A stretch of 64,000 bases of DNA, from positions 64,001 to 128,000 of IMG/VR virus record IMGVR_UViG_3300031555_003522. One strand, written 5' to 3'. This DNA comes from a virus. Its lineage: Duplodnaviria > Caudoviricetes. How positions within the stretch are numbered: the stretch's first letter is position 1; the number at the start of each line of letters is the position of its first letter. Position numbers and translations under genes: made by a program. This document shows positions 1-64,000 of this stretch, one piece after another. The notes beneath the pieces were generated by a model that was given only the letters and a program-made list of their open reading frames with translations, had not been told where the DNA came from and searched no databases.

Positions 1-1
1 T

Positions 2-1852
2 ACTCTAGACAATGCAATAAAGCTTGGGATTTTCTCTCCTGCGACTTATGTTTGTGCTATTTTTAATACAAATGATATACTAAAAAAGTATAGTAATGAT
101 ATTTCCTTGGAGCTTAAAGGAAGACTTGATCTATCAATCCAGAATGCCGTGAAGATAGATGAGATATTGAAAAAGCATACTTCTTCCTTAGATAATATTA
201 AAGGAATAGTATTTGTAGAAACTATAGATTCTGTTGATGAAGCATATGACTTAATAAGTAGCGTATTTCCGAACTTAATGGTCGAAAGTATTCATTCAAG
301 AAAATCAAAAATTGCAAATACCGAAATTATTGAGGAATTTGAAAAAGCAGAATCCGGTTTTATAATAGCAGTTGATATGCTAAATGAAGGCATTCATATA
401 TCTGGTATAAATACAATAGTCATGCTTAGAAAGACATTTAGCCCAACCCTATATAATCAGCAGGTAGGTAGAGGTTTTTCATCATCGGCTAATGAAAATA
501 CTATAATATTCGATTTTGTAGGAAATGTTGTTTCTATAGAAAAAACTTTATCTTTATATAGTAATACTCAAAGATATAAAAGTTTTATTATGAATTATAA
601 TAGTGATAAGGCCAGAGAGATATGTATATCAGATCAATGCATCATATACGATTATGCTTCTGATATTTTGGAGGTATTAAAAAATATAAATGATTATAGA
701 AATAAGAATAGAAAATGGACGCAAGAAGAGGATGATATAATTAGAAATAATTATAAAGACAAAGGCGCCGAAGGATGCTCTAAGTTATTAATGAACAGAA
801 CCATTTATGCATGTAGATCTAGGGCGCAAATACTAGGATTAAGCGATAGTTTTCAACCATGGACAGAAGAGGAAGATAATATTTTAAGAGAAAACTACCC
901 AAAGATTGGATCCAAAGTATTTGAACTAATTCCAAATAGAACGGTTAATGCTATAAAGAATAGGGTAATTTTACTCGGTTTAAGGGTATACGATCGAAAA
1001 TGGTCAGAGGATGAAATATCAATATTAAGAGATTACTATCCATCGGCTAGTATATCTACACTTATGGAGATGCTACCAAATAGAAGTTATAGTGCTATTA
1101 GAAATACCGCAGTCAAATATAATATTATACGCAATGATTGCTCTTGGACTGAAGATGAGGATAATATTATATTGATCAATTACCCTAAAATTGGAGAAAA
1201 AGTGGTAGAGTTACTTCCAAATAGAACCAAACGTGCAATCAGTAAAAGGGCCAATATCCTTGGTGTTAAACGATCGAACTGGATGTGGACAGAAGAGGAA
1301 GATAATATTTTAAGAGAAAACTATCCGAAAATCGGAAAGGATGTGGTAAAATTACTCCCTGGAAGGGGGTATAAAGCATGCTACACTAGAGCTAATGCGT
1401 TAGGATTAAAGGCCGATTCATCTTTTGATAGATGGACTGAAGAGGAAGATAATATTTTAAGAGAATATTATCCTAAAATTGGAGTAAAAGTGATCGATCT
1501 ACTTCCAAATAGGTCTATTAGTGCTATAAAAAGTAGAGCAAAAAATATCAATGTGCTATTAAATCGGCTGTGGACAGAAGAGGAAGATAATATTTTAAGA
1601 GAAAATTACTCCAAGAATATTAAAATAGAAGCTATAGCTGAACTTCTTCCTGGTAGAACCATTGATGGCGTAAGAGCTAGAGTAAAATATTTAGGAATAT
1701 GTAATAGAATTACTAGATGGACAGAAGAGGAAGATAATATTTTAAGAGAAAATTACTCCAAGAATATTAAAATAGAAGCTATAGCTGAACTTCTTCCTGG
1801 TAGAACCACCGAATCAATTAGAAAAAGAATATCGTATTTACAATCAAGATAA
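2..1852 (+). CDS. SF2 helicase C-terminal domain fused to 8 tandem Myb/SANT-like repeats (5'-truncated by window edge)
   Basis: Frame is open from position 2. Helicase motifs IVF, AVDMLNEGIHI and QQVGRG are followed by 8 x W(T/S)EEED.ILRENYP repeats. Confidence 0.85.
   Translation, partial: TLDNAIKLGIFSPATYVCAIFNTNDILKKYSNDISLELKGRLDLSIQNAVKIDEILKKHTSSLDNIKGIVFVETIDSVDEAYDLISSVFPNLMVESIHSRKSKIANTEIIEEFEKAESGFIIAVDMLNEGIHISGINTIVMLRKTFSPTLYNQQVGRGFSSSANENTIIFDFVGNVVSIEKTLSLYSNTQRYKSFIMNYNSDKAREICISDQCIIYDYASDILEVLKNINDYRNKNRKWTQEEDDIIRNNYKDKGAEGCSKLLMNRTIYACRSRAQILGLSDSFQPWTEEEDNILRENYPKIGSKVFELIPNRTVNAIKNRVILLGLRVYDRKWSEDEISILRDYYPSASISTLMEMLPNRSYSAIRNTAVKYNIIRNDCSWTEDEDNIILINYPKIGEKVVELLPNRTKRAISKRANILGVKRSNWMWTEEEDNILRENYPKIGKDVVKLLPGRGYKACYTRANALGLKADSSFDRWTEEEDNILREYYPKIGVKVIDLLPNRSISAIKSRAKNINVLLNRLWTEEEDNILRENYSKNIKIEAIAELLPGRTIDGVRARVKYLGICNRITRWTEEEDNILRENYSKNIKIEAIAELLPGRTTESIRKRISYLQSR
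1571..1808 (+). repeat. 91-bp exact duplication (1571-1661 = 1718-1808) encoding the last two Myb-like repeats
   Basis: Identical sequence tggacagaagag...ggtagaacca read at both positions. Confidence 0.9.
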
Positions 1853-1930
1853 AAAATAAAGGTGGGATTTCCTCACCTTTATTTTTTTTTTAACTTATTT
1901 ATAAAGACTTATGTAAAGGAGCGTAGACTA

Positions 1931-2377
1931 ATGAAACTCAATAGATCTAAATTTACACATTATCTTGATATATTGTCTTTTACCATATTGTCTGTAGTAA
2001 CTACAGTGTATATGTTTATTGGAATTGCTAGACAAGAAGCAATTATGCAACCAGCTATGGCGTTTGCTATGGTATATCTTATGAATTTAATCTTCTATAG
2101 ATTATGCCTAGAATTTGATGGTACATTTAAACCTGAAAATAAATATACTACTGTATATTTTTTGAGCTTATTATATCTTCTAGGTATTATTGCTACTATT
2201 TCACTTTTGGTATATCTTATTTATTTTGCATTTATTGCTTTACATGATGAAATAGTATCAGAGATGTTTACAGATCATGTCTTTTATGCTACTATAGTAG
2301 GTTGTATTTTTAGTATTTTTATTTCTATAGATAATACCACAACACTATACAATCTTTATATAAAAGATAATAAATAA
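1931..2377 (+). CDS. 4-TM membrane protein, hypothetical
   Basis: SD aaggag before ATG 1931; four hydrophobic segments; late-type promoter at 1892-1903. Confidence 0.75.
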   Translation: MKLNRSKFTHYLDILSFTILSVVTTVYMFIGIARQEAIMQPAMAFAMVYLMNLIFYRLCLEFDGTFKPENKYTTVYFLSLLYLLGIIATISLLVYLIYFAFIALHDEIVSEMFTDHVFYATIVGCIFSIFISIDNTTTLYNLYIKDNK

Positions 2378-2411
2378 AAAAAGAAGAGAGCTGTTATGCT
2401 CTCTTCTTTTA
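2376..2411. terminator. Bidirectional intrinsic terminator
   Basis: aaaagaagagagc-tgttat-gctctcttctttt between convergent genes. Confidence 0.8.
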
Positions 2412-2426
2412 CTTTTCTATTTTCTA

Positions 2427-3059
2427 TTATGTCGATCTAATAAGTTGATCGATTATTTGTTCCATATAAGTTCTAGCATCATTGATCTCTCGATCCATCT
2501 TATCGAAATATTCTTTACTGCATAATTCATCTGTATTTTTAGCCAGACTTGTATGGATTATTGCTTCAAATTTGACATATATTTTATCCCCACAATATCC
2601 AGGATGTTGTTTAACAATTAGTTTATCTTTATAAGCCTCTATTAATTCAAATAATTTCTTTCTTTTATCTTCCCATTCAATATCTAGAATTTCAAGAGAA
2701 GGAAATTTAAATATTGGCCTATCACCTTTCCAGTTACGGGTAATTAGATCAGGATCATATGCTATAATCTCTCCATAGTCATAAAAAATACTAATACCCA
2801 ATGCAGCACAAGCCTTATGAGCAATAACTGTATCTCCATGAATCTCAACAAAATCGGATAGACATTTATTACATCTGGCATTTACAACCATTTTAGTATC
2901 TAAAAGAATAAAATTAGTCAGATCTCCTTCTAATTTAGTAAATGTCATTTTAGGAGGAGTTACAGTAATTATTTTATGGCAATATTTGCAATATAGATAT
3001 CTGGTTTCTCCATCATGACTATCAGATAAGCATACTCTCATCATATTATTGATACTCAT
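2427..3059 (-). CDS. Zn-ribbon (CxxC..CxxC) family protein
   Basis: CKYC...CNKC; SD ggagg upstream. Confidence 0.7.
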   Translation of the reverse strand: MSINNMMRVCLSDSHDGETRYLYCKYCHKIITVTPPKMTFTKLEGDLTNFILLDTKMVVNARCNKCLSDFVEIHGDTVIAHKACAALGISIFYDYGEIIAYDPDLITRNWKGDRPIFKFPSLEILDIEWEDKRKKLFELIEAYKDKLIVKQHPGYCGDKIYVKFEAIIHTSLAKNTDELCSKEYFDKMDREINDARTYMEQIIDQLIRST

Positions 3060-3063
3060 TTTA

Positions 3064-4149
3064 TTATTCCTCCTTATCAAAATGATGAATAATCTCATCC
3101 ACAAATTTAAATAATGTATTTTTTAACCATGCTTGATCAGCTTCAGGAACTTTATCCTGAATATTAATGCTTTTAGGAATCTTAGGCCCTATTCTCAATG
3201 ATGGATTTTCATCCATAAACATTACTTCAAGATTACGCTTCTTCTGAGATGCTTTTGCAAGAATTACACTTACAACTTCAGGCTTTGTTTCTACTATATT
3301 AATCATAATATACGGATAGGAGTAATTCTCAACTTCTTTTAACGATGTAGTATTGTTATTAGTCCTAATTGTATCTATCATTTCTTTATGCCCAGAACAA
3401 CAATATTCGGTAGCAATACCAAGAAGATTAAGTTTAATTATCCTATCTACAAAATCTTCATCACACTCGAACATGCTCTGGTTGCAACTAGTACATATAG
3501 GCGCAAATGTAGTTCGTGTTCTTTCAATATCAAAGTTTTCAATATCAGAAGTAATACTAAATGTGGTTTCGCTCTTTACATTGAAAGATACTCTACCAAA
3601 GCAGGATGGACAAATAAATGTAGTCTTTACATGATCTATTTCAGAAATCTTATCATGATATAAGAAATTATTTCTATTCATATTTGCAGGAATACCGCCT
3701 TGCCAGTGCGATTGTATAGGATCTTCGTCATTTTTATCTAAAGGTAACATAACTGGTCCTATTGAATAACCTCTAGATTTTCTGTTTTTATAGTAATCTT
3801 CTATAGTAATACCATCCATTGTATTATAAATAGATAATACAACCATTTCTATGAATCCAAGATAATAATCACATTTAACAGTATCTACAGATACAACTGT
3901 TACATCTATACTATCGGGTGCATATGGATGCATGGTTACTTCCACCATCTTTTTTCCGGTAATATATGTGTAGTCCGATTTCCACACTTCTTCAATTACA
4001 TGCATTATTCCAACTTGGGTTCTAGCACTATTTGATAAATCAAGACTAAATCTATTGCTATCAGGATAAAATGAAACCCCAATACCAATAAAATTTAGTT
4101 GATCTTTTATAGACTCTAATCTATCTTTTAAAATTTCTGCTTTACTCAT
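3064..4149 (-). CDS. Zn-ribbon family protein with N-terminal extension
   Basis: CPSC...CTSC, plus CCSGH motif. Confidence 0.7.
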   Translation of the reverse strand: MSKAEILKDRLESIKDQLNFIGIGVSFYPDSNRFSLDLSNSARTQVGIMHVIEEVWKSDYTYITGKKMVEVTMHPYAPDSIDVTVVSVDTVKCDYYLGFIEMVVLSIYNTMDGITIEDYYKNRKSRGYSIGPVMLPLDKNDEDPIQSHWQGGIPANMNRNNFLYHDKISEIDHVKTTFICPSCFGRVSFNVKSETTFSITSDIENFDIERTRTTFAPICTSCNQSMFECDEDFVDRIIKLNLLGIATEYCCSGHKEMIDTIRTNNNTTSLKEVENYSYPYIMINIVETKPEVVSVILAKASQKKRNLEVMFMDENPSLRIGPKIPKSINIQDKVPEADQAWLKNTLFKFVDEIIHHFDKEE

Positions 4150-4173
4150 ATTAATCACCTTTAATATATTTTA

Positions 4174-4812
4174 TTAGATACCCCTCTCCTCTATATTTTC
4201 AATAAAATGCTTGAGGAATCTAAGTAGACGATCATCAGATATTTTACAATTATAATCGAGTTTTTCATCTCCGCCAATATCTTCCTTGTTAAGGAATCCA
4301 AATCTAGAGTTATAAGATAATGGATGATAGAATGCACTAGAAATTGTAATACCACCAAGATCATCATTATTTTCTTCTTGGATTCTCTCCAAATTAAATT
4401 CTTCACTTTCACTACAAGTAAGGACGAAATTTGTAGTATGATAGAAATGCCAATTGGGCTCAAAAGATATAGTAATATTTGCACCACTACAATAAGTATC
4501 AAATTGTGTAATACTTGAATTATTAGTAATATAATTTGGTGTATAAAATGCTTTATTTACTTCTAATACTTTAACACCTAGAGTTCTAAGTTTTTCACAA
4601 GTTTCTACAAACTTAACATCCATATCTATCATTCTAGTACCGCATAAACAATTTGATCTACACCCTATAGAAATATTAAGAGTACTATAATCTATAGCAA
4701 CTTCTGTAGTAACTGTAGAAGGTCTATTTACTTTAGTAAATATTTTGAGTTCTTCTTTAGCACCACATTTAGGGCACCACATAATAATTGTATGAGTTTT
4801 ATAATTTTGCAT
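4174..4812 (-). CDS. Zn-ribbon family protein
   Basis: CPKCG...CLCG. Confidence 0.7.
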   Translation of the reverse strand: MQNYKTHTIIMWCPKCGAKEELKIFTKVNRPSTVTTEVAIDYSTLNISIGCRSNCLCGTRMIDMDVKFVETCEKLRTLGVKVLEVNKAFYTPNYITNNSSITQFDTYCSGANITISFEPNWHFYHTTNFVLTCSESEEFNLERIQEENNDDLGGITISSAFYHPLSYNSRFGFLNKEDIGGDEKLDYNCKISDDRLLRFLKHFIENIEERGI

Positions 4813-4878
4813 ATATTTTACATATCCTTTTCTTTAATTACTGTATTGTAAAAATACTATTCAATTGCTAATTTGCTC

Positions 4879-5641
4879 TTAATCAAAGATGATAGGCTCT
4901 ATCATATTCTCAGGATCGTAGCCCATTGCTAATAAAGTAAGATATCGATCTATCTGATAGTCTGAGGCATAGTTAACATGTTTCATATGACCAGTTATAG
5001 GAGGGATATGCCTTAGCGTAATCTCTCCAGTTAAATTATCTCTATTTCTGAGTAAGTACACATTATCTTCGTTACAATCATATAGGGCAAAATAATCTAT
5101 TTCATCTACGTTATATACTGTTCTTTTTGGAATAGCTTTACCATGATCAAAAACATTTCCTTTGGATACTAACTGGAACAGTGTACCACCATTATCCACT
5201 CCAACACATCTAGAAGAAGATTTAACTTGTATTCTTTGCAGTTTTCCATCAAATTCAGCAACCAAATCTACCTTAGTATTATCAAGAATTGGCGTGTATA
5301 CCTGTATGCCATGTTCTGCAAATTTTCTTTATGGTAGCAACCTCACCTATTTTACCGACAAGTCCAGTATTATTTGTGCTTTTATCCACAGCCCTTGTAT
5401 CTGGTCTATACAATTCACATTGTATTGGATTTCTTTTTCTATCCTCACTAATCTTATTTCTATTTTCTAAAGACTTAGATCTGTTTTCTTCGGAATTTAA
5501 AGCCTGTATTTGATTCTGCCTTCCCTGAAATGTAACGTATTCATTTGAATACTTTCTAGCACATGTAGCTGAACAAAATCTTCCACTTCCATATGTGCCA
5601 TCATGCGGTTTTCTGCAATATTCACATATAATATCATTCAT
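4879..5641 (-). pseudogene. PD-(D/E)XK homing-type endonuclease with N-terminal Zn finger, split by a single-base frameshift near 5323
   Basis: CEYC...FCSATC finger; skipping one A in AAG AAA A TTT GCA joins the two ORFs into G.IGE...FAEHGIQVYTPILDNTKVDLVAEFDGKLQRIQVKS (PDDEXK_5-like). Confidence 0.75.
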
Positions 5642-5748
5642 ATAAATTACCTCTTTCTAATGTATTAAAAGTATATTTCAGCTATATAATATATTTATGA
5701 ATAAAAGATTAATATTATTTGTACATATTATTAGTCTTTAATAGATAC

Positions 5749-5825
5749 GGGCCCATCGCCTAGCTGGTTAAGGCCTTCTGCTCATAACAGAACCACCGCA
5801 AGTTCGAGTCTTGCTGGGCCCACCA
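5749..5825 (+). tRNA. tRNA with CAT anticodon, probably tRNA-Ile2 (lysidine, reads AUA)
   Basis: Acceptor GGGCCCA/TGGGCCC, anticodon arm TTCTG-CTCATAA-CAGAA, TTCGAGT T-loop, encoded CCA. C4:G69 and C5:G68 pairs are typical TilS determinants. Confidence 0.9.
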
Positions 5826-5852
5826 ACCCCTTTTGGGGTCCCATTTTCTTCC

Positions 5853-6035
5853 GTGGTAATACTTTTGTCCTAGACGCCCCGCGTCATCACCTGCCCAAGA
5901 TTTAATAATTTGAGCTTTTGATTGTTTATTGAGTTTTGTGATCACCTCCTATGTATCATTAAAAATTTCTTTAACAATATTTCATATATAAAAGACAAAT
6001 TCTAAATCAACTTCCATCTCTCAAAGTATTACCAC
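5853..6035 (+). ncRNA. Candidate structured RNA in tRNA trailer, with anti-SD loop
   Basis: 13-bp closing stem GTGGTAATACTTT (5853-65)/AAAGTATTACCAC (6023-35); internal hairpin with CACCTCCT in its loop; terminator follows. Confidence 0.5.
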
Positions 6036-6042
6036 AAAAACG

Positions 6043-6084
6043 AATAAGCACGGATGCTCTACCATCCGTGCTTATTTTTTTTTT
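6043..6084. terminator. Intrinsic terminator
   Basis: aataagcacggatg...catccgtgcttatt + T tract. Confidence 0.8.
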
Positions 6085-6692
6085 CATAATCCATATCTGG
6101 AAAGATGCTCCAATATATCAAATGCAAACTCAAGCATATGCTCTTTCAATATAGCATAAGATTCTACATCTTTTAATGTGTAGGATTTTTTATTTTCTAA
6201 AGCTTCTTTAATTTTTGGTCTAAATTCCACAGTACCAGCATGTGTGGTTATCATATCACCATATTTATCATGATATTCCATCTCAATAAGTGTACGAGAT
6301 AAAAACTTTCTTTTCTCGTATCCTATATCTATGTAGAAGGATATAGAAGGAAATACGATAATAGGCTTGCTCAAGTCCATAGATCCATCATCATTTAAAC
6401 TACCTATAGAACCTACATTCACTATCATAGGAAATCCATATGAATAAGATCTTGTAAATAGCTTAATTGCTTCATTATCTGTGATATATTTCATCTCTTG
6501 ATCACAGAGATTGCATGTTGCTCTTATCATACAGTCAGGAAAGTTGAAAGTAGTTGTATCAAGAATAGAATTTATAGCTGAGATTTTGGCAAAATTTGAT
6601 ATTCGTGCTTCATACTTAAGTTCTTTACCACAACATGGACATACTAAATGTGCATCCATGACCGCAGTACTTTCAATACTCTTGTTAGCCAT
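6084..6692 (-). CDS. Zn-ribbon family protein
   Basis: CPCCG...CNLC. Confidence 0.7.
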   Translation of the reverse strand: MANKSIESTAVMDAHLVCPCCGKELKYEARISNFAKISAINSILDTTTFNFPDCMIRATCNLCDQEMKYITDNEAIKLFTRSYSYGFPMIVNVGSIGSLNDDGSMDLSKPIIVFPSISFYIDIGYEKRKFLSRTLIEMEYHDKYGDMITTHAGTVEFRPKIKEALENKKSYTLKDVESYAILKEHMLEFAFDILEHLSRYGL

Positions 6693-6940
6693 CCTCCAGT
6701 ATCTCCTTTACGTTCCTTATTATATCTTTTAGAATAACGTCTAAGTATTAAATATACTATTTCTGTATTAATCTGCTTGGCGTGTACAGGATTGGGAGAA
6801 TACCAATTTTCTCCAAGTAGATAACGGCGTAGAAAATCAATGGCCGTTTCTGCATCCATTGGGGGTGCCATTATACCATAATCGTCTTGTTCATTAATCC
6901 ATTCATCGAATGTCTTATTCTTATTTTTCATATTATTCAA
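6644..6940 (-). CDS. Small hypothetical phage protein
   Basis: ORF track; co-oriented with and overlapping the next gene. Confidence 0.6.
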   Translation of the reverse strand: MNNMKNKNKTFDEWINEQDDYGIMAPPMDAETAIDFLRRYLLGENWYSPNPVHAKQINTEIVYLILRRYSKRYNKERKGDTGGWLTRVLKVLRSWMHI

Positions 6941-6996
6941 TTCCTTTCATTTTCATGTATTATTGTTTAGTTACAAGCATAATTAAGCTCCTCTTG

Positions 6997-7008
6997 AACA
7001 ATATAATA
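6997..7008 (+). promoter_or_regulatory. Late-type phage promoter AACA-N6-TA
   Basis: AACA ATATAA TA; motif recurs before about 20 units and matches the AR9 non-virion RNAP consensus. Confidence 0.7.
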
Positions 7009-7035
7009 ATTATATAGAATGTGAGGGAATCTCAT

Positions 7036-8802
7036 ATGATTTATTCATTGAGTGAAAATGTAAAATATATGAGATCTATACAGAGCCCATATGATGCTCG
7101 TAAGAGATCTTACTCTAGTGATAACCCATTTGAGAGTTTAGCATTAACCAATCCAGAATTGTTCAATGAAGCTAAACTTCAGGCATTGGAAAAAAGTAGA
7201 AATCTTGTAAAAGATTTTGATGATTATTTCGGAAAAATATTGGATGCAGATAATGCTAGGTTTAGGGAATTTGCAAAAGATAAAGGCGAAAAATGGACAG
7301 ATAAAGATCTTGATGATTATCAGGATATGTTTAACGTGTCTATACACACGGCCATGTACTCTGATTTCGAAGCATTAAAACAGACAACCGGTTTATCTGA
7401 TACTATAATAAATAGAATGATTTATAAAGCGTATATTCCTGATTCTCTTACAGAAGAGGGATGTAAAAAGCTTATAGATATCAGAATGAAACAAAGTCAG
7501 CTCCTTATAGATGCATTATATGATATGCTTGAGATGAATTATATAATGCTTGGTATAGATGCCGGACGGGCTAAAGATCTCTCTAAGAAATTAGGAGATC
7601 CAAAAACATCAGATAAAGCTATAGGTGATATAAAATCTGCATTATCTAACCCAAAAACGTTAGAAAAATTTAGAATGGGTCTTAGTAATTATGACTTTAG
7701 ACCCATTGGTGGTGCATGTGTATTTATTGCGACTGGATTAGATTTATCTTCTGCTAATCCAGTAAAATATATACCCAATCTATTTAAGTATGATGCTATT
7801 GTATTTGGCCATGGTCAATATAGTAGAAATGAGAGGCCTTATACTCCTTTAGGAATGTGGGTTAAAAATGTAAAAGATGTGCTTAAAAAGATACACATGT
7901 ACATGGATGGACTTATCAAACTTTCTAAAGAATACGAGGGAATTATTAGTGATTCTTTGAAGTCTGATATATCTACATTAAAGTTTTATATAGATGGACT
8001 TCTCTCTAAAAAACTATATGAAAATGATATTGTAGAATTCAGAAATAGGGTTGAATCTCTATTAAATAAAATGATAGAAGAATCTACCCATATTTCTAAT
8101 ATAGAGCAAAGAAGTAAACTAATAAGATATATAGATATGATAGATTATGCCTATCAACCCATCATTAGTAGACTCGATATAGATCAAGCAAAGATGGATG
8201 GGAAGGCTGCTACATGGGTAGTACAGCCAGTGTCTACTTTAGAGCATCAGAATCTAACTCATATTGTAGATATTGTAAGAGCCCTTAAAAAAGAAGGATT
8301 TAAGAATATCCTAATTAATTCTTGTAATCCTGGAGGGGTAAAACTACCTAAAGATATCATAGATGATCCATCAATAACAGTCACTATGGGAAAATATAGT
8401 GTACTTAAAGAAACTTCTATTATCTTTAATGAAAGTTTTGAAGGCATTAAAACTAAGATAAAGAAAGCTGTAAATTCTGCAAAAGAAGCTATAGGAAGAA
8501 TTACTGGAAACTGTCGTAAACTAATAAAAAATATAAGCGATGTATTAAAAGATACAAAGAAGAATTGCTTTAAAAATGTAGAATTTACTTATATCGCTGT
8601 TAGCGGAACAAGAGCTAGAATTGTAAAAGATACTTATGATTCTACATCTATTCTTGAGAAACAACTAAATAATTCGAGTAACACTATTATTGGATTAATT
8701 GAGCGTCGTCTTAAAGATGATGTAGAATATTACGGTCGGCTTGAAAAAGTATCCAATAATTCAGTTAATGAAAATCCTTTCTCTAATATCAAATTTAAAT
8801 AA
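7036..8802 (+). CDS. Large hypothetical protein, likely virion internal protein (MIYSLSE leader)
   Basis: Long ORF, late promoter, leader motif shared with other late genes. Confidence 0.65.
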   Translation: MIYSLSENVKYMRSIQSPYDARKRSYSSDNPFESLALTNPELFNEAKLQALEKSRNLVKDFDDYFGKILDADNARFREFAKDKGEKWTDKDLDDYQDMFNVSIHTAMYSDFEALKQTTGLSDTIINRMIYKAYIPDSLTEEGCKKLIDIRMKQSQLLIDALYDMLEMNYIMLGIDAGRAKDLSKKLGDPKTSDKAIGDIKSALSNPKTLEKFRMGLSNYDFRPIGGACVFIATGLDLSSANPVKYIPNLFKYDAIVFGHGQYSRNERPYTPLGMWVKNVKDVLKKIHMYMDGLIKLSKEYEGIISDSLKSDISTLKFYIDGLLSKKLYENDIVEFRNRVESLLNKMIEESTHISNIEQRSKLIRYIDMIDYAYQPIISRLDIDQAKMDGKAATWVVQPVSTLEHQNLTHIVDIVRALKKEGFKNILINSCNPGGVKLPKDIIDDPSITVTMGKYSVLKETSIIFNESFEGIKTKIKKAVNSAKEAIGRITGNCRKLIKNISDVLKDTKKNCFKNVEFTYIAVSGTRARIVKDTYDSTSILEKQLNNSSNTIIGLIERRLKDDVEYYGRLEKVSNNSVNENPFSNIKFK

Positions 8803-8888
8803 TAATACAGGTAGGTCATTATGACCTACCTGTTTGATTTTTACATAATTTTAAACTTTTTAATAATCTATTGAAGGGGGTATTTATT

Positions 8889-9356
8889 ATGGAAATACAT
8901 CATAGTGATGATTTGGGAAGAAAATATAATCATATGCTTTTTAATGCTTGTATTTCATATTTTATAAGCATAATTACATCTATACTTTATATTGATTGTA
9001 CAATTAATGGATATTATGCTGCTGGGTTTATGATTAATTCTGCAGGTATTGTCTTAGTATCCAAATTCATTCTACATATGTATGAATATTTTATAGCGGC
9101 TTTTAAATACACTGAAAATGTGAGATACAGTGGAGGGGTACATAGATATATTAGTATATTTCTGTTAGCTATTAATGGAGTTTTTTATATTATCTCACTA
9201 ATTAATTATAGAATGAGTTTTGATAGTTCTATTAATAATACAGAAGAAGAGTTATTTATCACAATAGCATTTTGTATGTGGACTTTTGTAATTTACTCTA
9301 CTCTGGATAAGGTAAATTCTAGAGTGGAAGAATATATTAAAATGATTAAGGGTTAG
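8889..9356 (+). CDS. 4-TM membrane protein, hypothetical
   Basis: Hydrophobic segments; promoter AACT-N6-TA at 8854-8865. Confidence 0.7.
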   Translation: MEIHHSDDLGRKYNHMLFNACISYFISIITSILYIDCTINGYYAAGFMINSAGIVLVSKFILHMYEYFIAAFKYTENVRYSGGVHRYISIFLLAINGVFYIISLINYRMSFDSSINNTEEELFITIAFCMWTFVIYSTLDKVNSRVEEYIKMIKG

Positions 9357-9380
9357 GGATTATATCCCTAACCCTCTTTT

Positions 9381-9938
9381 TTATCTACTATAATACTTTA
9401 TTCTATTTTTAAGACGATTTGCCTCTTCACGATATTTTGTTTTAAGCTCTTTATCATCAGTTTTGTCTGCTTTATCTCTAAGAAGCTTAACCATATCTTC
9501 TGCTTCGGATTTACATTTCTTAAATTCTGCTGTATCTATAGCTAGTCTAAGAAGTCTATCTATAAGTTTAGTAATAATGAAACCGATCATCCAAAGCAGC
9601 CAACCCTTAATACTAAAAGGAGCGAATGGGGCAATAGCATTAATATATACAAAAAAGTTTCCAATTGTTTCTACAACATCAATACCAATGCTAAGAATAT
9701 CTAAAATAATCTGAATTGCTCTTTTACCGAAATTCATATATTTATTTAGATCTTTAGATAATTCTTCATCAGAAAGATCTACAGAATCTTTGACTTTTTG
9801 CATGGCCTTCTTTAGACCTCTATAGTCATTACCCTCTTGAAGGAAATTATTTAGAAACCAATCAAACTTGGCTCCTTCATTGAGAGTGATTATATTATCA
9901 TTAATAAATTCTACTTCATTAAAAATACCATAATCCAT
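9381..9938 (-). CDS. Putative virion protein with hydrophobic hairpin, paralog of 18758-19429
   Basis: Shared EGAKFD...EG.DY.GLKK...KR..Q core; promoter 9966-9977 (-). Confidence 0.75.
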   Translation of the reverse strand: MDYGIFNEVEFINDNIITLNEGAKFDWFLNNFLQEGNDYRGLKKAMQKVKDSVDLSDEELSKDLNKYMNFGKRAIQIILDILSIGIDVVETIGNFFVYINAIAPFAPFSIKGWLLWMIGFIITKLIDRLLRLAIDTAEFKKCKSEAEDMVKLLRDKADKTDDKELKTKYREEANRLKNRIKYYSR

Positions 9939-10047
9939 AGTACTTTTCACCTCTATTTATAATATTATTAATTTGTTAAATAATGGTATTAAAATTGTCA
10001 ATATATACAAAAACTTAAACTAAAAGGTAAAAAGGAGGTATTATATA

Positions 10048-10482
10048 ATGAAATCTTATATCAAATTATTTATTTTATTAATTCTTTTTATGGCATTTAT
10101 ATCTATTATACTTGTAGGAATTATGCTATTAGGAGAAGGAACAATGGATAGTACTTCATGGAGAAGTACATCTATTTATACCTGTTGTGTAACTAGTATT
10201 ATTCATTTTATAACAGATTGGATTTATAAAGAATCTAAGAATAAAAATAGTAAGATAAAAATAACTAAAAAAGTTATAAGTCTTACATTTTTAATCTCTA
10301 TGTATATTCAAATAATTAGTACAATTTATATATGCTTTGGAGCATGGAAATTGTTTGGATCAATACATCCAATAGAATATTTTTCTGTAGCGATATTCTT
10401 ATTGCTAAGTATATATTCTTTTAAAAGAGCTTCATATACATTAATTGGTAGGGGTGGAAAAAATAATGGAAAAGAAGAATAA
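10048..10482 (+). CDS. 4-TM membrane protein, hypothetical
   Basis: SD aggagg; hydrophobic segments. Confidence 0.7.
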   Translation: MKSYIKLFILLILFMAFISIILVGIMLLGEGTMDSTSWRSTSIYTCCVTSIIHFITDWIYKESKNKNSKIKITKKVISLTFLISMYIQIISTIYICFGAWKLFGSIHPIEYFSVAIFLLLSIYSFKRASYTLIGRGGKNNGKEE

Positions 10483-10921
10483 AAAGAAAAGATTTAAAAT
10501 ATGGCCAAATATGGTTGTTGTAGTAGATCCTAATAATGAAATGAAACAGGTAGACTATGGTCTAAATAAAGCTATAACTATTCGTAGAGTTAAATGGAGA
10601 CCATTTGGAAATTCTATGTGGGAGGTAGGAGATCCTGATGCTATTGGAGCTAATAAAGGTAAAACAACATTTCTCCCAGAAAAATATTTATACCCATTGG
10701 GTATAGTGGTTACAAGAATACCTGCAGATATGCCTATATTTAACGAAAAAGATTTACAAAATCTTAAAATGATTGTAAATCTTCTAGATGGTATTCCTGA
10801 TAATGTAATAAAAGCTTATCTTCCACAAGGATACTCTAAATTTGATAAAAAAGAGATATCCGATAGAGTGAAAGCTATATATTTAAAAATTAAACACTGT
10901 AAAGAGATGAGGGATATATAA
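10466..10921 (+). CDS. Hypothetical protein
   Basis: ORF track, operon context. Confidence 0.65.
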   Translation: MEKKNKKKRFKIWPNMVVVVDPNNEMKQVDYGLNKAITIRRVKWRPFGNSMWEVGDPDAIGANKGKTTFLPEKYLYPLGIVVTRIPADMPIFNEKDLQNLKMIVNLLDGIPDNVIKAYLPQGYSKFDKKEISDRVKAIYLKIKHCKEMRDI

Positions 10922-11196
10922 TGGCTGATAATGAAAATATCGAATTAGTAGAGCCAATCATTTTTTCAGATCCGTTAGAACAGTTCATATCGCGAAGATT
11001 AACAAAAATTCAATTGGTTGGTCTCCGTAAAATGAAAAGATTAACCCAGAAAGAGGTATCGGAAGCAACTGGATTATCCGTTCAGTGTATTTCAGATATA
11101 GAGAATGAAGATGGAGGTAACCCGACACTCAAGAGTATGATAAAATATCTTGATTGCTTGGGTTATGAAATGGTATTTCAGAAAAGGAGTGTATAA
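10921..11196 (+). CDS. XRE-family helix-turn-helix regulator
   Basis: LRKMKRLTQKEVSEATGLSVQCISDIEN...NPTL. Confidence 0.9.
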   Translation: MADNENIELVEPIIFSDPLEQFISRRLTKIQLVGLRKMKRLTQKEVSEATGLSVQCISDIENEDGGNPTLKSMIKYLDCLGYEMVFQKRSV

Positions 11197-11198
11197 TT

Positions 11199-11894
11199 AT
11201 GGCATTTCGATATAGAGCTACTAATGAAGCAGAGAGTTTGAATATCTACAATAAATCTTATAGAGCAATCTGTCCGGACTGTGGCAATGTAACCACATTT
11301 ATTGCTGATACAGAGATCATGCTTTATGATACTACCGAAGTTATGGATACTTTTGGCAGAGGTAAAACTCCACTTAGTAATCTTGATATAAATATAAGCC
11401 TTAATACTTTATGTAAATCTTGTAGAGATAAGAATGGAAATAAAGATAATTGTATTATAGAAAATATGGCTCTATATCGCCTTAGGTATGCTTTCCAGAG
11501 ATTATTAGATAAGAATGAAATTTGTGGTATGAGTAATTTTAATTTCTGTGAAATATCCGATAAGCCTACCATGATAGCAGGTAGACAGGTTATTACCTAT
11601 AGCATGCCATCGGCAAAATATCTGATACCTAAGGATAAAAAGTCTATGGTAAATTCTATGCTGTCCACATTTATGATAGATGGAAGAATGACAGTGGGTA
11701 TCCATGTAGTGATGAATATAGAAGAGGAAGATACCAATTATACCTACTATGCTATTAGATTTTATATAGATGAATCTATGGTATCCATGATCTACGATCC
11801 TGGTATTTATCACGATTATAAAGAATTTGTTGATAATCTATTTATTGAAAAATTGGATACTTTGGCTAGGATGATCGAAGAGGCTACTCCTTAA
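11199..11894 (+). CDS. Zn-ribbon family protein
   Basis: CPDCG...CKSC. Confidence 0.7.
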   Translation: MAFRYRATNEAESLNIYNKSYRAICPDCGNVTTFIADTEIMLYDTTEVMDTFGRGKTPLSNLDINISLNTLCKSCRDKNGNKDNCIIENMALYRLRYAFQRLLDKNEICGMSNFNFCEISDKPTMIAGRQVITYSMPSAKYLIPKDKKSMVNSMLSTFMIDGRMTVGIHVVMNIEEEDTNYTYYAIRFYIDESMVSMIYDPGIYHDYKEFVDNLFIEKLDTLARMIEEATP

Positions 11895-11941
11895 ATTCTA
11901 TTCTAAAGAGATATTATAGAACTGAAAGGAGGAAGATTTCT

Positions 11942-12991
11942 ATGGCTTCCAAAGCATCTTCTGAAGCCTTCGAAGCACTTAAACATTATCTTATTAATGA
12001 GCATAATGCTAAGACTGCTAGTGGCGGTAAAGAAGTAGTAAAACGTTGTCATTTCTGTGGAGATTCTAGAGATCCTACCTCTAGACATCTTTATATAGGT
12101 CTCACATCAGATGGTGTAATCAAATTCAATTGCTTCAAATGTAATTCCGGAGGTGTTGTTGATGGTAAATTCCTTAGAGATATGGGATGCTATGATACAA
12201 ACCTCATAATACTTTGTAATGAGCTAAATCAGAAAAATTCTAGTTCTAATCCCTCCCGTTCAGGTAAATATAGGAGAGAAATAATGCAAAACACTCCTCA
12301 TTTCTTTACAAGAGATGATGAGTTTACAAAAAAGAAATTAGCATATATATCTAAAAGAATGGGAATAGAGTTTACTGTACAAATGTGTGCTCAATTTAAA
12401 ATCATTCTCAATCTTAAAGATTTCTTAATGACTAATAATATTACTCAATATACTAGAAGTCCTAATCTTATAGATGAACTTGATAAATTCTTTATCGGGT
12501 TTTTATCTATGGATAATTGTTATATTACAATGAGACGACTAGTACCTGAAGGGAAGGTATCTAAATATATCGATACTAGATATGTCAACTACAATATTTA
12601 TGGTATGACAGATAATAGTATGAGATATTATACTATACCTACCCTAGTCAATCCTATACTACCTTTAGATATTCATATTGCTGAGGGCGCTTTTGATGTA
12701 TTGTCTATATATCTTAATCTACCTCATGTAAGTGAGAATAGCATCTATGCATCTATTGGAGGAAAATCTTATGCAGCTCTTGTTAGATTCTTTATCATAA
12801 ATTATGGATTTACAGGATTTAATCTGCATCTGTATCCAGATGCTGATATTGGACTAAATAAGATGCAAGCTATAAGAGAAGAATTAAGACCATTCAATAT
12901 AACAGTATATGTTCACTCTAATATGTCTCCTGGGGAAAAGGATTATGGTGTATCTAGGGATAGAATTATAGACAGTGTCACAAGAATTTGA
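11942..12991 (+). CDS. DNA primase (Zn-binding + Toprim)
   Basis: CHFCGD...CFKC zinc domain; AEGAFD and YPDAD Toprim motifs; early promoter 11910-11925. Confidence 0.8.
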   Translation: MASKASSEAFEALKHYLINEHNAKTASGGKEVVKRCHFCGDSRDPTSRHLYIGLTSDGVIKFNCFKCNSGGVVDGKFLRDMGCYDTNLIILCNELNQKNSSSNPSRSGKYRREIMQNTPHFFTRDDEFTKKKLAYISKRMGIEFTVQMCAQFKIILNLKDFLMTNNITQYTRSPNLIDELDKFFIGFLSMDNCYITMRRLVPEGKVSKYIDTRYVNYNIYGMTDNSMRYYTIPTLVNPILPLDIHIAEGAFDVLSIYLNLPHVSENSIYASIGGKSYAALVRFFIINYGFTGFNLHLYPDADIGLNKMQAIREELRPFNITVYVHSNMSPGEKDYGVSRDRIIDSVTRI

Positions 12992-13000
12992 GGTGAAGTT

Positions 13001-13306
13001 ATGACTACGAATGGAATAATTAATGATGAAATTGCTAGAAATTTTAGAAGAATAATAAATGATAGAATGGCTAATTATAAAAATGTAGTTATGGAGCGAC
13101 GTGCCAATTGTATTAGTTTTATAGAAGTATCAGACCAGCAATATAGAAGACCTATTTGTAAAATTATTGTGCGTGAAGATCACTATGCTTTAGTTGGGTC
13201 TATAGATAAAGGTATTATACATGTACCTGCTAGAAATTATATACTGGATAGGTTTAGAATACACAGATGGCTTCATAAAATTATAAAAAACTATAGAAGA
13301 TGGTGA
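13001..13306 (+). CDS. Hypothetical protein
   Basis: SD gaggtg; followed by terminator. Confidence 0.65.
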   Translation: MTTNGIINDEIARNFRRIINDRMANYKNVVMERRANCISFIEVSDQQYRRPICKIIVREDHYALVGSIDKGIIHVPARNYILDRFRIHRWLHKIIKNYRRW

Positions 13307-13393
13307 TTAATCACCATCTTCTTTTTTTGTTATTTGGGTCATTTCTATCTAACCTAACATTATACTAATTATAGGAAAGGAGCGCAAATCTCT

Positions 13394-13534
13394 ATGAATG
13401 ATGTTGAAAAGCTGTATCTCGAGCAGATGCAGAATGAAGGATATCAACGACTTGTACATGATGATTTTGGCTTTGTTGATAATATGATTGATCAGAATGA
13501 TCTTAATAAAATAAATGATAAGGAGAATAATTGA
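13394..13534 (+). CDS. 46-aa small protein MNDVEKLYLEQMQNEG... (absent from ORF track)
   Basis: Promoter 13356-13367, SD aggaaaggag, stop 1 nt before next ATG. Confidence 0.6.
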   Translation: MNDVEKLYLEQMQNEGYQRLVHDDFGFVDNMIDQNDLNKINDKENN

Positions 13535-13535
13535 T

Positions 13536-14183
13536 ATGCCGTCTATGACTAAGCGTGTTAATATTACCACAACTATACCTGTACGTACTATTACCCCTCC
13601 TCTGAGTGGTACTTATAAAGGCATTATTATGTCTACAGGAGATATTCTAAAGTGTATTTCTCGTCGCGCTATTGTGGATGAGATTCTTCCTAATGGCACT
13701 ACTGTTCGTCTGACTATGCGTAATTACTATACCGATAATGGTGCTGGTCTGGATGCCGCGGAACGTGCTGCATCTTCCAAGATTGTAGATGAAAAACAGG
13801 TTGAACCACCCAAGAATGAGGAAGAAACTTCTCCTGCTAAGGAAGAGAATAAGGCTCCGGAAGTGCCTGTAGAACCCGATGTTACTTCCAATGATGAAAC
13901 AGCTACTGCCGCTGAGGAAGAAACTAAGGTAAACGAAGCTCCGGTGGTGGAGACAGAAAAGACCAATGAAGAAGAGCCTGAAGCTGGTGTGGAACCTGCT
14001 GTTAATGTAGCGGTTGCTCAGGTTGAAGAAGAGCATCATGAAGAAAATTCTAATGATGAGCCTCCTGTTGATAGTGAACTCGATGAATCTAAATCTACTA
14101 AGAAGACTAGTAGCAAGAAGGGTTCTAAGAAGAATACTGCTAAGAAGGCCGAAAGTACTTCTGAAAGCGAGTCTGCTGAATAA
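13536..14183 (+). CDS. Hypothetical protein with acidic/low-complexity tail
   Basis: SD aaggag; globular N-terminus followed by E/P-rich then K-rich tail. Confidence 0.75.
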   Translation: MPSMTKRVNITTTIPVRTITPPLSGTYKGIIMSTGDILKCISRRAIVDEILPNGTTVRLTMRNYYTDNGAGLDAAERAASSKIVDEKQVEPPKNEEETSPAKEENKAPEVPVEPDVTSNDETATAAEEETKVNEAPVVETEKTNEEEPEAGVEPAVNVAVAQVEEEHHEENSNDEPPVDSELDESKSTKKTSSKKGSKKNTAKKAESTSESESAE

Positions 14184-14268
14184 TATGAAAGACCAGAAGA
14201 TGAATCCCTCTGGTCTGTTTTTTTTCAAAAACTATATAATAAGAAATTTATAAGGGGGAAAATACTCT

Positions 14269-14838
14269 ATGATATATTCTTTGAATGAGGGTTTCTTTGA
14301 TAAGAAGCCTAATAAATTTGCTATGAGTAATCCTAAAGAAACAGAAGATGCTATTAAAGCAGTTCTTAAATATTATGAGGACTCTATTAAGTATATTAAT
14401 AAGATTGCCGCTCTGGTCAGTAAAGAAGATTATTTTGATACTGATGATGATAAAATGGCTGATTATATGACAGAATTGGGTAAGATTGAGGAAAAGCTGA
14501 AAGATATTCCTGCTAAAGCCAGAAGGGCTCAGTATCAGTTACTGAAAGCGTATGCTACTAAGGAATATAATGAAGCGGATATTCCTGAAGGGGCATCTAA
14601 AGAATATAGAGCTCTCCACAAGAAAGTGTGTAAAAATGGAGAGTTTGTTAAAGCATTTATGCAGCACTCTAGAACTCTGTACAAACATGCAGATAGATAC
14701 GACTCTTACAGAAAGAGAGATATGAATACTATTCATAAGAATGCTTGTGAGCAATATGGTGGAATGGTTGGTATACTTATCGGTAGCATCCCTTTCTTTA
14801 ATCCATTTAAAAAGTTGCCAGAGGGTGCTAGGGATTAA
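14269..14838 (+). CDS. Hypothetical, likely virion internal protein (MIYSLNEG leader)
   Basis: Late promoter 14230-14241; leader motif. Confidence 0.7.
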   Translation: MIYSLNEGFFDKKPNKFAMSNPKETEDAIKAVLKYYEDSIKYINKIAALVSKEDYFDTDDDKMADYMTELGKIEEKLKDIPAKARRAQYQLLKAYATKEYNEADIPEGASKEYRALHKKVCKNGEFVKAFMQHSRTLYKHADRYDSYRKRDMNTIHKNACEQYGGMVGILIGSIPFFNPFKKLPEGARD

Positions 14839-14936
14839 TTTATTACTGAGGTTGGATTTATATCCAACCTCTTATTTTTTAACCACTTATATTATCCTCA
14901 ACGATTTATTAAAATAATTAGAAGGAGTATCTATAT

Positions 14937-15344
14937 ATGAGATCAATGTGCGAAATAGACGGGTTCACTTTATCTGATTCTATTGCAAAGCTAATAGATA
15001 TAGAAAAAGTTACTTCTATAAAAAATTGGAATGGATACAATGCTGATCCAATTTCTAAAGAAGTTTTTAATAAAACTAGAGATATATTATTGAGAGTCAT
15101 AAATCAACCTTTTATAGCTCCTACAGCAAATAATTCTATTCAATTGGAATATCATAATGATGATGGTGCTTATCTAGAATTTGAAGTATTTGCGGATTCT
15201 GTAAAAATATTCTTTCTTCATGGAGCATCATATACTAAACCTTTAACAAATTTGAGTGATATAAATCTCATGATAATAGATTTTTTATATGGAAATTATA
15301 ATTCTATAATTAATATGGAGGGTAATAAAGATGAATGCAACTAA
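14937..15344 (+). CDS. Hypothetical protein (NWNGYNADPI motif)
   Basis: SD aaggag; ORF track. Confidence 0.65.
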   Translation: MRSMCEIDGFTLSDSIAKLIDIEKVTSIKNWNGYNADPISKEVFNKTRDILLRVINQPFIAPTANNSIQLEYHNDDGAYLEFEVFADSVKIFFLHGASYTKPLTNLSDINLMIIDFLYGNYNSIINMEGNKDECN

Positions 15345-16473
15345 AATTTGTATTTATGCTATATGTAAAGATGAAGTAGAGTATATAGATAAATGGATAG
15401 AATCCATGAGTGAGGCTGATTATATAGTGGTTCTAGATACGGGATCTACAGATGGTACATATGAAAAGTTTGTAGAACTAGCAAAAAATAATCCAAAACT
15501 AATTGTTGATCAGAAAATTATAAGACCTTGGAGATTCGATGTAGCAAGAAATGAAGGAATGAAGCTTATTCCTGAAGATGCTAATGTACTTTTTAGTACT
15601 GATTTGGATGAGCTTCTAGAACCAGGTTGGTCTAATGTAATAAAACTCAAATGGAGAGTTGGAGTTCATCAAGAAGGTATTTATAAATATATATGGTCTC
15701 ATGGGCCAAATGGAGAACCGGGGCGTGTTTTCCATTATAATAAAATGCATTGCCCTGGATGGGAATGGAAGTATCCTGTACATGAAATGCTTGTAAAGAA
15801 ACCAGAGTTAGCGTCTAAGCATGTAGGCCAAGATGATACTACTTGTTATATGTTTGATGAGATAACTCTTCATCACTATCCTAAAACAAAAACTACTAGA
15901 AGTTCTTATCTTCCACTTCTTAAACTCAGGAAGCAGGAGAATACAGACGATTATTATGGTCTAATTTATCTTGCTCATGAATATATGTATAGAGGAGAAT
16001 ATCAAAATTCTATTAATGAGCTTAAATTTATTTTGGAGAATTATAATGATAAATACAATTCTCTAGAACAAACAAGCTGCTATTTATTTATGGGAGACTC
16101 CTATATGGCTTTAGAAAAACACATTGATGCTCTAGAATCATATAGAAAAGGTGTTGAACTGGAACCCAGCTATAGAGAATGCTATCTGGGTGCAGCTAAA
16201 GCTCTAATGGCAATGAAGAGATGGGGTACCGCCGAAAGTTTTATCATAGAGGGTCTTACTAAATCTTGGAGGCATTATACTTGGCTAGAAAGAGATACCA
16301 GTTGGAGAGAAGAACCTTATGATCTTCTTAGTCTTGCGGCATATTATGGAGGAAAAAAGAAAGATGCTCTTGCTTATGCTGTAAAGGCATGTAGCCTTAA
16401 TACTACAGATGATAGACTTCAAGATAATGTAAAACTTATTCTAGAGAATATGGAAAATACAGACTTCTTCTAA
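15331..16473 (+). CDS. GT2-family glycosyltransferase with C-terminal TPRs
   Basis: YAICKDE, VLDTGSTDGT, FDVARN, DLDE, VHE motifs; TPR-like helices. Confidence 0.9.
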   Translation: MNATKICIYAICKDEVEYIDKWIESMSEADYIVVLDTGSTDGTYEKFVELAKNNPKLIVDQKIIRPWRFDVARNEGMKLIPEDANVLFSTDLDELLEPGWSNVIKLKWRVGVHQEGIYKYIWSHGPNGEPGRVFHYNKMHCPGWEWKYPVHEMLVKKPELASKHVGQDDTTCYMFDEITLHHYPKTKTTRSSYLPLLKLRKQENTDDYYGLIYLAHEYMYRGEYQNSINELKFILENYNDKYNSLEQTSCYLFMGDSYMALEKHIDALESYRKGVELEPSYRECYLGAAKALMAMKRWGTAESFIIEGLTKSWRHYTWLERDTSWREEPYDLLSLAAYYGGKKKDALAYAVKACSLNTTDDRLQDNVKLILENMENTDFF

Positions 16474-16521
16474 AAAAAAAAATAAACCCAAGGAGATTTT
16501 CTCTCCTTGGGTTGTTTTTAT

Positions 16522-17361
16522 TTAGATAAGATTTACATTAGAGAAGATTCCACAACTTTCATGATTAAATGATTTAAGAAGATCTTCTAAAGCCTTTCTG
16601 TTCTCTTCTTGCTTTTTATCTATATCGCTGTCTTTATTCTGTTGTCTTATTCTAGATAAAGTGGCATCAATTTCTTTCATACGCTCATTATGATCAGATA
16701 TAAATTTATTTCTTGCAGCTTGAACTTCTTTTAATTTATTCTCTAAAGAAGCAGTAAAATCATTACCTTCTTCTAGTAAATAAACAATCGATCCTTCTTT
16801 GAGTAAATTAAGCTTTTTAAGATTCTTATCGCTAGTACTTATGGCAGTAATAGACATGCTAAGACCACTATAATTACTTGCTATACCATTACTAGTAGTA
16901 TATCCAACAGACATATCACATATAGCTATAACGTCATCAGATATTTGCTTATACATATGAAATCCTTTAAAAAAGTCTTTAAATGCACTACCAGAAGATG
17001 GCATGGGCTTAAATCCATGAGAAGCTATAATTCTCCCTATATCATTAGCTAAGTCTCTAGGTGTGGTAAAATTGATATTGATATAATTTATAGCTCTGGT
17101 ACTCATATCAAACTTAGGACCAGAAGATTTAATTTTCTTCTTAAGTTTGTCCATACTTTTGATATATCCATTCACATCCTTTACAAGAACATGCTGTCTC
17201 TTGAAAAGTGAATAATGATTAGAAAGATTATCGAAATACTTACGCATATCTTCATAGATATCAAGTGCAAGTTTCTCTACATCTTTATATTCTTCGGCCT
17301 TATCAAAGCCAAATTCCATAATAATATCAATGGTAGTAGCTTCATTAATAGAATAAATCAT
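16522..17361 (-). CDS. Hypothetical, likely virion internal protein (MIYSINEA leader)
   Basis: Promoter AACG-N6-TA at 17387-17398 (-); leader motif. Confidence 0.7.
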   Translation of the reverse strand: MIYSINEATTIDIIMEFGFDKAEEYKDVEKLALDIYEDMRKYFDNLSNHYSLFKRQHVLVKDVNGYIKSMDKLKKKIKSSGPKFDMSTRAINYININFTTPRDLANDIGRIIASHGFKPMPSSGSAFKDFFKGFHMYKQISDDVIAICDMSVGYTTSNGIASNYSGLSMSITAISTSDKNLKKLNLLKEGSIVYLLEEGNDFTASLENKLKEVQAARNKFISDHNERMKEIDATLSRIRQQNKDSDIDKKQEENRKALEDLLKSFNHESCGIFSNVNLI

Positions 17362-17502
17362 TTATATTTCTCCTTTCGAGTTTCTTTATTATTTCGTTTT
17401 TTTTTTTGCGATAAAAGTGATCTAAAAGTGACATTTTTGACTATCAAATAGAATGAGTAGTATTTCAACTTATTAATAATTGACTGATTGGAGGTATCGG
17501 TA

Positions 17503-18711
17503 ATGGGTAAGTTTACTGATGTTAAGTATACAAGTACGGTTGATAATCTTGTCAATGCGACTAAATCTAAAATAGATAATCCATATTATATTTTTAGTAA
17601 TCAGAGTCCTACTAAGGTTACTTATTATGCTCAAAATATTGAGCAATCTACATTAGATGAAGCTTCCGGATTGTACGGAGCTCATGTTGGAAAGAATTCT
17701 CCCTTTAAATTCAATAAAATTCTTGGATTCCTTCTTTATGGAATTGAAAGAATCAATGTAGATTATGAAGTTGGAGATTATGGTACAGAAGCTAATCCTA
17801 TAGATGGAGAGGCTATTCTTCTTCCGAATACCATTACCCCTAGAGTAGGAGACTTTTTCTATATCGATTATATAAAAGAGCCTGTTCTCTTTAAAGTTAA
17901 CTCTGTTACTACAGATACTCTTGATACTGGTGCCAATTTATATAAAGTAAATTATACTCTTGAACTTACTAATGCTATTAATCAAATAGAAGCACAAGTA
18001 GAGAAGAAGTATAATTTCTTAACCACTAATGTAGGTACAGACTTTAAAACTATTATTCAAGATTGCGATTTCGATCTTGTAGAAAAATTAGAGGCTCTTG
18101 TAGAAGATCTTATTACTTATTTTGAAAATATCTTCTTTGATTCTAGGCTTCAGACTTTTGTATTTAATCATGATGGATGGAATATGTATGATCCTTTTAT
18201 GATTGAATTCTTTATAAGAAATAAGATTATGAGTTATGGGGATAGGTATATATTTGTCGATCATGCCACATCTGTTCATAAAACATTTGCTATGGATTAT
18301 TCTAGATCTTTCTTCAGATCTTTAGAAGATAGAGATATTGAAAGACTACAAGCTAATTTTACAGCAACTGCAGATATGATCACAGATCCCAATTCTTTAT
18401 TCTATACTAGATTAGAGAAATACTATTCTATTAATCATGCTAGTAAAGATCTTATTAAGTCTAGGCTTAGTACATTTGATCCTGAAGTAATTTTTGCTAT
18501 TAAGAAGAATGAATACTTTGATAAGAATAGTAATAAGAGTCACTATAATCTTTGGATAGCCTATTTCAATACAGATAATGATTGGATTAGGGATAATTTG
18601 CTAGATAGTATTAGGTCTATTGATTACATGAATAATCTTGATCACTTCTATGCTCTTGCTATATCTATCTTTATTATCGAAAGATATATCGAAATGCTTA
18701 TAAAGAAATAA
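17503..18711 (+). CDS. Putative virion structural protein
   Basis: Late promoter 17467-17478, SD ggaggt; the structural call is inferred. Confidence 0.55.
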   Translation: MGKFTDVKYTSTVDNLVNATKSKIDNPYYIFSNQSPTKVTYYAQNIEQSTLDEASGLYGAHVGKNSPFKFNKILGFLLYGIERINVDYEVGDYGTEANPIDGEAILLPNTITPRVGDFFYIDYIKEPVLFKVNSVTTDTLDTGANLYKVNYTLELTNAINQIEAQVEKKYNFLTTNVGTDFKTIIQDCDFDLVEKLEALVEDLITYFENIFFDSRLQTFVFNHDGWNMYDPFMIEFFIRNKIMSYGDRYIFVDHATSVHKTFAMDYSRSFFRSLEDRDIERLQANFTATADMITDPNSLFYTRLEKYYSINHASKDLIKSRLSTFDPEVIFAIKKNEYFDKNSNKSHYNLWIAYFNTDNDWIRDNLLDSIRSIDYMNNLDHFYALAISIFIIERYIEMLIKK

Positions 18712-18757
18712 GAAATGCCGTACAGGATATTTCCTGTACGGCATATATTTATTGAAA

Positions 18758-19429
18758 TTAGTCCTTATCGTAATCACTCTTATTACTATATTTCTTAATG
18801 CTTTCTTCAAGACGGTCAGCCTCGGCATTATATCTATCTTTAAGCTTCTTATCCTCAGTCTTCTTAGCAAGACGACGGAGATCAGATACAATGGTTTCGG
18901 CGTCTTCTTTAATAGCATTAAATTCAATAGTATCCCAAAGAAAACGGAAAAGGCGGCTTATAATGAAACTTACAACAGCGGAGGCAATAGCACTAAGAAG
19001 AGCTACAGGATTTCCTCCTATAAGCATAGGAACAACAGCACCGCCAACAACGCTGATAGGTCCAGTAATAGAGCCAATGTCTTCCAAAACCTGACAGATA
19101 CGCTTACAGGCATGCATAAAGCCCTTATGACCAGTTTTGAGCTTATCTTCATCTAAGTCATTGGCTTTAATAATATCGCGCAGATCTTTCTTTAGACCCT
19201 TATAGTCCTTACCTTCCTTCATAAAGTTCTTAAGAGCTAAATCAAATTTTGCACCCTCAAGAATTGCGGAAGAACGAATCAGATCCTCATTACCAAAGCA
19301 TTCTGCAATCATCTGCTCTGTAATGAAGATATCACAGTCCTTTACGTAAGTACCTTCCTCGTAAATAGCACCATAAGTCTTCGGTTCATTTACAGGGGGG
19401 GTTACGCTTTCATTAATTCTAAAAATCAT
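18758..19429 (-). CDS. Putative virion protein with hydrophobic hairpin (MIFRINES leader), paralog of 9381-9938
   Basis: Shared EGAKFD core; promoter 19471-19482 (-). Confidence 0.75.
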   Translation of the reverse strand: MIFRINESVTPPVNEPKTYGAIYEEGTYVKDCDIFITEQMIAECFGNEDLIRSSAILEGAKFDLALKNFMKEGKDYKGLKKDLRDIIKANDLDEDKLKTGHKGFMHACKRICQVLEDIGSITGPISVVGGAVVPMLIGGNPVALLSAIASAVVSFIISRLFRFLWDTIEFNAIKEDAETIVSDLRRLAKKTEDKKLKDRYNAEADRLEESIKKYSNKSDYDKD

Positions 19430-19525
19430 AGCATAAACCATCCTTTTATTATATTTTATGCGTAATGCATTATTAAAAAGTTCACTCATATCAAAGCAAT
19501 ACAAAAAGAAAAACAATTTTTATTA

Positions 19526-19541
19526 CATATTATACTTGTGA
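19526..19541 (+). promoter_or_regulatory. Early-type phage promoter (C/T)ATATTAT-N5-TGA
   Basis: CATATTAT acttg TGA; same spacing at 21053, 37531, 40683, 46712, 55168, 58916, 63060. Confidence 0.7.
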
Positions 19542-19566
19542 ATATAAAATAAAGGAGGAAGTTATT

Positions 19567-20226
19567 ATGTCAACAACAAAACTAGTTTATATGTGTCCTA
19601 TATGTAGAAACAGAGTTGAATATAACATAAGCTCTGTTACTATGTATACACATGAAAATAAACTGATTGATGGGGCTCTTGAAGAAATTGAAATAGAGCA
19701 ACCAATTAATACAGCAGCTATTGTTACAACAATAAATCCATTAAAATGCGCCCATTTGAAGAATACAGATAAGTCTCATTCGCCTTATAAAATGATAGCA
19801 GTTCCAGAATGGACACCTACTTTGGTAGATAAGATTGTTAAGATATTTCCAGATATCTACAATATTAGTTTACCTATGTTTACGGTATGGGGAGATGATG
19901 GTAAAGATTCTACATGTAGCCTCCGGCTTTGTTTCAGTACGAATGATACCATTTCTGCCACTAGATTTATCGATATAGCTAAAGCTATACTAGATAAAAA
20001 TATAAACGGATATAAATCTACAGCAAAAATAAAAATAGGTCATGCGATATTTCCAGCATCTAATGATAAAGGTGATACTATTAAAAAGAACGTAATTATG
20101 ATTTTCGCTCCTAGTATAGATTTTATGAAATCTAATAAAGGAAGAGCACTTGGCTTCTGTAATTTTATAGAGAACATAATTTATCAATTTAACAATTATG
20201 ATCAGATTACAATTGGAGGGGTATAA
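19567..20226 (+). CDS. Zn-ribbon family protein
   Basis: CPIC...CAH. Confidence 0.7.
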   Translation: MSTTKLVYMCPICRNRVEYNISSVTMYTHENKLIDGALEEIEIEQPINTAAIVTTINPLKCAHLKNTDKSHSPYKMIAVPEWTPTLVDKIVKIFPDIYNISLPMFTVWGDDGKDSTCSLRLCFSTNDTISATRFIDIAKAILDKNINGYKSTAKIKIGHAIFPASNDKGDTIKKNVIMIFAPSIDFMKSNKGRALGFCNFIENIIYQFNNYDQITIGGV

Positions 20227-20227
20227 A

Positions 20228-20989
20228 ATGAAACGGCATGTTATTGATGAATTTAAATCTACTGCAATTCAAGGAGGGGAAAATTCTTTCGAATATACAG
20301 CGGTTTGTACAGCTTGTGGAAAATTTTTACCTTTTACAATAAAAAATTCTATTGAAATAATTTATCCTGAAAATCATACCCATAGAGATAATTTTAGGTT
20401 TAGTCACTATGCTTTTAAAGCGCCTATTAATATTACTTGTAGCTGTATGGGTAATGGTAATGGAGTGGTTGAAGTTCCACGAGATCTAGTCCAACCAGTG
20501 AGAACTCTTATTCAGAACAATATCTGCGTTAGAGCGGTAGATCTTAATAGAATTAGATTCTGCCGTTTAATTGTTAGTAACGGCGTCCCAACAGATTATT
20601 TTATTATTCCTAATCTTATGATAATGGAGGTTACTGGACGTGATATGGCAGAAAGGCTGTTCACAACTCTTAAGACATTAATTAGCGAAAATAATTTAAA
20701 TCATTTGGATGTATCTAACAATCGCATCATGAATGAAAATGAAGAAAATTCTATGGATGAATATTCAGACGAGGAGTTCGAAAATCTTAATACTCCAGAT
20801 GTAGAACAGCTTTATCTTATTAATATTTACAATGTCTCTAATGATCGTAGATGTTATGAGTCGGAGGATGATATTGATCATAAGCTTCTATCTGATAAGG
20901 ATAATCAGTTTATCAAATTAGTTTCAAAATTTGCAGAAGAAGTTTCCAATATGAACGATAGTTCAAAAGAAGATGAAGTATCTGAATGA
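20228..20989 (+). CDS. Zn-ribbon family protein
   Basis: CTACG...CSC. Confidence 0.7.
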   Translation: MKRHVIDEFKSTAIQGGENSFEYTAVCTACGKFLPFTIKNSIEIIYPENHTHRDNFRFSHYAFKAPINITCSCMGNGNGVVEVPRDLVQPVRTLIQNNICVRAVDLNRIRFCRLIVSNGVPTDYFIIPNLMIMEVTGRDMAERLFTTLKTLISENNLNHLDVSNNRIMNENEENSMDEYSDEEFENLNTPDVEQLYLINIYNVSNDRRCYESEDDIDHKLLSDKDNQFIKLVSKFAEEVSNMNDSSKEDEVSE

Positions 20990-21052
20990 GATAAAAAGAA
21001 GTGGGAACAATTCCCACTTCTTTTTTTTTGTAATTTTAATAGTTTTTCTTTA

Positions 21053-21068
21053 TATATTATTCGAGTGA
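21053..21068 (+). promoter_or_regulatory. Early-type promoter of the Spo0A-like gene
   Basis: TATATTAT tcgag TGA. Confidence 0.7.
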
Positions 21069-21132
21069 GAAAAATAGCTATCTTTTAAAATAGCACTTTT
21101 TCTAAAGAAAGATATAAAGGAGAGTATCACAT

Positions 21133-21504
21133 ATGCTAACAATTGACAAACTTGAAATCACAAAGTCCGAAACAGAGGTAGCAAAGGAATTGCGCGATCT
21201 ATTCATCGATATTGGGGTGAATTATAGATCCAAAGGATTTAAATACCTGATTACCGCATGCGTAGAAGTTATATTCAACCCGGAGATTATGAATACGGGC
21301 ATTACGAAAGCTCTGTATCCAGATCTTGCAAATTTCTATAATACCAGATGCGGTTGCATCGAAAGATGCATTAGATCTTCCATTGAAAATATTGATTTGG
21401 AGGATAATCCTAGAGCTTTATCGGTGTTCGGAAACATCAAAAAGTTAACCAACAGCATTTTTATATCGGCCGTATCTGATTACATCCGGGTTAATAGTAT
21501 TTGA
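21133..21504 (+). CDS. Spo0A C-terminal (effector DNA-binding) domain protein, no receiver domain
   Basis: IGV...KGFKYL...ITKALYP.LA..Y.T....IER.IR..IE...TNS.FI matches the Spo0A_C pattern. Confidence 0.85.
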   Translation: MLTIDKLEITKSETEVAKELRDLFIDIGVNYRSKGFKYLITACVEVIFNPEIMNTGITKALYPDLANFYNTRCGCIERCIRSSIENIDLEDNPRALSVFGNIKKLTNSIFISAVSDYIRVNSI

Positions 21505-21546
21505 TATAAAAAATAATAAGGGTGGCGTAATGCCACCCTTTATTTT

Positions 21547-21996
21547 TTATAATACATTGCACGGACAAAGCGGAGGAGTATTAGGAGGATTACATCCGCC
21601 AGGAATATTTCCAGATGTATTGCCATTATTTTCATTATCACCATTAATAACCCATTGAGATACTGTGTTAGCATAAAAGTCATTAATAATATACTCGAAA
21701 TAAGGAATACATAGCTCCTTAGGTATGGACAGCCAATAAGGCGGGAAGATAAGTACAGCACCTTTACCTTCTAAAATTACATCACTATAGGAGTTGATTT
21801 CAAGACCATCAAAATCTCTCATAAACACGAGAGATATTACAATCTTATATCTGGAATCGTGTAAATTGATATTTAGATAGGTGTTTCTATCTACATCGAC
21901 AATTGTCTTTTCTGCAAAGAACTTATCCAATTTGTCATGCATAGCCTGACTCATAGCAAACTGAGTTCCATTTTCATTTGATGTTAATATATTCAT
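21547..21996 (-). CDS. Hypothetical protein (structural operon)
   Basis: ORF track; third gene of a late operon. Confidence 0.65.
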   Translation of the reverse strand: MNILTSNENGTQFAMSQAMHDKLDKFFAEKTIVDVDRNTYLNINLHDSRYKIVISLVFMRDFDGLEINSYSDVILEGKGAVLIFPPYWLSIPKELCIPYFEYIINDFYANTVSQWVINGDNENNGNTSGNIPGGCNPPNTPPLCPCNVL

Positions 21997-22010
21997 AGTT
22001 TCACCTCATA

Positions 22011-24548
22011 TTACGGCCAAGGACGTTCTACGTTATCCAGATTATCAGTTGCATCAGAATCCAGAGCCTCAAGAATTGTATTACCAGAACTATCTTCGAC
22101 AGGAATCTGGTTGCCATCTTCATCAGTTTCTGTAAGCATAATGCTTTGATCGACATCTTGATAATCATAGATGAATCCTTCACTTATATCAATACTTTCA
22201 TTGCTAATATAATGCTCTCTTATAAGCTCATACATAATAGCTTTGATATTAACAGCTCCAGCATAGATGTTCTGCTCAATATTCTGAATCGTCACTCCAT
22301 CTATACCAAGTATTAATGCAATATCATCAAGAGTGAAATTAGCAGTAATCTTATCCCATATAGATGCATTCTTAGTAAATGCTTCACAAAGAGCATCAAT
22401 ATCAGGAGTATATTTTGTTATACAGACGTTGTGTATAGATTTTTCGTCTGTATTTATTCTTATTCTTGTAGAATCAATATCGGTTATATGGGATTCGGGA
22501 ATCTTTCTACCATTGATCCATACCATGAAAAGCTTAGAACTGAGGGGATATGTCAGCATACTCTTATCGACAATAATGTCACTATTTATATATTTATTAG
22601 GATCTTTGGAAGGAAGCTCTGATAAATCATAATTGGCGACAAAATCTTTCATAAAAGCAGGAGCATATACTACATCTATATTATCTCCCTTAGCAACAGG
22701 GAATGTCAAATAAATCTTAAATTCACTAAACGGAGTTGTAGGACGTACAGGAAGGGTAAGTCTATAATGGTCACTGTTCAGCTTTCTACCATTATAGAAT
22801 ACCATATACTTCGAGTAGTCATTACAATACATAAATTTATCCCCAAGATCGATTCCAAGATCAATGGAATTTTCAGGGGTTTCATCTGTATAATAGCAGA
22901 AGTGCTTGAATCTGCTAGAAGATACAGCGATTAGCTGTTTACCATAATAGAACTCATTTGAAAGAGTAATCCTTGAATGGCCTTCTTCGTTAAACTCTAT
23001 AGTATATTCTACAGGAAAATGCTGAAGGCCATCTTCTGGAAATTCGAAATAGTCAGTATCTGTCTCTCTACTAAAGAGTATCATATCTTCATTGATCAAC
23101 TCGTTAGATCTATCGACGAATCCATCATTAGCATTGATTATAATAGGTATAGTTCCATTGTTTATATTCTGGAATCTCATTATTTCAATGCTATCACTTT
23201 CGTGTATATTTTGGATAGGAAGGTAATAGTTGCTAGCTATATATTTACCAGCATGTCTATATCTATAGAGTTCTCCATTGACGAATATCAGGAAGTACTC
23301 ATCTTGCATATAGCTATGCTTTCTGGGTATAACTAGTATACTATCAGGTGTAGTATTGTGAATAAGCCAATCATAGTCTCTTTCATCAAAAAGAAGATTG
23401 GTATTATTCTTAAATACATCATTAAAAATGGATGGATTATGAGCATAGATATTGTTTATGGCATCGGTTACATTATCTTCATAGCTCTTATCTCTACTCA
23501 TTTTTAATTCAAATGGCTTTATAGCCTGCTTCCAATATTCAGGCATTTCTTCTCCATAATTTTCCCTTATAGAATGCTCTTCTATAGAATTGGATGTAAA
23601 TCTAGTATAATTATCGATAGATGGAGTATAATTTGTATTAATAAATACGCATATATCATATCGAACACCATCTACATTTTCACCGTTATCTACAGAAATA
23701 AAAGATCCTCTAAAGTTAATGGATGGAATAACAGGAAGCGGATCATCATCTGTAACAAATTCGATACAGGGATTTACTCTGCCACTTTCCGTTTTATAAT
23801 TAGCATCATGCGCTTTTCTAATCTTATCTATAGGATTAATGGATAAAAGACCATCTCTAAATAGAAGTACATTAGAACTGGTTAATTTTACATCATTAAC
23901 ACCTTCTAAAATAGGAAAAGCGTTTACTGTATTAGAAGGAATATTACGGTTAGTCGTATATGTATTAAAAATCATATCAGAATTGGGCTTTAGATATCTA
24001 ATGCTATATTTTGTAGAAAAGATATCAAACTGGCCCTCATCATCAAATGTTAGCATTACAGAACTATCATCATTAGATGAGCTATAATCTTTTTCATATA
24101 CACAACCATCTGGAAGTTCTACTATCTGAGCATATTTGAGATTTCTGCAATCATCAGCAAATGTCGTATTTGTAGAATCTACCATCATATAATATTTCTC
24201 ATCAGAAATAGTAATAAAGATTAGATCCAATGGTATAAATTTGCCATTAATAAATAGCATTAGAGGATATATTACATTATTTTTAACAAGATCTACTAAT
24301 GAATGTATTCCACTAATATACTTATATGGTCTAATCTTACGCATTTTAAAATGAAGATACTTGAGTTTGAAACAACACTTAGGACCTTGAGGTATATATC
24401 TAATCAATCTACCATCTACAAAATAATTATAGCACAGGTAGTCGATCTGATCTTTATTCACTCTAGGTATATAAGCAATCTGATTATCAATAAGGTAATT
24501 TTCCGATCTAGTTCTGCAATTGTTAATTACATCTAGTATCTGATTCAT
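22011..24548 (-). CDS. Large virion structural protein (tail/baseplate-associated)
   Basis: 845 aa; repeated F(I/V)NG beta-strand motifs; late operon. Confidence 0.6.
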   Translation of the reverse strand: MNQILDVINNCRTRSENYLIDNQIAYIPRVNKDQIDYLCYNYFVDGRLIRYIPQGPKCCFKLKYLHFKMRKIRPYKYISGIHSLVDLVKNNVIYPLMLFINGKFIPLDLIFITISDEKYYMMVDSTNTTFADDCRNLKYAQIVELPDGCVYEKDYSSSNDDSSVMLTFDDEGQFDIFSTKYSIRYLKPNSDMIFNTYTTNRNIPSNTVNAFPILEGVNDVKLTSSNVLLFRDGLLSINPIDKIRKAHDANYKTESGRVNPCIEFVTDDDPLPVIPSINFRGSFISVDNGENVDGVRYDICVFINTNYTPSIDNYTRFTSNSIEEHSIRENYGEEMPEYWKQAIKPFELKMSRDKSYEDNVTDAINNIYAHNPSIFNDVFKNNTNLLFDERDYDWLIHNTTPDSILVIPRKHSYMQDEYFLIFVNGELYRYRHAGKYIASNYYLPIQNIHESDSIEIMRFQNINNGTIPIIINANDGFVDRSNELINEDMILFSRETDTDYFEFPEDGLQHFPVEYTIEFNEEGHSRITLSNEFYYGKQLIAVSSSRFKHFCYYTDETPENSIDLGIDLGDKFMYCNDYSKYMVFYNGRKLNSDHYRLTLPVRPTTPFSEFKIYLTFPVAKGDNIDVVYAPAFMKDFVANYDLSELPSKDPNKYINSDIIVDKSMLTYPLSSKLFMVWINGRKIPESHITDIDSTRIRINTDEKSIHNVCITKYTPDIDALCEAFTKNASIWDKITANFTLDDIALILGIDGVTIQNIEQNIYAGAVNIKAIMYELIREHYISNESIDISEGFIYDYQDVDQSIMLTETDEDGNQIPVEDSSGNTILEALDSDATDNLDNVERPWP

Positions 24549-25489
24549 ATAGATTCAGCTCCAATCGCCAAAATCGTCTTAGTAAATTCGATCATATTTG
24601 TTGCAGCGATTTTCTCAATTGTTTTCTGATTATTGATGTATGCACCAACATAGGCATCAGTGATCATAGATGCAAAAGCAGGGAAGAATTCTATAGAGAA
24701 TATTGTGCCAGTACCATATATACTCATCCAACGCTCTACAACAACATCCAATGTCAGCTTATTCAAATGAAGAATATCTGCAATGGCTTCAACAAAATAT
24801 TTTATATTCAGCATACTCTCAGATTTCAGCTGAATGTCTACTATACCAGCATCTCTATCAGAGAGACCAGATATCTTTTTAGCTATCTTTCTACAGCCTT
24901 CAAGCGTATGATCCTTACCGAGAAGATTGCTTAAATAATAAAGTGCTGTCATATACATGCATTTATTTTTTGCTGCAGGCATAGCACTAATCTTGCATAC
25001 ATAATCTACTACATGAGTGAATAGAGATGCAAATGCAGCGGCACCAACAGACATAATTTTGGAGTTGGATACCAAGCGGTTTTCATCCATATAATAAATC
25101 TTTATATGCATTGCACTTACAAGATAAGAAATAAAAACATCGATAGAAGTACATATATATCTACCGGTTTCTTCGTTCTTCTTAATTATATTAGAGCAAT
25201 CAATAAAGATCTTAAGCTTTCTCTTATCAGGACCTTTTATATCCTTTGCACAGAATACCTTAAATGCCTTAGACAAAGGTTTCTCATTAGAAACAAGAAT
25301 AATATCCTTAGATTCAAGAACCTTTACAAGACTATTACTAACCTGACGGCGCTTAATTTCATACTTGATATCATCAAAATCGGATGTATTCTTATCAATT
25401 TCGCTACCAGTCATAATAAAGGAAAAAATCTGCTTTTCGTACTCACTATACTGACCGTATAAGTACGTAGCAGCGTATGTTTTAGCCAT
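24545..25489 (-). CDS. Conserved jumbo-phage protein, probably structural
   Basis: SD aggagg, late promoter 25519-25530 (-). Confidence 0.6.
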   Translation of the reverse strand: MAKTYAATYLYGQYSEYEKQIFSFIMTGSEIDKNTSDFDDIKYEIKRRQVSNSLVKVLESKDIILVSNEKPLSKAFKVFCAKDIKGPDKRKLKIFIDCSNIIKKNEETGRYICTSIDVFISYLVSAMHIKIYYMDENRLVSNSKIMSVGAAAFASLFTHVVDYVCKISAMPAAKNKCMYMTALYYLSNLLGKDHTLEGCRKIAKKISGLSDRDAGIVDIQLKSESMLNIKYFVEAIADILHLNKLTLDVVVERWMSIYGTGTIFSIEFFPAFASMITDAYVGAYINNQKTIEKIAATNMIEFTKTILAIGAESI

Positions 25490-25622
25490 TTTAAGGCCCT
25501 CCTTTTTATTTAATATTTTATTTGTATGTTGACCCAGGCTGATCTTTATTAAATGAAGATTGAAAATATATTATAATTATAGATATTACAAAATAATAAT
25601 ATGGAAGAAAGAGGTAATAAAA

Positions 25623-26045
25623 ATGATTAAAAAAATATTATTATTATTTAAACAAATTTTTGGTATTATAGATGTCGACCCAGATTGTAAGAGTTATTTA
25701 TATGATGACGATGAAGAAATTTGGGAGACTAATGAAGATCCTTATTTAAAGAAATTAAGGAGATATACATCTCCAGACACAATAGATGAAGAGGTTTTAA
25801 TCACTATGTCTGGAGATTGTTTTGAAGATGTAAGGAATGCTATTTACAGATCTGCTTATATAAGAAATAATATTTCTGTTTTTAGACTTATCCTTTTGCA
25901 TAGCTATGGAGAAAAAGATTCATCAGAATATATGGTGTTCAATCATCCGAACGGAGAATTAAAATTTGTAAATGTAGAAAATAATAAAGAGGTTTTTATC
26001 GTAAAGACGAGACTAATGAAGTTTCTTAGGAGGATAAAAGAATGA
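25623..26045 (+). CDS. Hypothetical early protein
   Basis: SD gaggt; promoter variant at 25567. Confidence 0.65.
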   Translation: MIKKILLLFKQIFGIIDVDPDCKSYLYDDDEEIWETNEDPYLKKLRRYTSPDTIDEEVLITMSGDCFEDVRNAIYRSAYIRNNISVFRLILLHSYGEKDSSEYMVFNHPNGELKFVNVENNKEVFIVKTRLMKFLRRIKE

Positions 26046-26455
26046 AAGATATTAATGCATCAAAATGTAAAAAGGTTATATTATTCGTTGCGATCATGTA
26101 TATCTTATTTAGCATACTTGTAATATTAGCTATATTAAAAGATGCTAAGCATTTATGTGGGCCTATAATAATGCTTTATATTATGACACTAATATTAGGT
26201 GTGTTTATGATAGGACTTTGTCCTTTTTCTGGAGGTATAGACAGAAAATCAATAAGGATTTTATGCATAGAATTTGCAGAAATAGACGAGTGTATGAAAA
26301 AGCTTATGGAATTAGAACCTGATATATTTATCAATTGTAGATATATGAATACATACATATTTAATCCATTAAATTATCATTATTATGAGCTTTATACTAA
26401 GGGCGATATTAAATGGGCTAGAGATATCGGGACATTACATCCTATAATGAGGTAA
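26042..26455 (+). CDS. 2-TM membrane protein
   Basis: Hydrophobic N-terminal hairpin. Confidence 0.65.
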   Translation: MKDINASKCKKVILFVAIMYILFSILVILAILKDAKHLCGPIIMLYIMTLILGVFMIGLCPFSGGIDRKSIRILCIEFAEIDECMKKLMELEPDIFINCRYMNTYIFNPLNYHYYELYTKGDIKWARDIGTLHPIMR

Positions 26456-26459
26456 TATT

Positions 26460-26846
26460 ATGGATACAAATAAACTTATAGTACTTATGGCATTTTTAGC
26501 TTATACAATAATCTTGTGTTTCCTATGTATTTTAGCATGCAAACTAAAACCTAAAAAGATTTATATCGATACAGCTTGGCATGGCTGGAAGTTATCATCA
26601 TATAAATTTAAAGAGGATGATAATAAATTTATCACATTTGTGATATTTTCTGGATTAAAAGATCATCCTATTTCTTCCATAGATGCACTAGATTTAGAGG
26701 CAGAAATGGAGGATACTGGAATATTACCACTATTTCCTAAAAAGAATGAAGAACGTCCAATCATATATCTTATAGATAGGAACACTGGATATAAATATAA
26801 GTATTTAGGAAAATATTCTGAAGTAAAATTCCAGAGATTGGATTAA
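26460..26846 (+). CDS. N-anchored membrane protein
   Basis: Single N-terminal TM. Confidence 0.65.
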   Translation: MDTNKLIVLMAFLAYTIILCFLCILACKLKPKKIYIDTAWHGWKLSSYKFKEDDNKFITFVIFSGLKDHPISSIDALDLEAEMEDTGILPLFPKKNEERPIIYLIDRNTGYKYKYLGKYSEVKFQRLD

Positions 26847-26931
26847 TTATGGGGTAGGCAAGCACGCCTACCCCATAATTTTTGTTATAAATAAGGACTT
26901 TAACTATCTCATAAAGTTTAAAGTAAAGGAT

Positions 26932-27648
26932 ATGCTAATTATGGATAATAATTATATAGTCCAAGCATTAAATAATATAGATATTATCCTTGATAATAAA
27001 ACAAGCCTATATCAAAATAGTAGTGGACAAACTGTAGCTAGAGTTACAGAAATAATTTCATCGATGATACATAGCGATGGACTTATGTATTGGGCTAACT
27101 CGCTTGGCTTTAAGGGCATAAGATATAAAGATGAATTAAATAGAGCAGCAGAAGCTGGAACTATTGCACATGCAGCGATAGAAAAATTCTTAAAAGAAAA
27201 AATATGTACAGAGAATAATATTCCATTTCAAGGGTTTAAGCTCTGGTATAATATTGTCACTGAGGATATAGGGTTACCTATAACTGTGATTTATGTAGAG
27301 CATACTCTAGTGTGCAAATGGTTTGGAGGAACACTAGATGCTTTACTTATGATAGGAAATAAAATATATCTTGTGGACTTCAAAACAAGCAATCATGTTA
27401 CTTATAGGTACTTTATACAACTAGGTGCTTATAGGCATATGCTTAGAGAGGTTGAAGGTATTGAAATAGACGGCGTAATTGTATTACAGCTAGATAAAGA
27501 TGAGCCTGGTTTTAATGAATATCTTCTAGATTTTTCAATTATGAATCATTTAGAATTTATGAATAGATGTGAGCATACTTTCTTATCCCTTGTATATGCA
27601 TATTATAACGTCAAAAGGATAGAAGGAGAATTCAAAACTTTATTTTGA
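26932..27648 (+). CDS. PD-(D/E)XK exonuclease (RecB/Cas4-like)
   Basis: GT.AH, E, GTLDAL, VDFKTS, QLGAY motifs. Confidence 0.85.
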   Translation: MLIMDNNYIVQALNNIDIILDNKTSLYQNSSGQTVARVTEIISSMIHSDGLMYWANSLGFKGIRYKDELNRAAEAGTIAHAAIEKFLKEKICTENNIPFQGFKLWYNIVTEDIGLPITVIYVEHTLVCKWFGGTLDALLMIGNKIYLVDFKTSNHVTYRYFIQLGAYRHMLREVEGIEIDGVIVLQLDKDEPGFNEYLLDFSIMNHLEFMNRCEHTFLSLVYAYYNVKRIEGEFKTLF

Positions 27649-27659
27649 GGTGTATAATA

Positions 27660-28214
27660 ATGGCTACAACAATATTAATCAATACCTTAAATGAAATAAA
27701 TGAAATTAAACTTCCGTTTAAGTTTTTAATTAAATTAAAGAAAAAGTATTTAATAAATAAAGCTGTAAGAGAGATAAATAGAACCTACTTCAATAGAAAT
27801 TATTTCACTTCTTCTCATATAGCAAGTTTTTGCCGTCTTTTTCATGCAGCTAAACTTATGGAAATTTTAAAAGATGATGATCTTGTTCATAATGATAGCA
27901 TAATTGTCGAAAGTGCAAAAATAGATATTGCTTATTTCGACAATTTTTCTATTATGAAGATTAAATCGAATACACAAGAAATGATATTTACAGCTGTAGA
28001 CAATATCAAAGTTGAGCATATAGATAATAGAGATTCTGAACACAGTTACAGATCGGTATATACATTCGATGATGTTACTACTGAAAACAGAGATTCAAAA
28101 GAATGGAATACATATAAAGAAATGATTAGGACTTGTTCGTATGAGTCGCTATATATAGCATTTAACCTCATCGTTCAGATAGTGTTTAATGCTTTATATG
28201 AAAAGGAGAATTGA
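27660..28214 (+). CDS. Hypothetical protein
   Basis: SD gaggtg; ORF track. Confidence 0.65.
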   Translation: MATTILINTLNEINEIKLPFKFLIKLKKKYLINKAVREINRTYFNRNYFTSSHIASFCRLFHAAKLMEILKDDDLVHNDSIIVESAKIDIAYFDNFSIMKIKSNTQEMIFTAVDNIKVEHIDNRDSEHSYRSVYTFDDVTTENRDSKEWNTYKEMIRTCSYESLYIAFNLIVQIVFNALYEKEN

Positions 28215-28215
28215 T

Positions 28216-28728
28216 ATGGGAAACATGAAAACTCCAAATATTTTTATGAATATTATAAGTGAGAAAAATCCAAAAGGATTATTTTCTAAATTAGTTCATA
28301 AAATAAAATTGCGTAAATTTAGAAATAATATTCTTAAAGGAAGTCCTAGTTTTGGTTTATTATGGAAGATGGCAGATTTCATCAAAATATCTGAGTTTAT
28401 ATTCTTTTATAATAATACGCATTCTCTAGATTCTGAGTTTGCCATATATTCATCTAAAGAATATATGGCTGGAACAAATGGGTTTAAACTTAGAGATGAT
28501 GCAACAGGATGTATAATTACAATTAAACTCATTTCAGATACTCAAAAAGTAATAGTCGATATAGAGCGTCAACGCGGAAATAGGTTAAAGAATAGTATGG
28601 TATTTGTAGATAATGCTTGGCAAGATTCTGATTATACAGCTTATGATGAAATGCTTTTAGAACAAGTAATCAAGATTATCAACTCAAAGATTATGGCGCT
28701 ATTTGATTACTGCTATTCTCTGAGGTAA
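28216..28728 (+). CDS. Hypothetical protein
   Basis: SD aaggag; ORF track. Confidence 0.65.
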   Translation: MGNMKTPNIFMNIISEKNPKGLFSKLVHKIKLRKFRNNILKGSPSFGLLWKMADFIKISEFIFFYNNTHSLDSEFAIYSSKEYMAGTNGFKLRDDATGCIITIKLISDTQKVIVDIERQRGNRLKNSMVFVDNAWQDSDYTAYDEMLLEQVIKIINSKIMALFDYCYSLR

Positions 28729-28756
28729 TTATATATAACTTTCTAAACATACTAGT

Positions 28757-28857
28757 ATAACCACCTCCGATGGTTATGGCTTTTGCGGACATTCCATATT
28801 TTTGACTTCCTGCTGATGTGTAGGGGACCTTCTTCGGAGGGTCCCCTATACTTTTTG
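28757..28857 (+). ncRNA. Candidate ~100-nt late sRNA with CCUCC loop
   Basis: Promoter AACA-TACTAG-TA (28746-57); hairpin ATAACCA-CCTCCGA-TGGTTAT; ATTCCATATTT; GC-rich terminator with C-UUCG-G loop. Confidence 0.55.
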
Positions 28858-28881
28858 CATAAAGTAAAAAGGAGAATATTT

Positions 28882-30018
28882 ATGAGGTACTATACACCAA
28901 TAAATAATAATAGATATCTGATAGAAGTTCATATTGCAGATATACATTTTGGATCTATAGATCCATCTACTCAATTCTCTATTCTGTATGAGCAATTCAT
29001 ACAGAAAATAAATCTTATAAATTTTGATATCCTATCTATAGATGGTGATATTTTTGATAAAAAATTTATGGCAAATCATGATGCTATAAGATATGCTATG
29101 GAGTTCGTAAGACTCTGTGCAGAAATGTGTATAATCAAACAAGCAACCATGATTATTATATCTGGAACTGAAAGCCATGATTCTGGTCAGCTTAAATTAT
29201 TCTACGGATACCTTGAAGATCCTAGACTAGATCTAAGAATTGTAGAGCATGCTAACTTTGAGATGATTAAAGGTTTAAAAGTACTATGTATCCCAGAAGA
29301 ATATGGTAAGGGAGAAGAGTATTATAGGCCGTTATTAGATGATATCTACGATACATGCTTTATGCATGGAACTGTTGTTGGCTCGGTATACGGGGCAAAT
29401 AAAGAGGATCTTGGGTCAAAGAAATATCCTGTATTTTCTATTGATAGTTTTGCAGGATGTAGAGGGCCGATTATTGCAGGTCATGTGCATAAGGCTATGT
29501 GTCTAAATGGTTATATATACTATTGCTCTAATCCGATTAGATACAGATTCGGCGAAGAAGAAGATAAAGGATTTGTAATAGTATTACATGATAGAATATC
29601 GAATGCTCATTCTATGGATTTTATTCCTATAGAATCTTTTAGATATGATACTATAGATATTAGCACTTTAAATTATGCTGACCCTAATGAGGTAATTAAA
29701 TATCTGGATGGGTTAATGAATAATGGAATAGATAATATAAGAATAGACTTCAGTAGATTGGATGAACCTTCTATGCAAAAGGTTATTGAGCAATATTATA
29801 TAAATAACCCGCATGTTGCAATAAAGAAGTATGTATCTAAAGAAGTTGCACAAGTAAATACTACAGATAGTATAATGGAAAAATATTCTGGTTTTGAATT
29901 TCTTTTAGATCCAAATTTGGATAGCTATACGAAGTTTGTAAATTTCATCAACCAGAATATGGGTAGTCAATATATTACTGTAGAGAAATTAAAGGCCGTA
30001 TTAGCCGGAGGTATTTAA
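28882..30018 (+). CDS. sbcD: SbcD/Mre11-like metallophosphoesterase nuclease
   Basis: ADIHFG, DGDIFD, GTESHD, MHG, GHVH motifs. Confidence 0.85.
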   Translation: MRYYTPINNNRYLIEVHIADIHFGSIDPSTQFSILYEQFIQKINLINFDILSIDGDIFDKKFMANHDAIRYAMEFVRLCAEMCIIKQATMIIISGTESHDSGQLKLFYGYLEDPRLDLRIVEHANFEMIKGLKVLCIPEEYGKGEEYYRPLLDDIYDTCFMHGTVVGSVYGANKEDLGSKKYPVFSIDSFAGCRGPIIAGHVHKAMCLNGYIYYCSNPIRYRFGEEEDKGFVIVLHDRISNAHSMDFIPIESFRYDTIDISTLNYADPNEVIKYLDGLMNNGIDNIRIDFSRLDEPSMQKVIEQYYINNPHVAIKKYVSKEVAQVNTTDSIMEKYSGFEFLLDPNLDSYTKFVNFINQNMGSQYITVEKLKAVLAGGI

Positions 30019-30019
30019 T

Positions 30020-30274
30020 ATGTCCGATATTCAGAAAGTGCTTCCTATACTATATTGCCAACCTATAGAATTCCTGGATAAAATAGATGAGCTATATATT
30101 GGTCAGGTATTGGTAGTGACTAGACACTCAAAGAAGAATAATGATATTATAAATGAAGTATGGATAAGAGATGGTAATACATCTTATCGAAAGATAAATT
30201 TACAAGATACAATAATAAAGGCAACATTTAATACGAATGGGGATGAAATTAGTGTCATTGCTCGGAAAGAATAA
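30020..30274 (+). CDS. Hypothetical protein
   Basis: SD ggaggt. Confidence 0.6.
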   Translation: MSDIQKVLPILYCQPIEFLDKIDELYIGQVLVVTRHSKKNNDIINEVWIRDGNTSYRKINLQDTIIKATFNTNGDEISVIARKE

Positions 30275-30593
30275 TATAGAGCCTATGTGCTCTATGAATA
30301 ATACAAAGAAAAAGCACCAACCTAGTGTATTATTTAGAACTTCTTATGGTGTTGTCAGTTTAATAGATCCAGATTCTATTAAAAGATTTCAGCAAAAATC
30401 TGGATGTACTGTGGCAGATGGTAAAATAGGCATTCGGACTAAAGCCGCAATAATGAGAAGTCTATTAGACCCATCTGATATTGGTGCATTTAACAAAGCT
30501 ACTCCTATCAGATCAAAACGGGCTTCTAGTACTTCTACACAGGAAGCTGTAGATCTGATTGAGCGTCTTATTAGAGAATCGGGATCCTTTTAA
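30237..30593 (+). CDS. Peptidoglycan-binding-like domain protein (start uncertain)
   Basis: IKRFQQKSG..VADGKIG..T resembles PG_binding_1. Confidence 0.55.
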   Translation: MGMKLVSLLGKNNIEPMCSMNNTKKKHQPSVLFRTSYGVVSLIDPDSIKRFQQKSGCTVADGKIGIRTKAAIMRSLLDPSDIGAFNKATPIRSKRASSTSTQEAVDLIERLIRESGSF

Positions 30594-30654
30594 TTCTAAA
30601 TTCATGGACTATTTAAAAAGGATCATAATTCGACACTTTTGAGAGGTAAATGAT

Positions 30655-30942
30655 ATGAAAAAATTCTTTTATAGAATCACATTTTATACAAATGATATGA
30701 TGACAGAAAAGGTTATGAGTTATATTTACAAAAAACCTTTTAAGGTAAATATTGCAGATGGTGGTAATATTTACTGGAATCAATTCTATGAAGATTTATA
30801 TACTACATCTGTTAAAGACCTTAATAAGTATCATAATCCTGGTAGATTACTATTTCCTACAAGAATTGATAGGGTAAGCTTATGGGTTCTTATTAAATCT
30901 ATTTTTAATAAGAAGTGTAAGTTAATTTCTCCGTCAATCTGA
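30655..30942 (+). CDS. Hypothetical protein
   Basis: SD gaggt. Confidence 0.6.
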   Translation: MKKFFYRITFYTNDMMTEKVMSYIYKKPFKVNIADGGNIYWNQFYEDLYTTSVKDLNKYHNPGRLLFPTRIDRVSLWVLIKSIFNKKCKLISPSI

Positions 30943-31004
30943 TAAATATAGACTACTATTTATGCACAAAACATAAATAGTAACAGCTATCAATATATTT
31001 AAGA

Positions 31005-34000
31005 ATGGTGGCGAGATTCTTGAACTTAGAAAGAAGAGCAAAATATTCAGGTCAAGGATCTTCGGTTGTTAAATCAAATAAACGACTTGATATAAACCTT
31101 GATCTGCATACGTTAGAAATAATGTGTAAATGTCTGGTTACAGATAGCCAGAATATAAGACGTGGACAATTAATTAATTTAAGAAATTTAATTTATCTGA
31201 TAAATCCAGATAATTATATAAATGATGCCGAAAAGAATAAAAGAATCGATTTTATTAAGAAAGGTCTCGAGGGGCGACTCGAGTTCAATCTTACAGATCC
31301 CTTTATGATATTGTCTCATATAAATGGAGGCATACTGGATACAGATATAGTAAATCTAGAAGAATTTGCTGGACTTACTGGAGCTGAAATAAACTGGATG
31401 AATAATATGGTTTCGGAAGCTCTTAAGTTTTCTCATGTTTATTCTAGCGTAGATATGCTATTAGATATCTGTACCAGAATAAAGACATCTGATTATGGAA
31501 CAAAAGCTGCTATAGTTGCTGAATTTGAGCAAGCAATAAATGCTATTCAGAATAATTTTAGAAGATGTAGAAACCAGAATCAGACTCAAGAAATGTTCAG
31601 TTTACGTGATGGGTATTTTGAGAATGTGATGTATGACACATACTCAGCTCTTAGTAGTCCTAGACGTAAGCTTATGACTGGTATGCAAGGTATGAATGAA
31701 CTTCTCGGTGGTGGATATGAGAATGGACGTTGTTATGTCTATTTCGGTCTGCCTGGTGTAACCTAACGGTAATCACAGCTTGTATAGTAATATGCAAGTT
31801 CCCCGGGTTAACTGCTGGCAATCCCTAAAGCCTTAAGCACTACAACGTGATCTGAAAAGATGAGCGTGAATGTTACGAAAGTAGAAAAAAGCTTAAGGAT
31901 GGACTATGGTTAAATCCTAAGGTCTAACTCGACAAATGGGTCTTCAGCAGCCAATCACTTGTAAAATAGTGAAGGTTCAACGACTATCCCCTGGCAGGGG
32001 AGTAAAACCGCAAGCTAATGGCGGAAGAAAAATCCGGCTCCTTTATAAAGTCACCCATTTATAAAGGATGAATATATAGTCTATACACTATTGAAAAATA
32101 GTGGTACCCTATGGTGACAGAAGGTACTCTTATAAAGTTGCGTTTATAAGAAACTATCAATATCTAACGTAATTTAATCAATATATTCTCTCTAACCTTT
32201 CATTAATTCTATATGATGAAAGGAGGTGTAAAACAGATGGCTCAAAAATGTAAAGCCAATTCTGATAATTTGCGCGGTCATAAAGTTAGAATATATCCTA
32301 CTGAAGAGCAAAAGGATAAAATACTATCTTTTATAGATTCATATAGAGCTATTTATAATATAGCTATTGGGTCTCAGATAGATTATTATCGTTCTGGCGG
32401 AATATTTATTACATTTAATCAAATGTGTAAGAAATTTGCCGATATGAGAAATAATAATGAGAATTTCAAATGGCTAAATAATATGTCTATAGGAATTATA
32501 AGAGAAGCTTTAATAGATGCTGATGTAGCATTTACAAAATTCTTTGCTAAGATTAATAGATTTCCTAAATTTAAGTCTAAGAAAAGATCTAAAAAATCAT
32601 TTGGAACTAGATCCGATAGGTGTCATATCGATGGAAGAAATATTTATATATCAGGAGTAGGTTTGGTTGATGCTAAAGATCATCATATTCCAGAAGGGGT
32701 TAGAATGTATAAAACCAGAATAACTTACGACGGATATGATAAATTTTGGTTTTCATGTACAACCGAAAAAGATATGGAATTTCTTCCTATTGAAGGATTA
32801 GGTAAGCCTATAGGTGTTGATGTGGGTATAAGACACATGATAACAACATCGGATGGCGAAGTTTATGAACTATCAAATTTTTCGAAATTAAACAAAAGAC
32901 TTAAACAAAAAACGCGAAGAGCTATGCGCTCTATGAGGAAATATATAAATCAATCAAAACGTACGAAAATCAAGTATGAGGATATACCAAAATCTAAGAA
33001 TCACTATAAACGAATGAAAGAATGGGTTAAGATTAGTAATCGTATAGAGAATAAAAAATCTTATGATACTAATGTGGCTACTAGACGTATAATAGATAAA
33101 CATCCTTCTGCTATTGTAATAGAGGATTTGTGTTTATCTAAAATGCGAAAAAGAAATTGGATGAAGAAATTCGTACCACAAATAGTATTTAGAGATATAC
33201 ACAGACAATTGGAATATAAGGCTGCTGAATTAGGTATACCTGTAATAAAAGCAGATCGATTATACCCATCATCACAATTGTGTAGTAATTGCGGTTCAAT
33301 ACGTAAACTTAATTCTTCCGTTTATAAATGTAAAGTTTGTGGATTACGGATAGATCGTGATCTGAATGCTGCTATAAATCTTAGAAATTTGGCATATAAA
33401 AATGCATATGTTTAGTTTGCATATTACCACTTTCGGTGGATAGTGATATAATGTAAAAAGAATATATGTACCGTGCACTATACACGGGAGTTAAAGCCTT
33501 TGGAGAGCCTCGTACCACGAAATTTATCTAAATTTTGTGGCCGACATGTACTCGCGATATATGTTGGAGGGGTTCTGTGAATTAGGAAATCATACTTAAC
33601 ACGTACAATAATTACGTTAGAAGTTGATATATAGAAGGCAAGTCGAGCACAATGATGAATATCTTATATCAGTTAAAGAAGTATAATCGTGACTATAAAA
33701 CAAAAGACCCGACGAAGAGACCATGTATCGTATTATTGACAATGGAGAATACAGTTATAGAGTCTATTGATCGACTCTTTAATATGGCTACAGGTCATAA
33801 GAGGATGACGGATTACTCTCCTGAGGGAGCAATGAGAATGTTCAGAGAAGAGGGTGAGCTATATCTAACGGATGAATCTCCGATAGATATCATCATCAAA
33901 TTTGAACCTTCTAATTCTGTGGACACAAGTTATCTATATACTCTTACCGAAGATCTTGAAGATCAAGGTATGGAAGTAATAGCACTATTCCAGGATTATA

Positions 34001-34632
34001 TTGGCCGTATTCGTTCAACTGAACGGCTCCAAGAAACTCGTTTGGAATATGGTGCAATTGTTGATGAGTTTAAAACATTTGCTGAGATTAAAGATATTCC
34101 TGTAATAACTGCTGCTCAGCTAAACAGAGATGCTTCTAAGCATATAGATGAAGGTCGTAAAGCCAGTAAGTCCGATCTTGTTAGACTTATTGGTAGATCT
34201 AATATTAGTGAGTCTATGTTGATCCTGAACAATATCGATGCAGGATTCCTGATAGCTCCAGAAACTACTCAAACAAATGAAAGATATCTTGGTGTACAAA
34301 GAATAAAAATTAGATATGATGCTGGAGATAGAGAATTTGTATACTTGCCATTTGTCGGCGATACACTAAAGCTAGAGGAAGATTTTGGAAGGGTTGCCGT
34401 ATTTAAGACAACTATGAAAAATGATCCCTTTGGTGGACAAATTGGCACAAATAAATCTCAGTATCAAACTAATACAATTATGGATCTTGGCCAGGTTATG
34501 AGATCTTCCGGAAATGAGAATAATATGTTCTCGGCCAAGGTCATGAGTGGATCTATGGATACTTTAGCAAATAAAAGTTCCATGGTATTCACAGAACTTG
34601 TTGAACCAATTATATTCGATGATGTTGTATAA
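31005..34632 (+). CDS. dnaB: DnaB-like replicative helicase, spliced (exon1 31005-31758, exon2 33635-34632; about 583 aa)
   Basis: Joining the exons restores Walker A GLPG-EGKS; downstream LTMEN, QDYIG and AAQLNR DnaB motifs. Confidence 0.9.
32237..33415 (+). CDS. tnpB: TnpB RNA-guided endonuclease (IS200/IS605/IS607 OrfB)
   Basis: RIYPTEEQ HTH, FPKFKSK, GVDVGI, IEDL, SSQLCSNCG..CKVCG, DRDLNAAINL; RuvC D-E-D triad intact. Confidence 0.95.
   Translation: MAQKCKANSDNLRGHKVRIYPTEEQKDKILSFIDSYRAIYNIAIGSQIDYYRSGGIFITFNQMCKKFADMRNNNENFKWLNNMSIGIIREALIDADVAFTKFFAKINRFPKFKSKKRSKKSFGTRSDRCHIDGRNIYISGVGLVDAKDHHIPEGVRMYKTRITYDGYDKFWFSCTTEKDMEFLPIEGLGKPIGVDVGIRHMITTSDGEVYELSNFSKLNKRLKQKTRRAMRSMRKYINQSKRTKIKYEDIPKSKNHYKRMKEWVKISNRIENKKSYDTNVATRRIIDKHPSAIVIEDLCLSKMRKRNWMKKFVPQIVFRDIHRQLEYKAAELGIPVIKADRLYPSSQLCSNCGSIRKLNSSVYKCKVCGLRIDRDLNAAINLRNLAYKNAYV
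33416..33634 (+). ncRNA. Putative omegaRNA scaffold downstream of tnpB
   Basis: Stacked hairpins and the TGTACCG..CGGGAGTTAAAGCCTTTGGAG...GTGAATTAGGAA pattern typical of tnpB right ends. Confidence 0.65.
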
Positions 34633-34678
34633 ATAAAATAGGCTAGAGGTTGAATCCTCTAGCCTATTTATTTTTTTT

Positions 34679-35095
34679 TTAATCTTTTTTATCATTATAA
34701 AATGATATAGCTTTAGCTTCAGAATTATATATATGGCTTATTAAAGATGACATATGATCTTTTCTAAGCATTTTAAGTCTCGGCTTAGTAAACTCTTTTA
34801 CATCTGCCATATCATTTAAGAGAAGTATTATAAAGTATAGTTCCGGATTACCATAGATATCATAGCATAAGACTTTAGGCTTATAGAAATATGCCCACTG
34901 TTGTGCCTCAGTAAGTTCAACGGTAACACAAGCATTTTTAAGCTCAGCTAAATAATCATTTACAACATTCAATACGGTAACCCAAGTTCCATTACTTATT
35001 TTATCTACAAAAGATAGATCCATATAATCTATACTAACGCTTTTACCAGATTCGATAAATTCCTCTATAGTCGTTGTTTCTTGAGGTAAAGACAT
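34679..35095 (-). CDS. Baseplate wedge protein (LysM-like, T4 gp53-type)
   Basis: YKPKVLCYDIYGNPELYFIILLLN pattern. Confidence 0.65.
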   Translation of the reverse strand: MSLPQETTTIEEFIESGKSVSIDYMDLSFVDKISNGTWVTVLNVVNDYLAELKNACVTVELTEAQQWAYFYKPKVLCYDIYGNPELYFIILLLNDMADVKEFTKPRLKMLRKDHMSSLISHIYNSEAKAISFYNDKKD

Positions 35096-35231
35096 CTCAA
35101 AGGCCTCGCTTCCTATAATTATTAATCCTATGGGGAACTATTATTTAATTAATAGTTCGGGCTTACTCAATTATATTACAGTTCTTGGGTGTTGTAGCCC
35201 AAGAACTAATTTTATTTAGAGGTATTAAACT

Positions 35232-35699
35232 ATGAATGACTTTGATAAGGAAATCAATCTCAAAATCATGCAGGAACTGGGTTTAGAGCCCAATAGACAC
35301 AGACAATTAATAGATCAAGATTCTGGAATGGCTATTGCTATTAATGGCATGCCAGTAATGGCTCCTGGTTATTATGGTGGTCGCAACTCTATTGAATTTG
35401 ATCCGTATAATAATAAAAAGATGATGAATCAGTTATTCGGTCTTTTCTTAGAAAAATATGCCGATGAAAATGGCGTAAATGTATCTGCTTTCTATAATAT
35501 CGATGGGAAAGATAATTCTGGTCGAGTAGAATGTAAGTTTAGTGATAATCAGACAGTTACATCTGAAAGCTATTCTAGGGATACTTTAAAGTATGTAGAT
35601 ATAGTTATGCAACTTAATGGAGATAGCAGATGTAGCGAAGATCTTCGTAAATATGATATTGTAGAAAAGAAGCAAGCGGTTAGAGCAAAAAGGGGTTAA
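35232..35699 (+). CDS. Hypothetical protein
   Basis: SD gaggt. Confidence 0.65.
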   Translation: MNDFDKEINLKIMQELGLEPNRHRQLIDQDSGMAIAINGMPVMAPGYYGGRNSIEFDPYNNKKMMNQLFGLFLEKYADENGVNVSAFYNIDGKDNSGRVECKFSDNQTVTSESYSRDTLKYVDIVMQLNGDSRCSEDLRKYDIVEKKQAVRAKRG

Positions 35700-35702
35700 G
35701 CT

Positions 35703-36911
35703 ATGGGAAATATAGTACTAACCCCAAAGCAGCAATCTATCGTAGATGCTGCTGTAAAATGGTATTATAATTCATCTGAACAGATATTCCAATTTGCCGG
35801 TAATCCTGGTACTGGTAAGTCTGTTGTTATGGATGCAATTATAAAAGCTATCGGAATAGAGCCTATGGCTGTAGCTCCTATGGCATATGTAGGAGCTGCA
35901 TCAATAAATATGAGACTAAAGGGTTTGACAAATGCTAAAACAATTCATTCCTGGATTTATGAAATCGTAGAAGTTCCTGTTAGGGATGAATTAGGACGCA
36001 TTAAGATGAATGAATACTTTAATCGTCCGGAGTTTGTATATAAATATAGACTTAAAGATTTATCTCATATAGATCTTATAGCAATAGATGAGGGTGGAAC
36101 GGTTCCACTTAAAATGAGAAATGATATTTTAAGTCTTGGTAAAAAGGTTCTTGTTGCTGGGGATCTTGATCAATTACCTCCAGTTGTTGATCAACCAGCA
36201 TTTTTGGTGGATGGAGAGATTCACGTATTAGATGAAATCCTTAGGCAGGCTGCAAATTCAGCAATTATATATTTATGCCAAAGGGCTAAGAAAGGACTTC
36301 CTATCCATACTGGAATGTATGGTAATGAAGTTATGGTTATGGAAGAAAAAGATTTCCTTCCTATAGCCCCTCAAATGTTGCTTGCTGCTGGGGTTGTATT
36401 ATGCGCAAAAAATGAAACTAGAGCCAAATATACAGATCTTATTCGTCATGATGTTCTTCATAAGCACAGTATTCTACCAGATCAAGGTGAGAAATTGATC
36501 TGCAAAATGAATGACTGGAGAATGGAAAGTGGCGGAATTAATCTAACAAATGGTCTTACAGGTCGTGTTATAAATCAGCCGGATGTTTCTACATTCGATG
36601 GAAAATGCTTTAGAATTGATTTTATGCCAGATCTAGGCAATGCGCCATTTATGGAACTTCCTGTTGACTATGAATATTTCTCTGCAGATCCTCAAATGAA
36701 GAAGGATATGAAGAATTTTAATTTCCGTAATGGAGAAGCTTTCGAATATGGATACGTTCAAACTGTTCATACTGCTCAAGGATCTCAGTGGACTAATGGT
36801 ATTTATTTTGAAGAATGGCTTCCTCAAAATAATAATCAGCTTCATTATACAGCCTTAAGTAGATTCAGGAGTAAATGTATCTATATTAAGAAAAATAGAA
36901 AGTATTGGTAG
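35703..36911 (+). CDS. SF1B helicase (RecD/Dda-like)
   Basis: GNPGTGKS, TIHS, IDEG, GDLDQLPPV, RQ, TVHTAQGSQW, YTALSR. Confidence 0.9.
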   Translation: MGNIVLTPKQQSIVDAAVKWYYNSSEQIFQFAGNPGTGKSVVMDAIIKAIGIEPMAVAPMAYVGAASINMRLKGLTNAKTIHSWIYEIVEVPVRDELGRIKMNEYFNRPEFVYKYRLKDLSHIDLIAIDEGGTVPLKMRNDILSLGKKVLVAGDLDQLPPVVDQPAFLVDGEIHVLDEILRQAANSAIIYLCQRAKKGLPIHTGMYGNEVMVMEEKDFLPIAPQMLLAAGVVLCAKNETRAKYTDLIRHDVLHKHSILPDQGEKLICKMNDWRMESGGINLTNGLTGRVINQPDVSTFDGKCFRIDFMPDLGNAPFMELPVDYEYFSADPQMKKDMKNFNFRNGEAFEYGYVQTVHTAQGSQWTNGIYFEEWLPQNNNQLHYTALSRFRSKCIYIKKNRKYW

Positions 36912-36921
36912 GTGGATTTAT

Positions 36922-37509
36922 ATGTCTAATGAAGATAAAAAGCTAGTACAACCTATTATATTTAATGATGAGAATACTAGCAAACAAGACGAAAATGCTA
37001 AACTTATAAGACCAATAATTTTCGATGCCCCGACTAAGGACGTTGAAGAAAAGACGTATATCATTCTATACAATATAGATCCAGAAGATGATATGGATGA
37101 AATATATAGTAGAATTTTCTCTGTATGTATAGGAAGAACAGATGCATATTTCGATATTAAAGAAAAATTAACCTCTGGACTTGGCGTGAATATTTACACA
37201 TCTAAAGTTATTACAGAGACTAAGCAGACTGAAACAGAGAGTGGGGATACGAAGTATTATCTTCTTCCTTATGATGAATGTGTGAATATTTATGCATTCT
37301 GTACTGGTATCCAATCATTTTATGGAGAAGATGGTTTTGATATAAATGATTATGTCAATAATGGTTCTCCCGATGATAAGGATGATATGGAGAATAATAC
37401 ATTCTTTCTAACTCCAGAGCAGAAGGCTTATAGAGCTATGATAGATGAAGCTATGAATATGCGAAGAAGTACTAATAACCCGCAGTCTAATGACAATCCT
37501 ACTGTATAA
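36922..37509 (+). CDS. Acidic hypothetical protein with two N-terminal PIIF motifs
   Basis: LVQPIIFND and LIRPIIFD. Confidence 0.7.
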   Translation: MSNEDKKLVQPIIFNDENTSKQDENAKLIRPIIFDAPTKDVEEKTYIILYNIDPEDDMDEIYSRIFSVCIGRTDAYFDIKEKLTSGLGVNIYTSKVITETKQTETESGDTKYYLLPYDECVNIYAFCTGIQSFYGEDGFDINDYVNNGSPDDKDDMENNTFFLTPEQKAYRAMIDEAMNMRRSTNNPQSNDNPTV

Positions 37510-37598
37510 AAATAATATAAGATTTGATCATATATTATTTATATGAAAACTATTAAAGTTTATTATGAATATCAAATACACATAAGGAGAATCAAATT

Positions 37599-38012
37599 AT
37601 GGGAAACAATAATAACAAAAATAAAAAACGTAGTATGCCTAAGAATCCTGATCCATTGTCCAATGCTAAGGTAATGGGCAGAGAGGGCATGAAAATGATT
37701 CGTAATATCGCATTTGGTAATTTCAACTTTTATAACGAGGGACATGTGTTCCGTAATCCTGATTTTGTCAGAAATATCATAATTGAAGTGGATAAGAGAA
37801 TTCTTGATGCTAGTATTCATCTTACTGCTTTAAATTATGCGTATCCTGGAACAAATGAGCCGAGTGTACTTGGTTTGATCCATAGAGATACGAAGACTTA
37901 TGAAGGATACATGCTTGTACGACAGGTTCTTGAAGGTATTCTGAAGACTGGAGACACACGTCTTCTTTATACACTCATGACCAAATTGCCTGAGTATAAG
38001 TACAATATGTAA
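37599..38012 (+). CDS. Hypothetical early protein
   Basis: Early promoter 37531-37546, SD aaggag. Confidence 0.7.
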   Translation: MGNNNNKNKKRSMPKNPDPLSNAKVMGREGMKMIRNIAFGNFNFYNEGHVFRNPDFVRNIIIEVDKRILDASIHLTALNYAYPGTNEPSVLGLIHRDTKTYEGYMLVRQVLEGILKTGDTRLLYTLMTKLPEYKYNM

Positions 38013-38100
38013 CATTTTAATAAGAGCAATGGACATAGGGCTTGGCTCTATGTCCATATTTCTTTATTATAATTATCTTTTTTTATAAGGAGGAAAAATA

Positions 38101-39438
38101 ATGGATGCTAAACAGATCCAACTGTTAAAGGAAACACATATGCAGGAAGTAGAAAAGGAAGATGGTACTAAAACTACTCTTGGTGCATATATGCGTTTCT
38201 GCTTAGATGGCGGTATTGATTTTGTAACATCTAAAGATCTCGTTGTCTTTGATGATGCAAATAATATGCTGCATTGTGTTGCTGTTAATGAAGATGGTAA
38301 ATCTCAGTGCAATTATCCTGTTAAGGTTATTAGCACAGACTATGGTATCGTACAGCAGGTAGAATCTATCTATAGTCAGAAGGACTTCGAAAAGGCTTTG
38401 AATAGTGGATTCCTGAAGGATGTTGTAAGTGAAGAAAAGCGCAATGCTATGTTGGCTTGGTCTCGCAATATTCGTAATCAGGCCATTCAGCCCAGTCGTC
38501 CTACTCCCTACTATACCATCGACCCCACTATTATACCTATGGGTAATACATCTATGCCTCGTGTAGATGGACTTACTGGTACGACTGGTAATTCTGCTCC
38601 TGTAATTCGTTCTGCATCTTCTGCCGCAGAATTGACCAAACTGATGAGTAGCGGTTCTTTGAAATCTGGAGATAGCATTGTTGTTGATGCAGATGTTGTC
38701 TTTGATGAAGATTTCACATTCAAGGGTGATGGTATTACCCTACGTTCCAATGGTGCCACTTTCAATGGTGTATTGACTGCTGAAGGTAAGGATATCAACA
38801 TTACTGGATTTAACTTCGCATGTACAAATGATGAAACAGATGCATATGCGGCAAAGGGCACAGCAATGGTTAAGATCGATGGTACTGCTACTATTACTGG
38901 TTGTACTTTTAAGCCCACTGGTAAGTACTATAATGCTATCAATGCTAATGGTAATCTGACTCTGGAGTCTAATAACTTTGAAGCTTGTGAAGATAACGTA
39001 TACAATCTGATCGAGTTCTCTCAGAGGGAGGACCAGAAGATTGCTAATGTAGAAATCTCTTACAATACGTTTGCTAAGGGTGCTTCTAAAAATAATACAA
39101 TTAGCATGTTCCAGTTCGAGGATGGTGCAACAATCAATATCCTCAATAACATTTGGGATTATGCTGCTAATGCTATTCGTATCAGTAATTATAGTAAGGC
39201 TATTGGTGTCATTATCAACTGCGTGGATAATGAATACAAGGAAACTTCTGAAGATGAATATGCTGGATTCTTGCTTGCTCAAGGTACCGAACAGAATAAG
39301 GATATGTCCGGTATTACGGTTAATCTTATCCGTCTGGTTGGCCCCAATGGTAATACTGTTACCAAAAATGGTACTGGTAATGATCAGGTCTGGTATACCT
39401 ATGGTACAGAGGTTGACCCTGTCGTTAAGTTCCATTAA
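38101..39438 (+). CDS. Protein with C-terminal right-handed beta-helix (pectin-lyase-like)
   Basis: Repeating I.GC.F / L.SNNF / I.YNTF strands; late promoter 38011-38022. Confidence 0.65.
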   Translation: MDAKQIQLLKETHMQEVEKEDGTKTTLGAYMRFCLDGGIDFVTSKDLVVFDDANNMLHCVAVNEDGKSQCNYPVKVISTDYGIVQQVESIYSQKDFEKALNSGFLKDVVSEEKRNAMLAWSRNIRNQAIQPSRPTPYYTIDPTIIPMGNTSMPRVDGLTGTTGNSAPVIRSASSAAELTKLMSSGSLKSGDSIVVDADVVFDEDFTFKGDGITLRSNGATFNGVLTAEGKDINITGFNFACTNDETDAYAAKGTAMVKIDGTATITGCTFKPTGKYYNAINANGNLTLESNNFEACEDNVYNLIEFSQREDQKIANVEISYNTFAKGASKNNTISMFQFEDGATINILNNIWDYAANAIRISNYSKAIGVIINCVDNEYKETSEDEYAGFLLAQGTEQNKDMSGITVNLIRLVGPNGNTVTKNGTGNDQVWYTYGTEVDPVVKFH

Positions 39439-39709
39439 TACTTTACTAGAAAATGAACTAACTAATACATGTAGGGGTTTATGCCCCTACATGTATATAC
39501 TATTTTGCCAATCTATTTATTGTTATATTTTACTAGACTAAACGCAAAAATAACGATATAATATATTGGTGACCTCAGTATAAAGGGCGGATGTTTTCAT
39601 CCACCTTTTCATTATTAAATTATATCCCTAGCAACAAATTTATAATGGAAAAGTGATGTTTATATCTGATCCAAAATAAAATTCAAAATCATTATTAGGA
39701 GGAACAAAC

Positions 39710-40576
39710 ATGAACAACGCACAGTTTTATCCCAACAACGCCTACGCAAATCCTTATGGCGTCAACTACGCTGTCCCCGCTAAGCCCCAGGCGAAGAATG
39801 GCCAGCCTCTGACTCAGGAAGAGATCAATCACCTGAGATCTATGTCTGGTGCTGAAACTCTTGATATCAAGATCAGCACTGATGACGTTCTGATCGCTAA
39901 GTGTACTCACCGTGAGAAGAATGGCACAGATTCCCTGGTTAACCTTGGTGGTGACCGTTGGCGCTGCACGATTTGTGGCCAGGAGTTCAACATGTTCAAT
40001 GGAACCGTCGAAGAAGTCACTAATGCTGTTGGTACCATTATTGATATCCTGCAGACTTCTAAGTCCATCTATCGTGATGCTCCGGATAGCTTGACCGGCC
40101 AGTATTATCAGCTGATTCCTCTGCTGAAGAAGCTGCCCAACGTCTTCCAGGCATCTCTGAACAATTTCTCCAAGTATGAAAATTGGCAGCAGGCTCCCGA
40201 ATTCACTGCTAATGGCTACTATCCCGGCTTTACCGCTATGCATAATCTGTTGACCGGTCAGTTCATGCCCGGCATGGCTCCTGGCTATGGCTATCAGCAG
40301 CCCGCATACGGTTATCAGCAGCCCATGATGCAGCCCATGCAGGGTGGTTATGCACCTAACCCTGTTGTGACTCCTCAGCCCACTGCTGGTTATTATCAGC
40401 AGCCTGTGATGCAGCAGTACGATCCCAGCGGTAATCCTCTGGCTTACGGTGCTCCTGTTGCTCCTGCACCCGTAGCTCCCGCTCCTGGTGCAATTCCCGC
40501 TGCTCCCGTAGCAGCACCTGCAGCTGCTCCCGCTGCTCAGTCTGAGGTTCAGCAGACAGCTGTCTTCAATGTGTAA
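39710..40576 (+). CDS. Zn-binding protein with Q/Y/P/A-rich disordered C-terminus, probably highly expressed
   Basis: CTH...CTIC; strong C-ending codon bias; early (39557) and late (39633) promoters. Confidence 0.8.
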   Translation: MNNAQFYPNNAYANPYGVNYAVPAKPQAKNGQPLTQEEINHLRSMSGAETLDIKISTDDVLIAKCTHREKNGTDSLVNLGGDRWRCTICGQEFNMFNGTVEEVTNAVGTIIDILQTSKSIYRDAPDSLTGQYYQLIPLLKKLPNVFQASLNNFSKYENWQQAPEFTANGYYPGFTAMHNLLTGQFMPGMAPGYGYQQPAYGYQQPMMQPMQGGYAPNPVVTPQPTAGYYQQPVMQQYDPSGNPLAYGAPVAPAPVAPAPGAIPAAPVAAPAAAPAAQSEVQQTAVFNV

Positions 40577-40724
40577 GATTTAGCTAAATCCTATACAATG
40601 AAATAATACCTAAAGAGGGTAGAAGAGAAATCTTCTACCCTCTTTCTCTTTCATATGTATATTTCATTTTTCCTTTTATTTGTATATTATTAATATGACG
40701 AAAATAAAGGAAGGAGATAACTCC

Positions 40725-41273
40725 ATGCAAAAGATGAAAGTATATAGAATTGAATTGTGTGATAGAGGTAATTCAATAACTTATGAGCCTTATATCCCAA
40801 AGAGTGTTGCGCATTATGAGGATCATCATACTCCTCGTATTCCATGTGCACCTACAATATTAGGATGCTTAAGATCACTTCAGATCACCCAAAATCCCGA
40901 TATAGATAAACATCAACTCGATAATCACTATGTAAACCTATATTTATATGAGGCATATGTAGATGTAGAATTTCTTCATGCGCCTACAGAAACAGAAGTA
41001 TTTGATGCTTTCTTTACAGGAGAGTTATGGATACTAAATACAGATATCACTTTCTTTAAAGTAAGTGAGTATAGAATTAGAAAACATATGGAACTTCCTA
41101 ATTGTGCCTATAATAGATATGCTATTACTAGAGCGGATGGAGATGAGGTTCTTGATATGATAGCCACAGCTGCAGTATACGGAGATGAAACTACTTTTAG
41201 TTATATCGACTTTGATCCTGATCGTGCAGCTTCGGCTAGAGCTTATGCGGAGACTAATCAATTATATCCGTAA
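40725..41273 (+). CDS. Hypothetical, possibly ADP-ribosyltransferase-like
   Basis: VYR...P.IP...ED..TPRI...GCL...TGELW pattern; early promoter 40683. Confidence 0.45.
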   Translation: MQKMKVYRIELCDRGNSITYEPYIPKSVAHYEDHHTPRIPCAPTILGCLRSLQITQNPDIDKHQLDNHYVNLYLYEAYVDVEFLHAPTETEVFDAFFTGELWILNTDITFFKVSEYRIRKHMELPNCAYNRYAITRADGDEVLDMIATAAVYGDETTFSYIDFDPDRAASARAYAETNQLYP

Positions 41274-41352
41274 TCTTATAGTCTCCAAATAGCCTAATAA
41301 CAACTAATTAAGCGTTGTAAGACGTAAAACTACGAAAGGTGGAAGTATTAGA

Positions 41353-44300
41353 ATGGCTAAGCCTACTAAGAATAATGAAGCCACAAATTTTGAAGAAAGC
41401 ATTCGTAGTTATGGTGATAAGATCGAACACATTGATACCTTTGTAGAAGCTGTGCGCCGATTCCCGGGTATGTATATCGGTGCAAAAAGTGATACTGGTT
41501 GGAAGGCATGTGGTCGAGAAATTTTCCAGAATGCTGTTGATGAGATTATCCGTGTAGAATCTCCTTGTCACTACGTAAAGATGAGTTTTGATGAAAGAAC
41601 TCAAGCTGTGGTAGTAGAAGATACTGGACGCGGTATTCCTCATGGTAAAATTATTGAAATCTATGCTAGTCAGCATACTAGTTCTAACTATTCCAAGAAA
41701 CCCGGTGAGTATACATCTGGTGTTCATGGTGTTGGCTCTGGTGTTGCTATGGCATTATCAAAATCTTTTGATATCTATTCGTACGTGCTTGGTGAAGCTA
41801 GGCATGTACATTTTGATTCTGGTGTATTATGGCCTGAAGGGGAAAAGGTTATTCCTTGTCCTGAGGGCAGACAGGGAACTACTGTTGTCATGACACCAGA
41901 CCTTGATGTATTAGACGAAGTAAATCTTACTTGCGAAGATTTCCTTGATCTAGTATTGAAGGTATATCCTCTTGTCAATGTCGGTGATAGAATAGATTTT
42001 ACCGGTATTGATAGAGATGGTAAAATCAAGTATCAGGAAGAATTAGTGAATAAGGATGGTATTATATCATCTCTTATGGTTAGAACTCAAGCTCCTCTTG
42101 TAACACCAGTACAGTTTAAAGATGATACTGGTTACATGAAAGCTGAGATCGCCTTCACTTATGACTCAAGTGATTTAACGTCTGTAGAAGATATTGTAAG
42201 TTATGCAAACTTTACACCTACAACTGGCGGCACGCACGTTGCTGGTTTTATGGATGGTGTGTGTAACTTCTTCCGAAACTACATGAACAAGATTTATCTT
42301 GGTGAGAAGTCTAAAGTTTCTGTGGTAAATAATGATGTCAAGACAGGTCTTAAAGTCATTATTGCAGCTGCTCATCTGAATCCTGTATTTGCGGGTCAGT
42401 TTAAGGGCATTCTGTCAAATGAAGATATGTATAAATATATCAAAGATCTGACTATGAAATCTTTGGAAGAATGGTCTAAGACGAGTCCTGGTGATTTGCA
42501 AAAGATTTGCAAGTTCATCAAGGAGATTGCTGAGATACGAATGAAGAGTGATGATAGTAAGATCAAGCTATCTAATAACTATGAAGCGAGTTCTCTTACT
42601 GGTAAGCCAAAGAAATATGTCCCACCCTCTGGACATAAAAATCTGGAGTTGATTATTGTAGAGGGTGATTCTGCATTAGGTTCTACTAAGAATAGTAGAG
42701 ATACTGCAACGCAAGGCGTATTCCCTGAAGTGGACGGGGCATTGACTAGTAATAGTCAATCGTAAACTTCCTTAATTGCTGGGATGCTAAGTATTATATG
42801 AAAGCCTTAGAAACTTTTATATAATATATGCTAATCAGCAGCCAAGTAGAAATCGGAAGTGATGCACTATGTATAATCCAATTATCTTTAATAATGAAGA
42901 GTTTAAAGATATAGTAATTCCAAATGTTAAACCGATATATTCTGTAAGCAATTATGGTACTATAATTAATAAAATAACCGGTGAGCAGATTAGCATGCAA
43001 ATTACAAGTGATGGATATTTAAGAGTGGGTTTATCGTGTTTAAATGGTAATACCAAACACTTTCTTGTCCATAGATTAGTATTAATGGCATTTTGTCCAA
43101 TACCTAATCCTGAATCGTTCGAGGGAAATCATCTTAAAGGAATAAAGATAGATAATAGGGTAGAGGAATTAGAGTGGACAACCACGTTAGAGAATAATCA
43201 TCATTCTTTTGATACGGGGTTGAATAATAATATACGAGAAAATCATGCAAAAGCTAAACTCACCAATGATCAAGTTCATTTAATATGTCAATGCTTAGAA
43301 AAAGGAATGACTATTAAAGAGATAGAACCTTTGATTATAGATACAGGATGTATAGATCTTGGAAGAAATATAAGAGCTATACGAGAAAGAAAAGCATGGG
43401 TTACTATAAGTAAGGATTATTCGTTTAGTAGCAGAAACAATAGAGATATGTTTTGTGATGATGAAGTTAGAATTATCTGTAAAATGATAGAAGCAGATGC
43501 CGGATATAAGAATATTTTAATATCATTAGGAATAGATATTTCTACTTTATCTTCAAAAGAGCTAGCAAATTATTGTGATATAATAAGTAATATTAGAGTG
43601 GGTAAATATTACTCAGATATATCTAAGGATTTTGATTTTTCAAAATCAAAGTTATTTAGACATGACCAAACTTTAGATAATGATAAAATAACTAAAGTGT
43701 GCAAATGTTTAGAATCTGGTATGAGTAGTACTGAGATACTAAATAAGCTTAATATATCAAAAGAATCCGTAGGTTATGAGAAATATGATAAAAGTCGACG
43801 GATTATAAATAAAATTAGAGCTAGAAAAGCATTCATTTCAATCTCTAAAGATTATGATTTCTAAAGGTTCAACGACTATCGAAAGGTATCTTATGATGAA
43901 CCGAGTAGAGTAGAACTCAAGCGAGTTTCGAAATGGGAAGGATCCATATAAATGGATCGTGATATAGTCTCATCTGTATGGAAACATACAGCAGTTCATA
44001 AGAGAACGGTATAGAAGTAGCGACTCTATATGAAGATATTGATCCGTGGTAAGTTGCCTAATGCATTTAAAACATCTAAAACATCTTTCTTAGCAAATCA
44101 AGAAATTGCTTCCATTATCACAATTATTGGTTGTGGATATGGTAAGAATTTTGATATAACTAAGTGTAAATTCGATAAGATAATTTTCTTAGCAGATGCG
44201 GATCCGGATAAGGTTGTGAGCTGTCCGGCTTAATAGAAATATTAAGAAAATAACTCTCTTAATTGCTGGAATATCTTAAAAATTGAGACAATCAGCAGCG

Positions 44301-45526
44301 AAGCCTCTTATATGAGGAACGTTCAACGACTAGTCGAAAGACGTAGGGTTCAAGCGAGCTCGAAATGGAGAGCCCTTAACAGGCAATGCTGAAGGTGAAG
44401 ATATAGTCTAACCTACATGGTGACATGTAGCAGTTCATAAGAGAACGGTATAAGTTTAGCGAACTTATATGAATATTAGGGTTCACACATTAATACACTT
44501 CTGCTTAGATTCTTTATCATGTATCTGCCAGAATTGATTACAGCTGGTAGGGTTTATCGTGCTGTTCCTCCTCTGTTTGGTATTAGAGGTAAGGGCAATA
44601 GTATGAAATACTTTACTACAAAGCTTGATTTCACTAAATATGTCCAGAATTTGTTTGCTCACAATCATGTGCTTACAGATATTAATGGGCGTAGACTTAC
44701 TAGCAATGAAACTACAAATTTATTCTTTAAGAATATAGATTATAAAGATCAAATTGAATCTATTGCAAATACTTTTGCGGTAGATCCTGATCTATTAGAA
44801 TCTGTATTATATCATCTCGCAAGATTTGTTGAGATTGGTAATCCTGAAGCTGTCGCCAGTATGGCTGCAAGGGCTAAAGCCGTAAAGGCTACTAGTAAGA
44901 AAGCAGAAAGTGCGACAAAAAAGAAAACAGAGGGTGCTAGTAAGGCAAAGAAGCAGACCTCTAAAAAAGAAGAAGATATTTCTGATGATGGAGATTTTAA
45001 TATAGAAGATATTCCTATCACAGAAACATCTGTATCTGCATCTGTAGCTTATTACATTAAACCTACGTTTAATGCAAAAGCTCTGAGAACAGAACTGAAG
45101 AAGTTATACAGATTCGTTGATATCGTTGAAGATAATGGTGTCATTAGAATTGAAGGACTTGTCAATAGTAGATATCAATATGTATTTATTAATGATAAAT
45201 TTATAGCTTCTTGTATTCCCCTTATCGAGACCATTAAGAATAATACTGACTTGTATTATCGTGTAAATGATGAAGCTGTTAGTTTGTATTCCTTAATGTG
45301 TCAATTCGATAATATGATCCCATCCGGCCTGATTAGATATAAGGGCTTGGGCGAACAGGATCCAGATCAATTGGCTGTATCTGCACTTCATCCCAAGGGT
45401 GATAGAACTCTTATTAGATATACTATTGAGAGCGCTAAAGAAGAAATCGAAAGTCTTAGACGAATCGATTCTAGTATGGCATCCTTGCTTAGAGAAGTTA
45501 AAATTACTAAAGCAGAGATTGAATAA
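41353..45526 (+). CDS. gyrB: DNA gyrase/topoisomerase II subunit B, spliced (exons 41353-42726, 44042-44209, 44480-45526; about 862 aa)
   Basis: RRFPGMYIG, EIFQNAVDE, GVHGVG, VEGDSA; splicing restores FP|IRGK and DADPD|GSHI; RYKGLGE. Confidence 0.95.
42727..44041 (+). mobile_element. Group I intron 1 in gyrB with HNH homing endonuclease
   Basis: 5' exon ends in U paired to GGGG guide; AATTGCTGG, ATCAGCAGCC, GGTTCAACGACTA, GATATAGTC; ends in G. Confidence 0.92.
42869..43864 (+). CDS. NUMOD4-HNH homing endonuclease with three C-terminal repeats
   Basis: EEFKDI..YSVSNYG, VHRLV, NH..G.K.DNRVEELEWTT..EN..H; 3 x IC..LE.G...ISKD(Y/F).F. Confidence 0.9.
   Translation: MYNPIIFNNEEFKDIVIPNVKPIYSVSNYGTIINKITGEQISMQITSDGYLRVGLSCLNGNTKHFLVHRLVLMAFCPIPNPESFEGNHLKGIKIDNRVEELEWTTTLENNHHSFDTGLNNNIRENHAKAKLTNDQVHLICQCLEKGMTIKEIEPLIIDTGCIDLGRNIRAIRERKAWVTISKDYSFSSRNNRDMFCDDEVRIICKMIEADAGYKNILISLGIDISTLSSKELANYCDIISNIRVGKYYSDISKDFDFSKSKLFRHDQTLDNDKITKVCKCLESGMSSTEILNKLNISKESVGYEKYDKSRRIINKIRARKAFISISKDYDF
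44210..44479 (+). mobile_element. Group I intron 2 in gyrB (270 nt, ORF-less)
   Basis: P1 CCGGAU/GUCCGG; AATTGCTGG, ATCAGCAGC, GTTCAACGACTA, GATATAGTCT; ends in G before GGT TCA CAC. Confidence 0.92.
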
Positions 45527-45628
45527 TTTAATAGGGATGGAGAATATATTCTCCATCCCATTATTTTTTAATTAGATATTATATCTATAGAATAAGTCTA
45601 AATAATTATTTTTAAGGAGGAAATATAA

Positions 45629-46057
45629 ATGATTTATAAACTAAATGATCAAAATGTTTTAACTGAAGGTACAATATATCTTAGAAATGCTAATATAAAT
45701 AAAATAAGAATGTATAAATTTCATGTACTCGAAGGTGAAACTAATAGACATGGTCCAAGAATTAAGGTCATGCTAAAGGATAATGAAGTTGCGACATATA
45801 GGATTAATATACATAATGGAGATATTTCTCTAATATCTAGTAGTATAAATACAAATCATAGGTCCCATATAGAAGATGTGGTGAGAGAGGTATCGTATGG
45901 CTGTTATAAGCTTATATATGAATTATCTAAAAATAATTCAACTACAAACACTAAAATCATGCAATATTATACAGATCTAATAGTAAGCTCTCCTAGATAT
46001 GATATGCATAAAACAGCAGAAAGGATTAGGATTGAATTAGATGGTAAAATTTATTGA
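45629..46057 (+). CDS. Module 1 gene A (HGPRIKV motif; DUF4160/toxin-like)
   Basis: Paralog of 46757-47194; overlaps gene B. Confidence 0.7.
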   Translation: MIYKLNDQNVLTEGTIYLRNANINKIRMYKFHVLEGETNRHGPRIKVMLKDNEVATYRINIHNGDISLISSSINTNHRSHIEDVVREVSYGCYKLIYELSKNNSTTNTKIMQYYTDLIVSSPRYDMHKTAERIRIELDGKIY

Positions 46058-46667
46058 CAAAATATATATTCCAAGTGGTACAATATTTTATTATGATTAT
46101 TTTGGATTGAGTAGCCATACTTTAGAAGGCCTTATCGAAATGCTTCCTAAAGAAGAACCTCATAATTGGTATGATATACATGTACTCGAACCAGATAAGA
46201 AAATGGTTCCTTTAGATAGTGAATTAGAATATATGACATCGGATGCTAATGAATTCAGAAGAAAAGTAGAAAATGCTTCCAGATATAGAAGGCTTATACT
46301 ATCTGGTACTCTGGATGAAGTATTTATAGAAATATGTTCCATATTCTTACAAAAATATGGTGCCGAATTAAATTATTCATTTGATATGGGATATATGTAT
46401 GGAAACTATCCAAAATATTCAGATGGAGAACATGTGAAAGTGCCATATAATTCTTGGTGGGAATCAGATGGATATTATGACGATACCGAGCATGCCATAA
46501 TATTAAGAAAATGCGGTTCAGATATCGAATATCCGAGACCAGTATGTAAAGAAGGTTATATTGGTTATGCTGTATCCCCATCAAATAGTAATGGTGATAT
46601 ATTAGGAGATGCATATAATAATCTTATGACATTCCCTACTGCACTATTATCTAAGTTGCAAAAATGA
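46041..46667 (+). CDS. Module 1 gene B (acidic, aromatic-rich)
   Basis: Paralog of 47184-47873. Confidence 0.7.
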   Translation: MVKFIDKIYIPSGTIFYYDYFGLSSHTLEGLIEMLPKEEPHNWYDIHVLEPDKKMVPLDSELEYMTSDANEFRRKVENASRYRRLILSGTLDEVFIEICSIFLQKYGAELNYSFDMGYMYGNYPKYSDGEHVKVPYNSWWESDGYYDDTEHAIILRKCGSDIEYPRPVCKEGYIGYAVSPSNSNGDILGDAYNNLMTFPTALLSKLQK

Positions 46668-46756
46668 TATAAAGCGGTAGTCTTAATGGCTACCGCTTTA
46701 TTTTTTAATTGCATATTATAATCATGAATAAATACCTAATAAGGAGTAAAATAATT

Positions 46757-47194
46757 ATGATTTATAAAAATGAAGTAGATTTAATTCTTAAAGAAAACAA
46801 TTTCAAAATCGAGAATTTTAATGGAAGCGGTAATAGAATAGTAATACATCTGTTATCAGGAAGGGGCAGAAGTTTACCTCATGGACCTAGAATGAAAATT
46901 ATTCTTGGAGGAAGCACTACTGGATATTTTGAAATAAGACAACATACCGGAGAAGTAGTATATGATAAGAAATATTCTGATTTGAGTGCTAGTGAATTAT
47001 CCAATATACTTCCTGTTATAGAAGATATATCATATGGTTGCTATAGGGCTATAACAGCGTATTTCTATTTTGGCTCTTATAAAAGTGATTTGGAAGAGGC
47101 CTTACAAAGAATAGGATCTGCTAATAGATCTGAAAGAAAAAGATTAGCTAAAGAATATAGAGAAAGGTTTAGTAATATATCATATGAAAAATAA
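46757..47194 (+). CDS. Module 2 gene A (HGPRMKI motif)
   Basis: Early promoter 46712-46727, SD aaggag. Confidence 0.7.
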   Translation: MIYKNEVDLILKENNFKIENFNGSGNRIVIHLLSGRGRSLPHGPRMKIILGGSTTGYFEIRQHTGEVVYDKKYSDLSASELSNILPVIEDISYGCYRAITAYFYFGSYKSDLEEALQRIGSANRSERKRLAKEYRERFSNISYEK

Positions 47195-47873
47195 AAATTT
47201 AATATACATGCCTAAAGGCTGTATTTTTGGATGTAAATATTTTCATGAATACTCTAATAGTTTAGATAATTTGATAGAATATATAAAGAGTAGAGATACT
47301 TTATATTATCTCGGAGTTCCATTTCATGTAATATCTATATTTAATCCTAATCAGTCTGGTATGGTAACGAGATTCGAGTATAATTCTATACACGAATTAA
47401 GAATGAATATATCCGTATTTTGTAGGTATCGTGAATTGATAGTGTCGCCTAAATTTGATGAAGTATACGAAGAAATATGCTATTTTGAATATGAAAAAGA
47501 GCCGACTGTTGGAAGAGAAGAGAATATATCTTCATTTGATTTAGGCTTGATCTACGATCAATATCCTATTCCAGAAACTGGATTGGTCAAATTATGTGGG
47601 TTTGAAAATGCATCTGATTGGCCTATGCCTATGGAGAATAATTTTTACGGAATCGGATATCTATACGGAATATATGGAATGGAAGATCAGACAGGAATTT
47701 ATTCTGGGCTTGATTTAAATATAGGATGTTCTGTATATCCATATTCTATAAATAAAAATATGGAACCTATTTCATTTGAAGAAGCAGCAACTTTTACTAT
47801 TCCAATCGCTTTATTAAACTCAGATCCGGATGAGGTAAAAACACAACAGATTAAAGAATCATGTATTGAATAA
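47184..47873 (+). CDS. Module 2 gene B
   Basis: Paralog of 46041-46667. Confidence 0.7.
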   Translation: MKNKNLIYMPKGCIFGCKYFHEYSNSLDNLIEYIKSRDTLYYLGVPFHVISIFNPNQSGMVTRFEYNSIHELRMNISVFCRYRELIVSPKFDEVYEEICYFEYEKEPTVGREENISSFDLGLIYDQYPIPETGLVKLCGFENASDWPMPMENNFYGIGYLYGIYGMEDQTGIYSGLDLNIGCSVYPYSINKNMEPISFEEAATFTIPIALLNSDPDEVKTQQIKESCIE

Positions 47874-48004
47874 AGAAGGATGAAATAAAGTGGTAGCTTA
47901 GACATGCTACCACTTTATTTTTTATTTATATAATATAATTATGAATAAGAAATTTCATGTAATAAGACCACAAAAACATGAAAATAATTAGGAGGATGAA
48001 AACT

Positions 48005-48592
48005 ATGGAAAGAAAAACTAAGTTTAGTTGGAAGGATAAGTTTGCATATTTAGGATATTCTGATAAACAGATATCAGAATTACTCAAGTATCCAGTGCAT
48101 ATACTCCAGTATATCCATGAACGTGGTTATGTAAATCCAGATATGAATTGTGGACAAATCAAACAGGTTATACTTGGTATCACGAAAAACCATTTAAGCG
48201 TATTAGTGAAAGATTATGCTAAAAATGAATATTCTACAGCTCATATGAGAGTATTAAGGCTACTTCTGAATATAGGTATGAATTCTGATTATATTGCTAA
48301 ATATATGGACCCTAAAGTCCTAAATTATAAACAATGCTTTGTACTCGGTATGGTTCTCTTGTCATCTAAAGGAATCGGAGTAGATGCTCATATAGAATTT
48401 GTTAAAAATGCTCATAATCAGGTGAATGCACTTTATGATATCTATAATCGTAAAGTATCGTCAATTCAATATGATTATTTACAAGCAGATTTAGTGGCAA
48501 AGAAACTTATATCTAATTTTGATAAAAATTTCTATGCTGCACAAATAGAATATAATTTGGAATTAGTATCAGGAAAAGGAGATAAACAATGA
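48005..48592 (+). CDS. Helical-repeat hypothetical protein
   Basis: Repeated ..Q(I/M)..(V/L)..G pattern; SD aggagg. Confidence 0.6.
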   Translation: MERKTKFSWKDKFAYLGYSDKQISELLKYPVHILQYIHERGYVNPDMNCGQIKQVILGITKNHLSVLVKDYAKNEYSTAHMRVLRLLLNIGMNSDYIAKYMDPKVLNYKQCFVLGMVLLSSKGIGVDAHIEFVKNAHNQVNALYDIYNRKVSSIQYDYLQADLVAKKLISNFDKNFYAAQIEYNLELVSGKGDKQ

Positions 48593-49245
48593 TTTTTAAT
48601 AGTAATCTATTGAGTGACAATTTCGATACTGAACAGGTAATGGAGCTTAGAGATATTTATGAAAATGGATATATAAATCTATTTACATTTCTATCTGATC
48701 ATCCAGAGATAAATTCTGATTGTCTTTTTGAAATAAATCAAATAATCAGAAATAGAGAAACAACAACAGAAGAGACAATAAATACTATTATCTCCGTGCT
48801 TGATGTTTATACAATGCATATTTTAGAAAGTGGGGAGAAATGTTCATTTGATAGAATAAAGTATGGAATGTATGCCATTAAATCTGGTATGCAATATCCA
48901 TATATAGTATATCTCATGTGTACCAGTACTATTCCAGAAAGTAATATTGTGGATGTCTATGAGTGCTTTAAGAATAATATTACTTTAGCTCGTATCACCG
49001 AGACAATACGTATTTATTCTATATATACCAGTGATCAGATACGTCAAATATGCGGATGTCTTACCGATGTGAATAGTGGTAAATATGATTCTAAATTTAT
49101 AAGGATAATAAAAGATCCTTTAAATAGCGCAGATGATATGTATACTTTACGTAAAGAGACCGAAAAATTAGCTATATCATTACGTAGTATAAACACAATA
49201 TCCAAAAATTTATATTTGGATGTTTCTATAGAAGAAATAGTGTAG
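48589..49245 (+). CDS. Helical-repeat hypothetical protein
   Basis: F.EQVMELR / Y.DQIRQI repeats. Confidence 0.6.
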   Translation: MIFNSNLLSDNFDTEQVMELRDIYENGYINLFTFLSDHPEINSDCLFEINQIIRNRETTTEETINTIISVLDVYTMHILESGEKCSFDRIKYGMYAIKSGMQYPYIVYLMCTSTIPESNIVDVYECFKNNITLARITETIRIYSIYTSDQIRQICGCLTDVNSGKYDSKFIRIIKDPLNSADDMYTLRKETEKLAISLRSINTISKNLYLDVSIEEIV

Positions 49246-49320
49246 AATTATCCCCTATGGTTGACATCAACCATAGGGGCTACATTTTAATAAGAGTATT
49301 TATTTTTGGAGGAATTAAAT

Positions 49321-49995
49321 ATGATAGATAAAATTCTGAAAAGGATGAATTTATGTCGCGCAGAGGAACTAGAGGATGCTAATAATTTAATTAGTGTTTA
49401 TAAAAATGAATTTGCTAATTTTAATAGAAGGATTATAGAAATAGGTAATAATACAGACTTTTTAAGGAAGCAGCTAAATGCTGTACTTGGTAAAGAACAA
49501 GAATTACGTAGCGATCTAGCTGTTAGGGATGAAAAAATTGCCAAACTCGAACAAGAACTTCTTAATGAACTCAATCGTTCTACGGGTTATGAGACTAAAC
49601 TAAAATTTTATGAAGATGCTGATAGAGCTGGACTATTGATCAAGGCCCCTTGCTTGCCAGGCACTACCGTATATTGGGTTTCTGGAGGTTTCGATGAAAC
49701 TATAAAGCCTTATGCTATAGAATTCAGTGAAAAATTTGGATTTGCTATCATTGAGTTAACTGTAAGTACTATTATTAAAAATGATAAAGGATGTGTAGTA
49801 CTTATGGATACAACTTTTTGTATTAACAATATACCTTCTTTTCATATTGATGATTTTGATAGATTTATATTTACTAATCTTGATGATGCTAAATCTCTTT
49901 TTCATAAAATAATAGAAAATAGTACCCCTATGGAAAAATATCATACTAGTGGATATACACAAGCAATAAATGGAATGGATATAAAATTCTTATAA
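49321..49995 (+). CDS. Coiled-coil hypothetical protein
   Basis: Heptad N-half; GLLIKAPCLPGTTVY motif. Confidence 0.65.
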   Translation: MIDKILKRMNLCRAEELEDANNLISVYKNEFANFNRRIIEIGNNTDFLRKQLNAVLGKEQELRSDLAVRDEKIAKLEQELLNELNRSTGYETKLKFYEDADRAGLLIKAPCLPGTTVYWVSGGFDETIKPYAIEFSEKFGFAIIELTVSTIIKNDKGCVVLMDTTFCINNIPSFHIDDFDRFIFTNLDDAKSLFHKIIENSTPMEKYHTSGYTQAINGMDIKFL

Positions 49996-50218
49996 TAGAA
50001 TCTGAGAGTTCTAAAGTGGTTATCAGTTCTTAAGCCAATAGATATTTCAACATTCTGTATAAAGGATACTTATTTCTATTAAAATAGATGATGAATAGAG
50101 TATGGTAAATTACCATACTCTATTATTTTCGTATTTTCATACTTTTTTATTATATAGTATAATTATGAATATGAGATAGAAATATCTCATAAAATATACT
50201 TATGAGGAGATAATAATT

Positions 50219-50602
50219 ATGAAGATTCGTATCGAAATGGAACACAAGGAACTGTACAGCTATGCCGAGCTGGCGTCCGAAGTGGACAGCGACATCAACG
50301 TTCATGAATTCGTTGGTGAAGCATCCAAGAACATGAGAGCTACATCCAAGATGGTTTCCCTTACCAATACGCGCAACGATACCAACAATTCTGTTGTAAC
50401 AGAAATGACCATCGAAGCAGATTTGATCATAAAGATCATACGTAAGATGATGCCTATCATCAGCGCCTGCAAGATGATCGTAAGCATGATCACAAACTTC
50501 TTCGAAGATATCACTGATGATATCGGCGAGTCCAATGTCTGGATTGAGGGAGAAGACGATGAAGAAGAATCCAACGAGGATGAAACTGCCCACAATGAGT
50601 AA
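50219..50602 (+). CDS. Hypothetical acidic early protein
   Basis: SD gaggag; own promoter and terminator. Confidence 0.7.
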   Translation: MKIRIEMEHKELYSYAELASEVDSDINVHEFVGEASKNMRATSKMVSLTNTRNDTNNSVVTEMTIEADLIIKIIRKMMPIISACKMIVSMITNFFEDITDDIGESNVWIEGEDDEEESNEDETAHNE

Positions 50603-50728
50603 TAAATATGGGGATCTTGATGATCCCCATTATTTTTTTGTTAAAGTTGTTTGTATTAATTGTATAATATTCGGGTGATAAACAAAGTTGTTTATCTAAA
50701 TAACATAAATTTCAAAGGAGAATTACGT

Positions 50729-51133
50729 ATGGAAGTTTTAATTAAATGCGATCATAGGGAAGAGGCCGAACTCTACGGTATGGTATCTAAATTATGTCCA
50801 GATCTAAAGGATATATTTTGTGAAGATGTGGAAATAAGGTCATTGGATGTTAAATTCCATAAAGTAAATGATGAAATTGAATTATATATTTCTGAGGATG
50901 TATCTAGAATGATTATAAAAAAGATATCTTCTGCTGGAAGTGTATTCAAAATTATATGGACTATTATGAATAATTCCATTAATGATATCATTGATGAGAT
51001 GGGAGAATTTGACGTTCTGGTTAATGGAAAATTAATGAATACAGACTATAGTGGAGATGATGAAAATGAGGACTTTGGTTTCACATTTAGTGATAAAGAT
51101 CATATTCCGACTATGCAATTTGAAGGTGTGTAA
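50729..51133 (+). CDS. Hypothetical acidic early protein, possible paralog of 50219-50602
   Basis: Similar size and layout; own promoter and terminator. Confidence 0.65.
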   Translation: MEVLIKCDHREEAELYGMVSKLCPDLKDIFCEDVEIRSLDVKFHKVNDEIELYISEDVSRMIIKKISSAGSVFKIIWTIMNNSINDIIDEMGEFDVLVNGKLMNTDYSGDDENEDFGFTFSDKDHIPTMQFEGV

Positions 51134-51291
51134 TTAATGGGGGTCAATAGACCCCCATTATTTTTTAATAAATAACTCTAATATAACTTCAAATTAATGA
51201 GATTTAGTATTATTTAACATATTAATGGCATTACGTAATATTAAATCTAAAAATCGCGCCACATAATTATTTTATAAAGGAGAAGAAAACA

Positions 51292-51720
51292 ATGTATAAG
51301 AACAACAACCCCAAGGGTAATAACAACTTCAAGCCCGCAAAGCCTGTAACTAAGGTCATCCCTCTGGTAGCTACTGGCGATGCTGGCCATGGTAAGCAGT
51401 ATGATACCAATACTCTTCGCGATCTGCTTATCGATCTGACCAATTCTGAAGCTTTTAACAAGCTGTCCATCATGGCCACCATGCCTAAGGCTCTGGTTTT
51501 CGATAAGCCCGATGCTCGCGGCACCATTGGTGTTGCTCGTGTTAATGGCTATGATAAGACTAAGGATGAAATTACTGTAACCTTCTTCGGTAAGAATCTT
51601 CCTTATGCCGATAAGATCGATGATTCTATGGTAATTACCATCAAGGTTCATGCTGATCGTTCCGGTGTTGTAGATAGCCTACTGTCTTTCGATATCGTTA
51701 ATGCTAATGATGCAGAATGA
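51292..51720 (+). CDS. Hypothetical protein with high-expression codon bias
   Basis: SD aaggag; promoter 51216-51227. Confidence 0.75.
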   Translation: MYKNNNPKGNNNFKPAKPVTKVIPLVATGDAGHGKQYDTNTLRDLLIDLTNSEAFNKLSIMATMPKALVFDKPDARGTIGVARVNGYDKTKDEITVTFFGKNLPYADKIDDSMVITIKVHADRSGVVDSLLSFDIVNANDAE

Positions 51721-51791
51721 TTAATTACATAATCTCGTGTGTTAAATAAACACACGAGATTATTTTTTATTAAATACATAAACAATATAAT

Positions 51792-52084
51792 AAGTCATAG
51801 GTTGCGTTGAGAAAGATATAATGTTTTATCTTATACAATATCAACTGAAGCGAAGATCTATAAAGTAATTTGATTACATGTGCAGATGGTCTTCTTCATA
51901 CATGATAACACTCCTTATCTTCCATATTCCATATTTCACATTCCAACAATCAATACTATATAGGGAGCCAGTGATAATTGTAACCCGGCGATAATTCTAT
52001 ATATTCTTCTCACTGACCACGCAATAAATGACCTCCTGTAATTAGGGTGCTAGACTTTAATCGTCTAGCACCTTATCTCTTTTT
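51792..52084 (+). ncRNA. Candidate ~290-nt late ncRNA with paired ends
   Basis: Promoter 51781-92; GTCAT/ATGAC, TTGCGT/ACGCAA and TGAGAA/TTCTCA end pairing; CTCCTT, 2 x TTCCAT, ACCTCCT; terminator 52043-84; no ORF. Confidence 0.55.
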
Positions 52085-52140
52085 GATCGTATATTATAGA
52101 TCTGCAAACTCTATAGTAATATAAAAAGGAGTGATTAGAA

Positions 52141-54513
52141 TTGGCTGAAAAGATCTTAGAATCTACATCTAGTAATCAGTTTAAAACAGACTATATTAGA
52201 TATGGTGTTTATATCTTATTCCGTCGAGTATTATCTGATTATAGGGATGGACTTAAACCCGTTCAACGTCGAATCTTATGGGCCATGTTTAAAAATACAA
52301 AGGCTATGGGAAGTAAGGTTAAATCTGCAGCTATTGTAGGAGATGTGATGAAGTATTATCATCCTCATGGAGATGCTGCTATTTATGGAACTATGATTCC
52401 TATGGCTAACTGGTTTGAAACAAAAGTTCCTTTAATTGATCCGGGCGGAAATTTTGGTACGTTTCAGGGAGATCCTTATGCTGCCGCACGTTATACCGAA
52501 TGTCGCTTATCTAAATTTGCAATTGAAAATGTTCTTGGCGATATAATGGATACACCGGAATCTGTCGATTGGAGCTCGACTTATAGCGGTGCTACCATTG
52601 AACCAGATTATTTGCCTGTCAAATTGCCTTTACTACTTGTAAATGGTAGTTTTGGTATAGGCCTAGGAATGAGAGCCGAAATTCCTACCCATAATCTTGC
52701 TGAAGTAATAGATGCAACTTTGTATCTCATGGATCATCCTGATGGCGAAATTACATTAATTCCCGATCACTGTATGGCATGTGAGATAATTAATACAGAC
52801 TTTGATAAGATCTGTAAAGCTGGATTTGGCCATTATAGAATTCGTGGTAAGGTTACCGTTGAGGATTATAAGAATAGAAAAGCTCTTATAATCAATTCAG
52901 TGCCTAATTTGACCAGTCTTAATAGTATAACGGAAAAAATTGAAGATCTGATTAAGAAGAAGAAAATTATTCAGATTGATACTTGTTTTGATGAATCTAA
53001 TGGAGAAGTAATGAGATTTGTAATATTGCTTAAACCTGGTTCTGATCCTAACTTTGTAAAAGAGGTTATTTATAAGAATACTGGTCTTGAGCAAACTCTT
53101 AGAATTAACTTCGAAACCCTTAATGGATTAAATCCTCTTAGAATGTCTTATAAGTCTTATTTATTAAGCTTTATAGACTTTAGAAGGATGACCAAGTTTA
53201 GAGTTTATTCTAATAAACTTCAAGCAATTCAAACAAAGATTCATGAAAGAGAAGCATATATTAGAGTACTCGAATCCGGAGAAATTGATAATATCATTGC
53301 TATGATAAAGAAGCAGAAGACTGTGGATGATGAGTATCTTATCGAGTATTTGATTAAAAAGCTCAAAATCACTGATCTTCAAGCTAAATATATCATAAGT
53401 GCAGATTTAAAGAAGCTGTCTTATGGCTATCTATCCAAATATAAGCAAGAAGCTATGGAGCTTGAGCAAGCTAAATCTATATTAATGGGCAAAATTATGA
53501 GCGATAGAGCAATAGAAGATGATATAAAATCTGAATTGCTTGAAATCAAGGCTAAGTATGGAAAGCCTCGTTGCTGCGCAATTATAGATTCCGCTGAAGC
53601 TAATGATATTCCTAAAGGCGAAATGGTCGTATCTATTACTGAAAAGAATTTCATCAGAAAAACACCGGCTGGTGGCCCTGTTGGAAATATAAAAGGTGAT
53701 AGTATAAAGACAATGATCAAAATAGATAATACTGATAGTATTATTATATTTGATGAAATGGGTAAAGTATTTAAACTTCCTGTTCATAAGATTCCTCTTA
53801 CTGATAAAGGCGGTGCTGGTACTGATATTCGTTTCCTGATCAAAACTCTTACAGCAAATATTAATACAATCATACCAGAAAGTGTTATTAAAATGCTGTC
53901 TGAAAAAGGCCATCATAATAATAAGCATTATCTTGTTACCTTATCCAATGCCGGACTGATTAAGCGTATGGACTTAGATGATTTTACTACAGTTCCTCCG
54001 TCTGGTATTTTGTATGCAAAGGTAGATAAGGGCGATTTTATTAAAGATATAGTAATTGCTCATAGCAATTTTGATCTTATAATTTATGCTCATAGAAAGG
54101 CTGTTATTATTCATCTGAATGATATTCCTTATCTGAAGAGAAATACTAAAGGATCAAAAGCCATGTCTGGTGTTGATTGTGTGGATGGTATGTGCATCAT
54201 TCATAATAATTGCACTGACATAGTAGTAATTACAGAATCTGGACGTGCTAATAGAATTAATTTAATTCATGGCATGCCTAATAATGGCCGTGGCAAATCT
54301 GGCTCTAATCTTATCAAACTTTCATCTGGAGATAGGATTGTAGGAGTAGTCAGTGGTAATGAAAAAGATTTAATCCACATTAAGTGTACTGATACTGATT
54401 CGGTTATTCCAATTGCAAATCTTCAAATTGGAAGTTCTATAAGCACCGGAGATAAGGTCTTGACGACACGTGGAAACAAAATCATTCATTGCTATATTGA
54501 AAAACAGATGTAA
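52141..54513 (+). CDS. gyrA: DNA gyrase/topoisomerase II subunit A
   Basis: DGLKPVQRR, YHPHGD, AAARYTE (catalytic Tyr), C-terminal pinwheel repeats. Confidence 0.95.
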   Translation: MAEKILESTSSNQFKTDYIRYGVYILFRRVLSDYRDGLKPVQRRILWAMFKNTKAMGSKVKSAAIVGDVMKYYHPHGDAAIYGTMIPMANWFETKVPLIDPGGNFGTFQGDPYAAARYTECRLSKFAIENVLGDIMDTPESVDWSSTYSGATIEPDYLPVKLPLLLVNGSFGIGLGMRAEIPTHNLAEVIDATLYLMDHPDGEITLIPDHCMACEIINTDFDKICKAGFGHYRIRGKVTVEDYKNRKALIINSVPNLTSLNSITEKIEDLIKKKKIIQIDTCFDESNGEVMRFVILLKPGSDPNFVKEVIYKNTGLEQTLRINFETLNGLNPLRMSYKSYLLSFIDFRRMTKFRVYSNKLQAIQTKIHEREAYIRVLESGEIDNIIAMIKKQKTVDDEYLIEYLIKKLKITDLQAKYIISADLKKLSYGYLSKYKQEAMELEQAKSILMGKIMSDRAIEDDIKSELLEIKAKYGKPRCCAIIDSAEANDIPKGEMVVSITEKNFIRKTPAGGPVGNIKGDSIKTMIKIDNTDSIIIFDEMGKVFKLPVHKIPLTDKGGAGTDIRFLIKTLTANINTIIPESVIKMLSEKGHHNNKHYLVTLSNAGLIKRMDLDDFTTVPPSGILYAKVDKGDFIKDIVIAHSNFDLIIYAHRKAVIIHLNDIPYLKRNTKGSKAMSGVDCVDGMCIIHNNCTDIVVITESGRANRINLIHGMPNNGRGKSGSNLIKLSSGDRIVGVVSGNEKDLIHIKCTDTDSVIPIANLQIGSSISTGDKVLTTRGNKIIHCYIEKQM

Positions 54514-54573
54514 TTATATGGGAGGGTTCTGCATGATCCCTCCCATTATTTTTTATAAAGGAGAGTAATTTTT

Positions 54574-55164
54574 ATGTCTAATGAAAAGAAAATATTTGAA
54601 ACTAGAGATGATTCTATTATAGAATATTCTAAATATGTAAATGATCATATTGCTCATATACATATGGCATTTACAGAATTTGGACCTAAATTATGTAAAG
54701 ATATAGAGGAAATGATTAATCTTCATGAAGATTTATATCTTTTAGTAAGGCCTAGAATATTAAAACATGACGAATCTAAATTTACTGAAGAAGAGTTTAT
54801 GCCGTATGCACAAAAATTCTATGCATGGAAAGGCATGGATAAATCTCAAGAGGAAGTAGAGGAAGAATTCAATAAAGCTTGGGATCATCATTATAAAAAT
54901 AATGATCATCATCCTGAGTATTGGGTAAAGGATAATATTCCAACCAATATGTATCCTTCTGCTATTGCAGAAATGTTAATAGACTGGATAGCTATGAGTA
55001 TGGCAAGAAATCAGAATATGTATGAATGGTGGACAAATGATAAGGGTGGTAAGGATGAGAAATCTAAATTAATGACCAAAACAGATTTTGATATAGTAAA
55101 TCGATGGATGGAAATGAGTAAAAATTTTATAGATTTCTCTAAGCGTAATAATGATAATGAATAA
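54574..55164 (+). CDS. HD-like phosphohydrolase (DUF5662-like)
   Basis: H..HI, HDESK, HHYKNNDHHPEYW, EMLIDW. Confidence 0.75.
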   Translation: MSNEKKIFETRDDSIIEYSKYVNDHIAHIHMAFTEFGPKLCKDIEEMINLHEDLYLLVRPRILKHDESKFTEEEFMPYAQKFYAWKGMDKSQEEVEEEFNKAWDHHYKNNDHHPEYWVKDNIPTNMYPSAIAEMLIDWIAMSMARNQNMYEWWTNDKGGKDEKSKLMTKTDFDIVNRWMEMSKNFIDFSKRNNDNE

Positions 55165-55252
55165 AAATATATTATATAGATGAGTACGATCCACATAAGT
55201 ACTCAGAAAACCACATTTTACCACAAGACAAAAACAAAGAGGAGAATGAATT

Positions 55253-55609
55253 ATGAAAATGCACCAGAGCGATGCTATCGATGGAAGCACTGTGAGGCCT
55301 TTAGCCAGTACAGCATCGAGAGCAAAGAAACCCATGTCCAAAAGCAAAAAACAGAAAATTCGTAAACAGAGAATGAGACTCCTTTGGATTGCCACAAAGA
55401 TCATCTGCAAGAGATTGCTGATGTTCATCGGACTCCTTTTCGCATATGCTTGTACCTTTGGCGGTATGTTAGGCCTAATCGTTCTAATGGTACAGCCTGA
55501 AAATCCTTGGGCATATGCGATTCTTGGGGTATCCATTGGGTATATGTTTCTGGTATGCAACTGCAGAATTTTTGAGTACATTGGAGAGAAAAAGTGGTGG
55601 AAGAAATAA
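55253..55609 (+). CDS. 2-TM early membrane protein
   Basis: Early promoter 55168-55183; SD gaggag. Confidence 0.7.
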   Translation: MKMHQSDAIDGSTVRPLASTASRAKKPMSKSKKQKIRKQRMRLLWIATKIICKRLLMFIGLLFAYACTFGGMLGLIVLMVQPENPWAYAILGVSIGYMFLVCNCRIFEYIGEKKWWKK

Positions 55610-55740
55610 TCACCATACTCTGATGTGCTAAAAAAGATATAAGAGGGGCTCCGGCCCCTCTTTTCTTTTTTTTTTTATATTTTGGCGTGTTTTCAATATC
55701 TCAACATCTGAATAAATGAATTAAGGAGGTAATCATAGAT

Positions 55741-56976
55741 ATGTCTATTTATGATATTACATCTGAAGATAGAGTGATTTTAAAAGAAGCTGCAATGAAA
55801 TTAGATGCAGATACTGATGCTATAAAAAGAAAAATATATCCTAAGGTTGAAGAGGTATTACAATCTTCTTCTATAGTAAATGCTTATAAACGAGTAGTAA
55901 ATGATTTTGTATCATATAGGTATGAAGAGCTATACGATTCTCTTCCGTGTGCTAGAATGGTGTGTTCTGATGCAGAAATGGATAAAACCTTTACTGCTCT
56001 TAAAATAGATAAAACTTTTGTAAAGAAAGTTATTATTGATGAGACCTATTATGGAAAGATAGAGCACTTTTCTCCTCTTGCTGCTAAACATGAATTTACT
56101 ATTCTTATGCTAAATATTATTAGATATTTTTCTAATAAGAAGATGAATAAGGAAGCTGAATTGGCTCTTATACATCTTGCATTTTCTGGTAAATTTTATC
56201 CTTCTCTTCATTATAGATCTTATCCAATAGTACCAGCAAGATATGTAATGGAGTATGTTGTAAATAATAGACTTAGTAAAAAATTCGATCTTGCTACATA
56301 TGGTAGTGTAATTGGAGCGGTTAAGTCTGTTAGTAAAACTTGGTTAGAAAGATATCAAGATAAATTTAAATCTTTTACCGATGATGATATTAAATATCTG
56401 ATTGATCAGTTATATTCTAGAATCGGATCTTTTATAAAAAATGTAGCTACAGAGTACTACGATGTATATAATAATAAGGATGCTTATTTTGCATACTATT
56501 CTGATTCTACAGATCCTGATGATTATCATATAGCCGATAACGACATGTATAAAATTTCTCGCTATACAGAAAAAGCTGTAAATTATATAAATATTAATGG
56601 TATAGATTATAAGACATGTAAGGTCTGTTCAAATTCTGATATAACTCCAAATGAGTGTAAAGCTGTTATAGAAAGTATTATTTCTACTAAAGAAAATATT
56701 ACTACTATAAAAGAATTAATTTCTCTTATGATAGCTTTATATTTCTCTACCGGAGAAAATGATCTTACCAATATAAATTTCATTACATATACTATTTCTC
56801 CCAAACCTAATGCAAAACAGAAAGAAATAGTTCGAATGAAAGAAATTATTGAAGAATGGTTATGCGAATCTGGTACAGCATATATGAGACGTCGTTCTAG
56901 AGTTGCTACAAGAAATGCTTATGAACGAGCTGTTCGTATGTACTTTGCTCTTACTATTCATAAAGCTAATAGATAA
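55741..56976 (+). CDS. Conserved jumbo-phage late protein, probably virion
   Basis: Late promoter 55703-55714; SD aaggaggt. Confidence 0.65.
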   Translation: MSIYDITSEDRVILKEAAMKLDADTDAIKRKIYPKVEEVLQSSSIVNAYKRVVNDFVSYRYEELYDSLPCARMVCSDAEMDKTFTALKIDKTFVKKVIIDETYYGKIEHFSPLAAKHEFTILMLNIIRYFSNKKMNKEAELALIHLAFSGKFYPSLHYRSYPIVPARYVMEYVVNNRLSKKFDLATYGSVIGAVKSVSKTWLERYQDKFKSFTDDDIKYLIDQLYSRIGSFIKNVATEYYDVYNNKDAYFAYYSDSTDPDDYHIADNDMYKISRYTEKAVNYININGIDYKTCKVCSNSDITPNECKAVIESIISTKENITTIKELISLMIALYFSTGENDLTNINFITYTISPKPNAKQKEIVRMKEIIEEWLCESGTAYMRRRSRVATRNAYERAVRMYFALTIHKANR

Positions 56977-57149
56977 AAGAATAATCCCCATGCCAAATAT
57001 AGGCATGGGGATTATCTTGTGTACAATTGTTATAAAGAAAGAAGAAACAAGACATGGAACTTTTTCTTTTATAAAAAACTGAAGTGGAATGATGAAAAGT
57101 ATTAAAATGGCGAATTTTAAAATACCTTCCACCCTCATCCACCAGCTTT
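56975..57149 (-). ncRNA. Candidate ~175-nt late ncRNA
   Basis: Promoter AACT-TTAGAA-TA (57160-57149, -); long 5' hairpin; second hairpin with TTCCAT; shared terminator 56977-57016. Confidence 0.4.
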
Positions 57150-57284
57150 ATTCTAAAGTTCGTTAACTTTTTAATCTTTACATTTTACTTCTTTATTTTC
57201 TTATTTTTTTTTAATTTTTAGTTATAAAAAAATATTTTTCTATATTTAAATATCATAGGTATAATATAATCACTAGATAATTAT

Positions 57285-57377
57285 ATTAAAAACGGGAAAC
57301 AGAATTAAAAACGGGAAACAGAATTAAAAACGGGAAACAGAATTAAAAACGGGAAACAGAATTAAAAACGGGAAACA
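57285..57377. repeat. Tandem 19-bp repeat ATTAAAAACGGGAAACAGA x 4.9 (iteron-like)
   Basis: Direct reading; perfect copies with no spacers; followed by hairpin 57373-57404. Confidence 0.95.
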
Positions 57378-58070
57378 TGGAAAACTCTAATGTTTTCCAT
57401 GTTTATTTCTAGAATATAAAATATATTTAACTAATAGATAAAAGAATATATAAGAAAATATATCTATTATATATTTTGTAGCATTCACTTCTATATTATT
57501 ACCTTCTCTTTATCAAGAGATAAATAATTTTATTTATAATCCTACAATTTAATATTCAATATTATATTAGTGTATCATCTTTCACGAAACACGGTGGACT
57601 GTCTTTCCAAATGATATAATAATATAACAAACTCCAAGCTCTAGACGATTCTGCATGTCTATACTTACACTCACTTCTTATCTCTTTTTCTTATAAATAA
57701 AATTATTATTTAATTTTAATAAAAATGAAGGTTTGGTCTATAAATATATTATTTATAGATATATTCTATTATAGTATTCTTTGTCATGTATGCTATACCA
57801 ATATGCGCGACATTTTTAAAAAGCCGAAGTAAAAACTATTCAATACTATCTATCTAACTACCTTGGCAAGAGCGAGAGGCAAATAATGCATCTGCCAGAA
57901 AAGAGATATAAACATATTTCATTATCTCTTTTATATTAAACCTTAATAAATTTTATTGGTTTAATATAAATATTAGTATCGAGTATCATCAAAGGCTAAG
58001 AGCTATACTTTTTAGGTAATCGCTTGATTTCGTTTTTTCTAATCTATGCTATATTTCTCTCTATAACATT

Positions 58071-58100
58071 ACCCTCTAGATCTATATAGATCTAGAGGGT
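58071..58100. repeat. Perfect 30-bp palindrome
   Basis: ACCCTCTAGATCTATATAGATCTAGAGGGT. Confidence 0.85.
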
Positions 58101-58169
58101 ATTTTCTTCTTCTAAAATACTGGACATATAATTAAACATAATTCTTTATTTTAGGAGGTTCATAAAATA

Positions 58170-58901
58170 ATGAATGCTCAACGTGAAAAAGCAGAAGCTT
58201 TGATATATAGTGTATTTGATAAATTAGATAGTAAGCAATATAATTCATCTTACTATAAAAATCTATTTTCTAAAATGAGTGATACTCAATTCTTTGAGTT
58301 TTGTAAAAGAAGATTACCTTTTAGGTTTCATACTAAACCTTTTATAGTTGAACCTAAGATGTTTGATATAGAAGAAGCATTAAAAGTATTAGGCGTTCCT
58401 CTTCTTGAAAAAGTAGCTTTACCTTATCTTTATATAAATAAAGATGGAGAACCTGTTTGGTCTAAAGAAGCTATGGTAATATATATTCATATTAAGAAGA
58501 TGAAACAGTTTATTACTAAAAAGAACTCTACACCTACATCTATAAGTAATCGAGATATGAAAACTGGTCATCTTGTATCCTTTGATAAAGGTGGAAAGAC
58601 CAGCGACAGGGAAATGGAATCTCTTGCTGTTATGGGTCTTGATCATACTATGGATGAATTCTCTACTTGGAGAGCAGATTATATGGATGCTAAAGCAACA
58701 GCATACCAGACAATCAGTACTTTAGGTACGATATCAAAATCCGATATTCCGATTGATCCTATGGATTCCATATCTAAAAATACATTAAACGTATATATGA
58801 CAGCATCATTAATTAATTCTAATATGCTTAATCAAGATTATATGCTTCCTAAAACTATAGCAGATAGACATGCTAAAGTTGAAAGAGAAACTGAAAATTA
58901 A
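58170..58901 (+). CDS. Split RNA polymerase beta C-terminal subunit (probably virion RNAP)
   Basis: YIHIKKMKQ...R...TG......GGKTSDREME resembles the beta C-terminal GGQRFGEME region. Confidence 0.75.
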   Translation: MNAQREKAEALIYSVFDKLDSKQYNSSYYKNLFSKMSDTQFFEFCKRRLPFRFHTKPFIVEPKMFDIEEALKVLGVPLLEKVALPYLYINKDGEPVWSKEAMVIYIHIKKMKQFITKKNSTPTSISNRDMKTGHLVSFDKGGKTSDREMESLAVMGLDHTMDEFSTWRADYMDAKATAYQTISTLGTISKSDIPIDPMDSISKNTLNVYMTASLINSNMLNQDYMLPKTIADRHAKVERETEN

Positions 58902-58970
58902 TATTACTTTAAGTATATATTATACTTATGAGTGGTAAACCTATAAATATAAAATGGAGGATAAATAACT

Positions 58971-59117
58971 ATGATGAATAATACCACTAAACCCGAGTAT
59001 GGCGTAATCAATGAACAGGGATTTGTAGCAGGCAATGGTCTTGGCTTTAATCCCTTCGATGAAGCTGAATTGGATCCCAATAAGAATGAAAATTCTGAGG
59101 ATGAAGATAATAAGTAA
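58971..59117 (+). CDS. 48-aa acidic small protein (absent from ORF track)
   Basis: Early promoter 58916-58931, SD ggagg, terminator at about 59135-59172. Confidence 0.65.
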   Translation: MMNNTTKPEYGVINEQGFVAGNGLGFNPFDEAELDPNKNENSEDEDNK

Positions 59118-59219
59118 CTAACTACCTTATAAATCAAATGAGAGCAGAGACCCACATCTCTGCTCTCATTTGTTTAAATATATAAAAAAAAAACAAATTT
59201 TAAAAGGAGAATATTTTTC

Positions 59220-60197
59220 ATGAAGAGTTATTTCCAGAGACTACTTAAAAAGGAGAACGGTAAAGCCAAGACAGTATTTCTGTTCTGTAATATTGTTCTT
59301 CTTGTAGCAGTTATGGTAGGTGTATGGGGAGTATATAATCCTGTTACAGGCCAGATCATTCTGCCGCCTCCTGCAGCAGATAAGATCATCGAAACCACTT
59401 CTCCCAGCACTGAAGAGACAATTCCTACTGAAAGCACAACCACTCCGACAGATACAACAGTACCTATCGAAACTACAACCCCTAAGGAGGATGAGACTAC
59501 TACAACTGTACCTGAGACTACAGTACCCGAAACCACAGTTCCTCCTACTACAGTTGTAGATACTTATCCTATTGAGCATATCGTTCAACCTGGTGAATCC
59601 TGGTATAGTATTTGCAGAAGTTATTTTGATAATTACGAATACGTAAATGCTATCGCCTATACGAATAAGAGTCAGCTCAATGATTGCATTTTTGTAGACC
59701 AGATCATCATCATTGAAGATGAAGAAACTCTTAAAGAGACCAATGAATATATTAATTCTATTCAAAATGGCTCTAATAATCTTATTACTTTCTTTAAAGG
59801 CGAATATGGTTATTCATATGGAACAAGACCTAATCCTGCAATTGATATTACTGTAAGCGAGAATAGCTTAGGTAGGAATTATACTGGAGAAGTCGATGTT
59901 TCTGAATTTGAGTTCGTTGGTGAACATTTTATTACAGCATATGATCCTTACTGCACACATTGTTGCAGTGGAACTGGGTTAATGGCATCTGGTGTTTATG
60001 CGGTTAATGGTTATTCCGTAGCAGCAGGAGCCTATCCTCTCGGTACCACTCTCTATATCGAAGGATATGGATTTTATGTTGTTGAAGATAGAGGTGTTGA
60101 GGGTAAGCATATTGACATTGCTGCACCTAGCCATGAAGCCTGTTATGATCTTACCGCTAAAAATATACGCGTTTATATTGTACCCAACAATAATTAA
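59220..60197 (+). CDS. Membrane-anchored LysM + 3D-domain cell-wall protein
   Basis: N-terminal TM, T/P/E linker, HIVQPGESWYSI (LysM), ITAY...ASG...VVEDRG....IDI (3D). Confidence 0.85.
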   Translation: MKSYFQRLLKKENGKAKTVFLFCNIVLLVAVMVGVWGVYNPVTGQIILPPPAADKIIETTSPSTEETIPTESTTTPTDTTVPIETTTPKEDETTTTVPETTVPETTVPPTTVVDTYPIEHIVQPGESWYSICRSYFDNYEYVNAIAYTNKSQLNDCIFVDQIIIIEDEETLKETNEYINSIQNGSNNLITFFKGEYGYSYGTRPNPAIDITVSENSLGRNYTGEVDVSEFEFVGEHFITAYDPYCTHCCSGTGLMASGVYAVNGYSVAAGAYPLGTTLYIEGYGFYVVEDRGVEGKHIDIAAPSHEACYDLTAKNIRVYIVPNNN

Positions 60198-60274
60198 TAA
60201 GAGGTAAGTTTTACATACACCCAGGGAACTTATCCCTGGGTGTTATTTATTTTTCTTATGAAAGGAGAAGAACA

Positions 60275-61171
60275 ATGTATAACCAAAACCCGCACTATAT
60301 CGTTCCTTTTCAAGATCTTATGCAACAGACACAGCAACATCCTGCTCCTCAGTCAACACTTATTCAGCCCAGCCTTGATGAGCTTAATAAAACTTTTTTC
60401 AAGAATAAGTTAGCCAGCAATCAGCTTAATGAGTATGAATTGGCTAGTCTTATTAAGAATAATATCGAGACTATGGCTGATGATATTCTTGGCGGCGATC
60501 AGTTCTATAGCCCCTATCTCATGAATCCTTCTTTTGTTAAGGCATTCATTAGAGCAATTTCTTCTATCCCTATTGGATATAAGGAGAGATTGCTCTGTAA
60601 TAAAATAGTCTATGACTACTTTACGTTTGATAATCCTGATAGATCTCTTAAAGAGCAATACTTGTCTATGGCAAGAATTGTAAATCAGGACATCATTCAT
60701 AGGCTCCAGAGTATTGGGGTTGATGAAAATACCGCATGTAATCTCGCTCTTGCAAGATATTCTTCTAAGAACGAAAAGACAAATGTTAAGCGCCTAAACT
60801 TCGTTATCTATCATAAGGATCCTGAAATTATGACAGAGCAGCGTGTTGTATGGATTTATGAGAAGCTTTTCGCTCCTCATATGAATGATCTATTTCAAGC
60901 AACAATGTTTGAGGTATATCCGCCTATCCAGCAGCAAGAGTTTGGTGAAAACTTTATGGAAGTCTATGGTGTAGTCGGACTTGCAGTTCTTTGTATTCTG
61001 AACAATATGAAGTCCGATGATATTCGTAGAATTCTTATTGGATATCATTCCGAATGGGAATATAAAGGACATCCGGAAGTGAGATTTGGCCTACGATCCT
61101 TGAGTGAGGATTATTCCAGAATTGCAAGAATGGTTGAAATGCTTCATCAGCAGGGTATTGATATCCCCTAA
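60275..61171 (+). CDS. Hypothetical protein
   Basis: SD aaggag. Confidence 0.7.
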   Translation: MYNQNPHYIVPFQDLMQQTQQHPAPQSTLIQPSLDELNKTFFKNKLASNQLNEYELASLIKNNIETMADDILGGDQFYSPYLMNPSFVKAFIRAISSIPIGYKERLLCNKIVYDYFTFDNPDRSLKEQYLSMARIVNQDIIHRLQSIGVDENTACNLALARYSSKNEKTNVKRLNFVIYHKDPEIMTEQRVVWIYEKLFAPHMNDLFQATMFEVYPPIQQQEFGENFMEVYGVVGLAVLCILNNMKSDDIRRILIGYHSEWEYKGHPEVRFGLRSLSEDYSRIARMVEMLHQQGIDIP

Positions 61172-61299
61172 ACAGATAAGAATGGGTACAATTAGTACCC
61201 ATTCTTTTTTTTTTACTTTTTATACCACAGACAACTTTTTAATAAATAATTAATAGGTATTGGTAACCTATTAAAATTTTATTTGGAGGTCGAGTAATT

Positions 61300-61767
61300 A
61301 TGGTAAATTTAGCATATGTAACCCCCGAGCAAAAGCCCTTTACTATTGGTGAAGAATCCAATTATCAATTTATCTATACTAAATATGATGATTCCATAGA
61401 TTCTTTTGGTATAGATAGAAAAGTAATTGAACTTGCGAAATGTGCATACAATGGATCTTTTAGACACCATTTGATTTTTGAAATGCACAATCCTATTATG
61501 GGATTGATTAAGGAAACTAATTTGGATAATGTGGATATAGATTCTACGGTAGACAAAGTTTCTTCAATCATCAAAAAGTTAATCGAATATGATTATAGAA
61601 TGTTTATCGATGCTATGACAATTTTAGCTGCAATGCTAGAATCTGCAGATTCTGAACAACGTGTTGGCTATTTAGAGTTTGTAATCGATAGCTTATTCCC
61701 CAATGATTTAGAACCTGCAGATGGCCCTCAAGAATCTGCAGGAGAAGTGAATGCATCCAATGAATAA
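61300..61767 (+). CDS. Hypothetical protein
   Basis: SD ggaggt; promoter 61233-61244. Confidence 0.7.
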   Translation: MVNLAYVTPEQKPFTIGEESNYQFIYTKYDDSIDSFGIDRKVIELAKCAYNGSFRHHLIFEMHNPIMGLIKETNLDNVDIDSTVDKVSSIIKKLIEYDYRMFIDAMTILAAMLESADSEQRVGYLEFVIDSLFPNDLEPADGPQESAGEVNASNE

Positions 61768-61793
61768 AAAATATTAAAATATAGGTGATAAAA

Positions 61794-63041
61794 ATGGCAG
61801 GAATTTTATCTCAACAATTTAGATCCGTTGCATCTAAGCATAAAGATTTTCGTATGAAAGACGAATCTTCTGCTGGTGTTGGCTATTCTACTGGATTTTT
61901 AAATTTTGATTTTATGAACGGAACGGTTGTTCACGTTCGTTCTGAGCAGAGAAATCACAATTACTACTCTGTAGGCATTCAGGATGGTAGTCTTGTTATG
62001 CTTATTGGTAGATCTGGCTGTGGTAAGACCACTTGGGCTGTTCAGACTGCTTCTAATATTATAAGACCTTTTGCTACTGCATGTATTTTTCATGATGATA
62101 TCGAAGGTGGTCTTACAGAATATCGTAAAGAGCTTCTTAGTGGTTTCCATGGAGAGGAACTCAAAAATAGATATATCTCTCGTAATACAGGTATTACAGC
62201 AGAAAACTTCTATGAAAGAGTTAAGATGATTCATGATCTTAAGCTTAATAACAGAGAAGAATATGAATACGATACTGGTTGTTTCGATAGCCGCGGAGAA
62301 AGAATGTTTAAGCTAGAACCCACAGTGTATATTCTAGATTCCGTAGCATTGTTAATGCCTGAAAAATATACAGATGAAGAAGAACTTTCTGGTTCTATGT
62401 CTTCTACTGCTGCTGCTAAGACCAATTCTATGAGTTTTAAGCGTATCGTTCCAATGCTTAAAGCTGCAAATATTATCCTTCTGATGATTAATCACATCAA
62501 TAAAGCAATTTCCATTAATCCTATGATGAAGCAAAAAGCACAGGTATCCTATCTGAAGCAGGATGAATCTCTTCCTGGTGGTAATACTATCGTGTATTTA
62601 ACCAATCTTCTTCTGAGATTTGATGATAATTCTAAGTTTAAGGAAGATGAAGCATTCGGCATTCCTGGAAACTTGGTTGATATCACTCTTGTTAAATCTA
62701 GAAATAATCGTGCTGGTAAAACATGTACACTCGTCTTCGACCAGAATAGAGGATTCGATCCTGAGTTGTCTCTATTCGTTATGCTGAAGAATGAAAAGAG
62801 AATTAATGGCGCTGGAGCATATCTCTATATTGGAGATCGTTCTGATATTAAATTCTCTCAGAAAGCATTTAAATCCAAGCTCAAAGAAAATCCTGAATTA
62901 AGACAGATTTTCATTAAAGAAGTAATGGATGTGCTGAAAGCCGATCTAGATAGATATGATACTGAAGATAATACAGAGTCTTTTGACTATAGCCTTGGTT
63001 CTGATATCATGTCTCAGATTAATTCAGATCTATCTGTGTGA
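61794..63041 (+). CDS. recA: RecA/UvsX-like recombinase
   Basis: GRSGCGKT, YILDSV, INHI, PGG, LVKSR motifs. Confidence 0.85.
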   Translation: MAGILSQQFRSVASKHKDFRMKDESSAGVGYSTGFLNFDFMNGTVVHVRSEQRNHNYYSVGIQDGSLVMLIGRSGCGKTTWAVQTASNIIRPFATACIFHDDIEGGLTEYRKELLSGFHGEELKNRYISRNTGITAENFYERVKMIHDLKLNNREEYEYDTGCFDSRGERMFKLEPTVYILDSVALLMPEKYTDEEELSGSMSSTAAAKTNSMSFKRIVPMLKAANIILLMINHINKAISINPMMKQKAQVSYLKQDESLPGGNTIVYLTNLLLRFDDNSKFKEDEAFGIPGNLVDITLVKSRNNRAGKTCTLVFDQNRGFDPELSLFVMLKNEKRINGAGAYLYIGDRSDIKFSQKAFKSKLKENPELRQIFIKEVMDVLKADLDRYDTEDNTESFDYSLGSDIMSQINSDLSV

Positions 63042-63059
63042 TAAAATCTAGATTGAGAA

Positions 63060-63075
63060 TATATTATAGATCTGA
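63060..63075 (+). promoter_or_regulatory. Early-type promoter of RNAP subunit gene
   Basis: TATATTAT agatc TGA. Confidence 0.7.
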
Positions 63076-63125
63076 TGAGAATCATACTCTCATCAGATCT
63101 AATTATTCAGAAGGAGAAACTTGAT

Positions 63126-64000
63126 ATGGCTTCTATGGATTTAATGAATCAGATCCGCCGAGTTAGTGTTCAGAAAGAAGATCATATGCTCGGTAAGGGT
63201 CTTCAAATGCCATTTGCGGCATCAAACTCCGGTAGTAGAAAACTGATGTTTGGAACACAGCTTGAACACAGACTTCCTCTTTTAAATCCGGAGGTTCCGT
63301 TTATTCAAACTGGTTACGAAATGGAGTTCGGTAAATACTCCTCTTCTTATATTACCGCCAAAGAAGATATGACTGTTGTGGGAATTGTTTCAAAATTCTC
63401 TTGGAAGCCTCAGCATCACTATTATATCTTCTGTATTGGAAATGAGACCAAAACTCTGTATATGTTTGAACGTAGAACGTATAAGCATATCACAGAAAAC
63501 TATGGATACCTTTTCAACAATAATGTTATGGATAGCATGACTATTGGGCAGAAGGTATCTAAAGAACAAGTCATTCAGAGCAGTACATCATTTGACGAAT
63601 ATGGAAATAGAATGGATGGCTGCAATCTTCTCACTCTATATACTGCCTGTGAAGAGACTATGGAAGATGCTATCGTTATATCTGAAAGTGCTTCCAAAAA
63701 ATTAGCTTCTCCTCTTGTTAAGAAAGTGAATATTGTTATTAATGATAACGATATTCCGCTTAATTTGTATGGTACTGCTGATTTCTACAAAGCATTCCCT
63801 GATATTGGAGAGGAAAGTGTTCATAGTACTCTTTGCGGTCTTCGGAGAGAAAAGAAAGAAGAATGTTTGTTCTCTCAGTCTTATGCAAGATTAAGAGAAC
63901 TTACTATTTCTGATGAAAAATATACAGTATCTGGTAGAGTTGTAGACATTAATGTCTATTGTAACTCACCCGATAGACTTGGTGAATATGAATATAATTC
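63126..64000 (+). CDS. Split RNA polymerase beta-type subunit (probably non-virion RNAP), 3'-truncated by window
   Basis: Translated by hand: PFAASNSGSRKLMFGTQLEH...TGYE...MEDAIVISES are beta conserved regions. Confidence 0.85.
   Translation, partial: MASMDLMNQIRRVSVQKEDHMLGKGLQMPFAASNSGSRKLMFGTQLEHRLPLLNPEVPFIQTGYEMEFGKYSSSYITAKEDMTVVGIVSKFSWKPQHHYYIFCIGNETKTLYMFERRTYKHITENYGYLFNNNVMDSMTIGQKVSKEQVIQSSTSFDEYGNRMDGCNLLTLYTACEETMEDAIVISESASKKLASPLVKKVNIVINDNDIPLNLYGTADFYKAFPDIGEESVHSTLCGLRREKKEECLFSQSYARLRELTISDEKYTVSGRVVDINVYCNSPDRLGEYEYN

Follow-up and report, generated by a model that had tools for sequence, protein, structure and literature searches.

The window, a stretch of 64,000 nucleotides, belongs to an uncultured AR9-like jumbo phage with a genome of 207,861 bp and 225 called proteins (G000). 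Three whole related phage genomes (G001, G002, and G003) and Bacillus phage AR9 formed the comparison set. The features of the window are collected in Table 1. A six-frame scan of the window found the peptide PIIF at every position named in an initial annotation, which had listed six copies.

Table 1. Tagged proteins, tags, the DnaB locus, and candidate receptor genes in the window.
Feature	Position	Strand	Remarks
PD-(D/E)XK protein, 128 aa	4879..5265	-	PDDEXK_5 Pfam match, residues 2-105
Tag MIEPIIFD-stop	4882-4905	-	C-end of the 128-aa PDDEXK_5 protein
XRE/HTH_3 regulator, 91 aa	10921..11196	+	HTH_3 domain at 35-84
Tag LVEPIIFSD	10945-10971	+	Residues 9-17 of the XRE/HTH_3 regulator
DnaB-like helicase, exon 1	31005..31757	+	Ends inside Walker A (..YFGLPG)
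IStron-like insert splitting DnaB	31758..33633	+	Group I intron core and TnpB gene
Group I intron core in DnaB insert	31764-32103		Rfam RF00028, 60.6 bits
TnpB gene in DnaB insert	32213-33415		Pfam Cas12f1-like_TNB, HTH_OrfB_IS605, OrfB_IS605
DnaB-like helicase, exon 2	33634..34632	+	Starts EGKS..; divDNAB match 2-234 of 326
Tag LVEPIIFDD, then VV	34597-34623	+	4 residues before the end of the DnaB C-part
Candidate receptor, 155 aa	35232..35699	+	Family not recognised; always upstream of Dda-like helicase
Two-tag protein, 195 aa	36922..37509	+	
Tag LVQPIIFND	36943-36969	+	In two-tag protein
Tag LIRPIIFDA	37003-37029	+	In two-tag protein
Candidate receptor, 137 aa	37599..38012	+	Basic N-tail, conserved ..YKYNM end
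Candidate receptor, 445 aa	38101..39438	+	N-domain (about 1-130) conserved
Candidate receptor or scaffold, 288 aa	39710..40576	+	CxH...CxxC zinc-ribbon core, conserved ..FNV end
NUMOD4-HNH endonuclease, 331 aa	42869..43864	+	NUMOD4 domain at 10-56
Tag MYNPIIFNN	42869-42895	+	Starts the HNH protein, directly ahead of NUMOD4
229-aa protein	47184..47873	+	Family not recognised; G000 only
Relaxed tag NMEPISFEE	47757-47783	+	31 residues from the C-end of the 229-aa protein
Candidate receptor, 298 aa	60275..61171	+	Helical, family not recognised; always directly upstream of UvsX-like recombinase
Non-virion RNA polymerase beta C-half, 752 aa	63075..64000	+	Start of gene; runs off the window

The open reading frame of DnaB looked truncated because the gene is split by the IStron-like insert. 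Exon 1 corresponded to residues 2-250 of the intact 585-aa DnaB of G001 (tblastn), and alignment to that protein showed that the exons abut exactly between GLPG and EGKS of Walker A. The insert had the make-up of an IStron, with a group I core on its 5' side, TnpB downstream, and predicted splicing that restores the reading frame. It stands outside the tag system. The HNH gene lay inside a group I intron of a GyrB-like topoisomerase gene (intron core 44208-44430, 94 bits). Beyond the window, the RNA polymerase beta C-half ended in a 75-aa tail carrying LIQPITFTD, GSPIIFQH, and EIIPIDFLS.

In the G000 proteome, PIIF occurred nine times against 0.88 in shuffles, and [LM][VIY][EQRN]PIIF occurred eight times against 0.01 expected. 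PIIF was the top over-represented 4-mer when words were ranked by the number of carrier proteins. The genome is AT-rich, with 9.2% Ile and 4.4% Phe, so chance, an Ile/Phe-rich composition, or a repeated DNA element had to be considered as the origin of the motif. None of 200 shuffles reached the observed count for either pattern. Permuted words (FIIP, IPIF etc.) and other P-phi-phi-F words were found only 0-2 times each. The codons varied among copies (CCT ATC ATC TTT, CCA ATC ATT TTT, CCA ATT ATA TTC, and others), so the repetition was at the protein level and not at the DNA level. Together with the 4-mer ranking, the terminal bias, and the tag positions kept in orthologs, these results refuted such an origin, whose probability is practically nil.

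The consensus tag in G000 was L-V-E-P-I-I-F-D on disordered protein ends. The per-position counts gave L, [VI], [EQN], P, I, x, F, with acidic residues after them, and a core of phi-phi-x-P-[IM]-x-F. All eight strict copies were no more than 31 residues from the end of a protein, including two outside the window: LINPIIFNR (genome 136582-136926) and LVEPIIFFD (genome 201340-201519). For P[IM]xF in G000, 22 of the 31 matches lay within 60 residues of a terminus compared with 39% expected (P = 3e-4). The bias was also present in G003 (P = 2e-7), and the AR9 control showed none (5 of 15 matches near a terminus, P = 0.85). The tags fell outside the Pfam matches on the window proteins and sat in tails extending past the homology with AR9. 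The beta C-half had 752 aa compared with 666 in the tailless AR9 gp088, the beta' C-half 739 aa compared with 632, and the helicase 506 aa compared with 478. The motif is thus short, has fixed positions, lies in disorder outside domains, recurs above chance in unrelated proteins, and is conserved in orthologs. The initial annotation had described it as a short linear motif at termini, outside folded domains and conserved as protein, and each of these points was borne out. The sequence L-[VI]-x-P-I-x-F, with acidic residues after it, is a true short linear motif, with a docking role predicted from sequence.

The same annotation had placed the tag on five unrelated proteins, four of them DNA-acting. 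The carriers were indeed unrelated, but the limit of five did not hold, since the relaxed form P-I-x-F was also found on late RNA polymerase subunits, DNA polymerase, ligase, and SF2 helicase. With this form included, about 15-20 otherwise unrelated non-virion DNA- or RNA-handling proteins of G000 were tagged. The replication and repair set comprised DnaB, the SF2 helicase, the DNA polymerase N-half, the NAD ligase, and a SprT/zincin-like protease. Tags were also carried by four halves of non-virion RNA polymerase subunits, by XRE and zinc-finger proteins, by HNH and PD-(D/E)XK nucleases, and by a two-tag ERH-like protein. The tag was at the N- or the C-terminus, and some clients had two to four copies. 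Homologs of AR9 virion proteins had no tag following the dialect of their genome. UvsX, Dda, primase, topoisomerase, and GroEL had no tag either. The tag is not universally required for action on phage DNA, because several DNA enzymes do without it.

Disordered hydrophobic terminal peptides are typical of degrons or chaperone-binding segments, and the phage encodes GroEL. A protease or chaperone signal, either a degron or a handle for folding or assembly, is nevertheless very unlikely. AR9 also has GroEL and lacks the tag, and no homolog of its AAA+ protease gp082 was found in G000. The tag was present on very small proteins (59-114 aa), and neither multi-copy tags on stable multi-subunit enzymes nor strict dialects fit promiscuous chaperone binding.

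The tag differed between the related genomes: P-I-x-F in G000, P-M-x-F in G001 and G002, and N-P-F-x-H in G003. The top 4-mers by protein number were PIIF in G000, PMIF/IEPM in G001, and PFIH/NPFI in G003, and the same ranking gave no comparable 4-mer in AR9. At least 12 ortholog families kept the tag at the same terminus over the four whole genomes, and each genome spelled it in its own dialect. The conservation expected in relatives was found in all three of them. The XRE regulator of G001 had LIEPMVFLD at the same place as its G000 ortholog, and the DnaB orthologs ended in LIEPMIFYN (G001) and IINPFIHVA (G003). AR9 had neither the tails nor the tag, and its DnaB ended in ..DSGIPF. Further A/G variants occurred among homologs of the two-tag protein. 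The suggestion that mobile nucleases carry the tag was also confirmed. In all four genomes, the NUMOD4-HNH proteins began with the local dialect (MYNPIIFNN, MLIQPMIFEE, MYSPIEFIE, and NMNPFEHER), and the 128-aa PD-(D/E)XK protein, which had no ortholog in G001-G003, ended in a tag that matches the G000 dialect perfectly. A dialect that changes in step over a whole genome is the outcome predicted by binding to one hub. At the sequence level, this coordinated change indicates one putative shared receptor.

A host-encoded receptor would account for lineage-specific dialects too. Such a receptor could be the host's beta sliding clamp, its SSB, or a different conserved hub, with the dialects mirroring host taxa. 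About 20 tags changing together would be readily explained by a host switch. The clients are like those of a clamp although no phage clamp was detected, and clamp-binding motifs are found at either protein end. However, the fixed residues of the tag are Pro, the next residue, and Phe/His two later, which does not fit QL[SD]LF or Qxx[LM]xF. P-I-x-F, N-P-F-x-H, and the A/G variants are hard to square with the highly conserved beta-clamp pocket. The tails are absent altogether from AR9, S6, and LPJP1, whose hosts are Firmicutes. A host receptor is considered improbable.

The preferred explanation, with a probability of about 0.6, is that the tag is a docking motif by which the 15-20 or so clients bind one common receptor on or around phage DNA, clamp-like in its clients and specific to the clade. 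The client list resembles that of a clamp: a polymerase C-tail, a ligase N-extension, nucleases, a SprT-like protease, and late-transcription machinery. Every tag would plug into the same receptor, whose pocket would co-evolve with the tags and give each phage lineage its own dialect. The platform would gather enzymes of replication, repair, and late transcription, as the client tails of sliding clamps do. The clade would have gained the receptor after its split from AR9, and mobile nucleases and newly acquired genes may reach the platform by taking up the local tag. We infer that the receptor is single, phage-encoded, clade-specific, and DNA-associated, and is no canonical clamp.

The clamp families PF00712, PF02768, PF02916, and PF00705 were without a match at E <= 10 in the proteins of G000-G003 and AR9, and no homolog of a clamp loader, chimallin, or PicA was detected in these five genomes. 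The phage may still use a divergent clamp or that of the host. The G000 contig was 84% complete by CheckV and could be missing the receptor gene; G003, at 97%, also showed no homolog of clamp, clamp loader, chimallin, or PicA. About ten proteins were retained as candidate receptors. The 155-aa candidate was untagged, occurred in all four tag-bearing genomes, and had no AR9 homolog. The gene of the 137-aa candidate always adjoined the two-tag gene. The C-part of the 445-aa candidate was variable, beta-helix-like in G000 and an acidic tail in G003. The 288-aa candidate had a long Tyr/Gln/Gly/Pro/Ala-rich low-complexity region, and residues 1-35 and 148-288 were below pLDDT 50 in its predicted structure.

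The two-tag protein carried both tags in its disordered N-terminus (pLDDT 47-52 in the AlphaFold model), and residues 40-150 were predicted to form an ERH-like alpha/beta core. The top six VIA rows for the core were all ERH (Z 5.1-7.0, rmsd about 3 A, 76-79 residues). The top Foldseek match was ERH-2, of middling strength (E = 0.034), and identity was 6-12%. Among 51 homologs, the core was near-invariant and the tags varied by lineage. The protein may be an adaptor or a competitor, the two roles that the initial annotation had put forward.

The low-complexity protein and the two-tag protein also bear on another explanation, in which the tag would be an NLS-like address label for selective entry into or retention in a replication compartment or condensate built by the phage, instead of a tether to a DNA-bound platform. 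The tags would then form the address code of a chimallin-independent replication and transcription compartment, built by genes gained after the split from AR9. The dialect would act as a password that excludes foreign nucleases and the enzymes of competing phages from the DNA, and homing endonucleases would steal it. Nearly all clients must reach DNA, virion proteins lack the tag, and several clients have multiple tags. A processivity platform makes little sense for small XRE and zinc-finger regulators or homing nucleases. The clade-specific block beside the two-tag gene encodes the condensate-type Tyr/Gln/Gly/Pro protein, and other IDR-rich proteins are encoded too. This zinc-ribbon protein, with its Sup35-like region, and its neighbours are the candidate builders, and the ERH-like protein may act as a dimer with two tags per chain, that is, as a multivalent cross-linker. 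AR9-like phages are related to nucleus-forming phages, but they are reported without chimallin (PMC13282480). Single-sequence phmmer searches of the 225 proteins with phiKZ gp54 and gp69 had best E values of 0.33 and 0.5, and hence found no chimallin or PicA homolog. Import in chimalliviruses reads surface residues of folded cargo and uses no terminal signal (PMC12908238). UvsX, the Dda helicase, primase, and topoisomerase do not carry the label, and no compartment has been seen so far in this clade. The compartment explanation is rather unlikely.

No description of the tag was found in the literature on AR9 and chimallin or on short linear motifs of jumbo phages. If all tags bind one receptor, replication and transcription in a jumbo-phage clade without a recognisable clamp or chimallin nucleus would follow a new organising principle. 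The code would be readable from sequence alone and would divide proteins of unknown function into those acting at phage DNA and the rest. Mobile endonucleases would be seen adapting to the address system of their host phage, and the lineage-private dialects would be a natural experiment on a hub co-evolving with about twenty clients. A 9-residue peptide would be a direct handle to fish out the receptor.

Several known systems resemble the docking motif in part. The small, dimeric ERH (enhancer of rudimentary homolog) proteins link partners via short peptides. They were the best structural matches to the core of the two-tag protein, but that protein is itself, on present evidence, a carrier of the peptides and not a binder of them, and no function follows from the fold. 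The SSB C-terminal tip (DDDIPF) is likewise an acidic-hydrophobic terminal peptide that serves as a general handle of the replication and repair network. Its polarity is reversed: with SSB, the peptide belongs to the hub and the pockets to the clients, whereas the clients carry the peptide in G000. The ..DSGIPF end of AR9 DnaB is a different solution from the G000 tag.

In the 'toolbelt' of the beta clamp and PCNA, short linear motifs on the ends of polymerase, ligase, nuclease, Spartan, and small regulators compete for one pocket. The PIP box of human Lig1 is at its N-terminus, and Spartan is a SprT-like protease. The disordered ends and client types are similar, but the G000 tag conserves Pro, +1, and +3, its dialect shifts between close relatives, and no beta or PCNA domain was detected. 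As for the PIP box Qxx[LIM]xx[FY][FY] and the clamp-binding patterns given above, the tag has no properly spaced conserved Gln and no aromatic pair.

The PicA/Imp1 system of chimalliviruses is species-specific in its recognition and uses surface residues of the folded cargo rather than a terminal signal (PMC12908238). The shared feature in G000 was a terminal linear peptide; in both systems, phage proteins handling DNA or RNA are set apart from those of the virion and of metabolism. The T4 proteins gp43, gp33, and gp55 have clamp-binding tails that can replace one another and that tether enzymes to one DNA-bound hub (PMC2988020). Unlike T4 and RB69, the phage genomes searched had no detectable gp45-type clamp or loader, and phi-phi-x-P-I-x-F differs from the T4 tail sequence. 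The G000 tag occurred at either terminus, in as many as four copies, and on about 15-20 proteins, regulators and homing nucleases among them. Within the RNA polymerase it was on halves of the core subunits, whereas in T4 accessory factors carry the tail. In both cases, however, one short hydrophobic terminal peptide is common to DNA polymerase and the late-transcription machinery.

The contig (G000, 207,861 bp), of which the window covers bases 64001-128000, had a G+C content of 34% and was 84% complete by CheckV. About 40 proteins, in addition to DnaB, nvRNAP (non-virion RNA polymerase), DNA polymerase, UvsX and ligase, showed 25–40% identity to Bacillus phage AR9/PBS1, and the same proteins were 25–40% identical to those of Staphylococcus S6-like, Listeria LPJP1 and Yersinia phiR1-37 phages. 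The contig was therefore assigned to an uncultured jumbo phage of the AR9-like kind. The phage encodes a thymidylate synthase of the ThyX type (Thy1, E = 6e-31), which was kept in three related genomes (G001–G003); no AR9 counterpart was found. The uracil-DNA of AR9/PBS1 may thus not be common to the clade.

The initial annotation had proposed that PIIF, as in ELVEPIIFDDVV, was a candidate docking or localisation tag at the termini of five proteins. All six copies were confirmed in place, each beyond the Pfam-defined domain of its protein, and their codons differed. The frequency of the motif was investigated in the 225 proteins called on the whole genome, with composition-preserving shuffles (n = 200). 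PIIF occurred 9 times (0.88 in shuffles) and the strict form [LM][VIY][EQRN]PIIF 8 times (0.01 expected); neither count was matched in any of the 200 shuffles, and permuted residue orders of PIIF occurred 0–2 times each. Two of the strict copies lay outside the window, one at the N-end of a 114-aa zinc-finger protein and the other at the C-end of a 59-aa protein. Each of the eight was within 31 residues of a protein end. PIIF was the top over-represented 4-mer of the proteome when ranked by number of carrier proteins. Other enriched 4-mers (TEEE/EEWL, AWKG, AQGH) were rejected as shared tags, being tandem repeats within single proteins.

Relaxed forms were also enriched, with 31 P[IM]xF against 11.4 expected and 20 [EQNSR]P[IM]xF against 2.9. 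Within 60 residues of an end lay 22 of the 31 P[IM]xF copies, compared with 39% expected (P = 3e-4); the value in the AR9 control was 5 of 15 (P = 0.85). The tag was thus far above background, enriched at termini and, as described below, present in orthologs, so the grounds named beforehand for discarding it did not hold. The limit to five proteins was too low, since the relaxed form marks many further enzymes.

Scanning IMG/VR with DnaB gave five loci, and three whole relatives were compared: G001 (224 kb), G002 (221 kb) and G003 (238 kb, 97% complete). The words singled out by de novo statistics were PMIF/IEPM in G001, INPM in G002 and PFIH/NPFI/PFEH in G003, where PFIH was observed 15 times with 0.16 expected. 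The same proteins were tagged at the same terminus, each genome using its own version, or dialect, of the tag. This conservation of position with change of dialect excluded chance, composition and DNA repeats.

Tag peptides of orthologous proteins in four genomes
Protein	G000	G001	G002	G003
DnaB, C-end	LVEPIIFDD	LIEPMIFYN	not found	IINPFIHVA
SF2 helicase, C-end	LEQPIEFDI	MIQPMEFAD	LIQPMIFMN	IINPFVHI
nvRNAP beta' C-half	LYEPITFID	FYEPMIFFE	VIEPMIFFE	IIDPFIHIE
Two-tag protein (one of two tags)	LVQPIIFND	LIEPMIFDE	TINPMEFFR	SINPFVHMT
NUMOD4-HNH, N-end	MYNPIIFNN	LIQPMIFEE	MYSPIEFIE	NMNPFEHER

Such coordinated dialects would be expected if about twenty peptides fitted one pocket that drifted or was driven to change. 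The results suggested a common, co-evolving and probably phage-encoded receptor that concentrates tagged enzymes at phage DNA (probability roughly 0.6). A host hub as the receptor is improbable, being hard to square with dialects as unlike as P-I-x-F and N-P-F-x-H. A role of the tag as a degron or chaperone handle was considered very improbable.

Relaxed-tag carriers were identified by mapping onto AR9. In the nvRNAP, a 75-residue tail of the beta C-half held three to four copies; the beta' C-half had two copies, the beta N-half a PVLF variant and the beta' N-half a tag at its N-end. The DNA polymerase N-half had two copies, and the NAD ligase was tagged in an N-terminal extension; an SF2 helicase, a SprT/zincin-like protein and a 265-aa protein with no family assigned also carried relaxed tags. 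The AR9 orthologs of these carriers were shorter and stopped where homology stopped. No tails and no enriched terminal word were found in the whole AR9 genome, and in S6 and LPJP1 the tail of the nvRNAP beta C-half was untagged. The C-end of the AR9 DnaB-like helicase, ..EKDSGIPF, is similar to the C-terminal tip of SSB (DDDIPF); another terminal handle may serve in AR9 where the clade has the P-I-x-F tag. Genes private to G000 with perfect local tags encoded a PD-(D/E)XK protein, a 229-aa protein and the 59-aa protein.

Proteins homologous to AR9 virion proteins were untagged, as were UvsX, the Dda-like helicase, primase, both topoisomerase subunits, SbcC, GroEL and the sigma-like nvRNAP subunit. 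One virion protein ends in a conserved ..QPIMFTV, which does not follow the dialects and is therefore different from the tag. In the main rival to a shared docking receptor, the tag would address proteins to a compartment or condensate. An address would account for the private dialects and for the need of small regulators and homing nucleases to carry it; it is nevertheless unlikely, since several DNA enzymes are untagged and no shell protein or compartment is known. As phmmer queries against the 225 proteins, phiKZ chimallin and PicA gave no homolog, and the chimallin result agrees with reviews describing AR9-like phages as lacking chimallin (PMC13282480).

The protein with two tags in its N-terminus (195 aa) was modelled with AlphaFold from a 29-sequence alignment (mean pLDDT 70.5). 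Residues 1–35, with both tags, had a pLDDT of 47–52, and residues 40–150 formed a confident alpha/beta core. The best Foldseek match of the core was ERH-2 (E = 0.034). In an independent all-against-all alignment the top six matches were ERH-family chains (Z 5.1–7.0, rmsd about 3 Å over 76–79 residues). ERH proteins are small dimeric adaptors. The likeness is moderate and at fold level only, implying no function. Among 51 homologs the core was near-invariant (..ITETKQTET..) and the tags varied by lineage, with the tag Pro replaced by Ala or Gly in some. The protein is unlikely to be the receptor. Because its tags were not docked on its own core in the model, and variation between lineages is in the tags and not in the conserved core, it was read as a putative bivalent client or cross-linker (tetravalent if dimeric). 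IMG/VR and JGI metagenome scans with this family gave six loci only, too few for a test of covariation with tag dialect.

The clamp families PF00712, PF02768, PF02916 and PF00705 (beta-clamp, gp45, PCNA) had no match in G000–G003 or AR9, and neither a clamp or clamp loader nor an SSB is annotated in AR9. The AR9 ligase was the sole match to BRCT (PF00533). Since AR9 has no tails, the receptor was sought among untagged, non-virion proteins that all four tag-bearing genomes share and for which not even a profile comparison gave an AR9 homolog. Pfam and PHROGs were applied to about 40 proteins, those with recognisable function were dropped, and about ten candidates were left. Removed proteins included a 238-aa Cas4-like exonuclease, a 390-aa zincin-like protein with a remote AR9 homolog and a 246-aa HNH-like protein itself tagged in G003. 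Four candidate families had no match in profile searches against PDB sequences. Four candidates and the two-tag gene formed a conserved block flanked by the genes for the Dda-like helicase and the GyrB-like protein, intact in G003 (though relocated) and in a further lineage, L063.

Within the shortlist, the 288-aa protein has a zinc-ribbon core (CxH...CxxC), a Tyr/Gln/Gly/Pro/Ala-rich, Sup35-like low-complexity region of about 140 residues predicted to be disordered, both kept in all lineages, and a conserved C-end, ..EVQQTxxFNV. This architecture was conserved in G001, G002, G003 and L063. Its AlphaFold model (pLDDT 41) was too poor for a fold search. The protein could be an SSB-type or condensate-forming candidate. 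The 266-aa protein, encoded upstream of GroEL, is laid out like an SSB, with a conserved core, a Ser/Asn/Gly-rich linker and an acidic-hydrophobic tip (..SLEDIE). Its one hint of function, a weak atlas lead to the Whirly family of ssDNA-binding proteins (score 0.83, family on 13% of members), was unconfirmed by Pfam or PDB profiles. The family has at least 161 well-conserved homologs (about 160 lineages), and this conservation across dialects argues against a dialect-specific receptor role.

In the early region, the 624-aa protein is flanked by two tagged proteins, the SF2 helicase and the 265-aa protein. It has a Gln/Pro/Thr/Glu-rich disordered N-part of about 330 residues and a conserved C-domain of about 230 (..FTIDTGxIIDRR..), and no family match was found. 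Some untagged proteins have ends invariant in all dialects: ..VNYPDIVENRY in the 390-aa protein, ..LPxYKYNM in a 137-aa protein and ..FNV in the 288-aa protein. These look like additional terminal docking peptides whose partners are conserved, and they differ from the tag that varies with dialect.

Locations of features (L-numbers are sequence handles)
Feature	Location	Strand	Detail
Two-tag protein	window 36922-37509	+	
Receptor candidate	window 35232-35699		
Receptor candidate, 137 aa	window 37599-38012		
Receptor candidate	window 38101-39438		residues 1-130
Receptor candidate, 288 aa	window 39710-40576		residues 30-175; G003 L056:16779-17720
Receptor candidate	window 60275-61171		
Receptor candidate	genome 140119-141093	-	
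Receptor candidate	genome 162260-163084	-	
Receptor candidate	genome 189092-189766		
Receptor candidate, 266 aa	genome 195132-195932		L019:14132-14932
Receptor candidate, 624 aa	genome 173598-175472		C-domain; L018:10598-12472
Cas4-like exonuclease	window 26932-27648		
390-aa zincin-like protein	L019:10782-11954		
SF2 helicase, 776 aa	window 2-1852		L015:8522-10852
tRNA gene	window 5749-5822	+	amid minus-strand gene block; RF00005, 57 bits
DnaB insert	window 31758-33633		1.9 kb
Group I intron core in DnaB insert	window 31764-32103		RF00028, 60.6 bits
TnpB gene	window 32213-33415		
DnaB parts in L063	3543-4298, 6124-7182		TnpB 4746-5939
GyrB-like gene	window 41353-45526		pieces 41353-42765, 44030-44233, 44519-45526
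Tagged HNH gene	window 42869-43864		
Group I intron core in GyrB-like gene	window 44208-44430		94 bits
ThyX-type thymidylate synthase	genome 204672-206072		L020:6672-8072
AR9 DnaB-like helicase	NC_031039.1 3583-5268		L006

DnaB was split within Walker A (GLPG/EGKS) by an insert in which a TnpB gene follows a group I intron core. The insert thus places an IStron-like element in the replicative helicase gene of a phage. The distant lineage L063 had the same arrangement at the same site, and DnaB was uninterrupted in G001–G003. The GyrB-like topoisomerase gene was in at least three pieces, with a group I intron core and, between the first two pieces, the tagged HNH gene. A 776-aa SF2 helicase (ResIII and Helicase_C) was fused to five Myb-like DNA-binding repeats (WTEEEDNILRENYPKIG..), and no ortholog of it was found in G001–G003 or AR9.

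Docking motifs on hubs are well known. The papers searched gave no description of a genome-wide, lineage-private tag that extends from replication and repair proteins to the multisubunit RNA polymerase of the phage itself, in phages where neither a clamp nor a nucleus is recognisable. New here are the four-way whole-genome ortholog evidence that tag position is kept while the dialect changes, the finding that AR9 lacks the tag system, the resemblance of the bivalent protein's fold to ERH and the receptor shortlist. The tag would act like sliding-clamp client tails, tethering enzymes to one hub. It did not fit the beta or PIP consensus when tested, and no defining feature of membership in the sliding-clamp client family was confirmed. 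In T4, interchangeable tails tether the DNA polymerase and the two late-transcription factors to gp45 (PMC2988020). The tagged proteins form a client list of the same kind, including a polymerase C-tail, a ligase N-extension, nucleases, a SprT-like protease, helicases, small regulators and late transcription. Compared with the gp45 system, the list is extended to the RNA polymerase core itself.

Follow-up and report, generated by a model that had tools for sequence, protein, structure and literature searches.

Several described systems come close to the locus analysed here. The C-rich loops of the Bacillota small RNAs RsaE/RoxS and RNAIII occlude ribosome-binding sites by pairing with them, and in E. 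coli the ~ 50 nt tRNA-trailer RNA 3'ETS-leuZ, from the glyW-cysT-leuZ operon, sponges sRNAs with Hfq. Furthermore, sRNAs lying in the transcription context of tRNA genes have been reported for the Pseudomonas giant phages 201phi2-1 and PAK_P3 (PMC11512511), and the 3' tail of 16S rRNA, quoted in a review as GAUCA followed by CCUCC and U, is the binding site of Era (PMC10582724, citing Tu et al. 2011). The KH domain of Era reads the GAUCA, chiefly its two adenines, and also binds CCUCC and contacts helix 45 at its base (PMC10582724). Transfer RNA-trailer RNAs, C-rich sRNAs that occlude Shine-Dalgarno (SD) sequences and sRNAs beside the tRNA genes of giant phages are already known. In the literature, we found no description of a conserved, tRNA-fused phage RNA of 200-390 nt displaying copies of the 16S tail.

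The stretch of DNA under study, referred to below as the window, comprises 64,000 nucleotides corresponding to bases 64,001-128,000 of a 207,861-base IMG/VR virus record, which has a G+C content of ~ 31% with G making up 18% of the genome. An early-promoter motif of the AR9 type, a 9-mer followed by 6 N and a G, is found at 33 sites across the record and its consensus agrees in form with that of AR9 (PMC5312081), which, as far as sequence motifs go, fits the label of an AR9-like jumbo phage. At most of these 33 sites the 9-mer is followed by N5-T-G-A. The locus itself is a 442-base gap between the minus-strand genes at 5282-5641 and 6084-6692. It holds a unit that recurs, in synteny, in five contigs of ENA and Logan assemblies (L005, L007, L008, L009 and L010), and the window phage together with these five relatives will be called the six members. 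The parts of the unit, in window coordinates, are the following:

5721..5738, plus strand: promoter-like element upstream of the tRNA, in a block kept in 6/6 members
5749..5825, plus strand: tRNA with anticodon CAU and encoded CCA (ARAGORN; Rfam tRNA, 57 bits)
5826..5839, plus strand: hairpin H0, beginning with the base that immediately follows CCA, with an SD-like 3' strand
5840..5852, plus strand: G-free C/U-rich linker, predicted unpaired with a P(unpaired) of 0.98
5853..5865, plus strand: 5' strand of the closing stem P1, pairing with 6023-6035
5866..5898, plus strand: 5' junction J5, with a small CCC-loop hairpin (5873-5885) and then a 16S-tail-like stretch (5886-5896)
5899-5904 (P2a), 5907-5912 (P2b) and 5915-5919 (P2c), plus strand: 5' strands of helix P2, pairing with 5990-6008
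5920..5989, plus strand: variable apical domain of 70 nt, holding the perfect 16S-tail 11-mer (5940-5950) in a hairpin
5990-5994 (P2c), 5996-6001 (P2b) and 6003-6008 (P2a), plus strand: 3' strands of helix P2
about 6004..6022, plus strand: 3' junction J3, orthologue of the 16S-tail-like motif of the relatives
6023..6035, plus strand: 3' strand of the closing stem P1
6042..6077, plus strand: intrinsic terminator, common to the convergent 202-aa gene
5760..5945, minus strand: 61-codon open frame behind AGGAGG, not a gene, running antisense through the tRNA

A preliminary description of this DNA had claimed that a copy of the conserved 3' end of 16S rRNA lies at 5940-5950, and the 11-mer at that place is indeed GAUCA, CCUCC and U of the tail. 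It occurs a single time in the 207,861-base record, both strands included, and its 8-base core 6 times. The elements described around it were likewise recovered: the 13-bp perfect inverted repeat formed by 5853-5865 and 6023-6035, which is unique in the genome, the TTCCAT at 6012-6017 and, further downstream, the terminator (6042-6077), whose 15-bp stem is followed by a run of 10 T and which is scored as a terminator on the minus strand as well. As claimed, the C-rich core sits in a hairpin loop, given that CCUCCUA (5945-5951) is the loop in the minimum-free-energy fold, in which CCUCCU has a mean predicted P(unpaired) of 0.93 and the GAUCA falls within a weak A/U-rich stem of the same hairpin. 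The 259-nt region as a whole folds far more stably than its shuffles, with a z of -8.85. On the minus strand, the AGGAGG was said to have no properly spaced start, and no ATG, GTG or TTG is found 4-12 nt downstream of it, the only one being an overlapping GTG. A Rfam 15 scan (E <= 10) of the window region and of its relatives returned tRNA and chance-level matches only, and the RNA has no Rfam family. A repeat or mobile element was ruled out, the locus being without a second copy in the genome, and a supposed paralogue at record position 45.26 kb was dropped as it lies inside a gene.

The relatives were reached from homologues of two proteins, the neighbouring one of 593 aa and a virion protein, followed by exact-protein look-ups, and the flanking 202-aa protein of these relatives shows 72-76% identity to that of the window. 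Searches of IMG/VR with single proteins, protein alignments and exact DNA patterns gave no further relatives, GenBank phages searched by DNA and by protein gave none, and a scan of one JGI metagenome gave a single 1-kb contig ending short of the locus. Two metagenome contigs that encode the same 119-aa protein show no difference from the window and thus bring no variation, and contigs L011, L014, L015 and L016 do not extend as far as the locus.

All six members display the same order of parts, namely tRNA-CCA, H0, linker, P1, J5, P2, variable top, J3, P1 3' strand and terminator, and in each of them the RNA lies directly 3' of the tRNA, on the same strand and before the terminator of the unit, in the manner of a tRNA trailer. 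Indeed, a tRNA(CAU) occupies the same place and the same strand in all 5 relatives and H0 starts directly after the CCA in 6/6. The linker measures 12-15 nt, being pyrimidine-rich with 0-1 G in 5/6 members, and P1 measures 11-13 bp, while P2 consists of three short segments built from two conserved sequence blocks, its 5' strands (5899..5919) being a conserved block in 6/6. The apical domain, which is of 70 nt in the window, reaches 102-208 nt in the relatives and the top of the window is unalignable with theirs. In every member the terminator hairpin is followed by 8-12 T on the plus strand and abuts the stop of the convergent gene.

Upstream of the unit, a conserved A/T-rich block holds an early promoter facing away and a second element facing the tRNA. 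The early promoter (5679-5702, minus strand; 9-mer, 6 N, G) is directed towards the 119-aa gene at 5282-5641 and is kept in all relatives. The second element, at 5721..5738, has 8/9 bases of the early-promoter 9-mer of the phage, followed by 6 N, its predicted +1 being a T and not a G; the consensus behind this comparison was drawn from the 33 genome sites and AR9 (PMC5312081). From its sequence we infer that this element may act as a promoter. Inside the unit no early or late promoter motif is conserved, which fits co-transcription with the tRNA. In the case of H0, two-sided changes are seen at 2/5 positions, and its terminator-like score and the T-rich run that follows it are found in the window only. 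Since this run is restricted to the window, H0 is not a conserved terminator, but in the window phage read-through into the body of the RNA may be partial.

The tRNA(CAU) at 5749..5825 is presumably a tRNA-Ile2 of the lysidine type and not an elongator tRNA-Met, following the C4-G69/C5-G68 rule. The record has only two tRNAs, Leu(UAA) and this one, with ATA representing 31% of the Ile codons, which fits a tRNA of the Ile2 type. When the window tRNA was compared with those of L007 (2664-2741), L008 (2682-2757) and L009 (2675-2750), it was seen to evolve fast among close relatives, the GGGCCC acceptor start and the anticodon loop being kept. The T-loop of the L007 tRNA shows an A...U swap at the usual T54/A58 places, and in L008 and L009 the T-loop starts with a G and the D-loop is shorter. 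Such fast change may reflect diversification under a tRNA-directed defence.

In order to count compensatory changes, an anchored script of our own was applied to the six members, given that MAFFT misaligned parts of P1. Two-sided changes were found at 10/11 positions of P1, with one non-standard cell, at 7/11 positions of the terminator stem and at 2 positions each in H0, P2b and P2c, counts which are not independent of each other as the six known members are mutually related. Only 3 non-standard cells were met across H0, P1, P2 and the terminator, and an extra helix, P3, in the tops of L007-L009 shows two-sided changes at 7/13 positions. A counting tool run on the plain MAFFT alignment covered 21 well-aligned pairs of P1 and P2, in which 92.3% of the cells were paired compared to 36-52% with the partners slid, and 7 pairs had a two-sided change compared to 1-2 when slid; none of 500 shuffles reached the observed values. 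In the same count the outer 8 pairs of P1 were 100% paired. Furthermore, G-U wobble cells on the plus strand number at least 7 against one A-C, and because these wobbles and the T run both fall on the plus strand, it is the plus-strand RNA that is being selected. Neither strand has an ORF that is conserved among the six members, and the best-conserved block has a one-base indel in L010. A small plus-strand peptide from conserved block 1 was rejected as well, with only 3 codons in the window and a frame shift in L010. The preliminary description had put forward a covariance search in related phages as a check; in the comparison made here, the architecture and the covarying helices recur in 5 diverged relatives. 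Since the 16S-tail-like motif recurs in these relatives along with the architecture, the 16S-like feature exceeds chance.

The place of this motif in the fold is not the one suggested by the window alone. In L005, L007, L008 and L009, a stretch with 9-10/10 bases of GAUCA and CCUCC begins 3-5 nt after P2 and extends into the G-poor junction before P1, and this distance from P2 is that of the motif in every member. In the window, the orthologous site (about 6004-6022) is degenerate, AUCA being retained and followed by a CUUCC-type C/U-rich tail that includes TTCCAT; hence the copy at 5940-5950, called site A, is an additional one located in the unalignable top. Scored for GAUCA then CCUCC, site A matches 10/10 at 5940-5949, and its closest likeness among the relatives is the L007 junction motif. 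In J5 there are further copies, less close to the 16S tail, at 5886-5896 of the window, with the same stretch in L008 and a close variant in L007. On the plus strand of 5/6 members, 16S-tail 6-mers are observed 3-8 times against ~ 0.5 in dinucleotide shuffles, with 0-1 on the minus strand, and in L010 they are absent.

Within the motif, conservation is uneven. The CCUCC core drifts, with a U insertion in L005, CCUCAA in L007, UCUCC in L008, CCCCC in L009 and its absence from L010, while AUCA is invariant in 6/6, as one of the few invariant column blocks, and is preceded by G in four. The AUC of the junction copies can pair with a conserved 5'-side partner in P2a, and at site A the GAUCA forms part of a stem; nothing resembling helix 45 was seen. 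Given that P2a is short and displays no two-sided change, this pairing does not settle the reason for the conservation of AUC.

The linker and J3 are poor in G, holding 7 G in 152 nt over five members compared to 18% G genome-wide, and the RNA bodies have a C/G ratio of 1.1-1.9. The predicted P(unpaired) of the linker is 0.9-1.0 in 5/6 members, and that of J3 is 0.6-0.97 in 4/6, 0.56 in L010 and 0.18 in L007, where the junction motif is thus predicted to be paired; in the window, the J3 segment 6009-6022 has a predicted value of 0.97. For J5 the mean is 0.61 over the whole junction and about 0.8-0.9 over 5886-5896. Several C-rich motifs able to pair with SD sequences, comparable to those of RsaE/RoxS, are thus present: linker, J5, J3 and the loop of site A all consist of C/U-rich, G-poor sequence, with a P(unpaired) of 0.6-1.0 in most members, and the tops of L007-L010 contain more C-rich hairpin loops and an unpaired C/U-rich stretch. 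In L009, a C-rich 10-mer is present twice, at 2881-2890 in a top-domain hairpin loop and at 2973-2982 in the 3' junction, a repetition of sequence which suggests two sites for one partner.

The prediction of targets had also been put forward in the preliminary description. Exact-complement and duplex scans of the whole record gave no standout mRNA partner, which counts against pairing with ribosome-binding sites: the best non-self duplexes are of about -24 kcal/mol with many near-ties, several of them ordinary ribosome-binding sites, and the longest exact complements are of 9-11 nt, a length within the reach of chance. Outside the window, at record positions 139,780-140,130 (L017), there is a candidate late RNA with a late-promoter motif and a terminator, in which several segments look like the 16S tail. 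This RNA and the present locus share, on the same strand, the 11-mer at window 5946-5956 (BLAST E 0.048 for that pair, borderline), and this shared sequence would fit either a common theme or a cassette exchange between the two RNAs. The L017 RNA has its own late promoter and no tRNA, whereas the present locus is tRNA-linked and has no late-promoter motif; there is no overall sequence similarity between them and the theme they have in common is that of exposed 16S-tail-like strands.

The unit lies within a series of small minus-strand genes (2427-6940) that includes a PD-(D/E)XK nuclease and a Tad8-type Thoeris inhibitor. This series, located between a Myb-repeat helicase gene and the 593-aa gene, comprises Zn-ribbon paralogues, the PD-(D/E)XK nuclease, the tRNA-RNA unit and Tad8. 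In the distant relative L012 (3218-3804) it is absent and the helicase adjoins a 595-aa gene; because the entire gene run is missing there, 2427-6940 is an accessory island, and it probably serves anti-defence. The Tad8-type protein has 98 aa (6644-6940, minus strand; Pfam Tad8, type II Thoeris inhibitor, E 9.6e-24) and its gene overlaps the start of the 202-aa Zn-ribbon gene. At 4879-5641 of the window, a 119-aa zinc-finger-like and a 128-aa PD-(D/E)XK protein are encoded by two separate genes, in place of which L007 (1815-2573) has one 252-aa PD-(D/E)XK gene, and this may be a gene split or a fusion; a 171-aa homologue with a PD-(D/E)XK domain was found elsewhere (P0002). Further along the window, the 400-aa ORF at 32213-33415, with OrfB_IS605, HTH and Cas12f1-like TNB domains, is a TnpB-type transposon-associated nuclease within the phage genome. 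At 41353-45526, a GyrB-like ORF, an HNH endonuclease ORF (42869-43864) and a topoisomerase II large-subunit fragment follow each other in that order, which may represent a topoisomerase gene split by a homing endonuclease or an intron; the G+C content is raised at 38-42 kb of the window, in this topoisomerase/HNH region.

On the best reading of these observations, the unit belongs to a previously undescribed family of structured non-coding RNAs of gut AR9-like jumbo phages. Transcription would probably start at the conserved promoter-like element before the tRNA, pass through the tRNA and stop at the terminator, which is a strong one on the plus strand. Cleavage at the boundary between CCA and H0, or close to it, would then release the tRNA, and the remaining RNA would measure ~ 250 nt (200-390 nt in the relatives), with H0 protecting its 5' end and the terminator hairpin its 3' end. 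The scaffold formed by P1, P2 and the variable top would keep G-poor C/U-rich strands open, that is, the linker, the two junction strands beside P2 and, in the window phage, an extra hairpin loop, and two or three of these strands copy the 3' tail of 16S rRNA. Most likely, such anti-SD-like strands would pair with purine-rich ribosome-binding sites and keep 30S subunits off. We infer this function with reserve, giving a new tRNA-linked phage sRNA family that pairs with ribosome-binding sites somewhat less than an even chance. It counts against the proposal that the upstream promoter is no more than motif-like, with 8/9 bases and the wrong +1 base.

The phage sRNA of the preliminary description, freed from a tRNA transcript and blocking strong ribosome-binding sites, thus stands in part. 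What holds is a conserved, structured, non-coding plus-strand RNA which is always joined to a tRNA and has a plus-strand terminator at its end, with exposed anti-SD-like C/U-rich strands as in the C-rich sRNAs of Bacillota. What must be amended concerns the perfect 16S copy in the loop: this copy is phage-specific and lies in the non-conserved top. The conserved copy of the relatives is a single-stranded junction just 3' of P2, degenerate in the window, and it is AUCA alone that is invariant while the CCUCC core drifts and L010 is without 16S-tail words.

The main weakness of pairing with ribosome-binding sites is indeed that, within the motif, conservation is lowest in the SD-pairing core. 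An invariant AUCA (6/6), with the preceding G in four and a drifting CCUCC, is a pattern that is fitted better by a decoy of the 16S 3' minor domain, in which P2 would take the part of helix 45, the junction that of the 16S 3' tail and P1 that of the pre-16S processing stem. This decoy would capture a 16S-tail-reading factor (the essential assembly GTPase Era, RbfA, YbeY or a tail-directed host nuclease) and would titrate or recruit it. The fixed distance of 3-5 nt between the motif and the preceding helix, as well as the location in an accessory island beside a Tad8-type anti-defence gene, are consistent with such a role. Nevertheless we hold the decoy to be quite improbable: P2 is unlike helix 45 and Rfam gives no small-subunit rRNA match, the possible pairing of AUC in P2a would explain its conservation and at the same time hide the motif from a single-strand reader, and many other C/U-rich strands are left unaccounted for. 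Moreover, neither a bS21 nor a KH_2 protein is encoded by the phage, and a phage bS21 or KH protein as partner was dropped for this reason. To our knowledge, an RNA decoy of a 16S-tail-reading factor has no precedent; if true, this would be the first case of a ribosome-biogenesis or ribosome-targeting factor being captured by an RNA decoy.

It could also be that the likeness to 16S rRNA is incidental and that the RNA works in another mode, either as a cis element for the processing or stability of the tRNA precursor and as an insulator of the two convergent transcription units, or as an anti-defence RNA, in the form of an antitoxin or a nuclease decoy. Much of the setting agrees with this: the RNA is always joined to the tRNA, with H0 exactly after the CCA in 6/6, it lies between convergent units with a shared terminator, its top of 70-208 nt is fast-evolving, the island absent from L012 carries Tad8, and the tRNA itself is fast-changing, with odd T-loops in L007-L009. 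A cis spacer or signal, however, needs neither 200-390 nt with helices bearing compensatory changes nor repeated G-poor C/U-rich strands with 16S-tail words, which are enriched in 5/6, and we therefore consider this mode rather unlikely, while giving it real weight. As for the motif being the SD of a decayed or unusual minus-strand gene, the region then being a dead gene start, the perfect extended minus-strand SD does head a 61-codon frame, of a length uncommon at 31% G+C. But this frame has no spaced start codon, runs antisense through the tRNA and has no family match, the frames matching it in the relatives being of 9-37 codons and unrelated; within the unit, promoter motifs of the early or late type are absent in that orientation, and the wobble pairs identify the plus strand as structurally selected. 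A dead minus-strand gene start is thus nearly excluded, with a probability that we put very close to nil.

If the pairing of the RNA with ribosome-binding sites is true, jumbo phages of gut Bacillota have a regulatory RNA that rides on a tRNA and shows the sequence with which the ribosome docks mRNA. This would be a simple means to compete with ribosomes for messages, or else to soak up the readers of the 16S tail, and the locus adds to the signs that this phage lineage controls translation with RNA besides proteins. The fold is compact and has comparative support, so it can be tested in vitro without phage culture.

Compared with the systems described above, the locus combines features that are otherwise found apart. 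The sRNAs of 201phi2-1 and PAK_P3, phages which, like their hosts, are unrelated to the present phage, are upstream of the tRNA (5'UTR-derived), short and without a described anti-SD motif. Similarly to 3'ETS-leuZ, the RNA lies directly 3' of a tRNA, would be freed by processing and has the terminator of the operon as its border; unlike this proteobacterial RNA, it is large and folded, belongs to a phage of a likely Bacillota host and carries anti-SD-like strands. With respect to the Era-binding tail of 16S rRNA, site A has the identical GAUCA + CCUCC decamer plus U, and the relatives have 9/10 bases or an insertion, with the motif after a helix; in contrast to the tail, site A has no helix 45 likeness and no rRNA context and its GAUCA is partly paired in the predicted fold, and in the motif of the relatives the CCUCC part is variable. 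With the hairpins of RsaE/RoxS and RNAIII, the locus shares several unpaired, C/U-rich, G-poor motifs complementary to SD sequences, a scaffold and an intrinsic terminator, with no sequence or Rfam relationship between them. Unlike RsaE/RoxS, the RNA is phage-encoded, fused to a tRNA gene and larger (200-390 nt), and the likeness of its motif to the 16S tail extends past the CCUCC core and takes in GAUCA.

Follow-up and report, generated by a model that had tools for sequence, protein, structure and literature searches.

The window analyzed here is a stretch of 64,000 nucleotides from a jumbo phage whose virus record holds 207,861 bp (34% GC) and is 84% complete. The DnaB and DNA polymerase genes of this phage are divergent, group I introns are many, and the stretch is present at high share in sequencing runs of animal feces metagenomes. 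The probable host is a spore-forming Firmicute, to judge from a Spo0A-like gene carried by L207, a close relative. The window also contains a tRNA gene with a CAT anticodon (5749-5822), and its gyrB gene is split by two canonical group I introns with U-ending exons, of which the first (42727-44041) carries a NUMOD4/HNH-like ORF (42869-43864) and the second (44210-44479) is ORF-less. The spliced gyrB product has 862 amino acids, and in L207 the gene is uninterrupted.

A dnaB gene in the window is interrupted by an element that combines a predicted group I intron, a tnpB gene and an omegaRNA scaffold (Table 1). When the element is removed, a single open DnaB frame of 583 amino acids and a stop is obtained and the FGLPG-EGKS motif is restored, with the 3' end of exon 1 (GGTG) supplying the Walker A codons F-G-L-P-G and the first base of the Glu codon. 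Among 120 intact homologues this motif is FGLPGEGK[ST] in 117 and FALPGEGKS in three, which agrees with the initial annotation that the intron splits the invariant Walker A of DnaB. The intron starts with T31759 and ends with G33634, and the 5' splice site follows G31758, whereas the 5' exon of a group I intron canonically ends in U, a departure that the initial annotation had passed over. The G was assigned as the last exon base since this is the sole join that retains both the frame and the terminal G; each U-ending join either loses the frame or lacks the terminal G. It is paired with C in 10/10 related introns.

Table 1. Features of the dnaB locus (window coordinates) and insertion sites of related elements (window or contig handles).
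Feature	Position or carrier	Strand	Basis
dnaB exon 1 (divergent DnaB-like helicase)	31005..31758	+	Pfam divDNAB (weak), in-frame join to exon 2, intact homologues
Predicted TAM GGTG (family consensus GGNG)	31755..31758	+	GGNG 9/9; function by analogy with ISFba1/CboTnpB
Whole element (group I intron, tnpB, omegaRNA), 1,876 nt	31759..33634	+	Boundaries from exon join and relatives
IA2-type ribozyme core (predicted)	31759..32149	+	Covariation; Rfam blind to core
P2	31779-31798	+	Intron alignment
P3	31803-31809/32031-32037	+	Intron alignment, compensatory changes
P4	31813-31817/31945-31949	+	Intron alignment
P7	31982-31986/32077-32081	+	Intron alignment, compensatory changes
P7.1	31987-32001	+	Intron alignment, compensatory changes
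P7.2	32008-32024	+	Intron alignment, compensatory changes
P8	32039-32068	+	Intron alignment
P9-P9.2	32086-32149	+	Intron alignment
AU-rich long-range stem (group B "IR stem"), 5' arm, 20 bp	32155..32174	+	90% complementary to 33610-33629
tnpB, 392 aa	32237..33415	+	ATG after RBS; Pfam; structure match; conservation
omegaRNA scaffold	33467..33634	+	Alignment; pseudoknot 100% paired
omegaRNA nexus stem	33471-33475/33483-33487	+	Alignment
omegaRNA pseudoknot	33478-33482 with last five intron bases 33630-33634	+	3/5 pairs with double-sided changes
IR stem, 3' arm (overlaps omegaRNA 3' end)	33610..33629	+	Complementarity to 5' arm
dnaB exon 2	33635..34632	+	Pfam divDNAB and DnaB_C; in-frame join
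Predicted guide, first ~20 nt of exon 2 (codons E-G-K-S-S-T-M)	33635..33654	+	Pseudoknot end, PMC11061315
Site: dnaB Walker A	window, L009		
Site: terminase C-terminus	L011, L196		
Site: RNAP beta-prime-like DYDG-D motif	L201, L203		Label by motif recognition
Site: RNAP beta G-DK	L012		
Site: RNAP beta G-VYGREN	L205		
Site: DNA polymerase motif B YG-A	L204		
Site: second DNA polymerase site	L199		

The full group I core that had been read from the sequence is supported by covariation. In an alignment of 10 related introns, P1 to P9.2 with P7.1 and P7.2 show 97.8% of cells paired and double-sided changes in 36 of the 74 pairs, including P1, P3 and P7, with compensatory changes in P6 as well. 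None of 500 shuffles gave pairing as high and slid controls reached 35-47%, a comparison that is biased toward the unslid structure because the helices were read from the window sequence. Neither the intron nor the omegaRNA was detected by Rfam, whether at gathering thresholds or at E-values relaxed to E<=5. At the level of sequence the element is confirmed as an IA2-like group I intron with a G-C-type P1, for which self-splicing is predicted. The middle pair of P1 tracks the end of exon 1 among the related elements (T-A, C-G, A-T), so that each intron is fitted to its own site, and in three relatives the first intron base is A, G or C, not U. The tree of intron cores gave no resolved branching. 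Downstream of the core the IR stem brackets tnpB and the omegaRNA, and the interval between P9.2 and the tnpB start (<90 nt) contains no tnpA remnant.

The tnpB gene most likely starts at 32237, following a ribosome binding site at 32220-32227; the start chosen by the ORF caller (32213) gives 400 amino acids. Pfam finds the HTH_OrfB_IS605 and Cas12f1-like_TNB domains, with OrfB_IS605 below the cut-off, and the best solved-structure match is PDB 8IAZ (E 3.5e-34), the code cited in the paper on the ISFba1 IS607 TnpB (PMC11061315). The protein falls in a clade of about 100 protein clusters with 41-60% identity. Its RuvC residues D203, E304 and D383 (400-aa numbering) and four Zn cysteines are kept without exception across the clade (101/101), although intact TnpBs are favoured here because similarity to an intact query defined the clade. 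In five sister pairs dN/dS is 0.08-0.19, with synonymous sites near saturation. These data are in line with the intact tnpB and D-E-D triad seen initially, and the intron-encoded nuclease is intact and under purifying selection. A promoter scan gave results at chance level.

It was also proposed that an omegaRNA-like end runs straight into exon 2. We found that the nexus loop pairs with the last 5 intron nucleotides in 10/10 family members and so closes on the 3' splice site. In CboIStron the scaffold stops at the splice site, the omegaRNA pseudoknot is needed for cleavage and not for splicing, and TnpB together with the omegaRNA structure represses splicing. Since the pseudoknot closes on the last intron bases, as the scaffold end does in CboIStron, the beginning of exon 2 is the predicted guide, and the covariation of the pseudoknot backs this part of the initial annotation. 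The end of exon 1, which had been put forward as the TAM, is GGNG in 9/9 elements and resembles the AGGAG TAM of ISFba1 TnpB, which fits xGGNG (PMC11061315); its last three bases also pair with intron positions 31774-31776 as P1. The ISFba1 TnpB cuts at 16 and 22 nt, and it loses activity when a single mismatch falls at guide positions 1-13 (PMC11061315).

The element ends in TAG here and in TGG in three others, in place of CGG, and in the present copy the partner strand of the pseudoknot has changed to match. In addition, the core dinucleotides of the left and right ends are mismatched in 9/9 complete elements. In CboIStron the CGG end is required for efficient excision by TnpA, and mismatched core dinucleotides abolish excision. 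By analogy with this one characterised system, the compensated TAG end and the mismatched dinucleotides suggest that the nuclease RNA was kept by selection while the transposase signal was dropped. As noted initially there is no sign of a TnpA: neither PF00239 (resolvase) nor PF01797 (Y1 transposase) was found in the 84% complete genome, in which positive controls were detected, and the nine clade loci contain no TnpA motif. A search for other copies, as had been advised, showed that the element occurs once in the genome, and no self-target (GGNG followed by 12 nt, with <=2 mismatches) is present there.

From its sequence features, the element is best described as derived from group B (IS607-type) IStrons, on the basis of the G-ending 5' exon, the 20-bp AU-rich IR stem, the 8IAZ match and the serine TnpA found near distant TnpBs. 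A 5' exon ending in G is a documented exception of these IStrons (PMC4227781; PMC13565253). In 160 more distant TnpB loci a regular-expression search found a serine TnpA motif in 29 and a tyrosine one in 4, and two other viral contigs (L052 and L054) hold complete elements with intron, TnpA(S) and TnpB. The group B traits found here are an IA2 intron 5' of an IS607-type tnpB, an omegaRNA whose end coincides with the 3' splice site, the G-ending 5' exon and the long AU-rich IR stem. Other group B traits are missing: a GG-ending target (TG here) and a CGG terminus (TAG here), with the mismatch in 9/9, a tnpA(S) or its remnant, and similar copies scattered over unrelated sites. We therefore file the element as a group B variant and not as a standard member. 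It should be noted that tnpA(S) is often missing in known group B members, and that CsISt1 also deviates from the GG/CGG ends yet retains matching AG ends.

Nine clade members besides the window were traced to DNA, eight of them seen whole. The traced elements measure 1.81-1.88 kb (1,813-1,842 nt in the relatives) and lie in frame and in sense inside essential phage genes; the labels of RNAP beta-prime and some of the polymerases come from motif recognition, with no Pfam hit. The exact nucleotide is common to three of five sister TnpB pairs, among them L011/L196 (terminase) and L201/L203 (DYDG-D). The other two have switched site, in each case remaining in essential genes. For P0021/P0025 and P0029/P0058 the expectation of a common site in all sister TnpBs failed. 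Changes of site were seen only between elements that are 65-78% identical in TnpB, and identical TnpBs are always at a single locus. Scans of viral and metagenome contigs for TnpB relatives gave only generic TnpBs (27-37%), and five related phage records with an empty dnaB contain no match to the TnpB alignment.

At dnaB, the same intron at the same site, which it had been advised to look for in relatives, was found in two further alleles. L009 is occupied at the same nucleotide as the window, with DnaB 73% and TnpB 59-60% identical, and in L231, a third dnaB lineage whose exon 1 is 54% identical, an intron of this type occupies the same base, although the contig ends before the cargo. Monophyly of the three intron-bearing dnaB alleles was rejected (AU p about 1e-49), and two of the three have near-identical intact sisters; the long-branched rows L005 and L004, probably an effect of cutting, were set aside in this tree. 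The intron site is thus fixed, patchy among relatives and incongruent with the dnaB tree, a pattern that fits repeated gain or repeated loss. The claim that the element behaves as homing introns do is supported by this same-site occupancy of non-monophyletic dnaB lineages, and weakened by the two of five sister pairs that sit in different genes.

Several further introns were observed around these elements. An ORF-less intron of the same G-ending type lies at the terminase ERNG-G-GF site of the window genome, outside the window (G000:C1 179735-179345, minus strand); this site is occupied in L196 and apparently also in L174, L176 and L194. The terminase intron may be a relic without cargo, or it may serve the cassette as a landing pad. 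ORF-less siblings were also found in L012 (~6034-6479, RNAP beta RFG-DMET) and L011 (~1820-2200, terminase KLDG-A), where they share genes with TnpB-bearing copies. Distant TnpBs (31-37%) are present in introns of the G-ending type as well, in L128 (3455-5381, interrupting RNAP beta at RFG-GKG) and L015 (~3500-5500), and the intron-dwelling habit of TnpB may extend beyond the clade. Micro-exons of about a dozen bases separate a canonical intron from the TnpB intron in the DNA polymerase motif B of L204 (~4540-4555) and the RNAP catalytic motif of L203 (~9530-9544). Tad2-like arrays and one Tad8 anti-defence-type gene lie beside the RNAP gene in L201 (6557-7020, 15328-15567) and L203 (5214-6751). 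One viral contig has two adjacent intron and TnpB elements with no TnpA (L182, 564-2430 and ~3200-4950) together with the complete TnpA-bearing IStron L052.

One possible option is that the element is an ordinary non-autonomous group B IStron, moved in trans by an IS607 TnpA of the host or phage, in which the sole function of TnpB is to bring the element back once it has been excised, and the conserved-motif sites are surviving harmless insertions. The G-ending 5' exon, the IR stem and the IS607-type TnpB are group B hallmarks, TnpA-less IStrons are common, complete elements exist in viral contigs L052 and L054, and sisters at 65-78% TnpB identity did change sites. Yet there is one copy per genome, identical TnpBs keep to a single locus, and the target ends in NG, not GG, in 9/9 elements with mismatched dinucleotides, the CGG being lost here with compensation in the pseudoknot. 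Elements whose TnpBs have diverged by 40% moreover occupy the same nucleotide, in dnaB genes of unrelated background. We consider this option unlikely. Some mobilisation by TnpA in trans may nevertheless occur, as two of five sister pairs changed site and the genome is 84% complete.

Another question is what the intron-less alleles look like, as it was proposed that TnpB would cut the intron-less dnaB of relatives. The closest empty alleles (L207-L210) share the synteny and a DnaB of 95% identity, and the 30 nt upstream of the site are identical or nearly so, GGTG included. They differ from the guide at positions 2, 5, 8, 11-14 and 17 (8/17), seed included and all synonymous, which speaks against the proposal for these relatives; given the loss of ISFba1 activity with single mismatches at 1-13, the known close intron-less relatives are predicted to be resistant. 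Nowhere else in the gene is there a run of synonymous differences as long as that of the six guide codons; the background is 0.32 per codon. In two further empty alleles (X8/X9, from runs of other studies) the flanks are 1.7% diverged, yet 14 of 31 nt differ across the site (Fisher p 7e-16), with 11/11 comparable codons and no residue changed. The border of the recoded block lies between +17 and about +26, where two Met codons mask the exact edge, and it spans the 16/22-nt cut sites of ISFba1. The window and L009 alleles, by contrast with their 73% protein identity, share an identical 20-nt patch. No guide-matching empty allele was found among those read as DNA, all of which have seed mismatches, and most intact homologues were seen as protein only. 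A single exact empty-site match in the viral contigs (L206) lies in a GC-rich gene that is unrelated and shows no similarity to DnaB.

The recoding suggests either escape or a co-conversion tract reaching through exon 2 as far as the cut. A neutral contribution could come from recombination being suppressed next to a large insertion. A similar short run, with five consecutive synonymous codon changes relative to L207, is seen at the gyrB site of the HNH-type intron. In the other sites pooled, the excess in the guide is modest (0.62 against 0.48), with rows that are not independent. Pairing of exon 2 in P10 was considered as a source of the recoding and gave an inconsistent signal.

A different explanation, to which we give very little weight, is that TnpB was retained while homing has ceased. 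An old vertical insertion would have been lost repeatedly, the local divergence would come from suppressed recombination or from splicing constraints on exon 2, and TnpB may serve some other purpose, for example RNA-guided binding or the control of splicing. An old insertion that was repeatedly and precisely lost would fit the patchy distribution as well, the alleles read as DNA include no matching empty one, the gyrB intron site is recoded too, and in CboIStron splicing is repressed by TnpB and the omegaRNA structure. Set against this are the RuvC triad, invariant in 101/101, and the compensatory preservation of a pseudoknot that is needed for cleavage and dispensable for splicing. Nor are the exon-2 codons explained by P10, where no consistent pairing was found, and the change of all 11 comparable X8/X9 codons is more than simple saturation would easily produce (a rough, post hoc estimate of <1%).

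It is also conceivable, if rather improbable, that TnpB is mainly an interference weapon against co-infecting related phages, with homing as a side effect and the recoded empty alleles as the outcome. In favour are a target that is itself an essential catalytic motif, the recoding of the guide stretch in close empty alleles, and the precedent of the protein nuclease gp210 of PhiPA3 (PMC11620839). But the occupancy of the same site in distant dnaB lineages requires transfer of the intron, and the known neighbours appear resistant. Interference and homing are inseparable from sequence alone, and both may be true.

The mechanism that fits our data best, and which we regard as probable, is that of a transposase-independent homing intron, in which TnpB guided by exon 2 serves as the homing endonuclease. 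The structure, boundaries, conservation, site pattern and recoding described above carry this reading, and splicing, TAM recognition, cleavage and gene conversion would be its inferred steps. A group B (IS607-derived) IStron would have lost its serine transposase long ago, leaving TnpB and the omegaRNA to act in homing. The dnaB transcript would have two fates, which are shown for CboIStron and suggested here by the covarying structure: splicing into DnaB mRNA, at the exon-1 G by way of a G-C-type P1 and at the terminal G, or an unspliced 3' junction that gives an omegaRNA with the start of exon 2 as its guide. In co-infection TnpB would cut an intron-less dnaB in which GGNG adjoins an exon-2 start that matches the guide, and the cut would fall about 16-22 nt inside exon 2. 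The allele that carries TnpB would be safe, since the intron separates the TAM from the target. Repair from the intron-bearing genome would copy the intron and, with it, ~17-25 nt at the start of exon 2; the guide would thereby accompany the intron, and a competitor unable to repair would be damaged. Because the target encodes an invariant motif, escape would go through synonymous changes only, and the empty alleles that survive would be those recoded across the guide, which is the pattern observed. On rare arrival at a new GGNG site, such as the observed site changes imply, the guide would switch automatically to whichever exon follows. New sites may be reached through a TnpA that occasionally acts in trans, by reverse splicing, or by the tnpB-omegaRNA cassette moving into ORF-less siblings, which exist at other GGNG sites, including the terminase of the window genome. 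As the guide is a protein-coding exon, a conflict with intron-free phages may be fought in synonymous codons only; this would explain the recoded block, and we put it forward tentatively, as a possibility somewhat short of even chances.

If this mechanism is true, TnpB can be kept as a programmable homing endonuclease with no transposase at all, a route to transposon independence, and phage-phage conflict leaves a readable synonymous footprint. The locus provides a natural test set of an intron-bearing allele, near-identical recoded empty alleles and sisters with their own exon-derived guides, and the clade is a source of compact nucleases, whose motif is predicted to be GGNG, and of omegaRNA ends with naturally occurring compensatory variation.

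In the literature, TnpA-less IStrons and phage IStrons are already known, and experiments in E. coli have shown that a complete IStron can home to an empty site, driven by TnpB. Our literature search found no description of TnpB introns at fixed sites in the core genes of jumbo phages. The initial idea of an RNA-guided homing intron stands as regards the homing-like site pattern. It is not new, as a 2026 review considers intron homing by TnpB-only IStrons implied or likely and awaiting validation (PMC13565253), and the ancestry of the element lies in the group B (IS607-type) IStrons. We compared it with the group B IStrons BcISt1, CboIStron, CsISt1 (ORF B only) and CbISt3/CbISt4 of C. botulinum phages (PMC4227781; 10.1101/2023.11.20.567912; PMC13521648). 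It shares with them the IA2-type core 5' of tnpB, the G-C exon pairing, the IR stem, the pseudoknot on the 3' splice site and a TAM and guide taken from the exons, and phage occurrence and TnpA loss have already been reported for that group. Unlike them, the clade members seen have no tnpA or remnant, a GGNG target and unmatched dinucleotides, with a TAG end here; there is one copy per genome in long-lived fixed sites within essential-gene motifs and not in variable unrelated sites, and the intron start need not be U.

The second group for comparison is that of phage homing group I introns with protein endonucleases, to which the T4 td/I-TevI type belongs. As in these introns, exemplified by PhiPA3 gp210 (PMC11620839) and by the gyrB intron of the window, the site is fixed in the catalytic motif of an essential gene, patchy among relatives and locally recoded in empty alleles. 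In contrast to them, the nuclease is predicted to be RNA-guided, with specificity taken from the host exon, automatic retargeting at a new site and a guide that is predicted to compete with splicing, and the ORF lies in the terminal IR loop instead of P6 or another internal loop. Finally, the IS607 TnpB/RAGATH-18 reRNA systems such as ISFba1 (PMC11061315) have the same D-E-D triad and an AGGAG TAM that fits xGGNG, whereas they are plain IS elements with no intron, and Rfam detects no RNA family in the right end of the present element.
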